From Gemmatimonadales bacterium (GTDB lineage Bacteria > Gemmatimonadota > Gemmatimonadetes > Gemmatimonadales > GWC2-71-9), in assembly GCA_036002045.1 (NCBI GenBank), contig DASYTT010000037.1, positions 39,608-103,607 of the forward strand: a stretch of 64,000 nucleotides of DNA, in the 5' to 3' direction. The stretch's first letter is position 1, and each line of letters begins with the position of its first letter. The translations under genes and the position numbers were made by a program. The notes beneath the pieces were generated by a model. The model had not been told where the DNA came from and made no database searches. It worked only from the letters and a program-made list of their open reading frames with translations. Shown in pieces: positions 1 to 64,000 of this stretch.

Positions 1-1001
1 GACAAGAGCCCCACCAGCCGGTAGGGCAGGTAGTGCAGCAGGAGGCCCGGAAGGCCAAGGGGCAGCAGCAGCAGGAAGCGCAGCAGGAACAGCCCCATGT
101 AGAGCAGAACGCGGCTGGTGCGGAGCTTCCCGACCGGCACATCCCAGGGATCGACCCCGGCACCGCGCAGGCGATCCTCGTAGCGATTGATGCGCCGGCG
201 GAACTGCTCGAGTCGTGCGGCGTCACGGGCGCGCAGCGCGTGGTATCCCGCCAGAATCCGCTTGCGGAAGGCGAACTCGTCGGCCAGTTCCGGCCTCGGT
301 GCGTCATCACTCTCGCGTCGTTGGCTCGCTAGAATTCGCTCGGTGCGCGCCACGAAATCGTGGGCCTCATAAGCATCCGCCTGGAGGGTCACCGCTCCGA
401 GGGCCGACCCGATTTGTTCCGTGAGCGCCTGGACCCGGTCGGCGGGCGGCTCTCCCCTTTCATCCAGGGGGGCGGGGGATACCTCAAAGGAATCGCCGAA
501 ATAGACCAACGCGGCGCTGCGGAAGGTGCGCTTGTCGGTGTAGAAGAGCCCCACCGGCTGGATCCTGAGCGGCGTAGGGCCGGACACGCCGAGCGCGATG
601 CGCGCCGCCCCCGTCTTCAGGGGCTTGAGACGGGGATCGCTGTGGCTGGTGCCCTCCGGGAAGAGCGCCACGGCGCCCCCCCCAGCGAGATGCGCGCGAA
701 CTCGTCCGAACATTTCGCGGTTTTTGCTGAGGTCCGCGCCGGGATCCTGCCGGCGCTGGACCGGAATCGACCCCGCCGAGCGAACCAGCCATCCCACCAG
801 GGGAATCCGGAACAGGGGAGCTTTCGCCAGGAAGGAAACCGGGCGAGGCGCCAGACAGAGGAGGAAGACCGGGTCGACCAGGGAATTCGGATGATTCAGG
901 ACGAACAGGAGAGGCCCCTGGCGGGGTACCCGTTCGATTCCCTCCGCCTCGACCCGCCGGAAGAAGATCCGCAGGGTGAGCCGGAGCAGGGCAATCAGCA
1001 T
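1..1001 (-). CDS. PlsC-like lysophospholipid acyltransferase family protein; 3' end runs off the window
   Basis: Not in the ORF track because there is no stop inside the window. My translation of the minus strand from ATG 1001..999 gives MLIALLRLTLRIFFRRVEAEGIERVPRQGPLLFVLNHPNSLVDP...ALFPEGTSH, which carries the NHxxxxD and FPEGT acyltransferase motifs. Track ORF 360..1028 (+) is its antisense shadow. Confidence 0.7.
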   Translation of the reverse strand, partial: MLIALLRLTLRIFFRRVEAEGIERVPRQGPLLFVLNHPNSLVDPVFLLCLAPRPVSFLAKAPLFRIPLVGWLVRSAGSIPVQRRQDPGADLSKNREMFGRVRAHLAGGGAVALFPEGTSHSDPRLKPLKTGAARIALGVSGPTPLRIQPVGLFYTDKRTFRSAALVYFGDSFEVSPAPLDERGEPPADRVQALTEQIGSALGAVTLQADAYEAHDFVARTERILASQRRESDDAPRPELADEFAFRKRILAGYHALRARDAARLEQFRRRINRYEDRLRGAGVDPWDVPVGKLRTSRVLLYMGLFLLRFLLLLPLGLPGLLLHYLPYRLVGLL

Positions 1002-1046
1002 GGCGCTAACCCGCTCGATGTCAAGTAATAGTTGAGGTCGCTAACC

Positions 1047-2117
1047 TCAAGTAGTTTCGAGGCTGGGCGGCCGCACGGTGCGGCGCTTTTTCTCCTGGGC
1101 GACAAAGAGCTGGCCGCAGGCCGCGGCGATGTCGAGTCCGCGGCTCTTGCGGACCACTGCCTCGACGCCCTGGTTGCGTAGCCGGGCCGCAAAGGCGCGG
1201 ATCCGCTCCGGCTCCGTGGGCCTGAGACCTGGCGCGCCGCCGGGGTGAAGTGGCAGCAAATTGACGTGGGCGTCGAGCCGGTTTGCCAGCTTGGCCAGCC
1301 GGTCGGCATCGGCGTCCGAATCATTCTGGCCGGCAATCAGCACGTACTCGAACGTGAGCCGCTTGCGAAACGCCGCGGCCGCCCGAAGGATCTCGTCGAT
1401 CCCGTACTTGCGCTGGATCGGCATGAGGCGCTGCCGGGTTTCCGCGGAGGGAGCATGCAGCGAGATGGCCAAGCGGAACTGCTCCGGGCGCTGGGCCAGC
1501 TCCCTCATGCCGGGAAGGATCCCCACCGTCGACACGGTGATGTGGCGCGCGCCGATCCCGAATCCGGCCGGATCGTTGAAGATAGAGAGGGCTGTGCTCA
1601 CCGCCGGCCAGTTGAGCAGCGGCTCGCCCATGCCCATGAACACGATGTTGGTCGGCCGCTCCAGCGGGTTGGCCAGCACGATCTCCCGCGCCTGCACGGC
1701 GATCTCCCAGGCGGACAGATTGCGCCGGAAGCCCATCCGGCCGGTGGCGCAGAAGACACAGCCCAGGGCACAACCGGCTTGCGAAGAAATGCAGAGCGTC
1801 AGCCGGGTTCCCGACGGGATGAGGACTGACTCGATGGCCTCGCCGTCCGCGAGCCGCCAGAGGTACTTGCGGGTTCCGTCCCGCGATTGCTGCACCGTTT
1901 CGGCGAGAAGACGGGGCAACGGCAACTCGGCGTCGAGCTGCTCGCGGAGCTGGCGCGGCAACTCGGTCGCCGCTTGCCAGGCAGCGACCGGCGCTTGCCA
2001 GAGCCGGCGGTGGAGCTGGGTGGCCCGGTACTCCGGCAACCCGCGCTGCTTGACCCAGCTTTGCAGGGTGTGCAATGCGGCGGCCGGCGTGAGATCGAGC
2101 AGAGGTGGTGAGGACAT
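1047..2117 (-). CDS. rlmN: 23S rRNA/tRNA (adenine-C2)-methyltransferase, radical SAM
   Basis: 356 aa. Has the CxxxCxxC radical-SAM cluster motif (GCALGCVFCATG), the MGMGEPLLN motif and the C-terminal AACGQL typical of RlmN. Confidence 0.9.
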   Translation of the reverse strand: MSSPPLLDLTPAAALHTLQSWVKQRGLPEYRATQLHRRLWQAPVAAWQAATELPRQLREQLDAELPLPRLLAETVQQSRDGTRKYLWRLADGEAIESVLIPSGTRLTLCISSQAGCALGCVFCATGRMGFRRNLSAWEIAVQAREIVLANPLERPTNIVFMGMGEPLLNWPAVSTALSIFNDPAGFGIGARHITVSTVGILPGMRELAQRPEQFRLAISLHAPSAETRQRLMPIQRKYGIDEILRAAAAFRKRLTFEYVLIAGQNDSDADADRLAKLANRLDAHVNLLPLHPGGAPGLRPTEPERIRAFAARLRNQGVEAVVRKSRGLDIAAACGQLFVAQEKKRRTVRPPSLETT

Positions 2118-2179
2118 CTATCGCAAAGATAACGCGTGGTTTGCTTGATCCCCCTCGGAGCGCCCGTTACGTTTGCGCG

Positions 2180-3943
2180 ATGCCAGCCACTTCGCTGCGG
2201 ACGCACTCGGGCGGCCTGCTCACGCGTGCGGATCTCGGCTGCACGGTCCGGCTGGGCGGCTGGGTGCATCGCCGGCGCGACCTGGGCGGGCTCGTGTTCA
2301 TCGACCTGCGGGACCGCAACGGTCTGGTGCAGCTCTCCTTCGATCCAGCCTTCACACCTCCCGCCGTGCTGCAGCGCGCCGCCGACTGCGGGGTCGAAAC
2401 CGTGGTGTTCGCCGAAGGCACCGTGGCGCTCCGCCCCCAGCCGGCAAAAGACCCCGGCATGCACTCGCGCGAAGTCGAAGTGCGGGTCTCTGCACTCGAA
2501 GTGAGCGGCCCCGCGCTCACGCCGGCGATTCCGGTGGCGCGCAAAGACGGGGAAGAGCTGGCGGCGGAGGAGCTGCGGCTCAAACACCGGATCCTCGATC
2601 TCCGGCGACCGGAGCTGCAGGCCAATCTCATCCTGCGGCACCGGCTGCTGCAGCGGGGGCGGCGCGCCTTGAGCGAGCTGGGCTTTCTCGAGATCGAGAC
2701 GCCGATCCTCACCAAGCCAACGCCTGAGGGTGCGCGGGATTATCTGGTGCCTTCCCGGCTGCATCGCGGCGAATTCTACGCGCTGCCCCAGTCGCCGCAG
2801 ATCTACAAGCAGCTGCTCATGGTGGCGGGCTTCGATCGCTACTTCCAGATCGCCCGCTGTTTTCGCGATGAGGATCTGCGTGCCGACCGACAGCCGGAAT
2901 TCACCCAGATCGACGTGGAAGCCTCCTTCGTCGCGCAGGAGGATATCCTCCAGGTCATCGAGCAAGTGCTCGTGGCCCTCTGGGAGGAAGCCGGGCACCA
3001 GCCGGAGCGACCCTTCCTGCGCATGGGGTGGCGCGAGGCCATGGAGCGCTTCGGCACCGACAAGCCGGACCTTCGCTTCGGCTACGAAATCGCCGATTTC
3101 ACCGGGAAGCTTGGCGGCGATGCGGCTCCCTTCGTTCGCGATGCCGTGGGCAGCGGCGGCCGCCTGCGCGGCATTCTGGCACCGGGGGGGGCCGCGCTCT
3201 CGCGTAAGGATCTCGACGCCCTTTCCGCCCTGGTGAAGGAAACGGGCGGTGGCGGACTGCTGTGGGCCCGGCGGGGAGCTGCCTGGGAGGGATCGGGCGT
3301 CAAGGCGCTGGGCGCCGCAACGCTGGCGGCCCTCGAGGGCAGCGAAGGCGACCTGCTGCTGGCCGTCGCAGGGCCGGACCGGCTCGCGAACCCGGCACTC
3401 CACGCCGTCCGAGGCGCGCTGATCCGGAAGCTCACGCCGGCTCCCCTGCGGGCGCACGCTTTTCTCTGGGTGGTGGACTTTCCGCTGTTCGAGCCGGATC
3501 CGGAGACGGGCGCGCCCACCTTCGTGCACCACCCGTTCACCGCGCCGCACCCGGAGGACGTGCCCTTCCTGGAGAGCGACCCGAGCCGCTGCCGCGCCCT
3601 GCACTACGACGCGGTCTACAACGGCGTCGAGCTGGGCAGCGGCTCGATCCGCATCACCGACCCCGCGGTGCAGCGCAGCATCTTCCGGCTGCTGGGACTG
3701 GCGCCGGAGGAGATCCGGCGCCGCTTCGATTTTCTGCTCGAAGCGCTTGCGGCCGGCGCGCCGCCCCACGGAGGCTTCGCGATCGGATTCGATCGACTCG
3801 TGATGGTGCTGGCCGGGGCCAGCTCGTTGCGTGACGTCATCGCCTTCCCGAAAACCACCGCCGCCCGCGCCCTGTTCGAGGGTGCCCCGACCCCGGTGAG
3901 CGGTGCGGAGCTCGCCGCGTTGCATCTGGTGGTGGGGCCGTGA
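2180..3943 (+). CDS. aspS: Aspartyl-tRNA synthetase
   Basis: Class II aaRS motifs (FRDEDLRADRQPEFTQID, GGGxxRI-like GSGSIRI, GFDRLV) with an OB-fold N-terminus. I moved the start to ATG 2180 (MPATSLRTH...); track ORF 2105 begins at an upstream GTG. Confidence 0.9.
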   Translation: MPATSLRTHSGGLLTRADLGCTVRLGGWVHRRRDLGGLVFIDLRDRNGLVQLSFDPAFTPPAVLQRAADCGVETVVFAEGTVALRPQPAKDPGMHSREVEVRVSALEVSGPALTPAIPVARKDGEELAAEELRLKHRILDLRRPELQANLILRHRLLQRGRRALSELGFLEIETPILTKPTPEGARDYLVPSRLHRGEFYALPQSPQIYKQLLMVAGFDRYFQIARCFRDEDLRADRQPEFTQIDVEASFVAQEDILQVIEQVLVALWEEAGHQPERPFLRMGWREAMERFGTDKPDLRFGYEIADFTGKLGGDAAPFVRDAVGSGGRLRGILAPGGAALSRKDLDALSALVKETGGGGLLWARRGAAWEGSGVKALGAATLAALEGSEGDLLLAVAGPDRLANPALHAVRGALIRKLTPAPLRAHAFLWVVDFPLFEPDPETGAPTFVHHPFTAPHPEDVPFLESDPSRCRALHYDAVYNGVELGSGSIRITDPAVQRSIFRLLGLAPEEIRRRFDFLLEALAAGAPPHGGFAIGFDRLVMVLAGASSLRDVIAFPKTTAARALFEGAPTPVSGAELAALHLVVGP

Positions 3944-4908
3944 GAACCAGCCAGCCGGGCGAGGAGCTTTCCCAGCGTCTCAACATCGAAGGCGCCGATC
4001 CGTTGCTGCTTGCCGGGGTGAACGAGGCCAATCTGGCGGAGCTCGAGCGCGCCACCGGAGCGCGGGTCTCTTTGCGAGGCGATACGCTGACGCTGAGCGG
4101 CAGCGTGGAGCAGCTCGATCGCGCCACGGTCGTCGCTCAAGCGCTGCTCGACATGGCTCGAGTGGGCGAGGCGGTCACGCCGGAGGATGTGCACCGTTTC
4201 GTGCTCAACGGGGTCCCGCTGGACGGCCCGCTGGTTGGAGGGGAGTCGAAGATCCTGCTCCCGGGGCTCCGCCGGGCGATCTCTCCCAAGACCCAAGGTC
4301 AGCGCGATTACGTGCAGGCAATCGCCACCACCGATATCGTGGTGAGCATCGGTCCTGCCGGAACGGGTAAGACCTATCTTGCCGTCGCCAAGGCGGTCGA
4401 AGCGATGGCACGCAAGCGGGTGAAGCGGATCATCCTGGCCCGGCCCGCCGTTGAAGCCGGCGAATCGCTCGGGTTCCTGCCCGGCGACCTCCAGGCCAAG
4501 GTGGATCCGTACCTGCGACCGCTGTACGATGCTCTCGAGGACATGATGCCGCCGGAGCGGGTACAAAAGGCACTCGAGCAGCGGACCATCGAGATCGCGC
4601 CGCTCGCCTACATGCGGGGGCGCACGTTGTCGGACGCGTTCATCATCCTGGACGAAGCGCAGAACGCGACCGGCTTGCAGATGAAGATGTTCTTGACCCG
4701 GCTGGGCGTGAACAGCAAGGTCGTCGTGACGGGCGATAAGACCCAGATCGACTTGCCGAAGCGCGAGGAGTCGGGGCTGATCCAGATCGAACGGATCCTT
4801 CCCGGCATCGATGGGATTGCCTTCTGTTATCTGGGCGATGCCGACGTAGTCCGCCACCGGCTGGTACGGGAAATCATCCGGGCCTATGCCGCGGATCAGA
4901 GCGGATAA
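3940..4908 (+). CDS. phoH: PhoH-like ATPase (YbeZ)
   Basis: Walker A GPAGTGKTYLA and PhoH-family C-terminus. The GTG start overlaps the aspS stop (GTGA). Conserved phoH-ybeY-corC synteny. Confidence 0.9.
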   Translation: MRTSQPGEELSQRLNIEGADPLLLAGVNEANLAELERATGARVSLRGDTLTLSGSVEQLDRATVVAQALLDMARVGEAVTPEDVHRFVLNGVPLDGPLVGGESKILLPGLRRAISPKTQGQRDYVQAIATTDIVVSIGPAGTGKTYLAVAKAVEAMARKRVKRIILARPAVEAGESLGFLPGDLQAKVDPYLRPLYDALEDMMPPERVQKALEQRTIEIAPLAYMRGRTLSDAFIILDEAQNATGLQMKMFLTRLGVNSKVVVTGDKTQIDLPKREESGLIQIERILPGIDGIAFCYLGDADVVRHRLVREIIRAYAADQSG

Positions 4909-4910
4909 GC

Positions 4911-4942
4911 CGGAGGGACGGAGGGACAGAGGGCCAGAGGGA
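4911..4942. repeat. Four tandem octamers C(G/A)GAGGG(A/C), which are Shine-Dalgarno-like
   Basis: Read directly: cggaggga cggaggga cagagggc cagaggga. The array begins 2 nt after the phoH stop (TAA 4906-4908) and ends 3 nt before GTG 4946. Confidence 0.85.
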
Positions 4943-4945
4943 CAG

Positions 4946-5353
4946 GTGCTCGTCCAGGGGCGCCACCTTCCGCTCTCCAAAGCCGCTATCGTTCGAACGG
5001 CGCAAACCGTCCTCAGGCGGGAGCGGCGGCAGGCGATCCTCTCGCTCACGTTCGTCGGCCGCGACCGGATGCGCGCGCTGAACACTCGCTGGAAGCGCCG
5101 CTCCGAGTCGACCGATGTGCTCGCCTTCGCACTCGCCGGCCCGGACGGGGCGCTCGCAGGAGACGTCTACATCTGCCGGTCCGTCGCGCAGCGCGAAGCA
5201 CGGGTGCGCCGGATCCCGCTGCGTCAGGAGCTCACCCGCCTCGTGGTGCATGGCGTGCTGCACGTCCTCGGCTACGATCATCCCGACGGCCCGGAGCGGG
5301 AAGCCTCCGCGATGTGGCAGCGTCAGGAGCGCTATGTGAGGATGCTCAGGTGA
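4946..5353 (+). CDS. ybeY: rRNA maturation endoribonuclease YbeY
   Basis: HGVLHVLGYDH zinc motif (HxxxHxxxxxH). Start chosen at GTG 4946, after the octamer array. The alternative ATG 4886 would translate the repeat and overlap phoH by 23 nt. Confidence 0.8.
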   Translation: MLVQGRHLPLSKAAIVRTAQTVLRRERRQAILSLTFVGRDRMRALNTRWKRRSESTDVLAFALAGPDGALAGDVYICRSVAQREARVRRIPLRQELTRLVVHGVLHVLGYDHPDGPEREASAMWQRQERYVRMLR

Positions 5354-6555
5354 TCCGCGCCCTGCTCGCTGCGCTGCAGCTCTGGGTTGCGCCCCTGCTC
5401 GCCGGCCTCTTCACGCTGTGGTCCGCGCTCGTCGCCCTCGCCGAGTACGACGATGCCGGAGTGCCCCGACTGCTCGGGCCTTCCGGCGGGCCGCCGGGCA
5501 GATCGCTCACGCCGGCCCGCAGCCTGCACGTCGTCCATCTGGCGCTGCTGGCCGTAGCGGCGGCCCTCGCGGGAGTCGCGCTCGCGTGGTGGGCCTGGCC
5601 GGTTCCCCAGGCGATCGCCCGTTTTCTCGTGGCAGCGGCCCTGGTATGGATCGTAGGCGAACTCGCTCCGCGCCTCTGGGCGGCCAACGAGCCGGGACTG
5701 ATCCGGTTCGATGGCCGCTTCGTGCAGCACACGCTCACGCTCTTCGGTCCCTTCCTGGCCGCGGTGGCATGGGTCGACCGCGGTTTTCGGATGCGCCGGG
5801 GCTCGACGCTTCCCGCACCGGCCGCCGAACGCAGCATGCTGACCGGCATTCTCGGTCTCGCTGAGATGAGCGTGGCCGAGGTGATGACGCCGCGGCTCGA
5901 CATCATGGGGGTGGACTTCTCCGCCACACGGGAGCAGGTGATCGAGATGTTCCGCAGCGCCGAGCATTCGCGGCTGCTGGTGGTGGACGGCGACCCGGAT
6001 TCGGTAACCGGGGTGATTTATGCCAAGGACTTGCTGCCCGGCCTCGGACCGGAGGTTGGTCCGGCCGATTGGCATCCGCTCATCCGCCCGGTGGGGTTCG
6101 TTCCCGAAGGCAAGACGCTGGATCGCCAGCTGCGCGACTTTCAGCGGAGCGCGAGCCATCTGGTGGTCGTGGTGGACGAATTCGGCGGCACCTCCGGGAT
6201 CGTGACGCTGGAGGATGTGCTCGAGCAAATCGTGGGGGAGATCCGCGACGAGTACGACATCGATGAGGTCGCTCCGGTGCAGCGCCTGCCCGATGGCGGC
6301 TGGGCCGTGCAGGGTGGCGCCCCGCTCGCCGATCTCGAGGCCGAGCTCGGCCATGCCTTCGCGCGGGAAGACGTCAGCACCGTCGGCGGCCTGGTGCTCA
6401 CGCTGTTCGGACGGGTGCCGCGGGCCGGAGAGACGCTGGAGCTGGACGGCTTCCGGCTCACCGTCGACCAAGTGGTGCGCCGGCGGGTTCGCAGGGTGAC
6501 GCTCGCGCAAGTCCTGGGATCCCCACCCGCCAGCTCGCCGGAGTCGCCGAAATGA
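5350..6555 (+). CDS. CNNM/HlyC/CorC-family transporter-associated protein (DUF21 + CBS pair + CorC_HlyC)
   Basis: Membrane N-terminus, CBS-pair region (ARDVMTPR-like MTPRLDIMGV) and C-terminal CorC domain. Start set at GTG 5350, which overlaps the ybeY stop (GTGA). Confidence 0.8.
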   Translation: MIRALLAALQLWVAPLLAGLFTLWSALVALAEYDDAGVPRLLGPSGGPPGRSLTPARSLHVVHLALLAVAAALAGVALAWWAWPVPQAIARFLVAAALVWIVGELAPRLWAANEPGLIRFDGRFVQHTLTLFGPFLAAVAWVDRGFRMRRGSTLPAPAAERSMLTGILGLAEMSVAEVMTPRLDIMGVDFSATREQVIEMFRSAEHSRLLVVDGDPDSVTGVIYAKDLLPGLGPEVGPADWHPLIRPVGFVPEGKTLDRQLRDFQRSASHLVVVVDEFGGTSGIVTLEDVLEQIVGEIRDEYDIDEVAPVQRLPDGGWAVQGGAPLADLEAELGHAFAREDVSTVGGLVLTLFGRVPRAGETLELDGFRLTVDQVVRRRVRRVTLAQVLGSPPASSPESPK

Positions 6556-7742
6556 TCTGGCTCATCGCGGGACTGGCGCTCACGCTCACCGTGTTCGGCG
6601 CAACGGCCGCCGCAGCGCTGATCACTTCCAGCAGGATCCTGCTGGCCGATGTGGTGGCGCGGCGGCTGCGCGGCGGTGGAGAATCGCTCGTCTGGCTGCC
6701 GCCGCTCGAGCGGGACCTCGCCGCGGCCTCGGTCACCACGACGCTCGGGATTGCGATGCTGGGCGCGGTCTTTCCCGCGATGTTCGCGGGAACCCGGCTC
6801 ACGATCTTCGGCCTGTTGCTCGTCTTCGTGGTGCTGCCGACCGTGCTGCTCAGCGGATATGTCCTGCCGCGGTTCTTGACCCGGCGGCATGCCGCACGGG
6901 TTGCCGAGCGGCTGCAGCCGATCCTGCGGCCCTGGTCGGCCGTGCTCGCGGGGATTCTGCCGGCTCCCTCCGTTCAGCCCGAGGCGCTGATCACCGAGCT
7001 CTGGCGTGAGCGCGCCGCCGCGGGCGCGGCGCCCGACGAGCAGCTGCTGCGGGTCGGCGGGGTCATCAGCTTCTCCCAGCGAAGCGCCCGGGAGGTCATG
7101 ACCCCGCGGACCGAGCTGGTGGCGATTCCGGAGGAGGCTTCGGCGGAGGAGGTTCGCCAGGCCTTCATTCAGACCGGATACAGCCGGCTGCCCGTCTATC
7201 GCGGAACCCTGGACGAGATCATCGGGATGGTGCATGCCTTCGATCTCTTCCGCTTGAATCCGGGCGACCCGCTGCCGATTCGCTCGGTGGCCGTGGCCCC
7301 GGCGGGGCGTCCCTGCGGAGACGTACTGCTCGACATGCAGCGGGAACGCCGGCACCTCGCCGTCGTGCTGGACGAATTCGGCGGCACGCTCGGCATCGTC
7401 ACGCTCGAAGACCTGCTGGAGGCCCTGGTGGGTGAGATTGTCGACGAAGATGAACCGGCCGCGCCGGCGGCCGTTCCCCCGGGCCCGGAGCTGCTCGAGG
7501 CGGAAGGCGGCACCCCCGTCGCGGAGCTCGAGGAGCACTTCGGGGTCAGCTTCCCGCCTGGCCAGGCGACGACGATCGGCGGTCGCCTGGTCGAGCTCGC
7601 CGGCCGCTTTCCCTCGAGCGGAGAGCGCTTTCTGATCCGGGGCCTCGAGCTCGATGTGCTGGTGGCATCCGCCACGCGGGTCGAGCGCCTGCTGGTCCGC
7701 CGCGGCTCGCCGGTCTCTACTCCGCTCGATCGCGCGTCGTGA
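6552..7742 (+). CDS. Second CNNM/HlyC/CorC-family protein
   Basis: Same architecture (SAREVMTPRTELV, LDEFGGTLGIVTLEDLLE). ATGA overlap with the upstream paralog. Confidence 0.8.
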   Translation: MIWLIAGLALTLTVFGATAAAALITSSRILLADVVARRLRGGGESLVWLPPLERDLAAASVTTTLGIAMLGAVFPAMFAGTRLTIFGLLLVFVVLPTVLLSGYVLPRFLTRRHAARVAERLQPILRPWSAVLAGILPAPSVQPEALITELWRERAAAGAAPDEQLLRVGGVISFSQRSAREVMTPRTELVAIPEEASAEEVRQAFIQTGYSRLPVYRGTLDEIIGMVHAFDLFRLNPGDPLPIRSVAVAPAGRPCGDVLLDMQRERRHLAVVLDEFGGTLGIVTLEDLLEALVGEIVDEDEPAAPAAVPPGPELLEAEGGTPVAELEEHFGVSFPPGQATTIGGRLVELAGRFPSSGERFLIRGLELDVLVASATRVERLLVRRGSPVSTPLDRAS

Positions 7743-9079
7743 TTCAGCGACGCTCCTTCCAGGATCTCATCGCCCTGCTGCGCGAAGGCAAAATCAGCGA
7801 ATTCCTGGCGCGCAGCCGTCTCCTCGAGCCGGCCGATCTGGCCGATGTGCTCGCGCTGGCGGACGATGAGGAACGGGTCGAGATCGCCAAGCTGCTGCCG
7901 CCCGACCTCACCGGCGAGGCGCTGGTCGAGATGCCCGTGCAGGAGCACGCCGAGGCGACGCTTGCGGCGCTGTCGCCGGAGCAGGCAGCGGGCATCGTTC
8001 AGGAGATGCCCGACGACGATGCCGCCGACCTCCTCGGCGAGCTGCCGCGGGAGCAGCAGCAGCGCATCCTGTCGCAGGTGGACTTCGATGAGCGCATCAC
8101 GGTCGAGCGGCTCCTGGTGTACAGGGAGGACACTGCCGGCGGCCTGATGACCAGCGCGCTGGTGACGGTGGGCCAGGACGCCACCGTGCGCGAGGCGCTC
8201 GAAAGCATCCGCAAGCAAGCCGCGGAGATCGAAGATTTCACCGAGACGTACGTGGTCGACCGACAGCAGCGCCTGGCGGGGGTGCTCGGGTTCAAGGGAC
8301 TTGTGCTGAGCGCGCCCGAGCGCCCGGTCCGGGAGCTCATGGAAGCCGCGGAAGTGACCGTGCCTCCCGACATGGACCAGGAGGACGTCGCCCGTCTCAT
8401 GGCGCGCTACAACGTGCCGAACATCCCCGTCGTGGACCGGGACCGGCGCTTGCTCGGGCGAATCACCTTCGACGATGTGACGGACGTCGTGGAAGAGGAG
8501 ACTACCGAGGATCTGCTGCGCTTCGGGGGCGTTTCGGCGGGGGAGGAGCTTGGCGCACGCTGGTATGAGGCCGTGAAGACGCGGCTTCCCTGGCTCTTCG
8601 TGAACCTGATCACCGCCTTTGTGGCGGCGGCAGTCGTCGCGCTGTTCACCCCCGTCGTCCGCGCCCTGCCGGCCCTCGCCGCGTGGATGACGATCATTTC
8701 GGGAATGGGCGGGAACGCAGGAACCCAGACCCTCGCCGTCACGGTGCGCCGGCTCGCGCTCGGCCTCATCGCTCCCTCGGCCTTCGTTCGAGTGATCGGG
8801 AAGGAGGTGATGGTCGGCCTGGCGTGTGGAGTCGCCAACGGGATCGTGGTCGCGCTGGCGGCGGTGCTCTTTCGCCAGCCGGTTATCCTCGGTTTCGTGG
8901 TATGCCTCGCTATGGTCGGAAACCTCTTCGTCGCCGGATTTGCGGGCGCGTTCATTCCGCTCTTGCTCGAGCGCTTGCGCATCGATCCGGCGATCGCGTC
9001 GTCGGTCTTCGTGACGACATTCACGGATGTCTGCGGTTTCGCGCTGCTGCTCGGGCTCGGCGGCTGGCTGTTGCTCTAG
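7739..9079 (+). CDS. mgtE: Magnesium transporter MgtE
   Basis: N-terminal MgtE_N acidic domain, CBS pair, and a C-terminal 5-TM domain with GMGGNAGTQ. GTGA overlap with the upstream gene. Confidence 0.85.
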   Translation: MIQRRSFQDLIALLREGKISEFLARSRLLEPADLADVLALADDEERVEIAKLLPPDLTGEALVEMPVQEHAEATLAALSPEQAAGIVQEMPDDDAADLLGELPREQQQRILSQVDFDERITVERLLVYREDTAGGLMTSALVTVGQDATVREALESIRKQAAEIEDFTETYVVDRQQRLAGVLGFKGLVLSAPERPVRELMEAAEVTVPPDMDQEDVARLMARYNVPNIPVVDRDRRLLGRITFDDVTDVVEEETTEDLLRFGGVSAGEELGARWYEAVKTRLPWLFVNLITAFVAAAVVALFTPVVRALPALAAWMTIISGMGGNAGTQTLAVTVRRLALGLIAPSAFVRVIGKEVMVGLACGVANGIVVALAAVLFRQPVILGFVVCLAMVGNLFVAGFAGAFIPLLLERLRIDPAIASSVFVTTFTDVCGFALLLGLGGWLLL

Positions 9080-9099
9080 GCCTCTGATACCTTGGAGCC

Positions 9100-10137
9100 A
9101 TGGATTTCGACAGCCTGCTCGCCGAGCTGGGCTCCGGGCGCACCGCCGCGCTGGCACGCGCCATTTCCCTGGTGGAGAATGGCCGGCCCGGCTTCGAGCA
9201 GCTGCTCGCCGCAGTGCATCCGCGACTCGGCCACGCGCAGCGGATCGGCATCACGGGTCCTCCGGGGGCGGGCAAATCGACCCTCACCCAACAGCTGGTG
9301 CAGCGCTGGCGGGAGCGGGGGCTGACGGTGGCCGTGGTGGCGGTGGATCCCACCAGTCCCGCGACAGGCGGCGCGCTGCTGGGCGACCGAATCCGGATGG
9401 AATCCATCGCGCTCGATCAGGGCGTGTACATCCGCTCCATGGCGACGCGGGGATCGCTGGGAGGGCTCGCCACCAGCACGCGGGAGGTGTGCGACGTCCT
9501 CGATGCCGGCGGCTACCATCGCATCCTGATCGAAACGGTGGGGGTGGGCCAATCCGAGCTCGCCGTCACCAGCATGGCGGACAGCACGGTCCTGGTCCTG
9601 GTGCCTGAATCGGGCGACGGGATCCAGGCGCTCAAAGCGGGGGTCATGGAGCTGGCGGATATCTTCTGCGTCAACAAGGCGGACCGGCCCGGCGCGGCAA
9701 ATCTCGCCCGGGAGATCGAGGTGACGCAGGGAATCCGGCGGGGAAATGCGTTCCGGGGAATTCGGGCGCACCACGGCGTGGTGGGAAGACGGGAAGCAGA
9801 TGCGGGGGAGAGTGGTAGCCTCCCTCCGAGCTGGGAAGCTCCGGTGCTCCTCACGACCGCCACCACGGGAAGCGGTATTGCGGAGCTCGCCGAGGCGCTC
9901 GAACGGCACCATGAATGGATGAAACAGACCGGTGAGCTCGCGAGGCGGCGACGCAAGCGCTTTGCGGCACGGACCCGGGAAGTCGTGGATCGCGCGATGC
10001 ACCGCTGGGTCTGGGGAGACACGCGGGCGGAGGAGTTGCTGAGCGAACGAATCGACGAGGTCGCTGCGGGCCGACTAAGCCCGTACGAGCTGGCAGCCGA
10101 GATCGTGACCGGCCTCAAGGAGGGAGCGCGGGTATGA
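9100..10137 (+). CDS. meaB: Methylmalonyl-CoA mutase-associated G-protein chaperone (MeaB/ArgK)
   Basis: P-loop [22 protein letters not shown] and NKADR motifs. Sits immediately upstream of the mutase. Confidence 0.85.
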
Positions 10138-11798
10138 GCGCGAGCGAGGAGCTCGAGCGGTTGCGGGCCGAGGTCGCCGCCTGGCGGGCGCTCTACGCCG
10201 GGATACCGCAGCGAGCCGGCGTCGAGTTCACCTCGGTGTCCGGCCGCGAAGTGCAGCCGGTGTATACGCCGCTCGACCTGGAGCACCGCCTCGGCAGCCC
10301 GAGCGAGCTACCCGGGAGGTACCCGTTCACCCGCGGGATTCATCCCACGATGTATCGGGGCCGGCTCTGGACCATGCGCCAGTTCTCGGGGTTCGGAACC
10401 GCGGAAGACACCAACCAGCGCTACAAGTTTCTGCTGAGTCGCGGCCAGACCGGTCTCTCGGTGGCCTTCGATTTCCCGACCCTGATGGGTTACGACTCGG
10501 ATCATCCCCGCTCCGAAGGGGAAGTAGGCAAATGCGGGGTGGCGATCTCCAGCCTCAAAGACATGGAGGATCTGTTCGACGGCATTCCGCTCGACCAGGT
10601 CTCCACCTCGATGACGATCAACGGCCCCGCCGCCATACTGTTTTGCTTCTACGTGGCGGCGGCGGAGCGCCAGGGTGTCGACATCTCCCGCATCCAGGGA
10701 ACCGTGCAGAACGACATCCTCAAGGAATACATTGCGCAGCACGCCTGGATTTATCCGCCGGAGCCGGCGCTCAAGATCATCGTGGACATGTTCGAGTGGG
10801 CGGCCGAGCATACCCCGAGCTGGAACACGATTTCAATCTCCGGGTACCATATCCGCGAGGCGGGGGCGACGGCTGCGCAGGAGCTGGCCTTTACGCTGGC
10901 CGACGGCTTCTGCTACGTGGAGCACGGCATCGCCCGGGGCCTCGCGGTGGACCGCTTTGTCCCCCGGCTCTCGTTCTTCTGGGACGTGCACAACGATTTC
11001 TTCGAGGAAGTCGCGAAGCTCCGTGCCGCGCGGCGGATCTGGGCCCGGCACCTGCGGGAACGCTACGGCGCCCGCGACGAGCGAAGCTGGAAGATGCGCT
11101 TTCACTGCCAGACCGCCGGCGTGACGCTCACGGCGCAGCAGCCTGCCAATAACATCGTTCGGGTGGCCTACCAGGCGCTCGCGGCGGTGCTCGGCGGCGC
11201 GCAGTCACTGCACACCAATGCCCTCGATGAGACGCTCGCGCTCCCCACGGAGGAGTCCGTGCGGGTGGCGCTGCGCACCCAGCAAATCCTCGCGTACGAG
11301 ACCGGCGTCCCCAATGTCGCCGATCCGTTGGGCGGATCCTATTACGTCGAGGCCCTGACCGATGCGATGGAGCGCGAGGCGGAGGGACTCTTCGCCGAGA
11401 TCGAGGCGCAGGGCGGGGTGGTCGCGGCCATCGAATCGGGCTGGTTCCAGCGCCAGATCGCGCGAAGCGCCGCGCGATTCCAAGAGGAAGTCGAGCAGGG
11501 CCGCCGAGTGATCGTCGGCGTCAACGAGTGCATCGAGGACGCCGAAGGCCCGGTCGAGATTCTCCGCATTGGCGATGAAGCGGATCGCGCGCAGCGAGTC
11601 CGGCTGGCTCGGCTGCGGGCTGAACGGGACCCGGCCCGAGTCGAACGGAGCCTCGAAGCGCTGCGGACCACGGCGGCGGCCGATCGGAATGTGCTCCCCG
11701 CTATGCTGGATTGCGCGCGAGCATACTGTACGCTCTTCGAGATTCGCGAGGTGTTGGAACGCGTGTACGGAGCCTACCGCGAGCCGGTTTTCTTCTAG
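10134..11798 (+). CDS. B12-dependent acyl-CoA mutase, catalytic (large) subunit, methylmalonyl-CoA mutase family
   Basis: [28 protein letters not shown]...[13 protein letters not shown]...GVAISSL are signature blocks of the MCM/ICM TIM-barrel domain. No B12 domain is fused. Substrate is not resolved from sequence alone. Confidence 0.85.
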
Positions 11799-11805
11799 GA
11801 GCCCA

Positions 11806-12972
11806 ATGCCCTCCCGAGCACTCAGTGACGTGCGCCGCCAGCTGCAGCGGCTGGTGCGGCTGCAGCCCGGCAAGCACTGGATCGTGAGCTGCTATCTCAA
11901 GCTGGAACCGCGGGATCGCAGCCGCGGCAAGTACCTCATCAAGCTGAAGAACCGCACTCGCGAGGTCAGCGAGGCGCTGCCCGCCGAGGGCCTGACCCGG
12001 AGCGAGGCCGAACAGGTCCGGGAAGACCTTCGCCGCCTGCAGGCCATGCTGCAGCGTCCCGACGCCCTGCCGCCGACCCAGGGACTGGCGGTGTTCGTCT
12101 GCAAACCGCTCGACTTGTTCGAAGCCATTCCGCTGCCGCGAGTGCATCGCTCTCGGCTGTCGGTGGCACGCACTCCGCTGGTGCGCGAGCTCGCTGCGCT
12201 GGAGGACGAGGTGGGCCGCCTGCTTGCCGCCGTGCTCGACAAGAGCGGCGCGTCGCTCTACGAGGTGACCGCGTTCGAGGCACGCAAGCTGGAAGACCTT
12301 CCGGCCAGCACGCCCCGAGGCCACCGCTTTCATGGCGACCGGCACGATGCGCCCGGCAAGGGCGAGCAGGGCTATCACAACCGGCTCCGGCATGACCGCG
12401 AACAGTTACTTGCCGCGGTAGCCCAGCGGCTGTTCGATCTCGACCGCCAGGAGCCGGTGCGCGGGCTGGTGCTCGCCTCCGCGGGGAGCGAGGCGGATTC
12501 ACTGCGGATGTTCCTGCATCCCTACATCGCGGGTAAAGTTCTCGGCACTGCGCGGTTTGTGCGGCGCGGCGGAGCTTCGCTGGCCGAGCTGCACGGGATG
12601 GTGCTGGCGGTGCGCGAGAGCTTCGAGCGGAAGCTGGAGCGCCATCTGGTGGCGGAGATGCTGCTGGGCCAGGGATCCGGATGGGCCGTGAACGGGATCG
12701 CACCGACCCTCGATGCGCTCTCGCGCGGCCAGGTGCGCACGCTGCTGGTACGGGCGGATGCCAGCGTCCCGGGTTTCCGCTGCGCGGCGAGCGGGCGGCT
12801 CACCCTCAGCGCGAAGGAATGCCGGGGGCTCGGCGACGCGGCGCCGGTGCCCGACGTGATCGACGACGCGATCGAGGAAGCCCTCCGCCAGCGGCTCGAT
12901 CTGGACGTCGTCTTCGAGCCCGATGCCGCGGATACCATTAACGGGTTAGCGGCATTGTTGAGGTTCCGATAA
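11806..12972 (+). CDS. eRF1/Pelota-like (bacterial baeRF-type) release-factor-like protein
   Basis: 388 aa from ATG 11806 (AGGAG 5 nt upstream). The central loop HGDRHDAPGKGEQGYHNRLRHDR resembles eRF1 HGRGGQSALRFARLR, with GEQ in place of GGQ. The C-terminal block GWAVNGIAPTLDALSRGQVRTLLV is like the eRF1/Pelota domain 3. The upstream part of track ORF 11569 overlaps the mutase and is discarded. Confidence 0.55.
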   Translation: MPSRALSDVRRQLQRLVRLQPGKHWIVSCYLKLEPRDRSRGKYLIKLKNRTREVSEALPAEGLTRSEAEQVREDLRRLQAMLQRPDALPPTQGLAVFVCKPLDLFEAIPLPRVHRSRLSVARTPLVRELAALEDEVGRLLAAVLDKSGASLYEVTAFEARKLEDLPASTPRGHRFHGDRHDAPGKGEQGYHNRLRHDREQLLAAVAQRLFDLDRQEPVRGLVLASAGSEADSLRMFLHPYIAGKVLGTARFVRRGGASLAELHGMVLAVRESFERKLERHLVAEMLLGQGSGWAVNGIAPTLDALSRGQVRTLLVRADASVPGFRCAASGRLTLSAKECRGLGDAAPVPDVIDDAIEEALRQRLDLDVVFEPDAADTINGLAALLRFR

Positions 12973-13075
12973 GTGACAGGTGGCAGGTGGCAGGTGGCAG
13001 GTTGCAGGTGCACCCTCCGCCGCCGCCTACCCGCCACCTACCTGCCACCTGCCACCTGTCACCTGTCACCTGAGG
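12973..13075. repeat. Heptamer-array hairpin, element A (GTGGCAG / CCTGCCA units)
   Basis: The left arm holds 5-6 tandem heptamers and the right arm 5-6 complementary heptamers. I paired 12973-13002 with 13040-13069 base by base: 30 bp, made of 29 Watson-Crick pairs plus one G.T(U). It starts 1 nt after stop TAA 12970-12972. Its last unit overlaps the GAGGAG SD of the next gene. Confidence 0.9.
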
Positions 13076-13081
13076 AGTCCT

Positions 13082-13495
13082 ATGCCGCTCAGCCGCCCTA
13101 TTCGGGTGCTGGTAGCTAAACCGGGGCTCGACGGCCACGACCGCGGCGCCAAGGTAGTGGCCGCGGCGCTGCGCGACGCGGGGATGGAGGTCGTCTATAC
13201 CGGCCTCCACCAGACTCCGGAAATGATCGCGACCGCGGCTGTGCAGGAAGATGTGGATGTGGTAGGTCTCTCGATTCTGAGCGGCGCCCACATGACGCTC
13301 TTCCCCAGAGTGCGGACTCTGCTCGATGAAATGGGGCGCCGGGATGTCCTGCTCACCGGGGGTGGCATCATTCCCGGCTCCGACATCGAAGCGCTGCAGC
13401 GGCAGGGTGTCGGGAAGCTGTTTGGTCCCGGCACCCCGACCAGCGAGCTGATCAGCTACATCAAATCCTGGGCGGCCGGACACCTTGAGCGCTGA
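13082..13495 (+). CDS. Acyl-CoA mutase B12-binding (small) subunit
   Basis: 138 aa with the cobalamin DxHxxG motif ([12 protein letters not shown]) and GGIIP. ATG 13082 is preceded by GAGGAG. Confidence 0.85.
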
Positions 13496-15122
13496 GGGCT
13501 CTCCGGCCAAGCTCTCGCGCCTGCGCGAGCTCACCGCCGAGTATCTGACGCTCGCGAGCAAGCTCCGCGAGGGAGGCGGCGCAGCCCGGGTCGCCAAGCT
13601 GCACCAGCAGGGGAAGCTCTCCCCCCGCGAGCGGGTTACGGGCCTGCTCGATCCGGGAACCCGTTGGATCGAGATCGGGTTGCTGATCGCCTACGACCGC
13701 TACGATGGACAGGCCCCCGGCGCGGGCGTCATCACCGGCATCGGCACCATTGCGGATCGCCCGGTCGTCGTCGTCGCCAATGACTCCACGGTAAAGGCCG
13801 GCGCCTGGTGGCCGGAGACGATTCCCAAAATGCTCCGCGCCCAGGAGATCGCGATGCGCCAGCGCATCCCGATCGTCTATCTGGTCGACAGCGCCGGCGT
13901 GAACCTGCCCTATCAGGGTGGCGTTTTCCCGGGACAGTACGGCGCGGCGCGGCTCTTCTATTACAACGTGCTGATGCGGCGGTATCTCCAGGTCCCCCAG
14001 ATCGCGGCCGTCATGGGGAGCTGTGTGGCGGGGGGTGCCTACTTGCCGGCACTCTCCGACGTGATCTTCATGGTGGAAGGCACCAGCTTCATGGGATTGG
14101 GTGGCCCCAACCTGGTGGCCGGAGCCACCGGCCAGCGGGTGGACGGGGAAACGCTGGGCGGGGCGCGCACCCACACCGCGGTGAGCGGCGTGGCGCACTA
14201 CCGGGCTCCGAACGATGCCGAGTGTCTGGCGCAGATCCGTGAATACGTTGCCCGCCTGCCCAGAAGCGAAGCCGTGCAGCACAATGTGCTCCCTGCCGCC
14301 CCGCCGCTCCGGCCCGCTACCGCGCTCTACGACCTGCTGCCGCACGATCACCGCATGTCCTACGACATGCACGGGGTACTGGCCTGCCTGCTGGATGGCG
14401 GCGCCTTCCGGGAATTCCAGCCCGAGATTGCCGCCGAGCTGCTCTGCGGTCATGGCCGGATCGAGGGGTGGCCGGTGGCGCTGCTGGCCAACCAGCGCGG
14501 TCTCGTCAAGGCAAAACCCGGCGAGCGGCCGCGTTTCGGCGGCATCCTGTACACTGAGAGCGCCGAGAAGGCGGCCTATTTCATCGAGACGGCCAATCGC
14601 GAGCGACTGCCGATCCTCTTCGTGCAGGATGTGAGCGGATTCATGGTGGGCCCGGAAGCCGAGCACTCGGGAATCATTCGCGCCGGTGCCCGTTTCGTCG
14701 AGGCGATGGCTGCGGCGTCGGTACCCAAGCTCGTGCTCACCGTCAATCACGCCTCCGGGGCAGGGTACTACGCGATGGCGGGCCAGGGCTTCGATCCCGA
14801 CTTCATCCTCAGCTGGCCGACCGGCCGGATGGGGGTCATGGAGGGGGAATCGGCGATCATGGCGGTGCACGGCCCCGAGATCGAGCGTGCCAAGACGGAA
14901 AAGCGGGAAGTCGCCGCGGGCACCAGAGAAGTCATCGAGCAGATGCGGGCCGACTACGAGCGCGATCTCGATGCGCGGCACGCGGCCGCGCGAGGCCAGG
15001 TCGATCTCATCGTGACCCCGGAAGAGACCCGTGAGGTGCTCGCTCACCTGCTGCGGGTCACCGCGCAGAACCCGGGGCCCCATCTGGGCCCGTTCGTGCT
15101 TCCCGTGCACACTGCCTCCTGA
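13485..15122 (+). CDS. Acyl-CoA carboxylase carboxyltransferase (beta) subunit (PccB/MccB-like)
   Basis: Carboxyltransferase blocks [24 protein letters not shown] and [21 protein letters not shown] start as given in the track; the start is uncertain. Confidence 0.8.
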
Positions 15123-15125
15123 TTC

Positions 15126-17951
15126 GTGGCCTCCCGCGCCGGCGCTCTGCTGCTCTGGCTGGCCTCGGCTTGCGCCAGTGGGAGCAAGGCGCCGGCGGGC
15201 CCTACTCCTCAGCCCGAGACTCCGCGCGTCGAGGTCCTCCCCGAACGCGGCGATACGAACAAGCCGACCCCTAACCCGCAACCCCTTCCTCGCCAGCCCG
15301 CGGCCCCGCCGGCGCTGGCCCTGGTCCGCGGCTGGATGCCGCTGCTCGCGACCGGAGTCCCCGCCTTTCTCTCGGCCCATCCGACCTGGGATGGACGCGG
15401 CGTGCTCATTGCCATTCTGGACAGCGGGGTGGACCCCGGCGTGCCGGGCCTGGACTCCACCAGTACCGGCCGGCCGAAGCTGCTCGATGTCCGGGATTTC
15501 TCGGGCGAGGGCCGGGTCGAGCTCACGCCTATCGTGCCGCAGGGCGACGCCGTTGTCGTGATGGGCCAGCGCCTGACCGGGTTCGGACGAATGCGCGCCT
15601 TGGCGGCCAGTGGGCCGTGGTACGGCGGCGCGCTGCGGGAACGCCTGTTGGGCCTGCCTCCGGCCTCGGATCTCAATGACAACGGCCTGGACTCGGACAC
15701 GCTCGCCGTGGTGGTGGGCAAGGCCAGTGATGGCTGGCTGCTCTTCGCCGACACGGACGGCGACGGCTCGTTCGCGAACGAGCGCCCCGTGCACGACTAT
15801 CTAATGGCCCGGGAACGTTTCGGCTGGCATCGCCCCGGTGGGGCACCTCTCCTCACGCTGGCGGCCAATGTCTCGGAATCCGCGCGCGGCCTGGAGCTCG
15901 CCTTGGTCTTCGATACCGAGGCGCACGGCACCCACGTCGCGGGAATCGCCGCGGGACACGGTATCGGGGCCGTCGCGGGGTTCGATGGCGTGGCCCCCGG
16001 GGCACAGCTCCTCGGGCTCAAGATCTCGCGCAATGACTTTGGCGGCCTCACCACGAGCGGCAGCGTCCTCGCTGCTCTCGATTATGCGCTCCGCTTCGCC
16101 GCCGCTCGGCGGCTGCCACTCGTGGTCAACATGAGCTTTGGCGTCGGCAACGAGCGCGAAGGCACCGCCCGGCTCGACGGCCTGCTCGACTCGGCGCTCG
16201 CGGCGCATCCAGAAGTGGTGTTCATCACCGCGGCGGGCAACGATGGTCCTGGAATGTCGACCATCGGATTCCCCGGCTCGATGCGGCGCGGGATCACCGT
16301 CGGCGCAACCCAGCCAGCCGCATTCTTCACGCCTCCAGGACGTGGCGCCCCCCGCGGTCCGGATCCGCTGCTCTTCTTCAGCGCGCGGGGTGGAGAGCTG
16401 GGCAAACCGGATCTCGTGGCACCCGGGACGGCGTACTCAACCGTGCCGGGCTGGAACTTCGGCGAGGAATTCAAGAGTGGCACCAGCATGGCCTCGCCTC
16501 ACGTCGCCGGGCTCGCGGCCATTCTGCTTTCCGCCGCGCAAGCGCAAGGCCGGAGCGTGAACGCGGAGGATCTGCGGCGCGCTCTGGCGGGCGGCGCGCG
16601 GCCGCTACCGGGGCAGGGCACTCTCGCCGCGGGCGCCGGCATTCCGAATCTCGAGGAAGCCTGGCGAGTTCTGCAGAGTCCGGCGCCCGCTGCCACCTTC
16701 GATGTCGAGCTCGCGGATCACCCGGGAAGCTCGGCGTCGTACCAGATCGGCGGCGCCGACAGCCTGGTGCGCTTCCGGATTCGCCGCACCCGTGGCTCCG
16801 GATCGCTCGAGCTGACCTTGCACAGCGAGGTGCCCTGGCTCTCCGGCCCGGCGACCGTCACCCTGGATGGTCCCGAGAGTATCGTCACGCTGACGCAGCG
16901 GCCCCCGGTGGAAGCGGGCGTGCACAGTGGCGCCGTCACCGCGACTGCCGCCGGCATCGCGGGACCGATCTTCCGACTCCTGAGCACGGTGGTGATCCCG
17001 GAGGCGAGACAGGCGGGGCCCGTGCGAGTCGGCGCGAGGCTCGCTCCGGGCACGGAGCGCCGAGCCTTCTTTGCCGCCGATTCGGGCCGACCTTTTCGGG
17101 TGCGTATGGCGACAAGAGTCCCGGGCGAGAATCTGATCGCGGCGCTCCATCAGCCGGGCGGCTCTCCCATCCTGGGAGAGAACGGCATTCCCGGCGGCGC
17201 CGACACCGCCGCGGCCGTTTACGATATCGATGGTCGTGATGCGCTGCGCGGGTACTACGAGGCCGTGGCGGTGGCGCCGCCGGGAAGTTCCGCAACCATC
17301 AACATCGCGATCGATCACGCGCCCGTCGGACTTGCTCTCGCGGCCGTACCCGGAGACTCGGTTGCGATCACGATCCGCCCGCTGGGGGACTCCGCGATCG
17401 CGGGTCGCCTCAACCTGGGCCTGCTCGGCGGCGAGCAAAGCGTCGCGGTGAGCGGTGCCGGCGGCGGCGATGTGCGGGTTCCATTCCGCCTTCCCCCGTG
17501 GGCCAGGCAGCTCATCGTCGATCTCGAGCTCGACCCGGAGCAGTGGTCGCACTTTACCGATTTCGGGCTCACTGCGCTCGACAGCGCCGGGCGGATCCTG
17601 GACAAAGCGCCCGCGAATTACGCGCATTCGCGGCTCAGTGTTGCGCTTGCGCCTGGCGCGGGAGATCAGGACGCCGCGATCGTGCTCGCCCCGGGATTCG
17701 CGGAGCCGGGAAGCAGCGAGCAGTGGGCAGGCCGAGTCACGATCCGGCTGTATGCCGACCATCCGGTCGCGATCGAGACACGCGAGGGAGACGAGTTCAC
17801 CCTGGCGGACCAGCAGCGCATGGTGTTTCATGCCCGGCTCGGGGAGCCGCCCTGGCCGCTTCCCGAGGCCTTCCGGCCCCTCGGCCTCCTGCTCGTCGAG
17901 GCGGGGGGAATCAGCTGGACCTGGGAATGGCCGATCCCGCGCGTGCCCTGA
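15126..17951 (+). CDS. Secreted/lipoprotein subtilisin-family (S8) serine protease, tripeptidyl-peptidase-II-like
   Basis: Catalytic triad blocks AILDSGVD, HGTHVAGIAAG and GTSMASPHVAG. About 165 aa separate the Asp and His blocks, as in TPP II. The lipobox-like N-terminus is LLWLASAC. Confidence 0.8.
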   Translation: MASRAGALLLWLASACASGSKAPAGPTPQPETPRVEVLPERGDTNKPTPNPQPLPRQPAAPPALALVRGWMPLLATGVPAFLSAHPTWDGRGVLIAILDSGVDPGVPGLDSTSTGRPKLLDVRDFSGEGRVELTPIVPQGDAVVVMGQRLTGFGRMRALAASGPWYGGALRERLLGLPPASDLNDNGLDSDTLAVVVGKASDGWLLFADTDGDGSFANERPVHDYLMARERFGWHRPGGAPLLTLAANVSESARGLELALVFDTEAHGTHVAGIAAGHGIGAVAGFDGVAPGAQLLGLKISRNDFGGLTTSGSVLAALDYALRFAAARRLPLVVNMSFGVGNEREGTARLDGLLDSALAAHPEVVFITAAGNDGPGMSTIGFPGSMRRGITVGATQPAAFFTPPGRGAPRGPDPLLFFSARGGELGKPDLVAPGTAYSTVPGWNFGEEFKSGTSMASPHVAGLAAILLSAAQAQGRSVNAEDLRRALAGGARPLPGQGTLAAGAGIPNLEEAWRVLQSPAPAATFDVELADHPGSSASYQIGGADSLVRFRIRRTRGSGSLELTLHSEVPWLSGPATVTLDGPESIVTLTQRPPVEAGVHSGAVTATAAGIAGPIFRLLSTVVIPEARQAGPVRVGARLAPGTERRAFFAADSGRPFRVRMATRVPGENLIAALHQPGGSPILGENGIPGGADTAAAVYDIDGRDALRGYYEAVAVAPPGSSATINIAIDHAPVGLALAAVPGDSVAITIRPLGDSAIAGRLNLGLLGGEQSVAVSGAGGGDVRVPFRLPPWARQLIVDLELDPEQWSHFTDFGLTALDSAGRILDKAPANYAHSRLSVALAPGAGDQDAAIVLAPGFAEPGSSEQWAGRVTIRLYADHPVAIETREGDEFTLADQQRMVFHARLGEPPWPLPEAFRPLGLLLVEAGGISWTWEWPIPRVP

Positions 17952-18020
17952 CGAAGCGAATCGTTTCCAGATTGCGTTTGTCGGGTTACCTGGTGCCGCA
18001 CCGGTTGCGAATCTTGTGAC

Positions 18021-19637
18021 ATGCTCGGCAGAGATGCGCTCGCGCCCGCGCGCGAGTTGTTGCAGCGACACTTCGGCTATCAGGAGTTTCGTCCCCTCCA
18101 AGCGCGGGTGCTCGATGCCCTCCAGCAGGGTCACGACGTCCTCGCGGTGCTTCCCACGGGGGGCGGCAAGTCGGTCTGCTTCCAGATCCCCGCGCTGCTC
18201 CAGCGCGGGGTCACGGTCGTCGTGTCGCCCTTGATTTCCCTGATGCAGGATCAGGTCGCCGCGGCCAGGGCCCGCGGACTGCCCGCCGCGGCGCTCAACA
18301 GCTCGTTAAGTCTTCCGGCACAGCGGGAGGTGCTCGCCCAAACCGCTGGCGGCAAGCTTCGCCTGCTCTACACCTCGCCGGAGCGGCTGCGCCGGCTGGC
18401 CGATGACCTGAATGGCCTGGGGGTTCGACCGGAGCTGCTTGCTATCGACGAGGCCCACTGCATCAGCGATTGGGGTCCCGATTTCCGGCCGGCCTACCGC
18501 GCTTTGCGACGACTGCGGGCTCTGCTGGGATGGCCGCAGGTGATCGCGTTGACGGGGAGCGCCACACCGGATGTCAGGCGCGATGTCATCCGGGTTCTCG
18601 GGCTCGGAGGCGCGCGCGGGATTCGCACGGTGCTGGGCTCATTCGATCGGCGGAATCTCTGGCTTGGGGTCGCCAGCGTGGAGAATGAGCGCGAGCGCTT
18701 GGGCGCCCTGCTCACGCTGCTCGGGATGCAGGACGCGCTGGCCATCGTCTATGCGCCGACGCGGAATCTGGTGGAGGAGCTGGCACGGGTGCTGGGCGAG
18801 TCCGGCTTTCGCGCCGCTCCCTATCATGCTGGGCTTTCCAGCCCCTCCCGCCGCCAGGTGTTGCAACGATTTCTCGCGGACGAACTGGGGATCGTGGTGG
18901 CCACCTGCGCTTTCGGCATGGGAATCGACAAGCCGAACGTGCGCCTGGTCGTGCACTGGACCCTTCCCGCTACACCGGAGGCCTACTACCAGGAAGCGGG
19001 CCGCGCGGGGCGCGACGGCGCCTTCGCCCGCTGCGTGCTGCTCTACCGTCGGGGTGATGCCGCCGTGCCGCGCCGGCAGCTCGACGTCACCTTTCCTCCC
19101 GAGCAGCTGGCGGAACAAGTCTGGCGCGGCGAGCTCGATCCGGCGCGCGTCCCGGCCAACCTGCGTGGCTCGCTCGAGCGCTTGCGCCGCGAGCTGCATC
19201 CCGAGCGCGGTGCGCCCTGCTGGACGACCGTGCGCGAGCGACGCCACGCGGCGGAATCGCGCATTACGGTCATGGAGCAGTATGCCCAGCGGCGGGCTTG
19301 CCGGCGGGCCGCGCTGCTCGGCTACTTCGGCGAACCGGTGCCGCGCTGCTCCGGTTGTGATGTCTGCTCGCGCCACGGCCCGGCTCCCTTACCGCGCCCC
19401 GAGGCCGAGCAACGGCTTACCCGGCTCCGGATGGCGTTGACTTCCCGGCTTGGCCCGTGGGGCGGTTGTGTCTTCGAACCCGCGGTGCTGCGGCGGCTGG
19501 CGAACGATCCTCCGGTCAGCGAATCCGCCCTGGCGGCCGTGGATGGGGTTGGTCCTGTGCTAGCCAAGCGCTACGCGGGGACGGTTCTCGCGGCGCTTGG
19601 CGCGCTGCGCTCTGCGCCTGCCTCCGCGAGCTCCTGA
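18021..19637 (+). CDS. recQ: ATP-dependent DNA helicase RecQ
   Basis: Motifs PTGGGKS, DEAHCISDWG, ALTGSAT and the zinc-binding Cys cluster CRR..CSGCDVC. Confidence 0.85.
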   Translation: MLGRDALAPARELLQRHFGYQEFRPLQARVLDALQQGHDVLAVLPTGGGKSVCFQIPALLQRGVTVVVSPLISLMQDQVAAARARGLPAAALNSSLSLPAQREVLAQTAGGKLRLLYTSPERLRRLADDLNGLGVRPELLAIDEAHCISDWGPDFRPAYRALRRLRALLGWPQVIALTGSATPDVRRDVIRVLGLGGARGIRTVLGSFDRRNLWLGVASVENERERLGALLTLLGMQDALAIVYAPTRNLVEELARVLGESGFRAAPYHAGLSSPSRRQVLQRFLADELGIVVATCAFGMGIDKPNVRLVVHWTLPATPEAYYQEAGRAGRDGAFARCVLLYRRGDAAVPRRQLDVTFPPEQLAEQVWRGELDPARVPANLRGSLERLRRELHPERGAPCWTTVRERRHAAESRITVMEQYAQRRACRRAALLGYFGEPVPRCSGCDVCSRHGPAPLPRPEAEQRLTRLRMALTSRLGPWGGCVFEPAVLRRLANDPPVSESALAAVDGVGPVLAKRYAGTVLAALGALRSAPASASS

Positions 19638-20186
19638 ATGCTGCGAGAGGAGATTAACTACCGCATTGCGACGCCGGCGGACGCCCGGGACCTCGCGGGG
19701 TTTGGATCGGAATCCTTTATCGCCGCTTACGGGCACGCGCTCCGGCCGGGCGATCTGGCCCTCCACGTCACCCGAACCTACTCCGAGGAGCGGCAGTTAC
19801 AGGAGCTGATCGATCCGCGCGCCTGGACTGTGCTGGCTGAACGAGAAGCGGAGATCGTGGGAGCGGCGCTGCTGCGCTGGTCCTCGCCCCCCGCGGGCCT
19901 GGCCGCCGAACTTCGCTGGACGGAACTTGCCCGCTTCTATGTTGCGCGGTCCTATTGGCGGACCGGGACCTCTACCGATCTCATGATTGCGACCTTGAAG
20001 TCCATCCGGGATCGGGAGGGTCTGCTGGTCTGGCTGCAGGTGTGGGAAGCGGCCCTCCACGCCATCAGCTTCTATCGCAAGTGGGGTTTCTATGAGGTTG
20101 GCGAGGCACCCTTCAGGGTGGGCACGCTCGTGCAGCGCGATCTCGTCCTGGCGCGGAGCCTCCGTCACGGCTCGCCGGGCCTCTGA
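19638..20186 (+). CDS. GNAT-family N-acetyltransferase
   Basis: 182 aa. GNAT motif A/B region (FYVARSYWRTG..., AISFYRKWGF). Confidence 0.6.
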   Translation: MLREEINYRIATPADARDLAGFGSESFIAAYGHALRPGDLALHVTRTYSEERQLQELIDPRAWTVLAEREAEIVGAALLRWSSPPAGLAAELRWTELARFYVARSYWRTGTSTDLMIATLKSIRDREGLLVWLQVWEAALHAISFYRKWGFYEVGEAPFRVGTLVQRDLVLARSLRHGSPGL

Positions 20187-20215
20187 CTCCTGAACCCTGA
20201 GCCTATATTTGCCGC

Positions 20216-21436
20216 ATGGACGACACGCTCTACTTCACGGAGCACCATCACCAGGTGCGCGAAATGGTTCGCGAGTTCGCGGCCGAGCATGTCGCACCCG
20301 TTGCCCGGGAGCTGGACCGGACCTGCACGTTTCCCTGGGAGAATATTCGCCGGATGGGAGAGCTCGGCCTGCTCGGCGTGCCCTGGCCCGAGGAGTTCGG
20401 CGGGGCCGGTATGGATCAGCTCTCCTATTACATCGTGATTCACGAGATGGCCAAGGTCGACGCGTCGCATGCGCTTACTATCAGCGCCCACACCAACCTC
20501 GGGACCTCTCCGCTGGTCGAATTCGGCACCGACGCTCAGCGGCGTACCTACGTCCCGCTGCTTGCCTCAGGCCGCGTCATGGGCGGTTTCGGGCTGACTG
20601 AGCCAGGGGCCGGCAGCGACGCAGGTGGCACCGCTACGACGGCGGTGGAGCGGGGCGATCATTTCGTGCTCAACGGCTCGAAGAGCCTGATCACCCACGC
20701 CGGCGTCGGCGAGATCTTCTCCGTCACCGCGCGCACCGACCCCGGCCCCGGACACCGGGGCATCACGAGTTTCATCGTCACCAAGGACACCGTCGATCTC
20801 GACCTCTGCCGCGCTCTGGGCATCGGGCACGCCGAAGAGCTCCCCAAGATTGCGGGCGTCTCGGCGGGAAAGAAGGAGGAGAAAATGGGCTGGCGCGCCA
20901 GCGATACCCGCCAGCTCCACTTTCAGGATGCGCGGGTGCCCAAGGAGAACATGCTCGGCGCGCGCGGTGAAGGCTTCGTCAATTTTCTGAAGACGCTCGA
21001 TGCGGGGCGGATCGGAATCGCGGCGCTCTCGCTCGGCATCGCAGAGGGCGCCTTCGAAGCGGCGCGCGAGTACGCCGGAACGCGAAAGCAATTCGGCCGC
21101 TACATCGGCAGCTTCCAGGGGGTTTCTTTTCAGCTGGCCGACATGGCCATGGAAATCGAAGCGGGGAGCCATCTGCTTTACCAGGCCGCCCGGCTCAAGC
21201 AGGCAGGGAAGCCGCACAAGAAAGAAGCCGCGATGGCCAAGCTCTATTGCTCTGAGCTTGCCATGCGAACCACGACCAAAGCGGTCCAGATCTTCGGTGG
21301 TTACGGCTATACGGCCGAGTACCCGGTCGAGCGCATGATGCGAGATGCCAAGGTGTGCGAGATCGGCGAGGGCACCAGCGAGATCCAGCGGATCGTGATC
21401 GGCCGGCAGATTCTGGGGAACATCGTGGAGGGCTGA
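20216..21436 (+). CDS. Acyl-CoA dehydrogenase
   Basis: ACAD blocks GLTEPGAGSD and YAGTRKQFG, plus the C-terminal QIFGGYGYTAEYPVERMMRDAKVCEIGEGTSEIQR. Confidence 0.85.
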   Translation: MDDTLYFTEHHHQVREMVREFAAEHVAPVARELDRTCTFPWENIRRMGELGLLGVPWPEEFGGAGMDQLSYYIVIHEMAKVDASHALTISAHTNLGTSPLVEFGTDAQRRTYVPLLASGRVMGGFGLTEPGAGSDAGGTATTAVERGDHFVLNGSKSLITHAGVGEIFSVTARTDPGPGHRGITSFIVTKDTVDLDLCRALGIGHAEELPKIAGVSAGKKEEKMGWRASDTRQLHFQDARVPKENMLGARGEGFVNFLKTLDAGRIGIAALSLGIAEGAFEAAREYAGTRKQFGRYIGSFQGVSFQLADMAMEIEAGSHLLYQAARLKQAGKPHKKEAAMAKLYCSELAMRTTTKAVQIFGGYGYTAEYPVERMMRDAKVCEIGEGTSEIQRIVIGRQILGNIVEG

Positions 21437-21445
21437 CGAGCTCCC

Positions 21446-21865
21446 ATGGCTGCGCGCTTCTCGCCCGCGATCGTCCGCGCGCTCGACCAGGGCAAGATCC
21501 TCGGCATCCGCGCGGGTTCCGAGCCCCATCGCTTCATCGGCATCTGGGTCGTCGTCGTCGAGGGCAGGGTATTCGTGCGCTCCTGGGACCGAAAGCCGCA
21601 GGGATGGTATCACACTTTCGGCCGCGACCGGAGCGGGGTCATTCAGGTCGGAAAGCGTCAGCTCGACATTCGCGCCAGCCCGACGCGAAGTGAGCGGCTG
21701 AGGGATCTGGTGGACCAGGCCTACCGGAACAAGTACAACACCCCGGGGTCGCTCAAGTACGTGCGCGGGTTCGCGCGGGCCGCTCGCCGTGACACCACCA
21801 CCGAGCTCTTGCCAGCGTCTCGGGTCAGACTCGCCCGGGGGACACGGCATCCCCGGACCCACTAG
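21446..21865 (+). CDS. Small conserved protein, probably DUF2255 family
   Basis: 139 aa. The pattern IWVVVVEGRVFVRS...GWY...AYRNKY resembles DUF2255 proteins as I remember them. No catalytic motif was recognised. Confidence 0.4.
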   Translation: MAARFSPAIVRALDQGKILGIRAGSEPHRFIGIWVVVVEGRVFVRSWDRKPQGWYHTFGRDRSGVIQVGKRQLDIRASPTRSERLRDLVDQAYRNKYNTPGSLKYVRGFARAARRDTTTELLPASRVRLARGTRHPRTH

Positions 21866-22282
21866 TGTTAACTGCCTGCATTTCTTACATTTATCGCATG
21901 CGACTAGAGCGGTACCTGAAGTCTTTTGCTCTCGCCGGGCCCTTGGATAGGGGCTCTGGCCTCGCATCGGTGAATTCAGCACACCCGGATACCGTCCGGA
22001 TTTCGCGCGTCAGGAGGGTGCAGCATCCCAACCGACCGCCAGAGCCCACCGAACGACCCTTGCTGCCTCCGACAGGACCCGGCCTGATGACGCCGGCCCC
22101 TGCCCGAGCTGGCGAGCGGCGCGGTGCTGCCTCCCGGCGTTCGCCTTCCAGCGGCCAGGGCCCCCGGCGGGGCAAGGGCCTCGCAACGCGCTCCGGAGGA
22201 TCCGATTCTCTCAACGTGTCTGGTGCGGACGCCCCATTTCGCGAGCCGAAACGCGGCGCCGCTCCGACCAGGGAACGGATTT

Positions 22283-23950
22283 GTGAAGCGCGAGATTCTT
22301 ATCAATGGCGGTCCCCGGGAAACCCGGGTCGCCATCCTCGAGGACGATCGACTCGTCGAGCTGCTGGTTGACCGTGCCGATCATCGGCGGATGGTCGGCG
22401 ACATCTATCTGGGCCGGGTCGAGGCGGTCCTCCCCGGTATTCAGGCCGCGTTTGTAGACATCGGCCACGAGAAGAGCGCCTTTCTCCATGCGTCGGATCT
22501 GCTCGAGCCCGACGAAGACGAAGAGCCGGGTGAGAGCGACGAGGCCGATAACGACCAGCCGGAGGATGCCGCGAGCGCGGAATTAGCCGACGCCGCGGCC
22601 GCTGCACCCTCCGTTGAGCGCCGCAAGACCCGCCGCGGCAACGGCGATGGCCAGCGTCCTTCAGGCGAACACCGGCAGCGCGAAGTCTCCTCCCGTCGCC
22701 AGCTTCCCGATATCGCGGAAATCCTCAAGAAGGGTCAAACCCTGCCGGTTCAGGTCACCAAGGAGCCGATCAGCACCAAAGGCAGCCGGGTCACCGCGCA
22801 GATCTCCCTGCCCGGGCGTTTTCTGGTGTTCATGCCCTACGCGTCGCGCGTGGGGGTCAGCCGAAAAATCGAGAGCCGGGAGCAACGCGCGAAACTGCGG
22901 GAGATGGTCAGCCGGCTGCTCCCCGAAGACGCCGGTGGCGTGATCGTCCGCACCGTAGCGGAAGGAGTGACCGAGGAGCACTTCAAGCGGGAGATCGATG
23001 CGCTGCTCAGCCAGTGGCGCAAGATCAAGCGCAAGCAGCTCTACACGCGGAAAGCCCCGGCGCTGCTGCAGCGGGAGGCCTCGCTCACCCGCGGCCTGAT
23101 CCGTGATGTCTTCAGCGACAAGGTGGACGCGCTGCAGGTAGACTCCAAAGAGATCTTCAGCGAAATCGAGCAGTATCTCGAGGGAGTCGATCCGGAGCTC
23201 AAGAGCCGGGTTCACCTCTACCGCGAGCCGCTCCCGCTGTTCGACAAATACGACATCGAAACCGAGATCAAGAATCTCTTCAAAGCCCGCGTGGATCTGG
23301 CCACCGGCGGTTCCCTGGTGATCCAGCCAACCGAAGCCCTGGTCTCGATCGACGTGAACACGGGCCGCTATACCGGCAAGAAGGATCCCGAGAAGACCAT
23401 CCTTCGGACCAACCTCGAAGCGGCGCGAGAGATCGCCCGTCAGCTCCGGCTCCGCGATCTCGGCGGCATCATCGTGTGCGATTTCATCGACATGGAGACT
23501 CGCAGCAATCGGGATCGCGTCCTGCAGGAGCTGCGGACCCATCTGGGCCGCGATCGAGCCCGTACCAAGGCGATGGCGGTGTCCGATCTCGGTCTCGTGG
23601 AGATGACTCGCCAGCGAGTGCGCTCGTCGCTCTACGCTTCCATGACTACGGAATGTCCGACCTGCAGCGGCTCGGGACGGGTGTTTCGGCCCGAGGTCGT
23701 TGCCCGGCGGCTGGAGCGCTCGCTTTACCGGGTCGGGCATGAGCGGCGCGAGAAGGCGCTGGGGATTCGGCTGCACCCTGAAGTCGCCCTCTACCTGCTG
23801 GAGGAGGAACCCAAGCTGCTGGGCACGGTGGCGAAGTCGATCGGGGTCGAGCTGGAGATCCGCGACGACCCGATGATGCACCTCGACGAGTTCCGCTTGA
23901 TGAGCCGGCCGGCCGGGCGCGATGTGACGGAGCAGTACGCCGTGGCCTAG
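22283..23950 (+). CDS. rng: Ribonuclease G/E family endoribonuclease
   Basis: S1 domain (GDIYLGRVEAVLPGIQAAFVDIG), DNase-I-like and Zn-link blocks (SIDVNTG, IIVCDFIDM) and the CPxCxGxG motif (CPTCSGSG). Start moved to GTG 22283 (VKREILING). Confidence 0.85.
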   Translation: MKREILINGGPRETRVAILEDDRLVELLVDRADHRRMVGDIYLGRVEAVLPGIQAAFVDIGHEKSAFLHASDLLEPDEDEEPGESDEADNDQPEDAASAELADAAAAAPSVERRKTRRGNGDGQRPSGEHRQREVSSRRQLPDIAEILKKGQTLPVQVTKEPISTKGSRVTAQISLPGRFLVFMPYASRVGVSRKIESREQRAKLREMVSRLLPEDAGGVIVRTVAEGVTEEHFKREIDALLSQWRKIKRKQLYTRKAPALLQREASLTRGLIRDVFSDKVDALQVDSKEIFSEIEQYLEGVDPELKSRVHLYREPLPLFDKYDIETEIKNLFKARVDLATGGSLVIQPTEALVSIDVNTGRYTGKKDPEKTILRTNLEAAREIARQLRLRDLGGIIVCDFIDMETRSNRDRVLQELRTHLGRDRARTKAMAVSDLGLVEMTRQRVRSSLYASMTTECPTCSGSGRVFRPEVVARRLERSLYRVGHERREKALGIRLHPEVALYLLEEEPKLLGTVAKSIGVELEIRDDPMMHLDEFRLMSRPAGRDVTEQYAVA

Positions 23951-23964
23951 GGCTGCTCGAGCTC

Positions 23965-23993
23965 TTGTCCCAAGCTGCCATCCCCGTTATACT
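23965..23993 (+). promoter_or_regulatory. Candidate sigma70 promoter for rplU-rpmA (TTGTCC-17 nt-TATACT)
   Basis: -35 TTGTCC at 23965-23970, a 17-nt spacer, and -10 TATACT at 23988-23993, about 33 nt upstream of ATG 24027. Confidence 0.45.
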
Positions 23994-24026
23994 TGCGGGC
24001 TCTTAACCAGCACGGAATCTCACCAC

Positions 24027-24356
24027 ATGTATGCCATTATCCGCTCCGGCGGCAAGCAGTTCAAAGCCGAGAAGGGAAAGACCCTCCGGCTCCCCCGGAT
24101 GGATGCCGAGCCGGGCTCGAAGCTCACCTTCGACGACGTCCTGCTCACTTCGGATGGCGACAAGGTGGTTACTGGGGCGCCGACGGTGAAGGGTGCGACC
24201 GTGACCGGAGAAGTGGTCGGCGAAGCGAAGGGCGAGAAGATCTACGTGTTCAAGTTCAAGCGCCGGAAGAATTACCGCCGGAAGACCGGGCACCGGGCCA
24301 AGTTCACCGAGGTCCGCATCACTGGGGTCAAGCTACGCGAGTCGAAGGGCAGCTGA
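24027..24356 (+). CDS. rplU: 50S ribosomal protein L21
   Basis: [13 protein letters not shown]... is the canonical L21 N-terminus. Adjacent to rpmA. Confidence 0.95.
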
Positions 24357-24360
24357 TCAT

Positions 24361-24624
24361 ATGGCTCATAAGAAGGGCGTCGGCTCGTCCAAGAACGGCC
24401 GCACCAGCAATCCCCAGTACCTGGGCCTCAAGAAGTTCGGCGGCGAGCGCGTGCTCGCCGGCAACATCATCATGCGCCAGCGGGGGACCAAGTTTCACGC
24501 CGGCAAAAACGTCCGTCGCGCCAACGACGACACGCTCTTCGCCCTGATCGATGGAGTGGTCGCGTTCGAGTGGAAAGACAAAGGCCGCCAGAAGATCTCA
24601 GTGTATCCGGAGGCGGCAGTGTAG
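24361..24624 (+). CDS. rpmA: 50S ribosomal protein L27
   Basis: [14 protein letters not shown]...[10 protein letters not shown] is canonical L27. Confidence 0.95.
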
Positions 24625-24716
24625 GGGTTGGGGGTTGGGGATAGGGATCGGGGACTCCAAAGGGGTCCCCTTTTTTGCGCCGCTGCGTTTCCCAACCCTA
24701 ACCCCTGACCCCCAGG
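24624..24716. repeat. G-rich/C-rich repeat-array hairpin, element D, enclosing the rpmA terminator
   Basis: Left arm GGGGTTG GGGGTTG GGGATAG GGATCGG starts at the last base of stop TAG 24622-24624. Right arm is CCCAACC CTAACCC CTGACCC CC at 24691-24713. The arms are imperfectly complementary. Confidence 0.75.
24650..24676 (+). terminator. Rho-independent terminator of rplU-rpmA
   Basis: GGGGACTCC-AAA-GGGGTCCCC (9 bp, one G.U) followed by TTTTTT at 24671-24676. Confidence 0.8.
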
Positions 24717-24781
24717 CCCTAATACATTGAAACCTTCACGGCGAGGGACCCGTCATTTCGGCACACCTGAGTGAGGAAACC

Positions 24782-25147
24782 ATGAGTTCGATAATCGACC
24801 GCCTCAACGCGGAGCTGGACCAGCTGGGCGACAAGGTCCGCACCGCATTCGAGTCGAGCAAGCTCCATCTGGAGCGCAGCCGACTGATCGGGGTTCGCAG
24901 CAAGCTCGCCTACAAGCTCGGTATGGCGACGTACAAGAAGGAGCGGGGCGGGGAAGTGAACCAGGCAGAAATCGACGCCCTCTACGCGCGCATGGACGAT
25001 ATCGCGGCGCAACTCGCCAAGCTTGATCGCGAGATCGACGCCGTGCACGCCGAGACCGTACGCGTCGATGAACAGCCGGCTCCCGCAGCCGATACCGCGG
25101 AAGCCGAGGTCAGCAAGCCGGCTGAGCAGACCGCTACCGGCAACTAG
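24782..25147 (+). CDS. Hypothetical coiled-coil protein
   Basis: 121 aa. GAGGAAACC sits before the ATG. Heptad-like, charged sequence with a low-complexity acidic/Ala tail. No family recognised. Confidence 0.5.
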   Translation: MSSIIDRLNAELDQLGDKVRTAFESSKLHLERSRLIGVRSKLAYKLGMATYKKERGGEVNQAEIDALYARMDDIAAQLAKLDREIDAVHAETVRVDEQPAPAADTAEAEVSKPAEQTATGN

Positions 25148-25160
25148 CAAATTGGGACCG

Positions 25161-25178
25161 GGGAGCCGGCCGGCTCCC
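25161..25178. terminator. Perfect 18-nt palindrome between convergent genes; possible bidirectional terminator
   Basis: GGGAGCCGGCCGGCTCCC is self-complementary. It lies between the stops of 24782..25147 (+) and 25190..27295 (-). There is no clear T-tract. Confidence 0.4.
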
Positions 25179-25189
25179 TGGCTTCCGAG

Positions 25190-27295
25190 CTACCTGCTTA
25201 CCAGCGCCCCTACCAGCTCGTCCGCTATCCGGTCCGCGCCAAAGACTTTTCGCAGGGTCTCCGTCAGCCCTCGGCTGTGTACGCTGACGGAGCGGGCCAC
25301 CTCGTCCGTAAAGATGAATCGGTTGGGCAACGACTCGATGTTCCCATCGAAGATCAACCCGACTACCTCGCCCTTCCGGTTAACGACCGGACTTCCGGAA
25401 TTGCCGCCGATGATGTCGTTGGTCGAGACGAAATTGAGAGGCGTGGCCAGATCGAGCTTGTCCCGGGCCGTCTTCCAGCGCGGCGCGAGCTGGAAGGGCG
25501 GCTGGTCGTCGAACTCCGCCGAGCGGGCATAGAGTCCGAACAAGCTCGTCTTATAGGGTGCGATGGTCCCATTCATGGGGTAGCCCTTCACCACTCCGTC
25601 GGAGATCCGCAGCGTAAAGGTGGCGTCGGGAGGGAGCGAAGTTCCGTACGCGTCGAAGATCGCCTGGCCGATCAGCTCGGCATTCGCCGAGATCGTCGCG
25701 TTGAGCTGTGCGGCCCGGAGGGCGTGCCGGGTGGCCACCGGATTGATGGTTCGGGCCAGTACGATCATCGGATCGGTTGAGGCGGCGATAGCCGCTGCGC
25801 CGCCTTCGAGCAGAGCCTTGCGCGCTTCCAGCGAGCCCAGCTTGCTCCCGCTCACCAGCGCCTCGGCGGCGACCTCGGGACTTCGCCCGCCCAGAGCGGC
25901 CTGCAGGAAGGGGTCGGTCGGCGGCAGCGCTTTCTGGGCCAGGCGAAGCTGGGCCGCGAGCAGCAGCTTCTCGGCCTCGAGGTTCATCGGCTGATTCCGG
26001 AGCAGCGCAGCCCGAATGCGCTCGAGCCCCTCACCCTGGAACGCGGGGAGTCGGGCCTCGCCGACGAGCTTGCTCTGCTCCGGCAGGCGCACGAGGTTCC
26101 CCGCCATCCCGAGCAGCGCGGACCCCCCGAAGCCCTGGAAGCGAGCCTGCTTGGCGAAAGCGGTAAGCTCTCGCTGGGCCACTTCGATGCTGGTCCAGGC
26201 GCGGCCATACTTAGCGTTGAGGGCCGGCTTCGCGGCGATTCGGGCGCGGAAATCCCGCTCGAACGCCCGTTTACGCCCCATGATGGTCGAGTCCAGCAAG
26301 CCGCTTCGATAGCCGCGCACTGCCTTCTGGCTGTTCTCCAGACTGAAGATCTGATCCGCGAAGCGGCGCCGAGCCGCTTCGCTGGCCTTGGAGAGCTCCT
26401 TGTACGCGTCGAGCTGGATCGCATAGTTCTCCAGCGCCACGGGATAGGTCACGTCCCGCAGGTACGCCATCTGTGCCAGGGTGAGCAGCCTCCCGGTGGA
26501 GCCAGGATTTCCCACGACAAACACCGGCTCGCCCTCCCCCGCGCCCGCTTCGCTCCATTTCAGGAAGTGCGCGGGCTTGAGGGGTGCGTCATTCTCGTAG
26601 ATGCGTACCAGCGAAAGGTCGAGATCGAACCGGGGGAAGGTGAAGTTGTCGGGGTCTCCACCGAAGAAACTGGCGCTCTCCTCGGGCGCCAGCACCAGCC
26701 GGAGGTCGTTGTAGCGGCGATAGCGGTACAGCGAATAGCGGCCGCCCTGATAGAAGGTGACGACCTGGCAGAGTAACCCGCTGCTCTGGCTGCATTCCGC
26801 TTCGATCCGTCCAATGGCCGAGTCCCGCTGCGCAACCCTGCGGGCGGACGTCGTCCCGCTCACCGCGCCCCGGAGCTTCGCCGTGACGTCTTCGATGGAT
26901 TGGAGCTGATCCGCCGTCATCCCGGGGCACTTGCGCTCATCGCGCTCCGACTGGGCGACGAACCCGAGCGCCTGGTAATTGCTGTCCGGGGTGGAGACCG
27001 CGGTGATGCAGCTGCGGGCGCAGTGGTGGTTGGTCATCACGAGCCCGCGATCCGAGACGATCGAGGCCGAGCACCCGGGAATCCGTACCGCCGATAGCCG
27101 CACGTGCTCCAGCCAGGCCGGATCGGCTTCGAAGCCATACTGGGCCTTCCAGTATGCCAGAGGCGGAGCATCGAAGGTCCACATCGTGCCGAATTCCTTG
27201 ACGAAGCCGGCCGGAGGCGCCTGCGTTTTCACCTGTGCAACGGCGCTCGGGAGCGCAACGAGCGACACCAGCAGCAGGTTCCGGATCAGTTTCAT
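25190..27295 (-). CDS. S46-family dipeptidyl-peptidase (DPP7/DPP11-like), secreted
   Basis: CSASIVSDRGLVMTNHHC and GGNSGSPVVNRKGEVVGLIFDGN are S46 His and Ser blocks. Start moved to ATG 27295 (MKLIRNLLLVSLVALPSAVAQ signal peptide); GAGGA lies upstream. Confidence 0.8.
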   Translation of the reverse strand: MKLIRNLLLVSLVALPSAVAQVKTQAPPAGFVKEFGTMWTFDAPPLAYWKAQYGFEADPAWLEHVRLSAVRIPGCSASIVSDRGLVMTNHHCARSCITAVSTPDSNYQALGFVAQSERDERKCPGMTADQLQSIEDVTAKLRGAVSGTTSARRVAQRDSAIGRIEAECSQSSGLLCQVVTFYQGGRYSLYRYRRYNDLRLVLAPEESASFFGGDPDNFTFPRFDLDLSLVRIYENDAPLKPAHFLKWSEAGAGEGEPVFVVGNPGSTGRLLTLAQMAYLRDVTYPVALENYAIQLDAYKELSKASEAARRRFADQIFSLENSQKAVRGYRSGLLDSTIMGRKRAFERDFRARIAAKPALNAKYGRAWTSIEVAQRELTAFAKQARFQGFGGSALLGMAGNLVRLPEQSKLVGEARLPAFQGEGLERIRAALLRNQPMNLEAEKLLLAAQLRLAQKALPPTDPFLQAALGGRSPEVAAEALVSGSKLGSLEARKALLEGGAAAIAASTDPMIVLARTINPVATRHALRAAQLNATISANAELIGQAIFDAYGTSLPPDATFTLRISDGVVKGYPMNGTIAPYKTSLFGLYARSAEFDDQPPFQLAPRWKTARDKLDLATPLNFVSTNDIIGGNSGSPVVNRKGEVVGLIFDGNIESLPNRFIFTDEVARSVSVHSRGLTETLRKVFGADRIADELVGALVSR

Positions 27296-27338
27296 GGGAT
27301 TCGCAATCCTCGTTTCTAGCTGATGGCTGATGGCCTTC

Positions 27339-28622
27339 CTAGGGCTCTCGTGGGGGCAGGGTGCGGTACTTGTCTCTGAGCTCCGTCTCCCGCGTCGCCA
27401 GGGAGGTGAGCTGCCCCCTGATGTAGACCCGCTCGGCGGCGCTCTTGAAATCGAACGGGTCGCCGGACCAGACGACGAGGTTGGCCACCTTGCCCGGCTC
27501 GAGCGTGCCATAGTCGGCCAAACCGAAGGCGGCAGCCGGTGCCGCCGTGATGGCCGCGAGGGCATCGTCCCAGCTCAAGCCGTTGCGCACGGCGTTACCG
27601 GCGGCGTAGCGAAGATTCCGCTCGCCTCCCGGATCGCCCTGGGCAATGATGACCTTGACGCCCGCTTCGCGCAGCAGGGTGACGTTGTCGAGCCGCGCAC
27701 CCAGCCCATCGAAGCTGGGAATGTCCTGAAGCGGCTCGAGCGCGACCGGAATTCCCGCCGCGGCAAGCTGCCTTGCCAGCTGCCAACCCTCGACGGCACC
27801 GAACAACACCGTGCGGAGCTTGTACTCCCGCGTGAGGCGCAGCGCGTTCTCGATGTCCATGCGACGGTTGGCCGCGATCGCGATGGTCTGCTCGCCGCGG
27901 AGCACCGGCAACAGGGCTTCGAGCTCTTTGGCCGGAGCCGAGAGCGACTGCATCGCGGCGCGCTGAAAGTCCGCCTTGCGGCGCGAGTATTCGAGCGCAT
28001 CGTCGAACAGCCTCCGGACTCGCGCCATGACGCCGGCGCGGCTGCCGCCTCCCGCCTCCCGAGAGCCACTGGAAAGGTCGAGCCCGATGGCGGCATTACG
28101 GCGGATGAGCATGTCTTCAATCCGCTCGCCGGCATAGTCCACGGCCGGTGCCTGCCCGGGGAAGAACGCCCCACCGGGCACCAGGATCGCGCTGGTGATC
28201 CCTCCGGTCCGGGCGATGGGAATCGTGAATGCGGCGGGGTCTACTGCCTCGATGGGGTTGAAGGAGGGATTCACCTCTCCGCGCACGGCACCCTCGCCTA
28301 ACCCGTTGAGACCAGCGACCCCCAGCCCCGCGTTCGCATTGGCGTGGATCAGACCGGGTGTCACCCACTTCCCGCTCGCGTCCACCCGTACCGCCCCGGA
28401 GGGAATCGTCAGGTTCGTCCCCACGGCGACAATCCGTCCGTTGCGGATGAGCACCGTTGCATTGGAGAGCCTGGGCCCGGACACCGGGTAGACCGTGCCC
28501 CCGGTGATCGCGATGGTCTGAGCCCGAAGAGTCGCCGGCAGCAGGCACGCCAGCGCGAGGAAAGTGACGATCGTGGTGGCACGGGCCACCCGATAGCTGA
28601 TAGCCGATCGCTGATGGCTCAT
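27339..28622 (-). CDS. Amidohydrolase-superfamily protein, probably non-catalytic paralog, secreted
   Basis: Amidohydrolase fold by similarity to its neighbour, but the metal ligands are replaced (PGLIHANANAG where the neighbour has PGIIDTHSHLG; VIIAQGDPGG versus VIHTDSPDG). Start at ATG 28622, an ATGA overlap with the upstream gene. Has a signal peptide. Confidence 0.7.
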   Translation of the reverse strand: MSHQRSAISYRVARATTIVTFLALACLLPATLRAQTIAITGGTVYPVSGPRLSNATVLIRNGRIVAVGTNLTIPSGAVRVDASGKWVTPGLIHANANAGLGVAGLNGLGEGAVRGEVNPSFNPIEAVDPAAFTIPIARTGGITSAILVPGGAFFPGQAPAVDYAGERIEDMLIRRNAAIGLDLSSGSREAGGGSRAGVMARVRRLFDDALEYSRRKADFQRAAMQSLSAPAKELEALLPVLRGEQTIAIAANRRMDIENALRLTREYKLRTVLFGAVEGWQLARQLAAAGIPVALEPLQDIPSFDGLGARLDNVTLLREAGVKVIIAQGDPGGERNLRYAAGNAVRNGLSWDDALAAITAAPAAAFGLADYGTLEPGKVANLVVWSGDPFDFKSAAERVYIRGQLTSLATRETELRDKYRTLPPREP

Positions 28623-30043
28623 CGTCCGACTCCCGGCGCGGTCTGGCCGATGTTGAAGTCCGTCTTGTACTGATGCTTGGGGTCGAGCCGATCGAACACC
28701 AGCCAACCTTCGTTCCAGACTTTCTCCGCCTTGGAATAAACCGAAAAAGGATCCCCGGACCACAGCACCACGTCGGCCTGCTTGCCGGCTTCGAGCGTTC
28801 CGGTAAGCTGCTCTATGCCGAGCACCCAGGCAGGATTCGCGGTGATCCAGCGGATCGCCTGGTCCCGGGTGAGCGGGATTCCGGCGCGCACCCCGGCGTA
28901 GTAGGCCTTGGCCATGTCCTGATTCATGCGCTGGATGCCGTCCGGGCTATCGGTGTGAATGACCGCGCGGGCCCCCGCGCGGGTGACCAGCGGTGCGTTC
29001 TCGAGGATCTGATCGAACGCTTCCATCTTGAAGCCGCCCCAATCGGACCAGACGGACGCGGCCGTGCCATTGGCGGCGAGGAGGTCCGCCACCTTGTAGG
29101 CTTCGATGGCGTGGTGGAAGGAGCGGATCTTGAATCCGAATTCCTTCGCCAGATCCAGCATCTGGGCCATTTCATCGCCGCGATAGCAGTGGTTCTGGAC
29201 GGAGATCTCGCCGCGCAGCACGCCGGCAAGCGTCTCCATTCGGAGATCCCGCGCCGGCGGATCGCCCTTCTTTTCCTTGAGCCATTTGTCCCAGCGACTG
29301 CGGTACTGCTCGGCCTGGATGAAGGCGGCGCGATAGCCTGCCATGTTGCCCATCCGGGTCGAGGGACCGCGACTCTGATAGACCCGCTTGGGATTCTCTC
29401 CGCACGCCAGCTTTACCCCGTAGGGAGCACCGGGGAACTTCATCTCCTGTACGGTGCGCGCGGGCACCAGCCGGACCGTCGCCGAGCGCCCCCCGACGAG
29501 GTTGGCGGAGCCCGGCAGCACCTGCATGACGGTGACGCCGCCCGCAATTGCGAGCGGGATTTGCGGATCCTGCGGCCAGATCGAATGCTCGGCCCAGACT
29601 TCCGCGGTGACCGGATTGGTCGCCTCATTGCCGTCGCTCTCGGCCGCGGTTCCGGGCGCGGCGTAGACGCCGAGATGGCTATGGGTGTCGATGATCCCCG
29701 GCGTGACGAATTTGCCGGTGCCATCCACGACCTGGGCGTCGGTCGGCGCCGCCACGCTGGTACCGATCGCCACCACCTTGCCGTCGCGAAAAAGGACGGA
29801 GGCGTTGGGAAGCTCCTCGCCGGCGCCCGTCAGCACCGTGGCGTTGCGGATCAGCACTGGCGGGTTAGGCCGGCGCCGGTAGGTCGAAGGATACTGGGGC
29901 CGGTCGGAGCTCAGAGTGTCTTGCGTGGTCGCCACGGGCGTGGCCGGCGAGCCGGGGGCAGGGGCGGGTGCGGCCGGCGCCGGGCGTTGAGCCGCCGTAG
30001 GGGCGCAAGCGGCAAGCAGGCCAGCGAAATACAGTCGTCGCAT
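28619..30043 (-). CDS. Amidohydrolase-family metallo-hydrolase, lipoprotein/secreted
   Basis: HxH motif (IDTHSHLG), plus later His (VQNHCY) and VIHTDSPDG blocks. N-terminus MRRLYFAGLLAACA. Confidence 0.8.
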   Translation of the reverse strand: MRRLYFAGLLAACAPTAAQRPAPAAPAPAPGSPATPVATTQDTLSSDRPQYPSTYRRRPNPPVLIRNATVLTGAGEELPNASVLFRDGKVVAIGTSVAAPTDAQVVDGTGKFVTPGIIDTHSHLGVYAAPGTAAESDGNEATNPVTAEVWAEHSIWPQDPQIPLAIAGGVTVMQVLPGSANLVGGRSATVRLVPARTVQEMKFPGAPYGVKLACGENPKRVYQSRGPSTRMGNMAGYRAAFIQAEQYRSRWDKWLKEKKGDPPARDLRMETLAGVLRGEISVQNHCYRGDEMAQMLDLAKEFGFKIRSFHHAIEAYKVADLLAANGTAASVWSDWGGFKMEAFDQILENAPLVTRAGARAVIHTDSPDGIQRMNQDMAKAYYAGVRAGIPLTRDQAIRWITANPAWVLGIEQLTGTLEAGKQADVVLWSGDPFSVYSKAEKVWNEGWLVFDRLDPKHQYKTDFNIGQTAPGVGR

Positions 30044-30075
30044 GAGAAGCGATCCTGGTTGGGGAACGAGCCGGG

Positions 30076-32178
30076 CTAGGGTACCCGGACGAACTCGACG
30101 GGCTGTCCGGCGATCGAGAGCTTCAAGAGCCGGTGCGGCGCTCCTGTGCTCACCCAGAGCACCAGGGGAGCCGGCCCGCCGCTCAGCTCGGCGCGGAACG
30201 CCTCGACCGACTGCTCGCCGAGCTTGACGGGCTCGGTGCCCGTCACCTTGAGGGTCCAGGGCTTGAGCTCACCCTGCCCGGCGCTCAGCACGTTGAAGGT
30301 CCAGGTGGCGTCGGCGCGCCAGCGCAGCGCCGGCAGCAGCGCTTGCAGCGCATTGTCGTCCAGCGTCCCCGGCGCGAGGGCCGTATCGATGGTGACCGCC
30401 TTGAGCTGCCCGGTTGCGGGATCAGGTGTTTTGGCGCTGCCCTTCGCGCGCCCCCCCGCGTAGCTCACATCGATGCTGACATCCTGTCCCTGCTGCTTAC
30501 CGGTCTGCTTCACACTCCGCATCGCGCCGGTACGATCGAACTCCAGAACCGTCGTCTGTTCGACGAAGCCGCCCAAACGCAGGTCCTCGGTATAGCGATA
30601 TCCCTCGGCGGTCGGCTCGACCACCCCACGCTGCCAGCCGACCGGCGCGCCGTTGAGCCGGATGGCGAAGCTGTCCCTGCGCGCCACGATCGCGCTCATA
30701 TCCAGCTCGAGCGCCGCCACCTTGGGAGACAGGTCCAGTGGAGTGAGCGGCTTCCCCTCCGGATCAACGATGGTGATGGGCGCCACGTCCTTGATCTGCT
30801 CATAGATCTTCGCTCCGTCGCCCACGACCACTATTGCGGCGCTCTGGGGCCGGATTGTAGCCTGCGCCGTCGCTTGAACCTGAGCTGCGGTCACGGCGCC
30901 CAGCCGGACCCGGTAGGTCTGGACATAGTCGGGCGCGAGTCCGTAGAGTCGCGCGTTGGCGACCGCCCCGGCCACCTGATCAGCCGATTCGATCGTGAGC
31001 GGGAACCTTCCGGTCAGCGAGCCCTTGGCTTTCTCCAGCTCGACGGAGTCCACCGTCTCGCTGCGAATGCGCTCGAGCTGATGCAGGAGCTCCTTCAGTG
31101 CCGAATCGGTGACTTCGGTGCGCACTTCGGTACTCGCCTCGAAATACCCGATCCCCTTGCGGCGGGCATAGCGAGCGTAGGCGCCGTAGGTCCAGCTCTT
31201 CTGCTCGCGCAGGATCATGAACAACCGGCTCGAGGCACCGCCCCCCAGCACCTGATTGGTGACGGTTGCGGCATAACTCCGTGGATCGGTCGGGAGGAAG
31301 CTGAGATTACCCACCAGGATGTTGGACTGCACCGAGCCGGGGCGGTGCACCAGAATCAGCTCGGTCTTCGTCCGCGCCGGCGAGGTGGGAGCGGCCGGGC
31401 TGGCGGGCGGTACCCCTTGCCAATTTCCGAAGGCGCGTAAGGCCAGGCGGCGTACTTCGACCGGCTTCACATCACCCGCGACCACCAGCAGGGCGCCCGA
31501 GGGCCGCAGCCGCATCCGCTGGAACGCCTGGATGTCGGCTCGGGTGAGGGAGCGGACGCTGGCCGGCGTCATGCTCCGGGCGTAGGGATGCGCGCCGTAG
31601 AGTGCGTTGCGAAAGGCGCGATCGGCGATCACCTCGGGCTGCGTGAGCGAAACCTGGAGCGCCGAGAGGGTCTGGGTTCGCAGCAGCTCGAGCTCCCGCT
31701 CGGGAAAGGCCGGGCGAATGGCGGCGTCGCCGATCAACTCGAACGCCAGCGAGAGGCTGGGGGTCAGCACCGTCGAGCTGATCGAGAGAAAATCCGGCCC
31801 GGCTCCAGCCGTGAGCGAGCCACCCGCGCTCTCGATCGCTTCGGAGACCTGCTCCGCGCTCCGAGTGCCGGCTCCCTTGGTCAGTAGTCCGGCCACCATC
31901 TCCGCGAGACCATCCTTGCCGGCCGGATCCTTGATCGATTCTGCCGCGAAATTGAGCGACAAGGAAACGATAGGCTGCTTGTGGCTCTCCACCACGAGCA
32001 GGCGGAGCCCGTTGGGAAGCACCGTCTCGTAAAAAGGCGGGAACTTCGCGGGGGTGAGCGGTGCAGGGGGCGGCGGAGTCTTGGGGTAGTCCTGCGAGGC
32101 AGCAACGGCCGGGAGCAGCAGACCCGCCGCCACGAACCAACCGCGCACCCCTGTCCTCACGGTCCTTACGGTGCTCAC
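30076..32178 (-). CDS. M16-family peptidase-like protein lacking HxxEH, with a C-terminal extension
   Basis: M16 fold (LPNGLRLLVVESHKQPIVSL...) but no HxxEH zinc motif. Has an extra C-terminal region of roughly 250 aa. Start set to GTG 32178, overlapping the upstream stop (GTGA). Confidence 0.7.
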   Translation of the reverse strand: MSTVRTVRTGVRGWFVAAGLLLPAVAASQDYPKTPPPPAPLTPAKFPPFYETVLPNGLRLLVVESHKQPIVSLSLNFAAESIKDPAGKDGLAEMVAGLLTKGAGTRSAEQVSEAIESAGGSLTAGAGPDFLSISSTVLTPSLSLAFELIGDAAIRPAFPERELELLRTQTLSALQVSLTQPEVIADRAFRNALYGAHPYARSMTPASVRSLTRADIQAFQRMRLRPSGALLVVAGDVKPVEVRRLALRAFGNWQGVPPASPAAPTSPARTKTELILVHRPGSVQSNILVGNLSFLPTDPRSYAATVTNQVLGGGASSRLFMILREQKSWTYGAYARYARRKGIGYFEASTEVRTEVTDSALKELLHQLERIRSETVDSVELEKAKGSLTGRFPLTIESADQVAGAVANARLYGLAPDYVQTYRVRLGAVTAAQVQATAQATIRPQSAAIVVVGDGAKIYEQIKDVAPITIVDPEGKPLTPLDLSPKVAALELDMSAIVARRDSFAIRLNGAPVGWQRGVVEPTAEGYRYTEDLRLGGFVEQTTVLEFDRTGAMRSVKQTGKQQGQDVSIDVSYAGGRAKGSAKTPDPATGQLKAVTIDTALAPGTLDDNALQALLPALRWRADATWTFNVLSAGQGELKPWTLKVTGTEPVKLGEQSVEAFRAELSGGPAPLVLWVSTGAPHRLLKLSIAGQPVEFVRVP

Positions 32179-33533
32179 TTGGCTCCTCCCGGCGTGATCA
32201 ACAGAACCAGCGAATTCTCCGGGCGAAAATAGGTGGTGGCTACTCGCTTGATGTCCGCGACCGTCACGGCGAGATAGCGCTTCCAATTGGTGTTGACGGC
32301 TTCGGGATCCCCCAGGAAGAGGGCGGCAGCTTGCAGCGCTTCCGCCTTGGCGAGCGCCTGCTGCTGCTGAGTGATGAGCTGCGTGCGATAGCCGTTCTTG
32401 GCCTTGTTCAGCTCCGCTTCGGTAACCCCCTCGCTGATGACCCGGGCGAACTCTCTGGCCAGGCCGGCTTCGAGCGAATCCGGGGATACTCCCTGGTTCG
32501 TAATCCCGAACGCGAGCAGCACGCCGGGTCCGCGCCGGGGGGCGAAGGGGTTGGAGATCACGACGGCGAACTGGGCGAGCTTCTGGTCGCGCACCACCGA
32601 CTTGTTCATGCGGGAGCTCTCGCCCTGCCCCAGGATGGTCAACAGCAGATCGATAACCGGGAAATCGGCATGGCGATACTCGGGAACCCGATAGGCGAGC
32701 AATACGCCCGCGAGGTTGGCTTTCGGGTCGGGCCAGGGTCGCCGGATCGCTCCCGAATTGAATCTGGATTCGCAGCTGACCGGGGGCGGCTCTTTCCCGC
32801 GGGGAATACTTCCAAAATACTGTTCGATGAGCCGCTTCGCCTCGGCGGATTCGAAGTCTCCGACCACCGTAAGGGTGGCGTTGTTGGGCGCGTAATAGAG
32901 ATCGAAGAAGGCCTTCACATCTCCGGTCTTGGCGGCGTTGAGATCGTCCATCGAGCCGATCACCGAATGCGCGTAGGGGAAGCAGCTCGCGCTGTCCGCC
33001 AGCGCGTACATCCCTTCGAAAATCGCGCCGGCGTAGGGCTGATTGTCGACCCGCAGCCTGCGCTCCTCTTTCACCGCTTCCCGCTGATTGGCAAAGGTGG
33101 AATCGGTCACCGCCAGCGAGCGCATGCGGTCCGCCTCCAGCCAGAGACCGAGGTTGAGCCGATTGGAAGGCAGCGCCTGGAAATAGTTGGTGCGATCCTC
33201 CGCCGTGCTGCCATTCGAGGCTCCGCCGGCCTGCTCCACCAGCTGAAAGTGCTCGGCCTTCTTCACGTTCGCCGAGCCCTGGAACATCATGTGCTCAAAG
33301 AGGTGGGCGAACCCGGTCCGCCCTCTCACCTCATCGCGCGAGCCGACGTGGTACCAGACATCGACCGCCACCACTTGGGAAGAACGGTCCGGGGCCAGGA
33401 TAACCGTGAGCCCGTTGGGGAGTGAATAGGTCTCGAAGCTGATTCGCGCGGGCTCCTGCGCAAAGAGCCTTTCGGGAGCGCCCGTCGAGAGTGCAAGCCC
33501 GAGCCAGAGCGAAAGGCGTCTGAATGATGGCAT
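32175..33533 (-). CDS. M16-family zinc peptidase (pitrilysin/insulinase-like), secreted
   Basis: HxxEH zinc motif in GFAHLFEHMMFQGS. Has a signal peptide. Confidence 0.85.
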   Translation of the reverse strand: MPSFRRLSLWLGLALSTGAPERLFAQEPARISFETYSLPNGLTVILAPDRSSQVVAVDVWYHVGSRDEVRGRTGFAHLFEHMMFQGSANVKKAEHFQLVEQAGGASNGSTAEDRTNYFQALPSNRLNLGLWLEADRMRSLAVTDSTFANQREAVKEERRLRVDNQPYAGAIFEGMYALADSASCFPYAHSVIGSMDDLNAAKTGDVKAFFDLYYAPNNATLTVVGDFESAEAKRLIEQYFGSIPRGKEPPPVSCESRFNSGAIRRPWPDPKANLAGVLLAYRVPEYRHADFPVIDLLLTILGQGESSRMNKSVVRDQKLAQFAVVISNPFAPRRGPGVLLAFGITNQGVSPDSLEAGLAREFARVISEGVTEAELNKAKNGYRTQLITQQQQALAKAEALQAAALFLGDPEAVNTNWKRYLAVTVADIKRVATTYFRPENSLVLLITPGGAK

Positions 33534-33591
33534 CGAAACGAAGGTCCTTGGTTAAGACAGCAGGCGATGGCGACTCACCGAGCCGAGCATT

Positions 33592-34269
33592 CTACCCGAC
33601 TCGGAGCCTTTCCGGGAAGTTCCCACACAATCCGTCCACGCCCAGCTCCGCGAGCCGGCGGGCGATTCCGGGGTCGTCCACGGTCCAGGCGATGAGCTGG
33701 GCGCCGCTCCGCTGGACCGCCGCGACGAGCTCCGGATCGATTAGATGCCATTCCTGCCACAAAGTGTTTGCCCCGGCAGCCAGGAGGGGGCCAATCGGAT
33801 CCACCGGGTAGGAGGTCGAGAGAATGCCGCGTCGCAAACCAGGCCTGCGGGCACCCAGCCGCGCCACGATCCGGTGGTCGAAGCTATGAACGGCGCAATG
33901 CGCTGGCTCGGGGGAGCGGTCGATGGCCTCGAGGAGCGCCGCATCGGCTGTGGGAGGCAGGGACTTGAGCTCGATCCAAACCTCCACTCCCTGGAGAACG
34001 GCGAGTGCCTCCTCCAAGAGGGGAATCGGCTCTCCGTTGCTGAGCCGACGCCGGCGCACCGTTGCGCGGTCGAGCTCCGCGATGAGGCCGAGTCCGGGGA
34101 TCTCCCCATCGTGCTGGACGATCAACGCACCGTCGCGCGTCGTGTGGACATCCAGCTCCACCCCATGAGCTCCCCGCTGGATCGCCGCTCGGAAGGCAGC
34201 CAAGCTGTTCTCCGGCTGGTCAGCGGAGGCCCCGCGATGCGCCAGGATTCGAGGTTGAGCCAAGCTCAT
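33592..34269 (-). CDS. Glycerophosphodiester phosphodiesterase
   Basis: GDPD blocks ILAHRGAS...PENSLAAF...GVELDVHTTRDG. Confidence 0.8.
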   Translation of the reverse strand: MSLAQPRILAHRGASADQPENSLAAFRAAIQRGAHGVELDVHTTRDGALIVQHDGEIPGLGLIAELDRATVRRRRLSNGEPIPLLEEALAVLQGVEVWIELKSLPPTADAALLEAIDRSPEPAHCAVHSFDHRIVARLGARRPGLRRGILSTSYPVDPIGPLLAAGANTLWQEWHLIDPELVAAVQRSGAQLIAWTVDDPGIARRLAELGVDGLCGNFPERLRVG

Positions 34270-34454
34270 GGCTCGAACGCGACCGTCGAATCCGGATAAA
34301 TCACTCGATATGTGATTAGATAACCCCCTGCAAAATCAGCGGTTTGACGTTCTCTCCACAAAATCTGGATCGAGTAGATTTCCCGGCTGTTGAAGGCGTC
34401 TAATCAGGACTCCAACTTAACGCTGGCATTGAACTTCCGTCCTCCTCCCGACCG

Positions 34455-35003
34455 ATGTCTGCGCTGAGCGACGACTCTTTCCAGTCCGATGCCGCGCTCG
34501 TCGCCGCCTATCGGTCCGGAGACGAGCGGGCGGCCACCGAGCTCGTCACCCGGCACGCCAAGGCCCTGGGGCGGTTCCTGTACGGCGCCGGTGCGCCCGC
34601 CTTTTCGGTGGAAGACCTGGTTCAGGAGACTTTCTTCCGGGCCTTCCGGGCCCTGGCCAGCTGGCGCGGCGAAGCGAGCTTCCGGAGCTGGCTCTTCCGA
34701 ATCGGGTCGAACTTGCGAAAGGACCTCTATCGCCGGGAAGGTGGCCGGATTGTCCTGCCGATCGAGGACACCGAGGTCCCCGATTCAGCGGACCCTCAGG
34801 GGGAAGCCGGGGCGAGCGAGATGGAGCAGCGGCTGCGCGAAGGACTGGGACGCTTGCCGCGCTTGCAAAGGGAAGTGTTTCTGCTTCGAGCGCAGCAGGG
34901 AATGGAATACGACGAGATTTGCGCCTCGCTGGGAACTACTCCCGGCGCTGCGCGCGTGCACTATCACCATGCGGTGAAGCGGCTCAAGGAGATGATGGGA
35001 TGA
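34455..35003 (+). CDS. ECF-type RNA polymerase sigma factor (sigma-70 family)
   Basis: Region 2 (DLVQETFFRAFRAL) and region 4 HTH (MEYDEICASLGTTPGAARVHYHHAVKRLKE). Confidence 0.85.
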   Translation: MSALSDDSFQSDAALVAAYRSGDERAATELVTRHAKALGRFLYGAGAPAFSVEDLVQETFFRAFRALASWRGEASFRSWLFRIGSNLRKDLYRREGGRIVLPIEDTEVPDSADPQGEAGASEMEQRLREGLGRLPRLQREVFLLRAQQGMEYDEICASLGTTPGAARVHYHHAVKRLKEMMG

Positions 35004-35419
35004 CGGAGGACGAGCTGGTCCGGACAGCTTCCCGGCTGGGCGACCAGGCAGTACGAGATCTCGATGGCGGGCGGCTGGCGCGGACGGTGCTGGCCAGACT
35101 TGCCACGGAGCCTGTAGTGTCCGCCTCGACCCATTTCCTGCGGCGTAGTTGGCTGGTCGGGCTCGCTCCAGCTGCCGCGCTGTTACTGGTGCTGCGCTTG
35201 ACCCTGGGTGGAGGCCCGGCTGCAACGACCTCGTCGGTCGCAGCGCCGGCAACGCTGAGCGTGCTACACGAGCTGGACGAGCTGAGCGCAGCCGAACTCG
35301 AGGTCCTGCTCGAGATTCTGCCGCCTGCCACGGACTCGGCGGGACATCCCGACGCGGCATCATTCGACGAGCTGGACGTCAAGAGTCTGGAGCGCTTGCT
35401 GCGCTCCTTGGAGGGATGA
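35000..35419 (+). CDS. Putative anti-sigma factor
   Basis: 139 aa. ATGA overlap with the sigma-factor stop. One hydrophobic segment (WLVGLAPAAALLLVL). Assigned by position only. Confidence 0.4.
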   Translation: MTEDELVRTASRLGDQAVRDLDGGRLARTVLARLATEPVVSASTHFLRRSWLVGLAPAAALLLVLRLTLGGGPAATTSSVAAPATLSVLHELDELSAAELEVLLEILPPATDSAGHPDAASFDELDVKSLERLLRSLEG

Positions 35420-35910
35420 TGCGATTCTTTGCCATGCTGGGCCTGGCGGTGTGCGCCGTTGCCCCGATCGCCCGGGCGCAGGATACCCTGTTGCCCGATC
35501 CGGTGCGAGCCGAACGCCTGCGCATGCAGATCGAGCGGCGCTTCGGTGATCGGCTCAAGGAAGAGCTCGGGCTGAGCGATGAGCAGACCAGCAAGGTGCG
35601 GGTTACTCTGGCCACTATTGCCGCGAGACGGCGGGGCATGGAGCTCACGGAGCGGCGCCTGCGCCAGGCGTTGGCCTATCAGCTGCGGCCCGGCGTCGCG
35701 GCCAACTCAGACAGCGTGGCCAAGCTGGTGGAGTCGCTCACCAGCCATCGGGTGGCGTTCGCGCAAACCTTCATCGACGAAATGCGCGAGCTTGCCACCA
35801 TCCTGAATCCGGTCCAGCGCGGGCAGTATCTCATGTTGCGCGACCGGCTGATGCAGCGTGCCCAGGAGCTGCAGCAGGGCCGGATGAATCCGGGCCGACC
35901 CAGGCCCTAG
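35416..35910 (+). CDS. Periplasmic Spy/CpxP-like (LTxxQ-type) protein
   Basis: 164 aa. ATGA overlap with the upstream gene. Signal peptide MMRFFAMLGLAVCAVAPIARA. Helical, Arg/Gln-rich repeats (LSDEQTSKV..., LNPVQRGQY...). Confidence 0.5.
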   Translation: MMRFFAMLGLAVCAVAPIARAQDTLLPDPVRAERLRMQIERRFGDRLKEELGLSDEQTSKVRVTLATIAARRRGMELTERRLRQALAYQLRPGVAANSDSVAKLVESLTSHRVAFAQTFIDEMRELATILNPVQRGQYLMLRDRLMQRAQELQQGRMNPGRPRP

Positions 35911-35916
35911 CAGGCG

Positions 35917-36690
35917 CTACTGATTGACGCCGCTGGCGAGGAAGCCGCCGTCTACCGCCAGCAGGTGTCCCGTCACGAACGCAGCCGACTCCGAGGCCAG
36001 GAAGATCGCTGCCCCAACCAGCTCGCGGGGCAGTCCGAAGCGGCGCATCGGCGTGCGGAGCAACAACTCGCGGCCCCGCTCGGTCCCATCCAGCAAGCCC
36101 TCGTTGAGCGGAGTGCGAAACACCCCCGGCAGCAGCGCATTGACGCAGACCCCCGCCGGCGCCCATTCGACGGCGAGCGTCCGCGTCAGCGCGGCCACTC
36201 CTGCCTTGCTGGCGGCGTAGGCGGCCACCTCATGGAAGCCGACCAGCGAAGTCAGCGAGGCGATGTTGATGACCCGGCCATAGCCGCGCTCGAGCATCCG
36301 CCGGCCAAAGGCGCGACAGGCGCGCAGCGTTCCGGTGAGATTGGTGTCCAGAATGGTCTGCCACTCCGCGAGGCTCAGCTCGAGTGTCGGAGCGCGGGCG
36401 GTGATCCCCGCTGCGTTGACCAGAATCTCGACCGGCCCCAGGCTTTCGCAGGCCACCCGCAGCGCCTCGAGCGAGTCTTCGTCGGTTACGTCACTGGTCA
36501 TCCGCAAGGAGCGCCGGCCTAGGGCTTCGATTTCGCTCGCTGCCGCCTCGACCAGCTCGCTCCGCCTGCCGGTCGGCACGACATCCGCTCCCGCCTCGGC
36601 CAGGCCGAGGGCGAGCGCTCGCCCGATGCCGGAGGTTCCGCCGATGACGACGGCGACGCGCCCGCTGAGATCGAGCCCAGAGTATCCCAT
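35917..36690 (-). CDS. Short-chain dehydrogenase/reductase (KduD / gluconate-5-dehydrogenase-like)
   Basis: TGxxxGIG (GGTSGIGRA), NNAG-like NAAG and YxxxK (YAASKAGV). Confidence 0.85.
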   Translation of the reverse strand: MGYSGLDLSGRVAVVIGGTSGIGRALALGLAEAGADVVPTGRRSELVEAAASEIEALGRRSLRMTSDVTDEDSLEALRVACESLGPVEILVNAAGITARAPTLELSLAEWQTILDTNLTGTLRACRAFGRRMLERGYGRVINIASLTSLVGFHEVAAYAASKAGVAALTRTLAVEWAPAGVCVNALLPGVFRTPLNEGLLDGTERGRELLLRTPMRRFGLPRELVGAAIFLASESAAFVTGHLLAVDGGFLASGVNQ

Positions 36691-36771
36691 TCAGCCGGCT
36701 CCTTTCCTGCTCCCGCTCGGCGCGGAGTATTATCCCGGCCGGGCGAAAGTCAACTAGAGGTCAGACCACCT

Positions 36772-37788
36772 ATGGATCTGGTGACCTTCGGCGAGGCGAT
36801 GCTGCGGCTCACCCCGCCTGACTTCCAGCGGCTCGAGCAAGCCACCAGCTTCGGCGTCCAGGTCGGGGGCGGTGAGCTCAATGTCGCGGTCGGTGCGGCG
36901 CGACTGGGACTCGCCACCGGCTGGGTTTCCCGCCTCCCCGACAACCCCCTCGGCCGGCTGATCAGGAACCGGGCCCGCGAGCACGGCGTGGATCTTTCGC
37001 GGGTGTTGTGGACGCCCGGCGCTCGCGCGGGGATCTACTTCGCAGAGCTGGGTGCGGCCCCCCGGGCGAGCAGCATCCTCTACGATCGCGCCGGCTCGGC
37101 GTTCAGCCGTATCGCGCCGGGCATGATCGATTGGTCCAGCGCCTTCGCGGGGGCGCGCTGGTTCCATACCAGCGGCATCACGCCGGCGCTGAGCGACTCC
37201 GCCGCCGCCACCACCGCCGAGGCGCTGTCCGCTGCGAAGCGCGCCGGGCTGACCGTCAGCTACGACCTCAATTATCGGAGTAAGCTCTGGAGTCCCGAGC
37301 GCGCCCGCGCGGTGCAGGAGCCGCTGCTTTCCCAAGTCGACGTGCTCATCGCCACCGAGGAGGATATCCGGGTCGTCCTCGGGATTGCCAGCGGCGGCGG
37401 GGATCGGTTCGACCGGATCGACGCCGAGTCCTTTGCCACCGCAGCGGGAGCGGTCGCTGAGCGCTTTGGGGTGGGCACGGTGGCGATCACGCTGCGGGCC
37501 AATCCCCGCGTCTGGCAGAACAGCTGGAGCGCGCTGCTGCTCGCCGGAGGTCAGCCGCACTGCGGGCCGCGCTATGAGGTCGAGATCGTCGATCGGATCG
37601 GCGCCGGCGATGCGTTCAGTGCCGGGTTGATCTTTGCGACGCTGCGGGGTGCCGACTGGGAGAGCGCGCTTCGGTTTGCCGTCGCCCTGTCGGCGCTCAA
37701 ACACACCGTGCCGGGGGACTTCAGTCTCGCCACGCTGGAAGAGGTCGAACGACTGCTGGCCGGTGGCAGCCTGCGGGTCAGTCGCTGA
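36772..37788 (+). CDS. kdgK: PfkB-family sugar kinase, probably 2-dehydro-3-deoxygluconokinase
   Basis: PfkB motifs (GGGELNVAV; DRIGAGDAFSAG). Its context, next to eda and uxuA, supports the call. Confidence 0.7.
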   Translation: MDLVTFGEAMLRLTPPDFQRLEQATSFGVQVGGGELNVAVGAARLGLATGWVSRLPDNPLGRLIRNRAREHGVDLSRVLWTPGARAGIYFAELGAAPRASSILYDRAGSAFSRIAPGMIDWSSAFAGARWFHTSGITPALSDSAAATTAEALSAAKRAGLTVSYDLNYRSKLWSPERARAVQEPLLSQVDVLIATEEDIRVVLGIASGGGDRFDRIDAESFATAAGAVAERFGVGTVAITLRANPRVWQNSWSALLLAGGQPHCGPRYEVEIVDRIGAGDAFSAGLIFATLRGADWESALRFAVALSALKHTVPGDFSLATLEEVERLLAGGSLRVSR

Positions 37789-37796
37789 ATACCTCG

Positions 37797-38447
37797 ATGC
37801 GTCCCCCGGCCGAGGTCATCGCGCTGCTCAGGGAGATCGGGATTATCCCGGTGATCCGCGCGGATTCCGCGGCCACCGCGGTGCGGGTGGCGGAAACGCT
37901 GGCCGAGGCAGGAATCCCGATCGCCGAGGTTACCCTCACGGTGCCGGACGCCTGGGACGCCCTGAGAGAGCTCGCCCGCCGTCCCGGCCTGCTGGTGGGC
38001 GCCGGAACCGTGACAGAATCCGCCCAAGTGCCGCAGGCCATCGAGGCGGGCGCCCAATTCATCGTAAGTCCCGGCTTTGAGGCGGAGGTCGTGCGAAGGG
38101 CGAAGGGAGCCCGGGTCGCCGTCCTGGCTGGCGCGCTTACCCCCACCGAGGTCCTGCAGGCCTCACGCAGCGGCGCCGATCTCGTCAAGATCTTCCCGGC
38201 GCAGAGTGTCGGCGGGGCTGCCTACATCCGTGCCCTGCGGGGACCCTTTCCGGCCGTCCTGCTGGTGCCGACGGGCGGGGTGAGCCTGGAGACGGTCGGG
38301 GATTTCATCCGTGCCGGTGCCGCTGCGGTGGGAGTGGGCGGGGAACTGGTGCTCCGCGAGGCGCTCGCCCGCGGCGATTATGCGGCAATCGGCTCACTCG
38401 CCGCGCGATTCCTGCAAGCCGTGAAGGTGGCCCGGGCATGCAGCTGA
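37797..38447 (+). CDS. eda: KDPG / KHG aldolase
   Basis: IIPVIR...AGIPIAEVTL...GAGTV...KIFPA blocks of the Eda family. Confidence 0.8.
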   Translation: MRPPAEVIALLREIGIIPVIRADSAATAVRVAETLAEAGIPIAEVTLTVPDAWDALRELARRPGLLVGAGTVTESAQVPQAIEAGAQFIVSPGFEAEVVRRAKGARVAVLAGALTPTEVLQASRSGADLVKIFPAQSVGGAAYIRALRGPFPAVLLVPTGGVSLETVGDFIRAGAAAVGVGGELVLREALARGDYAAIGSLAARFLQAVKVARACS

Positions 38448-39487
38448 CGTTTCGCTGGTTCGGCGAGCAGGACAGCGTGACGCTCGAGCAGATCCGGCAG
38501 ATCCCCGGCATCACGGGAATCGTCAGCGCGCTGCATGAGCTGCCCGTCGGGGCAGTCTGGCCGCGAGAGCACGTCGAGCAACTGGCGGCAAGGATCGATC
38601 GGGCGGGACTCCGCCTCGCCGTGATCGAAAGCATCCCGGTGCACGAAGACATCAAGCTCGGGCGGCCTTCGCGCGACCAGCTGATCGAGCGCTATGTCGA
38701 GAGCATCCGGAGCCTGGGTTCGGCAGGAGTACCGGTGCTCTGCTACAACTTCATGCCCGTGTTCGACTGGATGCGCACTGATCTGGCGCTGGCGCTTCCC
38801 GACGGCTCGACCACGCTGGCGTTCGACGATGCGGTCCTGGCACAGATCGACCTCTCGCGCGGCACCGGGATGCTGCCCGGCTGGGCTGCCTCGTATGACG
38901 CTCGCGAGCTGCAGTCGCTCCTGGGCGCGTACGCCGAGCTGGGTGAGGAGCGCTTGTGGGAACACCTCGCGTACTTCCTCGAGCGCGTGGTGCCGGCCGC
39001 CGAATCCTGCGGCGTGCGGATGGCCCTGCATCCCGATGACCCGCCCTGGTCCATCTTCGGATTACCCCGGATCATCACGAACGCCGCAGCCTACGAGCGG
39101 GTGCTCGGTCTGGCCAACAGTCCTGCGAACGGCATCACGTTCTGCACTGGCTCGCTCGCTGCCCGTCCCGAGAACGACCTCCCGGCCATGGCACGCCACT
39201 TCGCCGCGCTGGGGAGGATTCACTTCGCGCATTGCCGCAACGTCCGGGTGACCGGAGTGCACCGCTTCCACGAGACTCCCCACCCGTCGGCGTGCGGGGA
39301 TGTCGATCTCGCGGCGGTGCTCGCCGCGTTGCGGGAGGGCGGCTTCGCCGGCCCGCTGCGCCCCGACCATGGCCGCATGATCTGGGGCGAACGAGGCCGC
39401 CCGGGGTACGGGCTCTACGATCGCGCGCTGGGCGCCACCTATCTGGCGGGTCTCTGGGAAGGTCTCGCACCCCGAGGTTCGGGATGA
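38438..39487 (+). CDS. uxuA: Mannonate dehydratase
   Basis: MQLTFRWFG...LEQIRQIPG...YNFMPVFDWMRTD...HPDDPP are UxuA signatures. Confidence 0.85.
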   Translation: MQLTFRWFGEQDSVTLEQIRQIPGITGIVSALHELPVGAVWPREHVEQLAARIDRAGLRLAVIESIPVHEDIKLGRPSRDQLIERYVESIRSLGSAGVPVLCYNFMPVFDWMRTDLALALPDGSTTLAFDDAVLAQIDLSRGTGMLPGWAASYDARELQSLLGAYAELGEERLWEHLAYFLERVVPAAESCGVRMALHPDDPPWSIFGLPRIITNAAAYERVLGLANSPANGITFCTGSLAARPENDLPAMARHFAALGRIHFAHCRNVRVTGVHRFHETPHPSACGDVDLAAVLAALREGGFAGPLRPDHGRMIWGERGRPGYGLYDRALGATYLAGLWEGLAPRGSG

Positions 39488-40761
39488 GCGAGCGACGGAT
39501 CGGCTACCGCTGGACCGTCGTGGCGCTGCTGTTCGTCGCGACGACGATCAACTATGTCGACCGCCAGGTGCTGGGGATTCTCGCGCCCACCCTGCAGCGC
39601 GAGCTCAAGTGGAGCGAAACCGATTACGGCAACATCGTCTCCTGGTTCAGCTTCGTGTACGCCTTCGGGTTCTTGCTGGCCGGGCGACTGCTGGACCGGA
39701 TCGGCGTCAAGCGGGGGCTCGGTGCCGCCGTGGTGGCCTGGTCCCTCGCCGCGATGGCCCACGCCCTGGTGCGGACCGCGGCCGGATTCTCGGTGGCGCG
39801 TGCGGCACTGGGGCTGGGAGAGTCGGCGATTTTTCCGGCGTCGATCAAGACGGTCGCCGAATGGTTTCCCCGGAAGGAACGCGCCCTGGCAGCGGGACTC
39901 TTCAACGCGGGAACCAACACCGGAGCGATCCTGGCGCCGCTCCTGGTTCCGGCAATCGCTCTGCGCTGGGGATGGCAGTGGGCGTTCCTGCTCACCGGGG
40001 CGCTGGGATTGCTGTGGCTGTTGCTCTGGATCCCGCTCTACCTTGCCCCTGCGTCGCATCCGCGCGTGTCGCCGGCAGAGCTCGCGTACATCCGGAGCGA
40101 CCCACCGGATGCAACCAGCGCTGCGGTGCCCTGGCTCGCGCTGCTGCGCTACCGGCAGACCTGGGCCTTCGCGGTGGGCAAGCTGCTGGCCGATCCCATC
40201 TGGTGGTTCTATCTCTATTGGCTCCCGAAGTTCCTGGACAGCAAATACGGGATCAAGCTGTCGGGCGTGGCGCTACCCCTGATCGCGGTGTACCTGATCG
40301 CCGACGTCGGCTCGATCGGGGGAGGCTGGTTCTCGAGCGCCCTGATCAAGCGGGGCTGGACGGTAAACCGCGCCCGCAAGACGGCGATGCTGGCCATGGC
40401 GCTGCTGATTGTCCCGACCGCTCTGGCTCCGCGCGCAGGCAGCATGTGGACCGCGGTACTGATCGTGGCGGTGGCGGCCGCGGCCCACCAGGCATGGTCC
40501 GCGAATGTGTATACCCTCGTGAGCGATATGTTTCCCCGGTCGGCGGTCGGATCAGTGGTCGGCATCGGGGCCTTCGCCGGCGCCATGGGCGGGGTGGTCT
40601 TTCAGCGGGTGATCGGCCGGGTGCTCGACGCCAACGGGCAGAACTACGCGCCGATCTTTCTCGTCTGTGGAGGAGCCTACCTCACCGCCTGGGTCATCAT
40701 TCAACTGATCGTGCCGCGACTCGAGCCAGCACCCGTCGCCCGCCAGACGGCCGCAGGCTGA
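39484..40761 (+). CDS. MFS transporter (hexuronate ExuT-like)
   Basis: 425 aa from ATG 39484 (ATGA overlap with uxuA). 12-TM pattern, INYVDRQVLG and DRIGVKRG motifs. Confidence 0.7.
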   Translation: MSERRIGYRWTVVALLFVATTINYVDRQVLGILAPTLQRELKWSETDYGNIVSWFSFVYAFGFLLAGRLLDRIGVKRGLGAAVVAWSLAAMAHALVRTAAGFSVARAALGLGESAIFPASIKTVAEWFPRKERALAAGLFNAGTNTGAILAPLLVPAIALRWGWQWAFLLTGALGLLWLLLWIPLYLAPASHPRVSPAELAYIRSDPPDATSAAVPWLALLRYRQTWAFAVGKLLADPIWWFYLYWLPKFLDSKYGIKLSGVALPLIAVYLIADVGSIGGGWFSSALIKRGWTVNRARKTAMLAMALLIVPTALAPRAGSMWTAVLIVAVAAAAHQAWSANVYTLVSDMFPRSAVGSVVGIGAFAGAMGGVVFQRVIGRVLDANGQNYAPIFLVCGGAYLTAWVIIQLIVPRLEPAPVARQTAAG

Positions 40762-40800
40762 GGCGGAGGGATCAGCACAGCATCGAGGAGTCGTCGAGCC

Positions 40801-41553
40801 ATGAAGCCATTTCTGTTCGCAACCGGCCTGCTTTGGGTGTGCGCTGCCACGGCGGGCGGACAGCCCAATACACTTTCCGCCGCCGAGCGCTCAGCCGGCT
40901 GGCAGCTCCTCTTCGACGGCCGGAGCCTCAAGGGGTGGCATGGGCTCGGATTCACTGAGGTCCCCCCCGGGCTCTGGACCGTCGAGGACGGCGCCATCAT
41001 GCACGTCCGCAACGGCAAGGGACCCGTGCAGGCGGACGGGCAGCCGCTCACCGGCATGGACCTCATCTCGGACAGCGCCTACCGGGATTTCGAGCTGAGC
41101 TGGGAGTGGAAGATCGCCGAGGCAGGCAACAGTGGGCTCAAATACAATGTTTCCGAACAGCTCTCGACCCAGATGGCGCCCGCGCACGCGGCCAAGGGCT
41201 GGGAATACCAGATCATTGACGACGAGAAAAACGAGGACAACAAGATCGCGTCCCACCGGTCCGGCGCCCTGTATGACTTGCTGCCGCCCGGCGGCAACAA
41301 GATGGTGAATCCCGCCGGCCAGTGGAACCGGTCCAGGATCGTCTTTCGGGGCAAGCACGGCGAGCACTGGCTCAACGGTGAGAAGATCGTCGAGTTCGAG
41401 CTGGGTAGCGCGACGTTCGATTCCGCGTTTGCAAAGAGTAAGTACAGCAAGTACCCGGCCTGGTTCGCGGTCCGCCGCAAGGGCCAGATCGTGCTGCAGG
41501 ATCACGGGGACGCCGTGTGGTTCCGGGATCTCAAGCTGAGGGAGCTCAAGTAG
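40801..41553 (+). CDS. Secreted DUF1080 (3-keto-disaccharide hydrolase-like, concanavalin-fold) protein
   Basis: Signal peptide. Blocks GWQLLFDGRSLKGW, F.L..EWKI..GNSG, EYQI.DD and the C-terminal I.LQDHGD.VWFR..K...L, typical of DUF1080. Confidence 0.65.
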   Translation: MKPFLFATGLLWVCAATAGGQPNTLSAAERSAGWQLLFDGRSLKGWHGLGFTEVPPGLWTVEDGAIMHVRNGKGPVQADGQPLTGMDLISDSAYRDFELSWEWKIAEAGNSGLKYNVSEQLSTQMAPAHAAKGWEYQIIDDEKNEDNKIASHRSGALYDLLPPGGNKMVNPAGQWNRSRIVFRGKHGEHWLNGEKIVEFELGSATFDSAFAKSKYSKYPAWFAVRRKGQIVLQDHGDAVWFRDLKLRELK

Positions 41554-41580
41554 CCGGGGCACTCGTACCGCGAGGACGCC

Positions 41581-42918
41581 ATGAAACGCAAGGAACGCAA
41601 GATCAAGCGGAGAGATTTCGTCAAGACGACCGCGGCAGCGGGGCTGTTCATGGCCGGGCGGCAACCCGGGCCGCTCTTCGTGCTGAATGGCTCTCCCAGC
41701 GAGAAGGTGCTGGTCGGGGTCATCGGCGTGAACAGCCGGGGGATCGTGCACGCACAGAACTTTGCGAAGCTCGCGAATTCCCAGGTCGCGTATATCTGCG
41801 ACGTCGACAGCAGTGTCACGGGCAAAGCGGTTGCCGCCGCGGGGAAGGGACAGACTGCGGCCGTGAAGGTGAGCGGGGATTTTCGCCGGGTGCTGGACGA
41901 CAAGACGGTCGATGCGATTGCCATCGCCACGCCGGATCACTGGCATGCGCCCATGACGATCCTGGCGTTGCAGGCCGGGAAACACGTCTATCTCGAGAAG
42001 CCGAGCGGGCACGACCCCCGGGAGGATGAGCTGCTGATCGACGCGGTCCGCAAATACCCTCTTCAGGTCCAGCTCGGCACCCAGCGCCGCTCGGGGCCGC
42101 GCTTCTTCGAAGCCATCCAGGCGGTCAAAGACGGCGCGATCGGACGGCCCTACCTCGCGCGGGCCTGGTATGCGAACACGCGCCGGGGCATTGGCAAAGG
42201 CGCCCCCGCGCCGGTGCCGGCCAACCTGGACTTCGAGCTCTGGCAGGGCCCCGCACCACGGACCGAGTACCGTGACAACATCGTACACTACAACTGGCAC
42301 TGGTTCACCCGCTGGGGGACCGGCGAGATCTGTAACAACGGCACCCACGAGATCGACGTGGCCCGCTGGATCCTCGGCGTCGATTATCCAACCTCGGTGT
42401 ACTCGATCGGCGGGCGCTATCACTTCGAAGATGACTGGGAATTCCCCGATACTCAGGAAGCCGTCTTCGAGTTCGAGGGAGGGAAGTCCATCATCTGGCA
42501 CGGCCAGAGCTGCAACGGCTTGCCGATGCACGGCCGAGTGCGGGGGACCAGCATCCTGGGCACCGCCGGCAGCCTGGTGATCGATCAGGACGGCTGGGTG
42601 ATCAGCGATCTCAAGAACAAGCCCGTCAAGGAATCGGTGGCGGCGGCGCAGGGCGACGCGCTCAACCCGACGGGCGATGACGCGCTGACGGAACTGCACA
42701 TGCAGAATTTCCTGGCCGCCATCCGGACGGGAGCCGTCCTGAGCGCGCCGATCGCCGACGGGGCGAAGACCGGCTTGCTATGCCACCTCGGCACGATCGC
42801 CCAGCAGACGGGCCGCAAGCTCAGCACCGACCCGAAGAGCGGACGGATCCTGGGGGACGAAGCAGCCGCCAAGCTCTGGTCGCGCAGCTACGCGCCGGGA
42901 TGGGCTCCGGCGGTGTGA
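41581..42918 (+). CDS. Gfo/Idh/MocA-family oxidoreductase with a twin-arginine (TAT) signal
   Basis: KRRDFVKTTAAAGLF TAT motif. Rossmann block VGVIGVNSRG and the EKP motif (VYLEKPSG). Confidence 0.8.
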   Translation: MKRKERKIKRRDFVKTTAAAGLFMAGRQPGPLFVLNGSPSEKVLVGVIGVNSRGIVHAQNFAKLANSQVAYICDVDSSVTGKAVAAAGKGQTAAVKVSGDFRRVLDDKTVDAIAIATPDHWHAPMTILALQAGKHVYLEKPSGHDPREDELLIDAVRKYPLQVQLGTQRRSGPRFFEAIQAVKDGAIGRPYLARAWYANTRRGIGKGAPAPVPANLDFELWQGPAPRTEYRDNIVHYNWHWFTRWGTGEICNNGTHEIDVARWILGVDYPTSVYSIGGRYHFEDDWEFPDTQEAVFEFEGGKSIIWHGQSCNGLPMHGRVRGTSILGTAGSLVIDQDGWVISDLKNKPVKESVAAAQGDALNPTGDDALTELHMQNFLAAIRTGAVLSAPIADGAKTGLLCHLGTIAQQTGRKLSTDPKSGRILGDEAAAKLWSRSYAPGWAPAV

Positions 42919-44387
42919 CTCGCCAGGAAGGAGAGGCGCTCGTCCTGCACGAGGATCGCTATTTCGATCCCGACTCCGAAGTGCGGCGCATTGCCCGCGA
43001 GCTGTACGCCTCCACCCGTGGGCTGCCAATCGTCTCTCCGCACGGACACGTCGACCCGGCGCTGCTGGCGGAGAACGCGCCGTTTCCGGAGCCCACCGCC
43101 CTCCTCGTCACGCCCGATCACTACATCCATCGCCTGCTGTACTCCCGCGGCGTGTCGCTCGAGTTGCTGGGGATCCCGCGCCGGGACGGCACCCCGGTCG
43201 AGGCAGATCCCCGCCGAGTCTGGCAGCGGTTTGCCGCGCATTACCACCTCTTCGCCGCGACACCCACGGGAGCCTGGCTCGATCACCAGCTGCACGAACT
43301 TTTCGGCGTTCGGCAACGACTGGGGCCCGAGACCGCGGTGCGGATCTACGACCAGATCACCGAGCGACTGCGCTCCCCGGAGTTTCTCCCGCGCGCCCTG
43401 TTCGAACGCTTCAACCTCGAGGTGCTGGCGACCACCGACGGGGCGGCGGATTCGCTGGAGCATCATGCGGCGATAGCGGCGTCGGGCTGGCCAGGCCTGG
43501 TGATTCCCACCTTCCGGCCCGATGCGGTGTTCCGGCTGGCCGACGCGGGATGGCAGCGGGCGCTCTCCGCCCTTGCCGCAGTGTCGGGCTCGGCGATCGA
43601 CAGCTACGCGGCGCTGCTCAGCGCGCTGGAATCGAGGCGCCGTTTCTTCAAACGGCTGGGCGCCACCGCCACCGATCACGCCGCCCTGGAGCCCTACACC
43701 GCGATCCTGGCAAGGGAGGAAGCCGAGCGACTCTTCCAACGTGGCTTGCGGGCTGAGGCAACCCTGGAGGACCAGCGGCGCTTCGAGGCCGCACTGCTCT
43801 TCGAAATGGCCCGCATGTCGCTCAACGACGGACTGGTGATGCAGCTCCACGCGGGCGCCTTTCGGAATCACAACCAGCAGCTTTACGAGCGCTTCGGTCC
43901 CGACCGAGGCGGTGACATCCCCGTGGTCACGGAATGGACCCGCAACCTCCGGCCCCTGCTCAACGCGTTCGGCAATGACGACCGTTTCACGCTCATTCTC
44001 TTCACGCTGGACGAATCGGGTTACAGCCGGGAGCTGGCACCGCTGGCCGGCCATTATCCGGCGGTGCGCCTGGGCCCGCCCTGGTGGTTCCACGACTCGA
44101 TCGAGGGCATGACCCGCTTTCGGGAAGCAACCAGCGAGACCGCCGGCATTCACAACACGGTGGGCTTCAATGACGATACTCGCGCCTTCTGCTCGATTCC
44201 GGCGCGACACGATCTCTCACGACGGGTTGACGCCAACTGGCTGGCGCGGCTGGTTGCGCGGCATGTGATCTCGAGCAAAGAGGCCCAGGCGCTGGCACGC
44301 GCGCTCGCCTATGAGCTGGCCAAAGAGGCCTATCGGCTGGAGGCGCGCCCCTCGGGAACCCTCGTCGCCGGAGAGGTACCGCCTTAG
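42915..44387 (+). CDS. uxaC: Glucuronate (uronate) isomerase
   Basis: LPIVSPHGHVDP, the HLD-type amidohydrolase-fold blocks and WWF.DS are typical of UxaC. Start provisionally GTG 42915 (GTGA overlap); ATG 42900 is also possible. Confidence 0.75.
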   Translation: MTRQEGEALVLHEDRYFDPDSEVRRIARELYASTRGLPIVSPHGHVDPALLAENAPFPEPTALLVTPDHYIHRLLYSRGVSLELLGIPRRDGTPVEADPRRVWQRFAAHYHLFAATPTGAWLDHQLHELFGVRQRLGPETAVRIYDQITERLRSPEFLPRALFERFNLEVLATTDGAADSLEHHAAIAASGWPGLVIPTFRPDAVFRLADAGWQRALSALAAVSGSAIDSYAALLSALESRRRFFKRLGATATDHAALEPYTAILAREEAERLFQRGLRAEATLEDQRRFEAALLFEMARMSLNDGLVMQLHAGAFRNHNQQLYERFGPDRGGDIPVVTEWTRNLRPLLNAFGNDDRFTLILFTLDESGYSRELAPLAGHYPAVRLGPPWWFHDSIEGMTRFREATSETAGIHNTVGFNDDTRAFCSIPARHDLSRRVDANWLARLVARHVISSKEAQALARALAYELAKEAYRLEARPSGTLVAGEVPP

Positions 44388-44398
44388 ACTTAAGGCCG

Positions 44399-44481
44399 GC
44401 CCGAGTGGCGGAATGGCAGACGCAGCGGACTCAAAATCCGCCGGGGGCAACCCCGTGCGAGTTCGACTCTCGCCTCGGGCA
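44399..44481 (+). tRNA. tRNA-Leu (anticodon CAA), type II with a long variable arm
   Basis: I folded the cloverleaf by hand. Acceptor GCCCGAG/CTCGGGC, anticodon stem GCGGA/TCCGC with loop CT-CAA-AA, variable arm CGGGGGCAACCCCGT, T arm GCGAG-TTCGACT-CTCGC, discriminator A. No CCA is encoded. Confidence 0.9.
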
Positions 44482-44485
44482 TGGT

Positions 44486-44595
44486 GGCTATGGGCTATGG
44501 GCTATGGGCTGTTGGTCGAAAAAACGTTGTTGCGAGCACTGGAACCCGAGCTACAAGGAGCAGCCGATAGCCCATAGCCCATAGCTCATAGCTCC
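44486..44595. repeat. Heptamer-array hairpin, element C (GGCTATG / TAGCCCA units)
   Basis: Left arm is GGCTATG x3 plus GGCTGTT at 44486-44513. Right arm is CAGCCGA TAGCCCA TAGCCCA TAGCTCA TAGCTCC at 44561-44595. Positions 44491-44511 pair with 44561-44581 (21 bp, one mismatch). The loop is about 49 nt. The element starts 5 nt after the tRNA 3' end. Confidence 0.9.
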
Positions 44596-44625
44596 ATTAC
44601 GTTCCGTCCTTTCCACCCCGACTCA

Positions 44626-46101
44626 ATGCTCGAAACCCAAGTCATTTCCGCGGCACCTGAGGCGCATGCTACGCCGCTCCTCATCGTCGTGGTGCCTCAG
44701 GGAGGACAGCTCGGATCGCTCACGGCCCTCGACCAGGCCAGCCAGGGCGCGATCACCCGCTGCTACGCTGCGGGAGACTTCGTCGGCAAGAAGGACGAGA
44801 CGGCGTTGCTCTATCCGGAAGGACCCCGCCCTCGCCTGCTATTGGTCGGAATCGGTTCGACCGAGGACCGCCGCTCCGCGATTCGCCGCGCAGCGGCGAT
44901 CGGGTCAAAGCGCGCTCGCACGCTCGGGGTGGGTAGCGCCGCCTTGTTCGTCACGCCGGAGGCGCTCGGCACGCTCTCAGCGCGCGAGCTCGGGCAGGTC
45001 GTCGCGGAGGGGGTGGCCCTGGGCGGCTGGCACTTTGCGGAGCTCAAGCAGCCGCCCGAAGACCAGAAGCCGCCGTTCGAACGGATGGAGCTGCTCGCGA
45101 CCCTGAGCCCGGATGAGGTGCGCGAGGGCCATCGCGTCGGCGCCGCAATTTCCGCGGGGCACCTCTTCTGCCGGGGACTCCAGGTATTGCCGGGCAATCA
45201 CCTCCCGCCGCGGAAGCTCGCGGAAGCGGCGGTGGAGCTGGCTCGGCGGCACGGTCACACGATCTCCATTCTGGACAAGGCGGGCATCGAGCAGGAAGGC
45301 ATGGGAGCCCTCCTCGCGGTGGCGCAGGGAAGCGCCGAAGAACCGCGCTTCATTGCGATCGAGTACCACGGCAGCGAGGGGGCGCCTGTCGTACTGGTCG
45401 GCAAAGGCGTCTCGTTCGATACGGGTGGGATCTCCATCAAGCCGGCGCAGGGCATGGAGGACATGAAATACGACATGTCCGGGGCGGCGGCGGTCCTGGG
45501 CACCTTCGAGATGCTGGGCAAGCTGCGGCCCAAGCTCAAGGTCATCGGGCTGATTCCTTCCGCGGAGAACATGCCTTCCGCGAGCGCCATCAAGCCGGGG
45601 GACGTGGTGAAGAGTCACCTCGGCAAGTTCATCGAGATCGTCAATACCGATGCAGAGGGCCGCTTGCTGCTCGCCGATGCGCTCTCTTATGCGCGCCGCT
45701 ACACCCCGGCCTGCGCGATCGATATCGCGACGCTGACCGGCGCCATCACCATCGGGCTGGGGCATACGGCGGCCGGTCTCATGGGCACCGATGCCGCGCT
45801 GATCCGGGATCTGCTGGCGGCGGGGCAGCGGGCCAACGAGCGTGCCTGGGAGCTGCCGCTGTGGGAGGAATACCGCGAGCTCAACAAGTCGGACATCGCC
45901 GACGTGAAGAACACCGGAGGCCGGGCAGCCGGGAGCATCAGCGCGGGCTGGTTCCTGCGCGAATTCGTGGATGGCTTCCCCTGGGCGCACCTGGATATCG
46001 CGGGAACCGCCTACACCGAGCGCGAGGATGCCGCGATGGTGAAGGGGCCGACCGGGATGGGTGTCCGACTCTTCAGCGAGTTTCTCCTCGCCCGAGTGTG
46101 A
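44626..46101 (+). CDS. pepA: Leucyl aminopeptidase (M17)
   Basis: M17 blocks VGKGVSFDTGGISIKP, NTDAEGRL and TLTGA. Confidence 0.9.
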   Translation: MLETQVISAAPEAHATPLLIVVVPQGGQLGSLTALDQASQGAITRCYAAGDFVGKKDETALLYPEGPRPRLLLVGIGSTEDRRSAIRRAAAIGSKRARTLGVGSAALFVTPEALGTLSARELGQVVAEGVALGGWHFAELKQPPEDQKPPFERMELLATLSPDEVREGHRVGAAISAGHLFCRGLQVLPGNHLPPRKLAEAAVELARRHGHTISILDKAGIEQEGMGALLAVAQGSAEEPRFIAIEYHGSEGAPVVLVGKGVSFDTGGISIKPAQGMEDMKYDMSGAAAVLGTFEMLGKLRPKLKVIGLIPSAENMPSASAIKPGDVVKSHLGKFIEIVNTDAEGRLLLADALSYARRYTPACAIDIATLTGAITIGLGHTAAGLMGTDAALIRDLLAAGQRANERAWELPLWEEYRELNKSDIADVKNTGGRAAGSISAGWFLREFVDGFPWAHLDIAGTAYTEREDAAMVKGPTGMGVRLFSEFLLARV

Positions 46102-47981
46102 GCCGCGCCCTCTTCGCGGCGGCGCTGCTGTTCGCCGCGGGGGTCGCCCGGCTCGAGGCGCAAGTGGTCGATACCACCCGGGCGGATTCGCTGGCCCGGG
46201 CCGACACGACCGATTACACGGCGCTCTTCCTCAAGTCTCAACAAGAATCCAAGCGACTCATTCCCGTCGCCCCGCGGATCGGCGCAGCGACCCTGCTGCC
46301 GCCGGGCAGCCGCATGGTTCTGGATCGGGATTCCATCCTGTGGCACGGGGCGGAAACCGTGAGCGACCTGCTGACCCGCGTACCGGGAGTCTATTTGCTG
46401 CGAGGGGGCTGGGCGGGCCGTCCCGAGCTGCCGGCCTTTCAGGCCCACGGCGCCACCTCGGTGAGCTACGTGCTGGACGGCTTTCCCATCGTCCCGCTGG
46501 GGCAGGACAGTGTGATGGTCGACCCGTCCCTGCTGCCGCTCAGCTTCCTCGATCGGATCGAGATCGAGCGGATTCCCGGGCAGCTTAAGGTGTGGCTCTT
46601 CACGCGGCGCAACGATCGCAGCGCGCCGTACAGCAGCATCGGCATCGCCAGCGGGGATTTGCAGATAGCGCGCTACCAAGGCCAGCTGGAGAAGCGCAGC
46701 GCAAGAGGACCGGGCGTGGCACTGGCGTTCGACCATTTCGACGTGCCTGCGCAGCAGGGACAGCTGGGGAACTACGGGAACACGCAGGCCTGGATCAGGC
46801 TGGAGTATCTGCGCAACGCGCACGCCGGCGCCGAGCTGCAATTCTTCCGCAACTCGCCCGAGCGCGAGCCGGTTCTCACAGAGGGCTCGACGGGAGATAC
46901 GCTGAGCCGCGCCCGCTCGGGGACCCGCGGCGACCTCACCGCGCGGATCTTCCTGGCACCGGGCGACAATGGACTCGGGCCGAGTCTGGACGTCCTGGCG
47001 AGTCGCTCGAGCTGGACCGACGATATCGAGAAGGACTCGACGCGCATTATCGCCGATGTGCTCGACTCCCTGGGGAACGTGACGGGCCAGGACACCAGCT
47101 ACCAAATCGACAAGCATCATCGCGCGGTGACCCAGCTCGGAGCGGTGGCGGGTTACCGGCTGCCCGCCGCCTGGCTCGTCGGCACGCTCTTCTGGCGCTC
47201 GGCCTGGACGCCGTTGGATTTGAGAGTGCAGGGCGCCGTGTCGCCCTTCTCCCGCATCACGCTGAGCGCGGACGCGGTCTATCTGCGGCACGAAGCATCC
47301 CGTCACAGCCAATGGCTTACGGCGCGCGCCGGGCTCCTGCTCCCGCTGGGTTTCGCGGCGAGCGCCGTCTGGCGCAGGGGCAGCGAGGTCACGGTCCCGG
47401 CCATTCGCGCCGATTCGGCGCAGACGGTCGACGACCGCAGCGTGAGCCTCGCCTGGCGGACCTCTTTCGCCGAGCTGGAAGGGACCTTTTCCAGCAACGC
47501 AGGGTTTCAGCCCACCGGCTACGCGCAGTATCCGGCATTGGTGAGCCTGGCTCCCAGCGGCAGAACCAATTGGCTGAGCCTGAGCGGACGCATTGCCCCG
47601 CGTCAATGGCTCAGTGTGAGCGGATGGTACAACACGCCACGGGCTCCGCGCCCTGAAGGACAGCCGCCCGGCCACGCGCTGGTGCACGCCACCATCCAAA
47701 GCAAGTTTCTTCCGACCTTCAAGAGCGGGATCTTCAACCTGAAGCTGCAAGTGAGTCTCGAGCGCTGGGGTGCCGGGATTCTGGGGCGCGATAGCACCGG
47801 AACCGAGCTGACCCTGCCGGCGGCGACCTTCTATCGTGGCTACATCGGACTCCAGCTCGGCAGGTTTACCGCCTACTACGACCGCTACAACATGCAGGGG
47901 AGCACATTCAGCTATGTGCCCGGGCTGCCCATCCCGAAGTACGTGAGCACCTTTGGGGTGCGCTGGGAGTTCGCTAACTGA
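46098..47981 (+). CDS. Outer-membrane beta-barrel protein with a TonB-dependent-receptor plug-like N-terminal domain
   Basis: Start at GTG 46098 (GTGA overlap with pepA). Signal peptide. Plug-like block TVSDLLTRVPGVYL...SYVLDGFPI...IERIEIERIPG. The long C-terminal part has alternating (beta-strand-like) residues and ends RWEFAN. Confidence 0.55.
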   Translation: MSRALFAAALLFAAGVARLEAQVVDTTRADSLARADTTDYTALFLKSQQESKRLIPVAPRIGAATLLPPGSRMVLDRDSILWHGAETVSDLLTRVPGVYLLRGGWAGRPELPAFQAHGATSVSYVLDGFPIVPLGQDSVMVDPSLLPLSFLDRIEIERIPGQLKVWLFTRRNDRSAPYSSIGIASGDLQIARYQGQLEKRSARGPGVALAFDHFDVPAQQGQLGNYGNTQAWIRLEYLRNAHAGAELQFFRNSPEREPVLTEGSTGDTLSRARSGTRGDLTARIFLAPGDNGLGPSLDVLASRSSWTDDIEKDSTRIIADVLDSLGNVTGQDTSYQIDKHHRAVTQLGAVAGYRLPAAWLVGTLFWRSAWTPLDLRVQGAVSPFSRITLSADAVYLRHEASRHSQWLTARAGLLLPLGFAASAVWRRGSEVTVPAIRADSAQTVDDRSVSLAWRTSFAELEGTFSSNAGFQPTGYAQYPALVSLAPSGRTNWLSLSGRIAPRQWLSVSGWYNTPRAPRPEGQPPGHALVHATIQSKFLPTFKSGIFNLKLQVSLERWGAGILGRDSTGTELTLPAATFYRGYIGLQLGRFTAYYDRYNMQGSTFSYVPGLPIPKYVSTFGVRWEFAN

Positions 47982-47983
47982 AA

Positions 47984-48062
47984 GGTGGCAGGTGGCAGGT
48001 GGCAGGTGGCAGGGAGGTGGTAGCACCTGCAACCTGCAACCTGCAACCTGCGACCTGCAACC
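47984..48062. repeat. Heptamer-array hairpin, element B (GGTGGCA / CCTGCAA units)
   Basis: Left arm is GGTGGCA x4 at 47984-48011. Right arm is CCTGCAA x3, CCTGCGA, CCTGCAA at 48026-48060. The apex is GGTG-GTAG-CACC. The arms are complementary 6 of 7 per unit. It starts 2 nt after stop TGA 47979-47981. Positions 47983-48007 are identical to 12978-13002. Confidence 0.9.
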
Positions 48063-48072
48063 ATTATCTTTC

Positions 48073-48957
48073 ATGGCTATGCCGCTGAGCATGACGGGCT
48101 TTGGTGCAGCCGAGGGATCGGTCGCTGGCGGAGTACTTCGGGTAGAAATCCGGAGTGTGAACCATCGATTCTTTCATCTGGCCGCGAAGCTGCCCGGCGA
48201 CCTGGGGGCGTTTGAGATAGACTTGCGCGACCGGCTGCGCCGGGAATTCGAGCGGGGGCATTTGGCGGTGCAGATCCGCTGGAGCAGCGCGCCCACCGCG
48301 GCGGTGGGAACCCTGGCGGTCAATGCGGAGCGGGCACGGGAGGCAGCGGGGCGGCTCCGGGAGCTGCAGGTGGCGGCGGGGCTAAGCGGCGAGATTCCGC
48401 TCGACCTCATCGCGCGACAGCCCGATGTCTTCGTGGCCTCGGACGCGGAGACCAGCGCGGCCCAGTGGGGCGAACTGGAGCCGATCGTGGCCAGTGCCGC
48501 CGCGCAATGCAGGGAAGCGCGGCTGCGTGAAGGCTCCGTGCTGGCCGGCGAGCTGTGCGGGCTGCTCGCGACGATCCGCCACGAGGCGGAACGAGTTGCC
48601 GGACGCGCCCCGGAGCGACTGATCCACGAGCGGGAGCGCATTCGCAAGGTGGTGACCGAGCTGCTTGACGGGCGGGCGGTCGACGAACAGCGCCTCGCGC
48701 AGGAGATCGCGTTTCTGGCGGAGCGGATCGACATCAACGAGGAGCTGGTGCGGCTGCGAGCCCACCTGGACGCCTGCCTGGAAGCGCTGGGGAGTGACGC
48801 ACCGGTCGGCAAGCGGTTGGGCTTTCTGGCGCAGGAGCTCGGTCGCGAGATCAATACCATCGGGTCAAAGGCGAACGACACCGCGATGCAGCATGCCGTC
48901 GTCGCCATGAAGGGAGAGCTGGAGCGATTCCGGGAACAGCTCGAGAACTTGGAGTAG
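48073..48957 (+). CDS. yicC: YicC-family stress-induced protein / endoribonuclease
   Basis: N-terminal SMTGFG, the RSVNHRF block and C-terminal EINTIGSKAND...K.ELE..REQ.QN.E. Start is ATG 48073; 48079 or 48091 are also possible. Confidence 0.8.
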   Translation: MAMPLSMTGFGAAEGSVAGGVLRVEIRSVNHRFFHLAAKLPGDLGAFEIDLRDRLRREFERGHLAVQIRWSSAPTAAVGTLAVNAERAREAAGRLRELQVAAGLSGEIPLDLIARQPDVFVASDAETSAAQWGELEPIVASAAAQCREARLREGSVLAGELCGLLATIRHEAERVAGRAPERLIHERERIRKVVTELLDGRAVDEQRLAQEIAFLAERIDINEELVRLRAHLDACLEALGSDAPVGKRLGFLAQELGREINTIGSKANDTAMQHAVVAMKGELERFREQLENLE

Positions 48958-48971
48958 CGCCGTTCCTGCTC

Positions 48972-49598
48972 GTGCTTTCCTCGCCATCCGGGGGCGGGAA
49001 ATCCACGATTGCGCGTCATCTCCTCGAAGCGCGCGAGGACGTGACCTATTCGGTGTCGGCTACGACCCGGCCGATCCGCAATGGGGAGGAAGACGGCCGG
49101 CACTATCACTATCTCTCGCGCGCGGAGTTCTCGCGGCGCGCCGACGCGGGAGAGTTTGTCGAGTGGGCGGAGTACGGCGGGAACCTGTACGGCACGCTTC
49201 GCTCGGAGGTCGAGCGCGGGCTCTGCGCGGGGCGCCACGTGGTCCTCGACATCGACGTGGAGGGCGCGCGACAGGTCCGCGAGCAATACCCGGATTCGGT
49301 GCACGTATTCGTCTTGCCGCCTTCCGCCGCAGTGCTCGTGCAGCGGCTGCGGACGCGGAACACCGAGGACCTCGCGGCCATCGAGCGACGCATCGGCATC
49401 GCCGCCGGCGAGCTGCGCGCCGCGAAGGACTATGATTACGTCGTCGTCAACGACGATTTCGTCGAAGCCGTGGCGCACGTTGCGGCGATTCTCGATGTGG
49501 AAGCGCGTCGCCTGCGCCGGCTGACCAATCTCGCGGAAGTCATCGACAACCTGCAGCAGGATCTTGCCGGATTGCAGCAAAAGCTGCGCAAGGAGTAA
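48972..49598 (+). CDS. gmk: Guanylate kinase
   Basis: P-loop SSPSGGGKST and SATTRP.R.GE.DG..Y.F. Conserved yicC-gmk-rpoZ order. Confidence 0.9.
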   Translation: MLSSPSGGGKSTIARHLLEAREDVTYSVSATTRPIRNGEEDGRHYHYLSRAEFSRRADAGEFVEWAEYGGNLYGTLRSEVERGLCAGRHVVLDIDVEGARQVREQYPDSVHVFVLPPSAAVLVQRLRTRNTEDLAAIERRIGIAAGELRAAKDYDYVVVNDDFVEAVAHVAAILDVEARRLRRLTNLAEVIDNLQQDLAGLQQKLRKE

Positions 49599-49601
49599 AC
49601 G

Positions 49602-49829
49602 ATGGAGATCTTTACGCCGACCGACGCCGCGCGCAACGCCGGCACCAAGTACCGGTCCATCTTGGTCGCCGCGCGGTTCGCGCGGTATCTGAACGAGTTC
49701 CCCAAGGATCGCCAGGTCCAATGGGCCGAGAATGAACGCGCCATGAAGCTGACGACGCTTTCCATGCGTAAGCTCGTCTCCGGCGAGTTGAATTTCCGCG
49801 AGCTCAGGCGCCGCCGCTCCGAAGTCTGA
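49602..49829 (+). CDS. rpoZ: Probable RNA polymerase omega subunit (divergent)
   Basis: 75 aa immediately after gmk. The core KYRSILVAARFARYL resembles the omega NRY.LV..AAKRARQL helix. Assignment rests largely on synteny. Confidence 0.5.
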   Translation: MEIFTPTDAARNAGTKYRSILVAARFARYLNEFPKDRQVQWAENERAMKLTTLSMRKLVSGELNFRELRRRRSEV

Positions 49830-49839
49830 GACCCGCCGC

Positions 49840-50652
49840 GTGAGCGATTCGCGGCGCCGCTACCTGGCCATCCAGCGCGAGCTGGGCGGGAACGAGGTCA
49901 TTCTCTCGGCTCCGCTCGGCAGGTCAGTCGGTGAGGACGGCGAGGTCAGTGCGGTCAGTGAGGTCGGTGAGGTCAGTTCTCCGTCCCCACCGTCCTCACC
50001 GTCCTCACCGCCCAACTGGCGTCGCGGCGCCCCCCCGATTCCCGACACGCCCGGCCTTAGCGTCGTTGCCCCGCCGCGTGGCCTGATGGACCCGCCGCCG
50101 GAGTGGAACACCCTCGAGGAAGTCAGCAGCGCGATCGCGGTCTGCCGCAGCTGCTTTCTGTGCGAGGGCCGTACCCGGACGGTGCCGGGAGAGGGAAGCC
50201 CGCGCGCCGAACTGCTGTTCGTCGGAGAGGGGCCCGGTCAGGTCGAGGATGCGACCGGGCGGCCGTTCGTGGGACGAGCCGGGGAGCTGCTCACCCAGAT
50301 CATCGAGGCCATCGGACTGCGTCGCGAGGATGTTTTCATCGCGAATGCCGTCAAGTGCCGTCCGCCGCAGAATCGCAAGCCGCTGCCCGACGAGCTCGCC
50401 GCCTGCTGGCGCTACCTCGAGCGCCAAATCGAGCTGCTGCGCCCCAAAGTGATCGTCGCCCTGGGTGCAACCGCGGCCGAAACTCTGCTCCAGGTCCGGC
50501 GGAGTCTCGCGGAACTGCGCGGCAGAGTACATTCTTACCGTGGCATCCCGCTGGTGGTGACCTATCACCCGGCGGCCCTCCTCCGCAACCCGAATTGGAA
50601 GAAGCCGACCTGGGATGACATCCGTATCGCCCGACAGCTTCTCGACCGTTGA
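49840..50652 (+). CDS. Uracil-DNA glycosylase, family 4 (Fe-S type) with an N-terminal extension
   Basis: C..C.LC, GEG.P.AELLFVGEGPG..ED..G.PFVG.AG.LL and HP..LLR blocks. The N-terminal roughly 90 aa include the repeat-encoded segment. Confidence 0.8.
   Translation: MSDSRRRYLAIQRELGGNEVILSAPLGRSVGEDGEVSAVSEVGEVSSPSPPSSPSSPPNWRRGAPPIPDTPGLSVVAPPRGLMDPPPEWNTLEEVSSAIAVCRSCFLCEGRTRTVPGEGSPRAELLFVGEGPGQVEDATGRPFVGRAGELLTQIIEAIGLRREDVFIANAVKCRPPQNRKPLPDELAACWRYLERQIELLRPKVIVALGATAAETLLQVRRSLAELRGRVHSYRGIPLVVTYHPAALLRNPNWKKPTWDDIRIARQLLDR
49921..50012. repeat. 9-mer-array inverted repeat, element E, in frame inside udg
   Basis: Left arm is GAGGTCAGT GCGGTCAGT GAGGTCGGT GAGGTCAGT, preceded by GGTGAGGACGG. 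Right arm is CCGTCCCCA CCGTCCTCA CCGTCCTCA CCG. GGTGAGGACGG (49930-49940) is exactly complementary to CCGTCCTCACC (49990-50000 and 49999-50009). It translates as RSVGEDGEVSAVSEVGEVSSPSPPSSPSSPP. Confidence 0.85.
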
Positions 50653-52006
50653 ACAATCGCTCCGGGCCGCTCCCTGGAGCCCGGAGGCGGAGCAGGCGGT
50701 GCTGGGCGCGATGCTGCTCGACCAGGACGCCGCGCTCAGGGCCGCGGAGCTGCTGGACTATGGGATGTTCTACCGCGAGGCGCATCGGCGGCTCTTCCGC
50801 GCGATGGTCGCGCTGACCGAGCAGCGGATCGTCATCGACCACATCACCCTGCGCGACGAGCTGCTCCGCCGCAACGAGCTCGAAGCGGCCGGCGGGATCG
50901 AATACCTCGCGGAGCTGGTGGACGTGGTGGCGACCCCGGCCAACCTCGAGCATCACGCGCGGATCCTGCGCGAAAAATCCATTCTCCGCCGCCTGATCGA
51001 GGCCTCTACCGGGATCATCCAGCAGGCTTACGACGGCCGGCTCGGGGCCAACGAGCAGCTCGACGAAGCCGAGGGGCGGATTTTCCGGATCTCCCAGGAG
51101 CGCCGCCAGGACGGCTTTACCCGCATCAAGGAAATGCTCTGGCCGACGATGGAGCGGATAGAAATGCTCCATCGCAGCGGCACAACGGTTACCGGAGTTC
51201 CCAGCGGATTCACAGATTTGGATGGATTGACGTCGGGCTTTCAACGCTCCGAGCTGATCATCGTGGCGGCGCGGCCCTCGATGGGGAAGACGGCGTTCTG
51301 CCTCAACATCGCGACCAACGCGGCCCACAAGGGCACCGGAGTCGCCATTTTCTCGCTGGAAATGTCGAAGGATGCGCTGGTGCAACGGATGCTCTGTGCG
51401 GAGGCATTGATCGACAGCCAGGCGGTACGCCAGGGGCGCATCAAGGACTCGGATTATCCCAAGCTGGCCCGGGCGTCCGGCATCCTGCAGCAGTGTCCCA
51501 TCTGGATCGACGACACGCCCGCGCTCACGCTGCTGGAAATGCGCGGCAAGGCCCGGCGGCTGCGGGCCGAGGTGGAAGTCGGCATGATCATCGTGGACTA
51601 TCTGCAGCTGATGCGCAGTCCCGAATACGCCGAAAACCGAGTCCAGGAAATCTCGGATATTTCTCGCTCGCTCAAGGCACTGGCCCGCGAGCTGCAGATC
51701 CCGGTGCTGGCGCTCTCGCAGCTGTCCCGGGCGTCAGAGCAGCGAGGCGGCGGCAAGGAGCCGATGCTCTCCGATCTGCGCGACTCCGGCGCCATCGAGC
51801 AGGACGCCGATATCGTGATTTTCATTCATCGTCCCGAGATGTACAAGGATCTGCGCGAGAAGGCCGAAAACGCGGGGACCAACATCGAGGGGCTGGCCGA
51901 AATCCACCTCGCCAAGCATCGCAACGGTCCCACCGGGAACCTCAAACTGCATTTCCACAAGCAGTTCACCCGCTTCGACAGCCACTCCGAGCGCGAGGCG
52001 ACCTGA
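50615..52006 (+). CDS. dnaB: Replicative DNA helicase DnaB
   Basis: PEAEQAVLGAMLLD N-terminal motif, Walker A ARPSMGKTAF, and the IIVDYLQLM and LSQLSR blocks. Confidence 0.9.
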   Translation: MTSVSPDSFSTVEQSLRAAPWSPEAEQAVLGAMLLDQDAALRAAELLDYGMFYREAHRRLFRAMVALTEQRIVIDHITLRDELLRRNELEAAGGIEYLAELVDVVATPANLEHHARILREKSILRRLIEASTGIIQQAYDGRLGANEQLDEAEGRIFRISQERRQDGFTRIKEMLWPTMERIEMLHRSGTTVTGVPSGFTDLDGLTSGFQRSELIIVAARPSMGKTAFCLNIATNAAHKGTGVAIFSLEMSKDALVQRMLCAEALIDSQAVRQGRIKDSDYPKLARASGILQQCPIWIDDTPALTLLEMRGKARRLRAEVEVGMIIVDYLQLMRSPEYAENRVQEISDISRSLKALARELQIPVLALSQLSRASEQRGGGKEPMLSDLRDSGAIEQDADIVIFIHRPEMYKDLREKAENAGTNIEGLAEIHLAKHRNGPTGNLKLHFHKQFTRFDSHSEREAT

Positions 52007-52007
52007 G

Positions 52008-53378
52008 GTGGCTCGCGGCCGCTCGGTCTATCGCTGCGCCGAGTGCGGCCACGATCACCCCAAGTGGGCAGGGCGCTGCGAGGCTTGTGGTGAGTGGAAT
52101 ACGGTGGCGGAGGAGCCGGTCTCGGTCGGTCGGACGGTCGGACGGTCGGGCGGTCGGTCAAAAGCCTTACCGACCTCCCCGACCTCACCGACACCACTGT
52201 CCGACGTTCAGGAATCCCGCCTGGTTCGCTGGACGACCGGAATTCCTGAATTCGATTTCGTGATCGGTGGGGGCATCGTCCCCGGCTCGATGGCCTTGAT
52301 CGGCGGCGAGCCGGGCATCGGCAAGTCCACGCTGCTGCTGCAAACCGCGGCGAGGTTGCGCGCTCAGGGTCGCCACGTGCTGTATGCGAGCGGCGAGGAG
52401 TCCCCCGAGCAGATTCGTCTCCGCGCCGATCGCCTGGTGGAGGACGCCGGGCCGGTGCTGGTCCTGGGGGAGACCCGGCTAGAGGAAATCGTCGCGGCAG
52501 CCCGCTCCACCGGCGCCGAGCTGCTGGTGCTCGACTCGATCCAGACTGTCTACACCGACGAGCTTGAGGGCGCTCCCGGCAGCGTCGGTCAGGTGCGCGA
52601 ATGTGCCGCGCGGCTGATGCGTTTCGCCAAGGAGAGTGGCACCGCCGTCTTCGTGGTGGGCCACGTGACCAAGGGCGGGGCCATCGCGGGTCCGAAGACG
52701 CTGGAGCACATCGCGGACACCGTGCTCTACTTCGAAGGCGAGGGATCGCTCGACTACCGGCTGCTGCGCGCCACCAAGAACCGCTTCGGCTCCGTGGATG
52801 AGCTGGGGGTCTTCTCCATGTCCGAGCGAGGGCTCTCCGCCGTGGCCAACCCTTCCGCGGTGTTTCTTGCCGCGCGTTCCGCAAGCAGCACCGGGAGCGC
52901 GGTCACCGCGCTCATGGAAGGCACCCGACCGGTCCTGGTCGAAGTGCAGGCGCTCGCCGCCCCTTCGGGCTACGGCACTCCCCAACGGGTAGCCACTGGG
53001 CTCGATCCCAAACGGCTGGCGGTGCTGCTCGCGGTGCTCGAGCGGCGGGGTGGGGCGAGCTTTGCGCAGCTGGATGTCTTCGTGCAGGTCACCGCCGGCG
53101 TGCGGCTTCGCGAACCCGGAGCGGATCTGGCCGTGGCGGCCGCGCTGCTCTCCAGTCTCCATGGCCGGCCGACTCCAGCCGACTCGCTTTACCTGGGAGA
53201 AATCGGGCTCGGCGGGGAAATCCGCCCCATCGGGGGCCTGGAGCGCCGGCTGGCCGAAGCGGGCAGGCTGGGCTTCCGCCGGGCCTTCGGATCGTCGCGC
53301 CAGGGCTCGGAGATCCCCGGACTTCGGCACATTCCGCTCTCCCATGTCGACGAGCTGGTCCGCGCCCTTGCCGCTTGA
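52008..53378 (+). CDS. radA: DNA repair protein RadA/Sms
   Basis: C4 zinc finger (YRCAECGHDHPKWAGRCEACGEW), Walker A GEPGIGKSTLLLQ, KNRFG motif and a Lon-like C-terminal domain. Confidence 0.9.
   Translation: MARGRSVYRCAECGHDHPKWAGRCEACGEWNTVAEEPVSVGRTVGRSGGRSKALPTSPTSPTPLSDVQESRLVRWTTGIPEFDFVIGGGIVPGSMALIGGEPGIGKSTLLLQTAARLRAQGRHVLYASGEESPEQIRLRADRLVEDAGPVLVLGETRLEEIVAAARSTGAELLVLDSIQTVYTDELEGAPGSVGQVRECAARLMRFAKESGTAVFVVGHVTKGGAIAGPKTLEHIADTVLYFEGEGSLDYRLLRATKNRFGSVDELGVFSMSERGLSAVANPSAVFLAARSASSTGSAVTALMEGTRPVLVEVQALAAPSGYGTPQRVATGLDPKRLAVLLAVLERRGGASFAQLDVFVQVTAGVRLREPGADLAVAAALLSSLHGRPTPADSLYLGEIGLGGEIRPIGGLERRLAEAGRLGFRRAFGSSRQGSEIPGLRHIPLSHVDELVRALAA
52117..52197. repeat. GGTC-rich / CCGACC-rich inverted repeat array, element F, in frame inside the radA linker
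   Basis: Left arm is CGGTC TCGGTC GGTC GGACGGTC GGACGGTC GGGCGGTC GGTC at 52117-52159. The loop is CAAAAGCCTT. Right arm is CCGACCTCC CCGACCTCA CCGACACCA at 52170-52196. GGTCGGT (52152-52158) pairs with ACCGACC (52169-52175), and GGTCGGG (52144-52150) pairs with CCCGACC (52178-52184). It translates as VSVGRTVGRSGGRSKALPTSPTSPTP. Confidence 0.8.
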
Positions 53379-54069
53379 TGTTGGGGTAGTCCTCGCCGCC
53401 GCCGGCCGGGGAGAGCGCTGCGGCGATCCGCCGAAGCAGTTCCGCTCTCTCGCGGGAGCACCGTTGCTCCTGCACGCGCTGCGTCCCTTCCTGTCCCATC
53501 CCGCGGTGGCCCTTGTCAGTGTCGTCCTGCCCGAGGAGCAGGCCGCCGCACCACCGGATTGGCTGGCGGAGCTGGTGGGCGAGCGTCTCCGGGTGGTTGC
53601 CGGTGGCACAACACGGATGGATTCCGTCGCCGCCGGGCTCCGCGTGCTCCCGGTTTCGTGCTCGATCGTCCTCGTCCACGATGGCGCGCGGCCTTTTCCG
53701 GAGGCGGTGGTGATCGATGCGGTAATCGCGCAGGCCCGGCGGGGAGTCGGGGCCATTGCGGCGGTGCCGCTGTACGACACGCTGAAGGAAGCCGGGCCTA
53801 TCGAAAGCGATACACCGCCGCCGGTGCTGCGCACCCTCTCCCGCACCGCCGTCTGGCGCGCGCAAACCCCGCAGGCTTTTCCGAGAGCGTTGCTGGAAGC
53901 GGCCTACGCCACTGCCCGAGCGGAGGGCTTTGCCGCGACCGACGACGCGGAGCTGGTCGAGCGAAGCGGAGGAACGGTGGTCCTGGTGCGTGACGTGAGC
54001 TCTAATCTCAAAGTCACGACTCCCGAGGACTTCCGAGTGGCGGAGGCACTCGCTCGCATCGCACGATGA
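53344..54069 (+). CDS. ispD: 2-C-methyl-D-erythritol 4-phosphate cytidylyltransferase
   Basis: VVLAAAGRGERCG (the P-loop-like AAG.G.R), VLVHDGARP and the DTLK block. Start is ATG 53344 (overlaps radA) or TTG 53368. Confidence 0.8.
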   Translation: MSTSWSAPLPLDVGVVLAAAGRGERCGDPPKQFRSLAGAPLLLHALRPFLSHPAVALVSVVLPEEQAAAPPDWLAELVGERLRVVAGGTTRMDSVAAGLRVLPVSCSIVLVHDGARPFPEAVVIDAVIAQARRGVGAIAAVPLYDTLKEAGPIESDTPPPVLRTLSRTAVWRAQTPQAFPRALLEAAYATARAEGFAATDDAELVERSGGTVVLVRDVSSNLKVTTPEDFRVAEALARIAR

Positions 54070-54716
54070 TCCTTCCGCTCCGGACCCCGGGCGACGCCGA
54101 GCTCGCCGCACCGGCAGTTGCCGAACAGCTTGCAGGTCATCGACTGCTTGCCTATCCGACCGAGACCGTCTACGGGCTTGGCTCGGCCGCGGAGCCGCGC
54201 TCGCTGGCGCGTCTGGCTGCCCTCAAGGGCAGGCAACGGGGCAAACCCTTCTTGTTGCTGGTAGCAAACCGGCGGATGGCCGAGGCCTCCGGCCTCGTGT
54301 TTACCCCCGCGGCCGATGCGCTCGCTGAGGCATTCTGGCCCGGTCCGCTCACCCTGGTACTGCGCGGCGGTGAGGGCAAGCTGCCGGACGGGCTGCGCGG
54401 GCCAGAGGGCGGCATCGCCGTGCGGCACACTTCGAACGCCGCAGTGGCGCGCTTGATCGCCCTGCTGGACCAGCCGCTCACCTCGACCTCCGCCAACATT
54501 CCGGGTCAGCCGCCGGCGCCGGGTGCCGAACAGATTGTGGCGCTGTTTCGCTCCGCCTACGATGCGGGCGACCTTCTGGTTCTCGATGGCGGAACCCTGG
54601 GTAATGTTCCCCCGTCGACGATGGTGGACTGCACGGGGTACCAACCCGCGCTTATTCGCGAAGGGGCGCTGCCGCGCCAGGAGCTGCGAGCGGCCGTGGG
54701 GAGGCTGGCTCCTTGA
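54066..54716 (+). CDS. tsaC: L-threonylcarbamoyladenylate synthase (YrdC/Sua5 domain)
   Basis: YPTETVYGLG, KGR...KPF.LLV and SANIPG blocks. ATGA overlap with ispD. Confidence 0.8.
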   Translation: MILPLRTPGDAELAAPAVAEQLAGHRLLAYPTETVYGLGSAAEPRSLARLAALKGRQRGKPFLLLVANRRMAEASGLVFTPAADALAEAFWPGPLTLVLRGGEGKLPDGLRGPEGGIAVRHTSNAAVARLIALLDQPLTSTSANIPGQPPAPGAEQIVALFRSAYDAGDLLVLDGGTLGNVPPSTMVDCTGYQPALIREGALPRQELRAAVGRLAP

Positions 54717-54743
54717 GCACTCACTGCTGACCGGGGATTCGAC

Positions 54744-55208
54744 GTGGCCGCAAAGCGCGTCCTGCTCGTTTGCAGCGGCAACACCTGCCGGAGTCCGATG
54801 GCGGAAGCCTTGCTGCGGCGCGCCCTCGCGGAAGCGGGCGTCCAGGGCGTGACCGTCGAATCGGCGGGGATCGGGGCGTGGGAAGGCGCCCCGGCGTCGG
54901 AAGGAGCCTATCTCGTCCTGCTGGAGCGGGGGATCGATCTCTCGGCGCACCGGGCCAGACTGCTGACTCGGGAAATGGTGGAGCGGGCGGATGTGATCCT
55001 TACGATGGGTCGGGTCCAGCTCGGGAAGGTCCGTGAGTTAGGGGCCGGGGCCCGGGCCCACCTGCTCGCCGAATATGCCGGGCAGGATCCGGCGCAGGGA
55101 GAGATTGCCGATCCCTACGGAGCCGAGCTCGATAAGTACCGCGAGACCTACCGCCAGCTGGTCGAACTGATGCCGACTGTCGCAAGCCGCCTCGCGGGCG
55201 CGACCTGA
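54744..55208 (+). CDS. Low-molecular-weight protein-tyrosine phosphatase / arsenate-reductase-fold protein
   Basis: CX5R(S) P-loop VCSGNTCRSPMAE and the DP motif (IADPYG). Confidence 0.8.
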   Translation: MAAKRVLLVCSGNTCRSPMAEALLRRALAEAGVQGVTVESAGIGAWEGAPASEGAYLVLLERGIDLSAHRARLLTREMVERADVILTMGRVQLGKVRELGAGARAHLLAEYAGQDPAQGEIADPYGAELDKYRETYRQLVELMPTVASRLAGAT

Positions 55209-55985
55209 TGGACGTCTCGGGAGGAACCCGGGTCTTTGCCATCCTGGGCGACCCGGTCGCGCACTCGCTTTCGCCGGTCATGCAGAACGCCGCCTTTCAC
55301 GCGCTGGGGCTGCCGGCGATCTACGTGCCGCTCCGCTGCAACGCGACGGCGCTCGGAACGCTGATGGAAAGCCTGGCGGCCCAGGGTGGGGGGGGGAACG
55401 TCACGATCCCCCACAAGGCCGCCGCCGCTGCAGTCATCTCAGGGCAGACGGCCGGCGAGCCACCGCTCGCGGTGTGTAACACGTTCTGGGGTTGCAATGG
55501 CCGGCTCGAAGGAACTGAGACCGATAGCGGCGCCATCATCGCGGCCTTGGAGCGCCTTACCGCGCCCGGCAACACCTGGCTGGTGATCGGCACGGGTGGC
55601 AGCGCGCACGCGGCACTGCTGGCAGCCAAGAGGGGTGGTGCGCGGATCGCCGTACGCTCCCGGAGCGGGGAGCGCGCCAAGTCGTTCGAGCACCTGGCGG
55701 AAGCGCTCGGGGTGCCGCTCGCACGCGACGCTGAATACGACGTGGTGCTCAATTGCACCCCGCTGGGTTTACAGGATGGGGATCCGCTGCCGCTCGATCC
55801 GGCGCTCGTTCCGGAGCCCGCTGTGGCCCTCGATCTGGTCTACCGGCGGGGGGAGACCGCGTGGGTGCGGGCGTTGCGGGCGCTGGGGCGTCGAGCGGCG
55901 GACGGGCGCGAGGTTTTGCTCGAGCAGGGTGCGGCAGCGTTCGAGCACTGGTTCCCGGGCCGCCGCGCGCCGCGTGAGGTGATGC

Positions 55986-56014
<29 letters not shown>
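55208..56014 (+). CDS. aroE: Shikimate 5-dehydrogenase
   Basis: ILGDPVAHSLSPVMQNAAF, NVTIPHK and GTGGSA blocks. Confidence 0.85.
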
Positions 56015-58964
<2,950 letters not shown>

Positions 58965-58965
<1 letters not shown>

Positions 58966-59711
58966 TGCGCCGGCTACTGTTCGCCGCCAACTGGAAGATG
59001 CAGCTCGGGCCCGCTGAGGCGCGGGACTACGCGGTGCGGTTTCGGGCGCGCTTCACCCCTTCCGACGCGCGAGACACCTGGTTCTTCCCTCCCGCGGTGA
59101 GCCTCGAGGCCGCGGCGCAGGCATTCCGCGGACTTCCTAACACGCAAGTTGGCGCGCAGGACATCCACTGGGAGCCGAAGGGCGCCTTCACGGGGGCGGT
59201 ATCGGCCGGGCTCGCGAAGGGGGCTGGGGCGACGGCGGTGCTGATCGGGCACTCCGAGCGGCGCCACGGGTTTGGGGAGTCGGATGCCGACACGGCGAAG
59301 AAGCTGCGGGCGGCGCTGCGCGAGGAGCTGACTCCGGTGCTCTGCGTGGGTGAAAAGCTCGAGGAACGCGAGGCAGGGAAGACCGAGGCCGTGGTCCGGC
59401 GCCAGCTGCTCGCGGCGATCGAGGGACTTCGGCCGGCGGAGCTGGGCTCGCTGGTGGTGGCGTACGAGCCGGTGTGGGCGATTGGAACCGGGCGCAACGC
59501 GACTCCATCCGACGCGGCTCAGGTACACGCCGGCTTGCGGCGACTGCTGGGTGATGCCAGCGTACGCGGCACTCGCATTCTGTACGGCGGGTCGGTCAAA
59601 CAGGGGAACGTGGCGGCGCTGCTCGCGGAGAAGGAGATCGAGGGTGTGTTGGTCGGTGGGGCGAGTCTGGATCCTGAGGGGTGGGCGGGGATCTGCGCAG
59701 TGGGGCGGTAG
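58965..59711 (+). CDS. tpiA: Triosephosphate isomerase
   Basis: ANWKM, GHSERR and AYEPVWAIGTG. ATG 58965 overlaps the pgk stop by 1 nt. Confidence 0.9.
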
Positions 59712-59723
59712 GTCAGCCGGCTG

Positions 59724-59747
59724 GCTGGGCTGGTTTCGCAGCCAAGC
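59724..59747 (+). terminator. Hairpin just after the tpiA stop; terminator-like, no T-tract
   Basis: GCTGGGCTG-GTTTCG-CAGCCAAGC (9 bp, one mismatch), embedded in GGCTGG-type short repeats at 59714-59733. Confidence 0.3.
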
Positions 59748-59837
59748 CGTTCGCGGCCAGCCTACCACTCACAAATTTGGTGGCGCTGTTGGATCAGCGT
59801 TCGCAGCCCTGGTCAGCCAAACGGCAGTTGACGCCGG

Positions 59838-60069
59838 ATGGCTCATCATCCAGCGGACGTTCGGGCCCGAATGTGCGAGGTGAATTGGCGCAAGATCGCC
59901 AGGGTGCGGGACGTTCTGGTGCACTGTTACTTCGGGCGATTCGCAAACCGGGTGGAGCGCCGTTCGCTACTGCGTCCCCGAGCTTCGCGCACACGTCGAG
60001 CGGCTCCTGCGAGATGCGTCCGCACCGGAGACGTCTGAGGCGGAGTGCGCGGGTGGTGGATCGAGATGA
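59838..60069 (+). pseudogene. Frameshifted remnant of a HepT/DUF86 (HEPN) toxin gene
   Basis: Frame 1 reads ...NWRKIARVRDVLVHCYFG with an intact Rx4HxY HEPN motif (R 59907, H 59922, Y 59928). After 59936 the family-like C-terminus continues only in the next frame (DSQTGWSAVRYCVPELRAHVERLLRD..., stop 60067-60069). No N-terminal half and no MntA partner were recognised. Confidence 0.5.
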
Positions 60070-60137
60070 CGATGCGGCGCCAGTCGCGGGGCCGCCCTCC
60101 GTCCTGCTATTATCGGCGACGGCAGCGAAGGAGGCCC

Positions 60138-62123
60138 ATGCCGCCGCACCGATTGCTCGTGTCGCTCGTCACCGTGTCGCTCGTATCGCTCGCGCTGATC
60201 TCCGCGCGGCCCGTCACGGCGCGCGTCGAGCGCGCCGTCGCGAACGACAACCGCACGCCGGCCGGCACGATGGCCGGCGATACGCTCGCGGTGCGTCTGA
60301 CAGTCACCCCCGTCGCGTGGTACATCCTGGGCGACAGCGAGCCAGCGTTCACGCTCCTCGCCTTCGCCGAGGAGGGGAAGGCGCCGACCATCCCCGGGCC
60401 GTTGATCCGCGTGCGCGTCGGCACCCCGGTCCGCGTGACCGTCCGCAACCCGCTCAGCGACACACTCGTCGTGCGCGGGCTGAACGAGCGCTCCGCGATG
60501 CTCGACTCGCTGGTGGTACTTCCGGGCGACACCGCCTCCGCGCGCTTCGTCGCGCGACGCGTGGGCACGTACCTGTACTGGGTACCCGCCTACAGCGTCC
60601 GTGTGCCCGACGATCTTCCGTCGACGCTCCTGCCGCCCCGCGGCTTCGACTCCCAGCTAGCCGGCGCGATCGTCGTCGACCCGCCGGGCCCCGTCCCCGA
60701 AGATCGGGTCCTCGTCATCACCGCGCTGCAGGACCGGGCGGAGGCCGCGCCCGGGCCCGCGTCGATGGATCGGCACGGGACGCTGAGGCGACAGTTCAAC
60801 GCCGTCAACGGCAGGGCGTGGCCCCACACCGAGCGGCTGCGCTACGCGTTAGGCGACTCCGTGCGGTGGCGGATCGTCAACGCCTCGCAGGAGGCGCACC
60901 CCATGCACCTCCACGGCTTCTACTTCCGCGTGGACTCGCGCGGGGTGCGGGAGGCGGAGGCCGACTCGATCTACACGCCCGAGCAGCGGCGCATGGCGGT
61001 CACCGAGACCGTGAGCAGCCGGAACACGGCCTCGATCACCTGGTCCCCAGACCGGCCGGGCGGGTGGCTCTTCCACTGCCACCTGACCAACCACGCGGCC
61101 AAGTTCGCGCCGATGGACCGGCGCGACGTCGTCGACTATCCATCGACGCATCACGACGGCGACCCGGATCGGCACGTCTTCACAGGGATGAACGGACTGG
61201 TGCTCGGCATCACGGTAACGGGCCGATCGCCGGCGCCTAACGCCTGGCGGCCGGCGAAGCGCCTGCGACTCTTCGTGCAGTCCGACTCCGCGCCGGGCGA
61301 TCGCGACCGCCGCTTTGGCTACGTGCTGCAGCGCGGCCCCGAGCCGAAGCCGGATTCGCTGGAGTACCCCGGCCCGGTGCTCGTGCTCACGCGCGGCGAG
61401 CCCACGAGCATCGAGGTGGTCAACCGCTCCGGCGAGCCGACCGCCGTGCACTGGCACGGCATCGAACTGGATAGCTACTACGACGGCGTGGCCGGCTGGA
61501 GTGGGACGCCGGAGCGCACCGCACCCGCCATTCGACCCGGGCGGCGCTTCGAGGTGCGCCTGACGCCGCGGCGCGCGGGGACGTTCATGTACCACACGCA
61601 TCTAGACGAACTGCGCCAGCAGTACGGAGGCCTCGTGGGGCCGCTCGTCGTGCTGGAGCCTGGAGAGCGATGGAACCCGACGCGCGACCTGGTGATCCTG
61701 CTCTCCGACGGCGTCCCACAGCGCGTCTACATCAACGGCTCGCTCACGCCGGCGGCGAAGCAGCTCGAGGTGGGCCGGACCTACCGGCTCCGCATCGCCG
61801 ACATCGCCGTCTTCCGCCAGGTGCTGCGCGTCCGGCTGGTGCGCGACTCGGCGCTGCTGTCGTGGCGCCCGATCGCCAAGGATGGATTCACGCTGCCCCC
61901 GGCGCAGGCCACCGTGCGGCCGAGCGTCGTGAACCTGCCGAGCGGCGAGACGGCGGACTTCGAGTTCACGCCCGACCGCCCCGGCGAGGTGGCGCTGGAG
62001 GTCCTGGGCCAGCCCGATTTGAACCTGACGCTGCACGGGCGGCTCCCGTTCCGTGTGTCGCCTGCGGCCGGCGACTCCGGAAATTCGAGGTCATCGAGTT
62101 CGCGAGCGCGGTCGAGACGATAG
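60138..62123 (+). CDS. Secreted multicopper-oxidase-domain protein (four cupredoxin-like segments, permuted motif order)
   Basis: ATG 60138 follows GAAGGAGG; signal peptide present. Copper motifs are HPMHLHG (60897), HCHLTNH (61074), HWHG (61449) and YHTH (61590). Confidence 0.75.
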   Translation: MPPHRLLVSLVTVSLVSLALISARPVTARVERAVANDNRTPAGTMAGDTLAVRLTVTPVAWYILGDSEPAFTLLAFAEEGKAPTIPGPLIRVRVGTPVRVTVRNPLSDTLVVRGLNERSAMLDSLVVLPGDTASARFVARRVGTYLYWVPAYSVRVPDDLPSTLLPPRGFDSQLAGAIVVDPPGPVPEDRVLVITALQDRAEAAPGPASMDRHGTLRRQFNAVNGRAWPHTERLRYALGDSVRWRIVNASQEAHPMHLHGFYFRVDSRGVREAEADSIYTPEQRRMAVTETVSSRNTASITWSPDRPGGWLFHCHLTNHAAKFAPMDRRDVVDYPSTHHDGDPDRHVFTGMNGLVLGITVTGRSPAPNAWRPAKRLRLFVQSDSAPGDRDRRFGYVLQRGPEPKPDSLEYPGPVLVLTRGEPTSIEVVNRSGEPTAVHWHGIELDSYYDGVAGWSGTPERTAPAIRPGRRFEVRLTPRRAGTFMYHTHLDELRQQYGGLVGPLVVLEPGERWNPTRDLVILLSDGVPQRVYINGSLTPAAKQLEVGRTYRLRIADIAVFRQVLRVRLVRDSALLSWRPIAKDGFTLPPAQATVRPSVVNLPSGETADFEFTPDRPGEVALEVLGQPDLNLTLHGRLPFRVSPAAGDSGNSRSSSSRARSRR

Positions 62124-62124
62124 C

Positions 62125-62300
62125 CCGATCGCGGCTGACGCCGGACCGGAAGACGATGATGTAGCGATCCGGGATCTGGCCGCTTAAAGACCGACGGATG
62201 TACTCACCTGATTCGCTGGAACGGGATGGGTCGGAACGTCGCCGCAAGCATACAGCGCTGCAGCTGCGAAGAAGAGTATTCGGTACTCCTGCCGCGTCTT
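62125..62300 (-). pseudogene. Fragment of a subtilisin-family protease N-terminus (lipoprotein signal + I9 propeptide motif), frameshifted and truncated
   Basis: Minus strand. One frame gives RILFFAAAALYACGDVPTHPVPANQ (lipobox). A neighbouring frame gives GEYIRRSLSGQIPDRYIIVFRSGV (the classic I9 propeptide start). No catalytic domain follows; the locus abuts the 3' end of the oxidase gene. Confidence 0.35.
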
Positions 62301-62355
62301 GCACCACTGAACGGCCGAAATTCTCGTGGCGACGTAGCGGGCCAAAGGAACCCCT

Positions 62356-62481
62356 ATGAAGGCAGCACTTATCGACCGATATGGGAGCAATGAGGCGGTG
62401 AGGGTGGGTGATCTTGCCGCCCCAACGATGGGCGACGCGGATTTGCTGGTTCGCGTACACGCCGCGAGCGTGAATCCGGTG
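62356..62481 (+). pseudogene. N-terminal 42-codon fragment of an MDR-family zinc-type quinone oxidoreductase / alcohol dehydrogenase
   Basis: MKAALIDRYGSNEAVRVGDLAAPTMGDADLLVRVHAASVNPV matches the GroES-like N-terminus of NADPH:quinone reductases, then loses similarity. The frame stays open into secG. Confidence 0.5.
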
Positions 62482-62589
62482 GGTGGTCATCAAAGCTGTG
62501 TGAGCATTCTACTTGGGCGCCTTTCTCTTCAGCCTGAGCACCTGGCTCGAGGATTGACCGAACTCCGGCACGCAACTAGAATTCCCCGA

Positions 62590-62970
62590 ATGCTTTACAA
62601 CTTTCTGCTGATTCTGCTTATCATCGACGGCCTCATCCTGGCCATCGCGGTACTGCTGCAGGCGGGACAGGGCGGCGGCTTGGCCTCGATGGGCGGTGGA
62701 AGCACCGATCTCGTGCTCGGCGGCCGCCAGGCCGTGACCATCCTGCACAAGGCGAGCTGGGTCACCGGTGGGCTGTTCATGTTCCTGGCGATCTTGCTGT
62801 CGATCGTAGCCTCCCAGCGCACCGTCGGTCAGACCGATGTCCAGCGCCAATTGCAGGCGCCCGTCCAGCAACCGCTGCCCGCCGCGCCACTGCAAGCGAA
62901 CCCGCCGGGAGGGACCACCACACCGCCTCCGGCGCCGGCCCCCATTCCTCCGGCCGGCAAGCAGCCGTGA
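62590..62970 (+). CDS. secG: Preprotein translocase subunit SecG
   Basis: [37 protein letters not shown]... is a canonical SecG N-terminus, followed by a Pro-rich tail. Expected synteny after tpiA. Confidence 0.85.
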
Positions 62971-62985
62971 TCGTGAACGAGGCTG

Positions 62986-63020
62986 AGCGGGGCGCCCCAA
63001 CCTCGGGACGCCCCGCTTTT
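62986..63020 (+). terminator. GC-rich hairpin + TTTT between secG and carA (terminator or attenuator)
   Basis: AGCGGGGCG (62986-62994) pairs with CGCCCCGCT (63009-63017), 9 bp, followed by TTTT through 63020. GTG 63021 follows directly. Confidence 0.5.
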
Positions 63021-64000
63021 GTGTATCTGGAAGACGGGTCATGCTTTCCAGGAATCCTGCACCACCAGGCCGAGCCGGCCATCGGAGAAGTCGTCTTTAC
63101 CACGAATCTCACCGGGTATCAGGAGACCTTTACAGACCCGAGCTACCTCGGTCAGATCGTGGTGATGACCGCTCCGATGATCGGCAACTACGGGATCAAC
63201 GGCGCGGACCTCGAATCGGAACGACCCCAGGTGAGCGGAGTGGTGGTGCGCGAACTCTCCCGGACCGCTTCGAACTGGCGGGCAACGGGAGGTCTGGCCG
63301 AATGGCTCGCCCGCGCCGGCATCCCGGTCATCGAGGGAGTAGACACCCGGCGACTCACCCGGCACATCCGCTCGCGCGGGGCGATGCGCGGGCTCATCGC
63401 CGAAGGAGACGCGCCCACCCGGGCCTTGCTGGATCGGTTGCTCGCAGCGCCCTCGATGGAAGGGCTCGATCTGGCGACTCAGGCCTCGACGCGAACGGCG
63501 TGGAGCGAGGGTGAGCGCGGTCCCCATGTGGTGGCGTATGACTTCGGGATGAAGCGAAACATCGTGCGGATGCTGACGGACAGTGGTTGCCGAGTAACGG
63601 TCGTCCCGAGCGAGACGACCGCAGCCGAGGTACGCGCCCTGAGTCCCGACGGGCTCTTCCTGTCGAACGGCCCGGGAGATCCCGCCGTGCTGGGCGGCGC
63701 AATCGCCAACGTCCGAGAGCTCGCCAACAGTGGACTCCCGACTTTCGGGATTTGCCTCGGCCATCAGCTGCTCGGCCTCGCCTTCGGGGGCCGGACCGTC
63801 AAGCTCCCCTATGGCCATCGGGGGGGAAATCATCCCGTCCGCGACATCGCTACCGGAAAGGTGCTGATCACGGTCCAAAACCACGGTTTTTCGGTCGAGG
63901 GAACCCCCGATGGCATCCCGGGGGCGCCCGATCTCGAGGTCACCCATGTGAATCTCAACGATGGAACCGTGGAAGGTCTTCGGCACAAAGCACTTCCGGT
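63021..64000 (+). CDS. carA: Carbamoyl-phosphate synthase small (glutaminase) subunit, 3' end beyond the window
   Basis: Not in the track as such. My translation is (V)[10 protein letters not shown]...[39 protein letters not shown]...GICLGHQLL...HRGGNHPV. The alternative in-frame start GTG 62973 would put the hairpin inside the CDS. Track ORF 63039..63986 (-) is antisense noise. Confidence 0.85.

Follow-up and report, generated by a model that had tools for sequence, protein, structure and literature searches.

The window analysed here, a stretch of 64,000 nucleotides from a Gemmatimonadales bacterium, contains six hairpin elements (A to F) whose arms are tandem arrays of short units, along with a single array (H). 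Arrays were located with Tandem Repeats Finder (TRF), arms were paired with an inverted-repeat finder, and RNA folds were compared with those of 200 dinucleotide shuffles. The features are as follows:

4913..4945, + strand: H (TRF); single array, (GGAGGGAC)x4.
12973..13072, + strand: element A (TRF); 5' arm (GTGGCAG)x5.4 at 12973-13010, centre of 29 nt, 3' arm (ACCTGCC)x4.7 at 13040-13072.
24623..24719, + strand: element D; G-rich degenerate heptamer arm (GGGGTTG...) at 24623-24649, unique centre, C-rich arm at 24690-24719.
24650..24676, + strand: intrinsic terminator within the centre of D; GGGGACTCC-AAA-GGGGTCCCC, then T6.
44486..44597, + strand: element C (TRF); 5' arm (GGCTATG)x3.6 at 44486-44510, centre of ~50 nt, 3' arm (AGCCCAT)x5.0 at 44562-44597.
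47983..48062, + strand: element B (TRF); 5' arm (AGGTGGC)x4.4 at 47983-48013, centre of 11 nt, 3' arm (ACCTGCA)x5.4 at 48025-48062.
49927..50010, + strand: element E (TRF); 5' arm (GTCAGTGAG)x5.7 at 49927-49977, 3' arm (CCGTCCTCA)x3.3 at 49981-50010.
52122..52192, + strand: element F (TRF); 5' arm of (GGTCGGAC) type, period 4/8, at 52122-52159, 3' arm (CCTCACCGA)x3.1 at 52165-52192.

An earlier note on this DNA had placed arrays at these loci. TRF finds those of A, B, C, E, F and H there, and in D the left arm only (24624-24640); the inverted-repeat finder directly pairs the arms of A, C and E. The hairpins fold better than shuffled sequence, with z-scores that descend in strength from A (-8.8, at -73.8 kcal/mol) through B (-8.3), C (-7.8), D (-3.9) and E (-3.4) to F (-2.2), the weakest hairpin. 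The observation of array-armed hairpins in the window is confirmed as real.

The intergenic members begin, as the note had read, within 0-5 nt of a stop codon or tRNA end. A starts 0 nt past the TAA of a baeRF-family gene (12970-12972) and fills the spacer to the gene for a B12-binding mutase subunit (ATG at 13082), and B starts 1-2 nt past the TGA of a TonB-plug outer-membrane protein gene (stop at 47979-47981), in the spacer that leads to yicC (ATG at 48073). C begins 4 nt past tRNA-Leu(CAA) (44399-44481), with pepA (44626) starting 28 nt beyond its end, and D starts at the TAG of rpmA (L27). H begins 2-4 nt past the phoH stop (4906-4908) and fills the spacer to the next GTG (4946). A scan of the window against Rfam 15 at gathering score matched only the tRNA. 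The note had counted A to H as members; A to F stand as hairpins. H, which lacks an inverted partner, counts as a related tandem array rather than a hairpin. The two G arrays are short, unrelated to each other and 1.26 kb apart, and both were rejected: 27319-27334 consists of two repeat units in a 43-nt spacer where the genes are on the minus strand, and 28592-28619 falls within the opening codons of another minus-strand gene.

The six elements use at least five unit types, among them GGTGGCA, GGCTATG, GGGGTTG and 9-mers. A 25-nt identity joins A and B and a 12-nt reverse-complement match joins E and F, both correctly read in the note; set against all 64 kb, matches of only 12 or 8 nt have no significance, and they count here solely because both partners are array elements. 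Variant units follow the same order in A and B, and the centres of the two are mutually unrelated. In A, GTGACAG variants form the outermost units of both arms; the element is identical in two metagenome samples, with no difference in copy number between them. The mismatches of B are periodic, one G·A or G·G per unit, in agreement with the note's observation of one mismatch per repeat.

The inner hairpin of D is the sole convincing hairpin plus T-tract in the 38 kb scanned, and an identical copy of D is found in L001 (comparison sequences are given by L numbers). Two further elements, L082 and L111, likewise have a canonical terminator as their centre, which in all three places the 3' arm past the end of the transcript. 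A, B and C, with centres of 11-50 nt, have no T tract 3' of their 3' arms and were rejected as intrinsic terminators; in this set only the inner hairpin of D qualifies.

Two elements lie in genuine coding sequence. E is in frame at a hypervariable linker in the N-terminal extension of a family-4 uracil-DNA glycosylase (UDG), where it encodes GRSVGEDGEVSAVSEVGEVS / SPSPPSSPSSPP; the linker is flanked on both sides by conserved coding motifs in >40 species, and hairpins are present at the same site in L006, L034, L039, L043 and L049. F is in frame in the RadA linker that joins the zinc ribbon to the ATPase domain, and the RadA linkers of L003, L009, L028, L037 and L049 carry stronger array hairpins built from other units. 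The right arms of both have period 9 by TRF, which bears out the 9-nt, in-frame units described in the note. The RadA linker measures 63-102 nt across species whether arrays are present or absent, indicating that the in-frame copies arose in place and not by insertion, and no sequence is conserved among the coding copies at RadA and UDG. On both counts the note's analogy to Rickettsia palindromic elements was set aside. In L047 and L050, an array hairpin encodes the signal peptide of the TonB-plug protein.

A comparison sample of 1.3 Mb of DNA from ~75 Gemmatimonadota genomes contained 37 array-armed hairpins, and the architecture is lineage-wide in Gemmatimonadota: the features that the note had drawn from one window (one architecture, locus-specific units, association with 3' ends, shared cores, periodic stem mismatches and in-frame coding copies) generalise to these relatives. 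Arrays find their partners in inverted rather than direct orientation, by 66 to 3 when scored by alignment (complement control, 8) and by 34 to 6 when scored by unit matching. Period 7 accounts for 37/42 paired intergenic arrays, and these have a median of 4.25 copies per arm. The arrangement is convergent, with the G-rich strand pointing to the centre; the G-rich arm is 5' (G-first) in 31 elements, reversed in 1 and neutral in 5, and an independent metagenome set gave 19 G-first and 0 reversed. Of 18 elements, 16 have their start no more than 5 nt from a stop codon (5.6 expected), and only 1 ends that close to the next start codon. This stop adjacency and the preferential inversion of the arms had both been anticipated in the note. 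By spacer class, 20 elements are co-directional, 2 convergent and 0 divergent, although divergent spacers make up 18% of intergenic bases (P about 0.013). Ordinary hairpins in the same spacers follow neither the stop-adjacency rule (43 vs 37) nor the polarity rule (83 vs 67).

Unit sequence and pairing were also compared. A stop triplet occurs in 16/27 intergenic 5' arms, against an expected 27%, and at many independent metagenome loci the right arms read ACCTGC with C, A or G as the next base. A run of >=3 G is absent from most units (GGTGGCA, GAGTTCC, AGAGTCT, GCTAACG, CAGTGAA), and those without G tracts keep ~4 copies and identical position rules. The two arms of L020 co-vary, GAGTACC in one being mirrored by GGTACT in the other, and the pair is missing from the orthologous L040. 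Stems show no excess of sense-strand G·U (58 G·T vs 75 A·C mismatches, p = 0.17), and no consistent bias was found between sense and antisense fold energies.

The elements turn over rapidly enough that orthologous sites differ. L002, the nearest relative, has no element at the site of B, where L005, L017 and L050 hold other units, and species lacking arrays there have simple GC hairpins instead. More generally, the same gene junctions carry different units in different species. One site is filled in L040 and reads TGA-CC-ATG in the close relative L035, with no target-site duplication visible at this filled/empty pair; elements of 100-180 nt occur in some genomes where the genes of relatives abut. 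No conserved termini were found among copies, and the centres are unrelated among the L039 copies, and among the L050 copies, of one unit family. Units are shared by 7/27 within-genome pairs (26%) and 15/639 between-genome pairs (2.3%; permutation p < 2e-4), and the L039 loci 3427 and 11840 have variant units in the same order, as do A and B. Judged by their sequences, the elements are a class arising repeatedly, not the one dispersed homologous family that the note had proposed; the differing units at shared junctions and the empty site in the nearest relative speak against common descent of the copies.

We tentatively favour, at somewhat less than an even chance, the reading that these are a DNA-level repeat class, 'palindromic microsatellites', built by slippage and inter-arm template switching, with RNA effects secondary. 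According to this model, (i) a short G/T-rich unit, usually of 7 nt and in many cases with a stop triplet, would be amplified by replication slippage to ~4-5 copies directly past a stop codon; (ii) the reverse-complement array would be made, and then kept matched, via template switching between the arms of a quasi-palindrome; (iii) separate homogenisation of each arm would leave one mismatch per unit; (iv) arrays already in the genome may seed new copies; (v) selection would spare copies only in unconstrained sequence, namely past stop codons in co-directional or convergent spacers, in disordered protein linkers and in signal peptides; and (vi) where both arms are transcribed, hairpins of -50 to -100 kcal/mol would form and probably serve as barriers or terminators at 3' ends, canonical terminators being few in the genome, as a secondary effect.

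Quasi-palindrome template switching and slippage predict changes in unit number, mutual correction of the arms and like behaviour of both strands; template-switch mutagenesis of this kind was reportedly described by Ripley in 1982 and in later E. coli work. Both are mechanisms and not families, they do not alone predict G-first polarity, and they are not known to build such arrays. The DNA-level reading is supported by the inverted partners, the heptamer bias, homogenisation within arms, co-variation between them, the lack of an RNA-strand signature, the terminator-centred elements, gain and loss, shared units, the tolerant coding copies and the stop triplets, and the literature on heptamer repeats in bacteria includes a proposal of slippage that favours 7 nt (PMC4692102). 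Against it, neutral slippage alone leaves G-first polarity and stop adjacency unexplained, elements of 100-180 nt are hard to grow from a spacer of 0-2 nt and look insertion-like, and the copy number of A is invariant between two samples.

The hairpins could instead be selected RNA structures, that is, 3'-UTR or intercistronic stem-loops for termination, protection from 3' exonucleases or insulation of cistrons, with slippage merely an easy mutational way to lengthen a useful stem. This is a possible but doubtful alternative. Very stable folds (z down to -8.8), starts at stop codons, the avoidance of divergent promoter spacers, the rarity of canonical terminators in the window, the simple GC hairpins at the same site in array-less species and the compensatory change between arms all fit it, and a role in stabilising transcripts or coupling translation has been suggested for the hairpins of cyanobacterial STRR repeats (PMC2670836). 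However, selection on RNA sits poorly with stems in which G·U is no commoner than A·C, sense and antisense energies are alike and one mismatch per unit is tolerated, with an empty site in the closest relative, and with the 3' arms placed past canonical terminators; moreover, the copies in RadA, UDG and signal peptides cannot be terminators.

Another explanation, which we consider unlikely, is non-autonomous mobile DNA of REPIN or MITE type. An enzyme acting in trans would recognise the heptamer arrays of its own genome, possibly in the form of single-stranded hairpins, and insert them at gene ends. It would account for units and variant order common to different loci of a genome, for elements cleanly present or absent where genes abut (L040 vs L035), for repeated occupation of the same junctions by different units and for one end lying tight against a stop codon. 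Yet the termini are not conserved, target-site duplication is not visible, centres vary within a unit family, unit diversity inside one genome is wide, and the RadA-linker arrays arose in place. A tblastn search of 2.0 Mb of loci with an approximate RAYT-like probe, a weak test, gave no credible match, the best being ComF-type proteins; this genome is represented by 64 kb only. For the Xanthomonas repeats discussed below, no mobile-element association was found (Rehm et al., PMC4692102). The elements do share with REP, BIME and REPIN sequences an intergenic location at gene 3' ends, long two-halved inverted hairpins and genome-specific families. REP units, in contrast, are imperfect palindromes 20-40 nt long that have a conserved tetranucleotide at the 5' end and are near-identical in hundreds of copies, whereas the arms here are non-palindromic tandem arrays whose units vary by locus and lack a conserved terminus. 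Assignment to REP/REPIN was rejected for want of a conserved 20-40 nt palindromic unit among the six window elements, and assignment to MITEs on the missing duplication at L040/L035 and the lack of conserved internal sequence among copies; the note had rightly separated the elements from both.

It is improbable that the elements are G-quadruplex or i-motif regulators in which ~4 units are selected because four G tracts make a quadruplex, the interpretation published for G-rich heptamers of Xanthomonas and Nostoc (PMC4692102). G-strand polarity and ~4 units per arm fit that published pattern (PMC4692102), and a quadruplex could form in D, which has GGGG tracts, and in C, where GGG recurs every 7 nt, but most units have no run of >=3 G and yet obey the same copy number and position rules, and pairing with the partner arm occupies the G arm in duplex DNA or in the hairpin. 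Chimeric fold-back during assembly or amplification is hardly credible, even though metagenome assembly produced the window and most of the sequences compared, since A and D are identical in independent contigs and samples, conserved syntenic genes flank elements in dozens of assemblies from different pipelines, coding copies hold their reading frame and finished Xanthomonas genomes show the same architecture (PMC4692102).

The closest precedents are the convergent GGGAATC repeats of Xanthomonas, which the note had missed and which share the position and polarity rules (PMC4692102), and the STRR hairpins of cyanobacteria, which it had named. The Xanthomonas repeats (GGGAATC, or GGGNATC) are tandem heptamers of typically ~4 units, with 70-75 convergent, stem-loop-capable pairs per genome (Rehm et al. 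2015, PLoS One, PMC4692102). Over the first 50 bp past a stop codon, stop overlap included, their G-rich strand is the sense strand, and over the last 50 bp ahead of the following ORF it is the antisense strand. Spacers of co-directional ORFs often contain the repeats, whereas divergent spacers and coding sequence seldom do; they vary extensively in length and sequence among close relatives, with no IS association (PMC4692102). Heptamers, ~4 units, convergent pairs, stop proximity, G-strand polarity and fast variation are thus common to both. In Xanthomonas, however, each genome uses essentially a single unit, which contains G3 tracts, whereas Gemmatimonadota have many unrelated units, most of them not quadruplex-capable; a dominant GGGNATC was not found among units as diverse as GGTGGCA, GGCTATG, GAGTTCC and GCTAACG. 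In-frame copies in linkers and signal peptides are also a feature of Gemmatimonadota, unlike Xanthomonas.

STRRs are 7-bp tandem intergenic units, with several families per genome, and their hairpins have been noted between genes transcribed together, hupS and hupL for example (PMC2670836); paired inverted arrays are reported as few in Nostoc (PMC4692102). The note's analogy holds in that intergenic heptamer arrays and several unit families per genome recur here. STRRs are mostly single arrays in low-GC filamentous cyanobacteria, whereas those described here are paired and belong to Gemmatimonadales; strict stop adjacency and polarity, measured here, are not quantified for STRR. Membership was rejected on unit sequence and on lineage, Gemmatimonadales not being heterocyst-forming cyanobacteria. 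The L017 unit CCCCAGT equals the STRR1 sequence, which we take to be coincidence. A 1997 report by Vioque, listed among the references of PMC2858038, is said to place STRRs inside a structured gene, that of RNase P RNA. Finally, Borg tandem repeats are reported to be fast-evolving, both intergenic and in frame, and to encode low-complexity or disordered protein segments (PMC9879509); they are direct repeats of archaeal extrachromosomal elements, whereas the arrays here are paired and inverted.

The window has a GC content of 64-72%, its RadA is 88% identical to RadA of uncultured Gemmatimonas assemblies, and the best 75 related loci are all from Gemmatimonadota. Two JGI metagenome samples hold contigs identical to portions of it. 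Six hairpin elements (A-F), whose arms are short tandem arrays in inverted orientation, lie at the following window positions.

Array hairpins of the window
A, 12973-13072: spacer between a baeRF-family gene and the gene for the B12-binding subunit of methylmalonyl-CoA mutase
B, 47983-48062: spacer that separates yicC from the upstream gene for a TonB-plug outer-membrane protein
C, 44486-44597: spacer with tRNA-Leu(CAA) upstream and pepA downstream
D, 24623-24719: directly after rpmA (L27)
E, 49927-50010: coding, N-terminal extension of a uracil-DNA glycosylase of family 4 (UDG)
F, 52122-52192: coding, in the RadA linker that joins the zinc ribbon to the ATPase domain

Tandem Repeats Finder (TRF) located the arrays where the earlier note had placed them in proposing a dispersed hairpin family with arms of 6-9 nt units. 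Pairing and folding of the arms were borne out to different degrees: an inverted-repeat finder paired A, C and E directly, and RNA folds compared with 200 dinucleotide shuffles gave extreme z-scores for A (-8.8), B (-8.3) and C (-7.8), clear ones for D (-3.9) and E (-3.4) and a marginal one for F (-2.2). Direct reading confirmed that A and B have 25 nt exactly in common and that E and F share a 12-nt reverse complement; 8- and 12-mer matches are at chance level against the whole 64 kb and take their weight only from their position inside array elements. Two further proposed members, H and G, had to be dropped. H is a single (GGAGGGAC)x4 array (window 4913-4945) that follows phoH and runs up to the GTG of the next gene, with a perfect Shine-Dalgarno-like GGAGG in every copy of its unit. 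G consists of two unrelated short arrays at minus-strand genes, one in a spacer and the other in the first codons of a gene, and neither is a hairpin; their separation of 1.26 kb, together with the coding position of one array, rules them out as two arms of a single element.

The shared architecture itself proved to be lineage-wide, beyond what could be seen from the window. When TRF was applied to the window and 81 comparison loci (1.32 Mb), 34 same-period pairs of reverse-complement units were found within 200 nt, versus 6 direct pairs, mostly at the same loci as inverted ones. In a more sensitive test, each of 355 non-redundant arrays was scored against its own flanks; at a partner cut-off score of at least 16, this yielded 66 inverted partners versus 3 direct and 8 in a complement-only control. 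Merging the pair sets gave 37 elements. Among the paired intergenic arrays, the period is 7 in 37 of 42 and the median copy number per arm is 4.25. The centres, which separate the 5' and 3' arms, span 10-120 nt and often carry a GC hairpin of their own.

By site, with gene calls that are approximate for start codons, 20 of these elements lie in co-directional spacers, 2 in convergent spacers and 10 within genes, with 5 unassigned; none falls in a divergent spacer, a class that makes up 18% of intergenic bases (P about 0.013). The proposal that they mostly abut gene 3' ends is upheld: 16 of 18 co-directional elements begin no more than 5 nt past the upstream stop, where 5.6 would be expected if placement were uniform (p < 1e-5), and only one of them reaches to within 5 nt of the start that follows. 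Several elements include the gene's own stop codon inside their first unit. Of 27 intergenic elements, 16 carry a stop triplet in the 5' arm, versus 27% expected (p = 6e-4), and a 7-nt period puts such a triplet in all three frames within three units.

The arms also obey a polarity rule. In 31 of the 37 elements a G-rich 5' arm is followed by a C-rich 3' arm, five being neutral and one weakly reversed; since this polarity is identical on both strands of a palindrome, it is independent of gene direction. In array-free spacers of these loci, ordinary hairpins lack any asymmetry in adjacency (43 versus 37) and are weakly polar (83 versus 67). Therefore, the stop-adjacency and polarity rules are specific to array hairpins, and their inheritance from ordinary 3' hairpins is ruled out. 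Polarity was tested independently by scanning metagenome contigs once for (GGTGGCA)3.3; the 120 loci recovered (L082-L201) lie in contigs of 33-74% GC, indicating that (GGTGGCA)n arrays are present in many unrelated organisms. With the array read G-rich, an inverted partner lay downstream in 19 of these loci (about 16%) and upstream in none. In both sets the G-rich arm thus comes first, and strands with 3' ends facing the centre are always G-rich, which is the polarity of Chi sites or telomeric repeats flanking a break. Candidate causes are template switching at the second arm, where the polymerase encounters a G-rich template, selection against a C-rich 5' arm that would be exposed in RNA and open to Rho loading, and a repair process extending 3' ends. 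The (GGTGGCA)n arrays at window 12973-13010 and 47983-48013 include GCAGGTGG, which we take to be one mismatch from E. coli Chi, GCTGGTGG, and the arm polarity is that required of Chi sites to protect both ends of a loop break. A Chi-site reading was set aside, as a single genome uses several unrelated units.

The order pepA, TonB-plug gene, yicC, gmk, UDG, the gene at window 50615-52006 and radA is kept across the group, so that orthologous sites can be compared. At the TonB-plug/yicC site, which holds (GGTGGCA)n in the window (B), the spacer of the nearest relative, L002, is 50 nt long and holds no hairpin; (GGGAGTT)n is found in L005, (TAGGGAC)n in L017, a degenerate heptamer hairpin in L050 and plain GC hairpins in many other loci. 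The junction of the 50615-52006 gene with radA is a spacer of 0-2 nt in most species; (GAGTTCC)n elements of 107-173 nt occupy it in L020 and L040, others in L034 and L058, and the sequence is TGA-CC-ATG in L035, which is closely related to L040. Four different units are present at the comF/gap junction (L019, L039, L048, L050). After pepA, related GTGAA-type units in five loci (L026, L031, L036, L047, L050) indicate that some elements persist while the unit drifts. Element A does not differ between two samples, so elements are stable on population time scales. Look-ups with L27 and the B12-binding subunit returned only same-population contigs with identical elements; exact-protein look-ups for yicC and gmk gave no match.

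Units that differ by at most 1 mismatch after rotation are shared by 7 of 27 element pairs within a genome and by 15 of 639 between genomes (permutation p < 2e-4). Two copies in L039 agree even in the order of variant units. Copies sharing units have unrelated centres and ends. This within-genome sharing suggests that something copies arrays, or favours particular units, inside a genome.

Array hairpins are also found in coding sequence. The UDG N-terminal extension (window 49840-50184 and orthologues) is conserved and has no Pfam match; its conserved motifs, RRYLxxQxELGGxEVILS and W+KGAPPIPGPG, precede and follow a hypervariable linker. E lies inside this linker, and array hairpins occur at the same place in L006, L034, L039, L043 and L049. 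Every species has a hypervariable RadA linker, yet the linker's length is kept at 63-102 nt; it contains array hairpins with periods of 8-10 nt in L003, L009, L028, L037 and L049, and RadA-linker arrays arise in place. The signal peptide of the TonB-plug protein in L047 (2895-2977) and L050 (678-835) is a translated post-pepA heptamer-array hairpin, in which the charged n-region MKSEKRGWEKRE comes from the purine-rich 5' arm and the hydrophobic core (LVLFTLHFSLFTAFLL in L047, LFTVHRSLFTVLLFTVHCSLFTL in L050) from the C/T-rich 3' arm. Both halves of a signal peptide can be produced by a single mutational process, which can equally generate a Gly/Val/Glu-rich stretch followed by a Ser/Pro/Thr-rich linker; in-frame arrays are a concrete route to new low-complexity protein sequence. 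The window array at 28592-28619 likewise spans the opening codons of a minus-strand gene whose start resembles a signal peptide.

The centre of D (window 24650-24676) holds a textbook terminator, GGGGACTCC-AAA-GGGGTCCCC-T6, and within the 38 kb scanned no other combination of hairpin and T tract is convincing; the remaining terminator-like matches there are at shuffle level, and canonical intrinsic terminators appear rare in the window's genome. A, B and C are ruled out as terminators, having no T tract.

We tentatively read the elements as a DNA-level class of palindromic microsatellites with secondary RNA effects, a reading to which we give somewhat less than an even chance. Slippage and template switching are established mutational mechanisms, and slippage inside each arm combined with template switching between arms would produce both the co-variation and the homogenisation observed. 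The arms co-vary in A, whose A-variant units are outermost on both sides, and in L020, where a T-to-A change not present in L040 is mirrored by A-to-T. Separate homogenisation is seen in B and many metagenome loci, with one mismatch per unit at a fixed unit position and arms that read ACCTGC and then C, A or G. The two patterns together fit slippage plus template switching, putative here. Co-variation, in A and in L020 versus L040, also speaks for hairpins kept for a selected RNA role. However, selection on transcript stems should make sense-strand G·U pairs outnumber A·C pairs, and the counts are 58 versus 75 (p = 0.17); fold energies show no consistent bias between sense and antisense strands; and in D, L082 and L111 a canonical terminator lies between the arms, so that efficient termination would leave the 3' arm out of the transcript. 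A selected RNA role is less likely than the DNA-level reading, and mobilisation in trans slightly less likely again. In a weak test, tblastn with an approximate RAYT-like probe over 2.0 Mb of loci gave hits only at E > 0.07, which were ComF-type phosphoribosyltransferase genes.

Within the DNA-level reading, simple slippage does not account for the strict polarity, the stop-codon adjacency or the within-genome unit sharing. A bolder and rather improbable proposal is that heptamer-array palindromes form a self-copying DNA class in several phyla (Gemmatimonadota, Xanthomonas, cyanobacteria and others). A specific process, whether replication- or repair-coupled or enzyme-driven, would template copies from resident arrays and add G-rich repeats on strands with 3' ends facing the centre, and the insertions would land at gene ends and become raw material for linkers and signal peptides.

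Among long microsatellites of bacteria, heptamer repeats are the most over-represented, and the present lineage makes the question of this excess testable through its variety of unit families, its clear examples of filled and empty sites and its strict position and polarity rules. In Xanthomonas, GGGAATC heptamer arrays of about four units each form 70-75 convergent pairs per genome, have their G-rich strand in sense up to 50 bp past a stop codon and in antisense up to 50 bp ahead of the following ORF, are rare between divergent ORFs and vary extensively among close species; they were read as quadruplex-forming, and no function was found (Rehm et al. 2015, PMC4692102). Cyanobacterial STRR heptamers form intergenic hairpins, for example at hupS/hupL, for which transcript stability or translational coupling has been proposed (PMC2670836). 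The Gemmatimonadota elements are the same kind of object as both, in a new phylum. Unlike the Xanthomonas arrays, they comprise many unit families, most of them unable to form quadruplexes, so the four-unit preference and the position rules are independent of quadruplexes and the published interpretation is not needed for either. The L017 unit CCCCAGT (5888-5967) matches the presumed cyanobacterial STRR1 unit. The elements do not belong with REP/REPIN sequences, MITEs, intrinsic terminators or Rickettsia palindromic elements, and a literature search for Gemmatimonas, of incomplete coverage, found no account of such elements in this lineage. For annotation, they account for many spacers and spurious ORFs in Gemmatimonadota assemblies.

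Several other signals were observed. The window matches no Rfam family except the tRNA, and its sigma-70-type promoter matches are at or close to chance level. A motif resembling TTATCTTTC is conserved a few bases ahead of start codons, immediately 3' of several elements (window 48063-48071; upstream of yicC in L002, L004 and L005; L026 about 12794; L034 about 11875), and may be a promoter or leader signal of the lineage. A different dispersed repeat, GTCATCCYGAGCGNAGCGARGGATC, often a long perfect palindrome, occurs in spacers of several Gemmatimonadales genomes (L046 about 3000-3260 and 8332-8567; L019 9864-9991; L041 about 3250-3276; L031 about 4800-4880) and looks like a REP-type family. 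The spacer after the TonB-plug gene, with a variable interior of 140-310 nt, starts TAG-(G/A/T)TGAG...GTAA and ends with a CCCTACCA-like sequence, an outer frame conserved in L031, L032, L033, L036, L046, L047, L050 and L054. Upstream of radA, L043 has a 930-nt spacer (about 9070-10000) with three tandem copies of a unit of ~300 nt.

Follow-up and report, generated by a model that had tools for sequence, protein, structure and literature searches.

Paired "convergent" heptamer simple-sequence repeats have been described in Xanthomonas (unit GGGAATC) and Nostoc (unit GGGGAYT) (Rehm et al., 2015; PMC4692102). Each Xanthomonas genome holds 70-75 such pairs, most of which lie on the sense strand, no more than 50 bp from a stop codon and between aligned ORFs. 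The arrays are transcribed, and between species their site is kept whereas length and sequence vary; no function was found (PMC4692102). Among the long simple repeats of prokaryotes, those with heptamer units are the commonest; they are ascribed to polymerase slippage, according to the summary of Mrazek et al. (2007) given in PMC4679880. REP hairpins act as barriers to 3' exonucleases, stabilize the upstream mRNA, and stall ribosomes if they lie near a stop codon (PMC12306157).

We analyzed 64,000 nucleotides of DNA from a Gemmatimonadales bacterium; this whole stretch is called the window below. One of its elements, E1, fills the spacer from the stop codon of a baeRF gene to the Shine-Dalgarno (SD) sequence of the gene for a B12-binding subunit. 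E1 is a palindromic microsatellite, in which a second array, built from the reverse complement, comes after about five GTGGCAG heptamers. It shares with the Xanthomonas repeats the iteration of a heptamer, a convergent array nearby, a position just past a stop codon between plus-strand genes, and occurrence at several loci. The unit GGGAATC/GGGGAYT with its G-quadruplex potential is not found in E1, whose unit GTGGCAG contains GG doublets only and no G3 runs.

The junction element and its host operon

The genes of the host operon and the parts of E1 were located as follows (TRF, Tandem Repeats Finder):

9100-10137, MeaB (Pfam)
10134-11798, mutase large subunit (Pfam)
11806-12972, + strand, baeRF_family10 (eRF1-like) protein, 388 aa (Pfam PF18854, 31.2 bits against a cut-off of 27.1; gene call in assembly L001)
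12973-13010, + strand, left G-rich array of E1: GTGACAG, GTGGCAG three times, GTTGCAG, GTG; 12973-13002 is the 5' arm (TRF, inverted repeat, pair list)
13011-13039, + strand, loop of E1, C-rich; 13035-13039 pair with 13006-13010 (TRF, MFE structure)
13040-13072, + strand, right C-rich array of E1: ACCTGCC twice, ACCTGTC twice, ACCTG; 13040-13069 is the 3' arm (TRF, inverted repeat, pair list)
13072-13077, + strand, SD GAGGAG, followed by TCCT (4 nt) and then ATG 13082 (sequence, fold)
13082-13495, + strand, B12-binding small subunit of methylmalonyl-CoA mutase, a separate gene, 137 aa (Pfam PF02310, 88.3 bits; gene calls)
13485-15122, carboxyltransferase (Pfam)

Pfam confirms the flanking genes as the eRF1-like and B12-subunit genes of the initial annotation (baeRF_family10 and B12-binding). 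The baeRF gene has 1977 homologues, and those that are named all come from Gemmatimonadales. All 11 Gemmatimonadales lineages examined have a family-10 baeRF gene between the gene for the mutase large subunit and a separate gene for the B12-binding small subunit, and the order meaB, mutase, baeRF, B12, carboxyltransferase, subtilase is kept among them. A longer reading of the B12-binding subunit (ORF 12980-13495, GTG start, in frame with ATG 13082, 34 additional N-terminal residues) was rejected because it lacks an SD, is absent in relatives, and gene callers begin at 13082.

The inverted-repeat finder pairs 12973-13002 with 13040-13069, i.e., two arms of 30 nt that are 97% complementary and 37 nt apart, and the RNAfold pair list gives 29 Watson-Crick pairs and a single G-T at 12983/13059, just as had been counted by hand in the initial annotation. 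That annotation also placed a C-rich loop of 37 nt between the arms. The figure holds for the arm spacing but not for the open loop, which is shorter because RNAfold adds five inner pairs (13006-13010 with 13035-13039). Tandem Repeats Finder describes the arrays as (GTGGCAG)x5.4 at 12973-13010 and (ACCTGCC)x4.7 at 13040-13072, both head-to-tail with a period of 7 and 90-96% matches. It also finds the 11-mer CCGCCACCTAC in the loop, repeated 2.8 times and spanning 13020-13050, and the C-rich "loop" looks like decayed right-arm units. The outermost units mirror one another (GTGACAG on the left, CTGTCAC on the right), and the 5' arm contains 19 G and 5 C.

Folding of the region, which the initial annotation had proposed as a check, gave a strong structure: the plus strand of 12955-13095 has an energy of -83.3 kcal/mol (z = -7.94), with 0 of 200 shuffles as good. 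The minus strand reaches -84.9 kcal/mol (z = -6.34), and both strands fold equally well. The predicted RNA duplex is 30 bp long; RNase III substrates are uninterrupted duplexes of about 20 bp or more. At the gathering threshold Rfam returned nothing for the window besides tRNA, and at the E-value threshold E1 gave only generic long-hairpin matches, which were eukaryotic miRNA precursors scoring 16-41 bits against thresholds of 58-168.

E1 is set closely between the two genes. The TAA at 12970-12972 ends the baeRF gene and the stem begins at the next base, so the earlier placement of the stem directly after the upstream stop codon was correct. The 3' end of the stem lies about 3 nt ahead of GAGGAG, and the B12-binding gene keeps both its SD and its start codon intact. 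In the fold, UAA and GAGGAG come to lie within 3 nt of the helix end, and in the MFE structure the GGAG of the SD pairs with UUCC 12964-12967 of the upstream gene. Two other metagenome assemblies (L001 and L002) have exactly the same bases at the junction, which is therefore not an assembly artefact.

Orthologous junctions and related arrays

The orthologous operon was obtained from ten other lineages via baeRF homologues. In the following list, identities are those of baeRF to the window, and spacers are measured from stop to start codon:

Window, spacer 109 nt, unit GTGGCAG
L003, baeRF 94%, spacer 28 nt, no hairpin
L004, baeRF 90%, spacer 17 nt, no hairpin
L005, baeRF 87%, spacer 9 nt, no hairpin
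L132, baeRF 85%, spacer 2 nt, no hairpin
L133 (= L134), baeRF 81%, spacer 93 nt, GGCAACA / TGTTGCC
L138, baeRF 80%, spacer 79 nt, CGAAGAG / CTCTTCG
L135 (= L136), baeRF 79%, spacer 94 nt, AGGAGTC / GACTCCY
L137, baeRF 77%, spacer 86 nt, AGGATTC / GAATCCT
L139 and L140, baeRF 73%, stop and start codons overlap, no hairpin

A hairpin is present at this junction in five of the 11 lineages and absent in six, the four closest relatives included, and the lineages without it retain the same operon. The window is placed inside a hairpin-less clade (L003, L004, L005 and L132). When 12973-13071 are removed from the window, TAA-GAGGAGTCCT-ATG is left, which is much like the spacers of the relatives. The short spacers of the close relatives, the nesting in a hairpin-less clade and the relative-like sequence that remains after removal all show that E1 is recent in the lineage of the window.

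Where a hairpin is found, it starts 0-8 nt past the stop codon, each arm holds about four units and the collinear stem spans 26-30 positions, and a strong SD (AAGGAG or GAGGAG) is retained just 3' of it in L133, L135, L137 and L138. In the other lineages with a hairpin, the SD-UUCC pairing is not kept. The suggestion that the hairpin sets SD accessibility is in line with the MFE fold of E1. L133 and L135 are 94% identical over baeRF plus B12 protein and their flanks align, whereas their hairpin units are wholly different. The L135 hairpin has one mismatch per unit.

The register-anchored comparison of four lineages, a description rather than a blind test because the count was fitted to the structure, shows 91 of 104 stem cells paired, against 30-48 of 104 with the partner slid; 12 of the 26 columns have changed on both sides and still pair. 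Arms taken from different lineages mostly fail to pair with each other. This count was used instead of RNAalifold on the raw MAFFT alignment, which was uninformative with the arms out of register. Some units also match sequence at junctions that lack a hairpin. The L135 unit equals the SD-plus-spacer AGGAGTC of hairpin-less junctions, the L138 unit CGAAGAG resembles CGAGAAG in the L004 spacer, and the outer unit CTGTCAC of the window resembles CCGTCAC in the L003 spacer. These matches of 6-7 nt are only suggestive; they hint at in-place seeding and could be chance.

For the view put forward in the initial annotation, namely that the hairpin acts on the expression of the operon, the comparison with relatives has two sides: the hairpin is missing from the four nearest ones, and four other lineages have an equivalent hairpin built from different units. 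The latter observation speaks in favour of that view, and it is compatible with either function or a mutational hotspot.

The window contains further arrays of this build. Both TRF and our own scan indicate three noncoding and two coding paired arrays in the 64 kb, each a G-rich tandem followed by its reverse complement. Besides E1 these are:

E2, 44486-44594, + strand, (GGCTATG)x3.6 ... (AGCCCAT)x5 (TRF, fold)
E3, 47983-48062, + strand, (AGGTGGC)x4.4, 11-nt loop, (ACCTGCA)x5.4 (TRF, fold)
E4, 49927-50010, + strand, G-rich 9-mers then complementary C-rich 9-mers, in frame (TRF, fold z = -3.6)
E5, 52122-52192, + strand, G-rich 4/8/12-mers then C-rich 9-mers, in frame (TRF, fold z = -2.5)

E2, with the complementary units GGCTATG / CATAGCC, begins 5 nt past tRNA-Leu(CAA) (44399-44481), upstream of the M17 aminopeptidase (pepA) gene. 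It folds at -71.9 kcal/mol (z = -7.2), and the sense strand is better than the antisense strand (-62.3 kcal/mol). E3 lies between the TGA of a TonB-plug protein gene and the start of a YicC-like gene; its fold has an energy of -62.8 kcal/mol (z = -5.6) and one G.A mismatch in every unit. Only the repeat unit is common to E1 and E3, which differ in loops, right-arm variants and flanks, and the unit of E2 is unrelated to theirs. Within the window, heptamers occur in noncoding DNA only and the coding arrays have periods divisible by three, which is the pattern expected of simple-sequence repeats. E4 lies in the N-terminal extension of a UDG-family protein and E5 in the linker between Zn-ribbon and RecA of a RadA-like protein, and both encode low-complexity linkers that are G/E/V/S-rich first and S/P-rich after.

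Other intergenic sites show similar changes. A metagenome scan around the YicC-like gene gave six short loci, which served for the E3 junction. The window carries heptamers there, hexamer hairpins (GTGTGA / TCACAC) are found in L126 and L128/L129, and L127 and L130 lack a hairpin. E3 has here replaced part of a conserved TAACGCGTTAT leader. At the mgtE-meaB junction, octamer hairpins are found in L133 (7173-7254), L135 (7163-7262) and L138 (1177-1240), all with one unit family, GNCGCAAR / YTTGCGNC; in the window, L004 and L005 the spacer is 20 nt long. These three hairpin-bearing genomes thus carry three unrelated units at baeRF-B12 and one shared unit family at mgtE-meaB. A GGC(G)CAAC-like unit is common to two junctions in L133. 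The spacer from the PhoH stop to the YbeY start (4913-4945) holds an SD-like G-rich octamer array, (GGAGGGAC)x4, which in L004 is (GGCAGGGG)x4.8 (3065-3102) and in L133 (2984-3030) and L135 (2974-3020) consists of other units. These octamer arrays directly follow the stop codon with a different unit in each of the four genomes, and no clear complementary arm was found at any of the four.

To see the wider distribution, an exact-pattern scan for (GGTKRCA)x3 was run with one genome per species, and at least 120 loci are among the matches listed. CAGGTNN arrays among them come from Nostocales, Saprospiraceae, Chloroflexota, Acidobacteriota, Planctomycetota, Gemmatimonadota, Verrucomicrobiota, Patescibacteria and others. 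Most of the arrays sampled from the matches listed have no partner; roughly one in eight is joined by a complementary array, always downstream. Several of the hairpins start 0-7 nt past the stop codon of a long ORF. In 26 of 27 paired elements, irrespective of strand, taxon or unit, the 5' arm has more G than C and the 3' arm is C-rich; within the subset not retrieved with a G-rich search pattern, this is so in 14 of 15. Not all of these cases are independent phylogenetically. Since an inverted repeat reads alike on both strands, this arm order is a property of the element, independent of gene or replication direction. E1 belongs to a class of paired "convergent" short tandem repeats found at several junctions in this Gemmatimonadales lineage and in other phyla.

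More complex arrangements were also seen. In the nested hairpins of a Thermoflexus MAG (L092, 2300-2480) and of Gemmatimonadales MAG122 (L028, 6800-7010), outer heptamer arms enclose inner arms of another heptamer, with mirrored gradients of unit variants. A Gemmatimonadota MAG (L084, 6739-6797) has (CAGGTGG)n followed by (CAGGGAG)n and (ACGGCTA)n arrays, which appear to interrupt an ORF resembling a protein kinase N-terminus (RYRIERELG...).

Origin and possible effects of the element

The reading that we favour, with a probability of roughly 0.55, is that E1 is a palindromic microsatellite formed in place by slippage and template switching, which is read through, has REP-like effects and has no mutase-specific function. 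A short local sequence would have been expanded by replication slippage, after which intrastrand template switching or hairpin-templated repair would have made the second arm and kept it complementary, with fast turnover of units. Coupling between the arms is supported by mirrored unit variants, both at the ends of E1 (GTGACAG/CTGTCAC) and in the gradients of L092, and the one mismatch per unit in E3 and L135 indicates that units are homogenised faster inside an arm than they are corrected from one arm to the other. Some observations sit less well with this origin. Slippage alone leaves the complementarity of the arms and the G-rich-first order (26 of 27) unaccounted for, the recurrence of the E1 unit at 47983 in the same genome hints at dispersal, and recurrence of a hairpin in five of 11 lineages, with stem length held and units replaced, could reflect selection for a junction-specific function.

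As to its effects, E1 would be transcribed within a meaB-mutase-baeRF-B12-carboxyltransferase message. It has no U-tract, and it probably does not terminate transcription but is read through with the operon. An RNA duplex of 30-35 bp would probably block 3'-to-5' exonucleases just past the stop codon, as REPs do. It would also be long enough for RNase III, so that the two halves of the message could differ in stability, and it could stall a ribosome nearing the baeRF stop codon. Because the fold sets the stop codon beside the SD, a ribosome terminating at UAA may melt the base of the stem and free the partly paired SD, which could explain why an insertion is tolerated at a junction that is tightly coupled in relatives.

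Regulation specific to the mutase is not supported, because six of 11 lineages lack the hairpin, unrelated junctions carry elements of this kind, and no bias towards the sense strand was found. When 10 hairpins were compared by folding energy and G.U count, the sense strand was better in 4 and the antisense strand in 4, with 2 ties. This leaves selection at the RNA level, and with it RNA rather than the DNA palindrome as the relevant form, unsupported. A role as 3' stabilizer or processing site, one of the suggestions of the initial annotation, suits a 30-bp duplex without U-tract inside an operon better than a terminator does. The accompanying notion of a device particular to the mutase operon is not borne out, as E1 is one member of a repeat class in the window, is absent in the four nearest relatives and has similar elements at unrelated junctions. 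These observations also bear on a selected regulator of this one junction, by which E1 would set the ratio of large subunit to B12-binding subunit through SD occlusion, ribosome stalling at the baeRF stop or segmental mRNA decay. Such a regulator would fit the presence, in five lineages and at exactly this junction, of a hairpin with about four units in each arm although the unit is fully replaced, the full covariation, the strong SD retained 3' of the stem and the pairing of GGAG with UUCC in the MFE fold. It is also favoured by the mgtE-meaB unit conserved in the same three genomes (L133, L135 and L138), from which it follows that the turnover at baeRF-B12 is not simply a genome-wide rate. 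We nevertheless consider it unlikely, given that the same operon does without a hairpin in six of 11 lineages, with spacers of 2-28 nt or overlapping codons and including the four closest ones, and that like elements occur at functionally unrelated junctions and after a tRNA; the missing strand bias and the SD-UUCC pairing, which is not conserved elsewhere, add to this. A broader reading is unlikely: palindromic microsatellites anchored at stop codons, with about four units per arm and the G-rich arm always 5', might be maintained as a device or arise from a dedicated polar process, with structure alone being selected or regenerated. The baeRF-B12 hairpin would then have been kept while its sequence was wholly replaced within about 6% protein divergence, possibly because it shields C-rich untranslated RNA from Rho and marks a processing or coupling point. 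If this were true, the heptamer repeats, unexplained since 1990, would have a testable role.

Insertion of a mobile hairpin of the MITE, REPIN or IS200/IS605 type after stop codons, by a transposase encoded elsewhere, is improbable. The insertion is clean when compared with close relatives, the GTGGCAG unit is found at two loci of the window and the GGC(G)CAAC-like unit at two junctions of L133, and the elements are extragenic and stop-codon-adjacent as REPs are, with CAGGTNN arrays in many phyla. But E1 and E3 have only the repeat unit in common, the E2 unit is unrelated, and two genomes with 94% identity (L133 and L135) have different units at the orthologous junction. Comparison of the boundaries with the junctions of L003, L004 and L005 revealed no target-site duplication or terminal inverted repeat beyond the arrays, the 64-kb window has no second full copy of E1, and BLAST of E1 found nothing in phages and partial 44-nt array matches in two plasmids. 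A mobile element was rejected for E1 on the lack of target duplication, second full window copy and phage match. It is very improbable that E1 works as a terminator or attenuator separating meaB-mutase-baeRF from the genes for the B12 subunit and the carboxyltransferase: the stem is followed by GAGGAGUCCUAUG rather than a U-tract, the enzyme encoded upstream cannot do without the subunit encoded downstream, and the 2-28 nt spacers or overlapping codons of relatives imply co-transcription. No terminator-like site was found in 12600-13400 (the 3' flank of E1 is GAGGAGTCCTATG), and the scan gave no promoter-like site for the gene at 13082. What this idea does explain is a very stable GC-rich hairpin straight after a stop codon and the location of E2 after a tRNA gene, where a 3'-end signal is expected; moreover, REP/BIME can attenuate transcription (PMC12306157). 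Equally far-fetched is an element acting at the DNA level, as a protein-bound cruciform or hairpin or as a pause site for replication or recombination, with its position in the transcript incidental. Units differ between loci and lineages, so there is no conserved sequence that a protein could recognize; the periodic mismatches (one per unit in E3 and L135) would weaken a cruciform, and a location 0-3 nt past stop codons and just ahead of the SD is difficult to account for if genes are left out. This holds even though the two strands do not differ in how well they fold, the G-rich-5' order belongs to the duplex and does not depend on gene direction, and the mirrored variant gradients of the nested hairpins point to homogenisation at the palindrome level.

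Two ideas about the units themselves were discarded. A conserved CAGG core, suggested by four junction hairpins that align as CAGG+NNN, is broken by CGAAGAG of L138, GGCTATG of E2 and GTGTGA of L126. SD mimicry would make the left arms tandem SD copies and the right arms mimics of the anti-SD. It agrees with the GGAGGGAC array at 4913 and with AGGAGTC and AGGTGA, but is not general, as GGCAACA, GGCTATG and CGAAGAG do not fit.

For annotation, these results mean that such hairpins are not to be read as operon-specific riboswitches, terminators or attenuators. The class can be recognized by a simple rule, i.e., a tandem array and then its mirror array just past a stop codon. The baeRF-B12 junction provides a clean comparative series, with five different units, six sites that are empty, stems of constant length and arms in strict order, and it could be used to test slippage and template switching against selection for intercistronic RNA structure.

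Comparison with known repeat classes

Several described classes share part of the features of E1. Long near-perfect duplexes of more than 20 bp between cistrons are known as RNase III processing hairpins, for example in the early mRNA of phage T7 and in the rnc leader. E1 likewise forms a near-perfect intercistronic duplex, in its case a predicted one, whereas the T7 sites have conserved internal loops. The REP/BIME sequences of enterobacteria and pseudomonads resemble E1 as extragenic GC-rich hairpins just past stop codons in operons, and they may resemble it in function. On the other hand, REPs have a genome-wide consensus of about 35 nt and a link to RAYT transposases, whereas E1 is without a consensus, consists of tandem units and has a stem that is two to three times longer. 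The many near-identical copies typical of REP/REPIN were not found in the 64-kb window, where E1, E2 and E3 differ in unit, loop and length.

The long simple-sequence repeats of 5-11 nt (Mrazek et al., 2007), the STRR heptamers of cyanobacteria and the TAACTGA repeats of Beggiatoaceae are, as outlined in PMC4679880, like E1 intergenic and often close to start or stop codons; they have many copies per genome, are scattered over phyla and are ascribed to polymerase slippage. In the same outline they are mostly single direct arrays, with one inverted case among 170 sets for TAACTGA (PMC4679880).

The open-access literature yielded no description of such elements in Gemmatimonadota and none of a unit being replaced outright at an orthologous junction. 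The replacement seen here between lineages at one orthologous junction is not reported in the paper on Xanthomonas (PMC4692102), which belongs to a different phylum. The Xanthomonas and Nostoc repeats have one dominant unit per genome and G-quadruplex potential, whereas here the units differ by locus (GTGGCAG, GGCTATG) and have no G3 runs. In build they agree with E1: they are heptamer arrays, two of which converge (the first is G-rich on the plus strand, the second on the minus strand), they can form a stem-loop, and about four units are preferred. E1 is the same kind of element as the Xanthomonas repeats and represents a different sequence family.

Follow-up and report, generated by a model that had tools for sequence, protein, structure and literature searches.

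The segment of radA that encodes the linker joining the zinc ribbon to the ATPase domain is probably a coding-region instance of a lineage-wide class of repeat modules with fast turnover, which diversifies the linker without switching the gene. Modules of this class begin with a tandem array of a G-rich unit of 7–10 nt; after a short spacer follows a C-rich array approximating the reverse complement of the first. They are frequent in the Gemmatimonadales family from which the sequence analysed here comes (64,000 nt; the ‘window’), where they are located directly past stop codons or tRNA ends and inside the unconstrained linkers of udg and radA (table 1). The loci examined all belong to one genomic neighbourhood and are represented by MAG or metagenome consensus assemblies, which may mis-assemble repeats and conceal minority variants.

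Table 1. Repeat modules and associated features in the window.
Feature	Position	Strand	Remarks
Intergenic module (GGTGGCA)n, loop, (ACCTGCC)n	12973–13072	+	1 nt past stop codon; z -8.7
Intergenic module (GGCTATG)n, 51-nt spacer, (AGCCCAT)n	44486–44597	+	5 nt past tRNA-Leu(CAA); z -8.8
Intergenic module (AGGTGGC)n, loop, (ACCTGCA)n	47983–48062	+	2 nt past stop codon; z -6.5
Sister element, udg N-terminal linker	49927–50010	+	(GTCAGTGAG)x5.7 then (CCGTCCTCA)x3.3
radA/sms	52008–53378	+	456-aa ORF; GTG start, 1 nt past dnaB stop
Putative recombinant patch shared with L091	52095–52223	+	2 differences; remaining locus ~15% different
Hypervariable radA linker segment, aa 37–69	52116–52214	+	between zinc ribbon and ATPase domain
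G-rich left array (GGTC/GGACGGTC)	52122–52159	+	4-nt unit, 8-nt super-period, about 4.5 octamers
Predicted interrupted hairpin	52129–52205	+	folding; inner helix, middle helix, outer stem
10-nt loop CAAAAGCCTT	52159–52168	+	sequence and MFE structure
C-rich right array (CCGACCTCC CCGACCTCA CCGACACCA)	52170–52196	+	9-nt in-frame unit, translated as PTS PTS PTP

The protein itself is a RadA: it is identical to P0137 (NCBI HEV8598465.1, from a Gemmatimonadales MAG), matches S. pneumoniae RadA (5LKM) with an E value of 2.5e-121 and carries the Pfam domains Zn_ribbon (aa 8–35), AAA_25 (RecA-like; 76–224) and Lon_C (351–426). The repeat segment comprises residues 38–63 and thus begins just behind the zinc ribbon and ends before the ATPase domain, which starts at about residue 70. 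When the alignment of RadA linkers proposed in the earlier note was carried out on 32 orthologs, conservation was found to stop at the linker and to resume after it, i.e. the sequences are near-invariant elsewhere and unalignable inside this stretch. With linker identities of 0.38–0.52 where the backbone shows 0.90–0.97, the radA linker evolves far faster than the remaining gene. The proposal of a structured, DNA-level repeat inside a permissive linker is supported. The zinc-finger domain of RadA is unresolved in crystal and cryo-EM structures and has been termed highly flexible (PMC11612176).

The array, its 8-nt periodicity, the 10-nt loop and the two 7-bp helices that had been described from the letters alone are all confirmed in the sequence, and the ORF reading agrees with the translation given for the segment (VSVGRTVGRSGGRSKALPTSPTSPTP). 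In the left array, which corresponds to codons 39–51, TRF finds a period of 4 with 9.5 copies and 82% matches, and a repeat search finds three 17-nt copies at 8-nt spacing; the longest perfect runs are three units of GGTC and about two of GGACGGTC. The right side, 10 nt past the left array, reads (CCGACCTCN)3 and is also detected as a 9-nt array of CCTCACCGA in 3.1 copies (52165–52192). Exact pairing over 7 bp connects 52152–58 (GGTCGGT) with 52169–75 (ACCGACC) in the inner helix and 52144–50 (GGTCGGG) with 52178–84 (CCCGACC) in the middle helix, and the predicted outer stem pairs 52129–52141 with 52188–52192 and 52198–52205.

As a structure, this hairpin is weak and only modestly above chance. 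Its MFE of -48.1 kcal/mol corresponds to z -2.35 against dinucleotide shuffles, and to z -1.38 when the same peptide is recoded with the codon usage of this genome (-40.7 +/- 5.0 kcal/mol for the recoded sequences vs -47.6 for the actual segment, with 9% of the recodings being as stable). The array is clearly above chance: its period-8 run score is 20, and none of 574 same-length control windows taken from the rest of radA at 52 loci reaches 12, a value attained by 17% of the linkers, for which the mean score is 7.8 vs 3.0 elsewhere in radA. Period 8 is shared by 16 of the 22 linker arrays and, since it is not a multiple of three, shows that the array arose and was kept uniform through processes acting on the DNA, and not through selection for a peptide repeat. 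The radA array contains GG runs only, and folding its left arm with G-quadruplex energy terms (ViennaRNA) gave an MFE structure free of G-quadruplexes.

A census of 709 kb, i.e. the window and 80 loci, yielded 61 arrays of short units, with periods of 7 and 8 being dominant; 37 of these arrays (about 60%) have an inverted partner at most 110 nt away. Per 10 kb, the window has 1.56 arrays and the family 1.20, compared with 0.17 for the Gemmatimonadaceae-like sister clade and 0 for other phyla. The arms are polar, with 18 of 20 5' arms being G-rich and 13 of 17 3' arms C-rich, and the radA module is likewise a convergent pair of a G-rich (52122–52159) and a C-rich array (52170–52196). Stronger examples than that in radA are the three intergenic modules of the window. 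The one at 12973 begins 1 nt past a stop codon, ends at the ribosome-binding site of the next gene and folds with -73.8 kcal/mol (z -8.7); the one at 44486 has GGG runs; and the one at 47983 is absent from the orthologous spacer in L091, a pair of filled and empty sites that has a counterpart in L039 vs L034. Simple slippage does not account for the strict G-first polarity or for intergenic starts 1–5 nt past stop codons, which speaks against the reading preferred below. The linkers of radA and udg are conserved hot spots at which arrays recur with units differing by genome, and the same holds for the dnaB–radA junction. Among close relatives, the radA arrays are homologous (GTCGGnnn) and evolve in concert, with units that are uniform within a genome and different between genomes.

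The sister element in udg (RNA fold z -3.87) is located in a truly coding N-terminal region, as its variable stretch is flanked by the motifs RYLxxQxELGGxEV and WxKGAPPIPGPG in dozens of orthologs; at this site, arrays of other units and periods occur in L004, L005, L018, L033, L036, L038 and L048. The 12-mer previously reported as common to the two elements, GTCGGTGAGGTC, was indeed found at 49963–49974 (+) and 52181–52192 (-), and with up to one mismatch it has six matches in the window (0.46 expected), five of which lie in the udg and radA elements. Also common to both is a 9-nt unit family, CCG[A/T]CC[T/C]CN, which relatives carry in the linkers of udg and radA and at a site near the C-terminus of radA. 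Its members are found in the udg linker for the window, L005, L087 and L091, and in radA for L081, L089 and L091. It is therefore correct that two DNA-repair genes carry related structured linker repeats, which are of the same kind and share a unit family. That the radA element stands in ‘inverse orientation’ to that of udg, however, turned out to be an artefact, because both are palindromic and agree in polarity, with the G-rich arm leading in each; the right arms of the two elements resemble one another directly, and that of radA is hence complementary to the udg left arm.

How linker alleles spread is suggested by a single relative. Within a 9.4-kb alignment of the window and L091, the segment shared by the two contains the longest identical run as well as the most conserved 90-nt window, and informative sites in a three-way comparison change from 116:7 upstream to 0:55 in the patch and back to 158:12 downstream. 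We attribute this to L091 carrying the window's linker as a recombinant patch of 105–130 nt. Selection at the nucleotide level would give the same picture in a single pair such as this one. Judged from these alignments, whole linker alleles can apparently move between lineages by short-patch homologous recombination via the conserved flanks.

Could such an array nevertheless regulate the gene that contains it? In the earlier note it was seen as a contingency site at which slippage by 4 or 8 nt would frameshift radA and thereby reversibly switch recombination repair in subpopulations. The unit, whether taken as 4 nt or as the 8-nt super-period, is indeed not a multiple of three within a reading frame, period 8 is kept family-wide at a coding site, where periods of 3n would be expected if frame-neutral slippage alone were tolerated, and the linker turns over very fast. 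Yet the linker frame is kept in 88/88 radA loci and 170/170 full-length proteins, with no frameshifted allele among these consensus assemblies (which rare subpopulations may escape); the linkers of the window, L091 and L092 are equal in length, and alleles differ by entire in-frame cassettes. The refuting condition set in the earlier note therefore gives a mixed outcome: heterogeneity between near-identical backbones is abundant, but consists of whole in-frame alleles and not of frameshifts by unit number. Moreover, the tracts of established phase-variable genes are of considerable length and almost free of imperfections, which gives high slippage rates, whereas the radA array has ~4.5 imperfect octamers with at most two to three perfect copies. 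A phase-variable recombination-repair gene is therefore a tempting but unsupported claim, which we consider very improbable and have removed. N-terminally truncated RadA proteins (P0049, P0061, P0074 and P0082) were considered as OFF alleles and dismissed: the zinc finger is encoded in the same frame in 6/6 contigs, so that the truncated calls represent start-codon miscalls rather than frameshifts. Pattern scans of metagenome contigs, with degenerate codon anchors round the linker or with the inner helix plus loop, gave no match in a collection devoid of relevant samples. Alternatively, the mRNA or DNA hairpin itself could be selected as a functional structure, for example in ribosome pausing between the zinc-finger and ATPase domains, stabilisation of the dnaB–radA transcript or factor binding. 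The near-identity of the window and L091 (2 nt different over gene positions 88–216, with flanks 15% divergent, and an unbroken identical run of 83 nt at 52095–52177; Poisson P 3e-5) would fit such selection, but is explained by the recombinant patch. The L092 hairpin, in which one pair is compensatory and two changes preserve G:U pairing, also points in this direction, but among the only four alignable sequences this remains the one compensatory pair, and the Alifold covariation term is positive, i.e. unfavourable. Hairpins of unrelated sequence recur at the linker in about 10 orthologs, including L002, L008, L027, L033, L036, L038 and L048 (z of -3 to -8 vs codon-order shuffles), with those of L008, L036 and L038 exceeding the stability implied by their peptides; only 7 of 48 linkers, however, fold with z < -2, most close relatives are without a hairpin (z of at least 0 in L081, L083, L084, L087, L088, L089 and L001), several being less structured than random, and that of the window is largely implied by its peptide. 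In the window, Rfam at gathering thresholds matched only a tRNA and assigned no family to the radA segment. Taken together, this makes a selected hairpin improbable. A role of the modules as intrinsic terminators or REP-type hairpins was likewise discarded, as they have no Rfam family and a consensus terminator scan of 44000–54000 flagged none of them.

It is also unlikely that selection acted solely on the protein, i.e. on a low-complexity tether that is Arg/Gly-rich and then Pro/Thr/Ser-rich, with complementarity arising as a by-product because GGN/CGN codons complement NCC/NCG codons in a genome of 67% GC. Recoding the same peptide with genome usage does retain most of the folding energy, and the right arm repeats PTS codons in frame. 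But the linker-specific period is 8 and not 3n, it is in their nucleotide sequence that the units have been homogenised, the same architecture appears in non-coding spacers, and a sister clade without arrays still has an alignable linker. A mobile palindromic element, similar to a MITE or RPE and inserted in frame in both radA and udg, would account for the filled and empty sites of intergenic modules, for the GGTGGCA unit being present at both 12977 and 47983 and for two genes sharing the CCGNCCTCN family at three sites, and the in-frame palindrome is RPE-like (PMC10969869). The modules, however, have no common consensus core, with loops being unrelated and units site-specific; the filled/empty junctions (L039/L034 and window/L091) showed neither terminal inverted repeats nor target-site duplications; and linkers with arrays are no longer than linkers without. 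Lacking a core, terminal repeats and target-site duplications, the mobile element was dropped as highly improbable.

In the reading that we prefer, i.e. a rapidly evolving DNA-level repeat class that reaches into coding sequence, arrays would arise by replication slippage or template switching, possibly also by insertion of several units at once where forks stall or break, and selection would merely act as a filter that lets in-frame, stop-free and hydrophilic products pass. The translated array may then serve as a flexible tether, Gly/Arg/Ser/Val-rich and then Pro/Thr/Ser-rich, for the mobile zinc-finger domain. The radA hairpin would be a by-product of the palindromic make-up of the module and neither a conserved regulatory structure nor an on/off switch. 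A more far-reaching idea, which we regard as a long shot, is that G-first/C-second hairpins are footprints of a dedicated lineage-specific process and the linkers exchanged hypervariable cassettes. Here, break or fork repair might add G-rich units to both 3' ends before these are rejoined, akin to a head-to-head fusion of telomere-like ends, and the radA and udg cassettes might be maintained by diversifying selection or biased gene conversion. Compatible with such a process, though none of them demonstrates it, are the polarity, the starts at 1–5 nt, in-frame multi-unit births of 8-nt arrays and the 105–130-nt patch. If true, two DNA-repair proteins would hold a fast-evolving, horizontally shuffled module.

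More generally, some bacterial lineages seem to make self-complementary short-unit modules in abundance, which housekeeping proteins admit at tolerant flexible tethers, and the outcome is a recombining hypervariable segment in a repair gene that is otherwise 85–95% conserved. For annotation, this accounts for miscalled start codons, broken contigs and ‘hypervariable’ stretches in radA and udg of Gemmatimonadales. The modules could also become a tractable natural system for studying whether paired G-rich/C-rich arrays originate by slippage, template switching or break repair.

Related systems are known from other bacteria. In Xanthomonas, tandem G-rich SSR arrays of ~7 nt (GGGAATC) include 70–75 cases per genome of two convergent arrays on opposite strands, which can form stem-loops, keep their position between relatives while varying in length and sequence, and have been assigned no function (Rehm et al. 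2015, PMC4692102). The modules described here similarly combine a short G-rich array with a nearby complementary, convergent one. In contrast to the single Xanthomonas consensus, however, many units of 7–10 nt coexist in the Gemmatimonadales, most of them with GG instead of GGG runs and thus with weaker G-quadruplex potential, and besides the three intergenic modules of the window, those of radA and udg lie in frame within linkers that housekeeping genes encode. Rickettsia palindromic elements (RPEs), which occur in frame within protein-coding genes (PMC10969869), also represent palindromic DNA that is translated where the structure of an otherwise conserved protein tolerates it, but they are dispersed mobile copies of ~150 bp in defined consensus families, whereas the present modules have no common core, are assembled from tandem units particular to each site and evolve in place. 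With the contingency SSRs of Haemophilus and Neisseria (e.g. PMC2651432) the radA array shares a short non-3n unit inside a reading frame, yet its copy number is low and imperfect, frameshifted alleles were not seen, and radA encodes a repair helicase with a housekeeping role, not a surface or restriction-modification function. Finally, the STRR heptamers of cyanobacteria and the TAACTGA repeats of Beggiatoaceae (PMC4679880) are direct-repeat families that resemble our modules as abundant, lineage-restricted intergenic tandem heptamers. With few exceptions, however, their arrays are direct, have no inverted partner and use one or a few consensus units, and they have not been reported inside conserved genes. 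Convergent pairs of repeat arrays are thus an already known kind of sequence, of which the Gemmatimonadales modules are a new variant.

Homologues point to a Gemmatimonadales bacterium as the source of the window. Its RadA protein, identical to the MAG protein HEV8598465.1 at NCBI, aligns over aa 1–429 with S. pneumoniae RadA (5LKM) and comprises a zinc ribbon (aa 8–35) and a RecA-like/AAA_25 domain from aa 76 onwards (Pfam). Orthologues of 75–91% identity are near-invariant outside aa 38–62 and unalignable within this linker, where many of them carry arrays at the same site, built at the DNA level from different units, e.g. GTCGGGAA, GTCGGAAA, AGACGCAA, GGCGGAAC, GACGGGAG or GGGGCAGC. The mean period-8 run score is 7.8 in linkers versus 3.0 in the rest of radA, scores of at least 12 occur in 17% of linkers versus 0 of 574 control windows, and 16 of the 22 arrays located in linkers repeat every 8 nt. 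Since this period is not a multiple of three, the repeats are generated at the level of DNA. A second variable spot of RadA lies before the last helix (window aa ~430–445), with repeat insertions (AETASRRDAETS, EPPRRSDSEPPRRPD) in some orthologues (protein clusters P0032, P0046 and P0058) and a 9-nt CCGACCTCA-family array at positions 3676–3721 of the radA locus L089.

Identity is lost far faster in the linker than in the backbone, i.e. linker identity averages 0.52 at a backbone identity of 0.94–0.97, and at a backbone identity of at least 0.99 only 42% of pairs have linkers that are at least 90% identical. At 0.90–0.97 it is 0.38, versus 0.71 in an array-free sister clade, where linkers can still be aligned. 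Unrelated linkers even sit on identical or near-identical backbones (cluster pairs P0142/P0143, P0155/P0183, P0127/P0166 and P0109/P0110). The radA gene of locus L091 (P0142) is 85.6% identical to that of the window, with only 2 nt differing over gene positions 88–216, a stretch in which the 9.4-kb alignment reaches its longest unbroken identity (83 nt) and its best-conserved 90-nt window. Scored at sites where locus L093 (P0143) and the window differ, L091 sides with L093 by 116:7 upstream and 158:12 downstream of the linker patch and with the window by 55:0 at radA nt 99–214, counts that speak decisively for a window-type linker patch of 105–130 nt on an L093-type backbone, with the caveat of an assembly chimera. 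Under the same caveat, short-patch recombination via the conserved flanks is the likely source of this patch. The otherwise near-identical L093 and L091 clearly diverge upstream of about −750 from the radA start (dnaB 5′ half), which points to another breakpoint of recombination within dnaB and to genomes that are mosaic in general.

The udg site shows the same behaviour. Its N-terminal extension is truly coding, with conserved motifs on either side of a variable stretch whose arrays have periods of 4, 7, 8, 9, 10 or 12, depending on the genome. The earlier note had linked the two elements by a common 12-mer in inverse orientation. This 12-mer is borne out and non-random (six matches with at most one mismatch versus 0.46 expected, five of the six lying in one or other of the two elements), and the kinship is borne out too: the right arm in radA is a member of a 9-nt family, CCG[A/T]CC[T/C]CN, found within the subclade in udg linkers (window, L005, L087, L091), radA linkers (window, L081, L091) and the C-terminal radA site of L089. 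The inverse orientation has to be dropped, the polarity being the same and the inversion lacking significance. Further downstream, dnaB and radA adjoin or overlap in the window and most relatives; heptamer hairpins were gained at this junction in four loci (L019, L039, L033, L057; units AGTTCCG, GTCGGTCA and GGGGCGC), and it is empty in e.g. L034. Within 50560–50690, the udg 3′ end and the dnaB start overlap by 38 nt (50615–50652), and this dual-coding stretch ranks second in conservation across the locus when the window is compared with L091.

Coordinates of genes, arrays and paired-array modules (window positions unless a radA locus, L, is named)
Feature	Position	Units or build	Remarks
Unpaired array	4911-4945	(CGGAGGGA)x4	adjoins gene 3′ end
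Intergenic module	12973-13072	(GGTGGCA)n / (ACCTGCC)n	−73.8 kcal/mol, z −8.7
Unpaired array	28592-28624	(GATAGCT)x4	adjoins gene 3′ end
Intergenic module	44486-44597	(GGCTATG)n, 51-nt spacer, (AGCCCAT)n	z −8.8
Intergenic module	47983-48062	(AGGTGGC)n / (ACCTGCA)n	z −6.5
udg (family-4 UDG-like)	49840..50652		upstream of dnaB
udg element	49927-50010	(GTCAGTGAG)n / (CCGTCCTCA)n	z −3.9
dnaB	50615..52006		immediately 5′ of radA
radA	52008..53378 (+)		ORF directly after dnaB
radA left array	52122-52159	G-rich, 4-nt unit, 8-nt super-period
radA right array		(CCGACCTCN)3	3′ of left array across 10-nt loop
dnaB stop–radA start modules	L039 3815-3995; L019 3885-3990; L033 3838-3990; L057 3840-3960	heptamer/octamer hairpins	independent

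The radA element belongs to a wider class of paired-array modules. Three intergenic structures in the window share its build of array, spacer and complementary array, are much stronger, and start 1–5 nt past a stop codon or tRNA-Leu. The first, a very stable hairpin, begins 1 nt past the stop of ORF 11569..12972 and is limited 3′ by the GAGGAG ribosome-binding site of the following gene. The second starts 5 nt past tRNA-Leu(CAA) (44399–44481), and its G-rich arm has G-quadruplex potential because GGG runs are spaced 4 nt apart; related heptamers (GGCTAAC / AGGCTAA) occur in L049. The third, with one G:A mismatch per heptamer, separates a TonB-dependent-receptor-like gene from yicC; in L091 (7–62; ~86% identical genome), the orthologous spacer holds an unrelated 41-nt sequence, so this module was recently gained or lost. 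Heptamers of the GATAGCT type turn up again in L047 and L087, where they lie between sua5 and the LMW-phosphatase gene. The window and 80 radA loci from genomes hold 61 arrays, 37 of them with an inverted partner no more than 110 nt away; 18 of 20 5′ arms are rich in G, 13 of 17 3′ arms are rich in C, and periods 7 and 8 are commonest. There are 1.56 arrays per 10 kb in the window and 1.20 in the family, against 0.17 in the sister clade, which is Gemmatimonadaceae-like, and none in other phyla.

The most likely account, and one we consider rather probable, is that the radA linker serves as a flexible tether which tolerates a repeat module formed at the level of DNA. Such a module would be born and homogenized by slippage or template switching, its products would be filtered for frame and absence of stops alone, and recombination would occasionally swap it. 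The RadA zinc-finger domain, unresolved in crystal and cryo-EM structures, has been termed ‘highly flexible’ (PMC11612176). Four other explanations each have some support but face stronger counter-evidence. The structure described in the earlier note is exact (G-rich array, 10-nt loop, right array, two perfect 7-bp helices). As to a functional RNA or DNA hairpin, a complementary C-rich arm with hairpin exists in about ten orthologues (L002, L008, L027, L033, L036, L038 and L048, and, in weaker form, L018 and L030). The window hairpin, however, beats chance only moderately, with z −2.35 against dinucleotide shuffles and −1.38 against synonymous recodings of the peptide, and the nearest relatives have none (z ≥ 0 in L081, L083, L084, L087, L088, L089 and L001). 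What is conserved is thus a G-rich array of the slippage type, set in a permissive spacer, rather than the hairpin. A low-complexity linker shaped purely at the protein level is at odds with a period of 8 enriched specifically in this linker.

The proposal of a contingency (on/off) switch, made for a tract that is in fact short and imperfect, finds no support in consensus assemblies: the 88 loci and 170 full-length proteins yielded no radA with a frameshift, and linker length is the same in the window, L091 and L092. Four N-terminally truncated RadA clusters (P0049, P0061, P0074 and P0082; contigs L085–L090) were considered as OFF alleles and rejected. Public calls there start 120–190 nt too far downstream and omit a zinc finger that is intact and in frame; these starts are an annotation artefact of the gene callers' start-codon choice at the dnaB-stop/radA-start junction. 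A mobile element might be considered in view of Rickettsia RPEs, which likewise place palindromic DNA in frame within conserved genes (PMC10969869), but the present modules have no consensus core, terminal repeats or target duplications. Full-text literature searches turned up no account of modules like these in Gemmatimonadota. Their closest precedent is the convergent inverted GGGAATC array pairs of Xanthomonas, pairs of heptamer arrays of conserved position, variable length and unknown function (PMC4692102).
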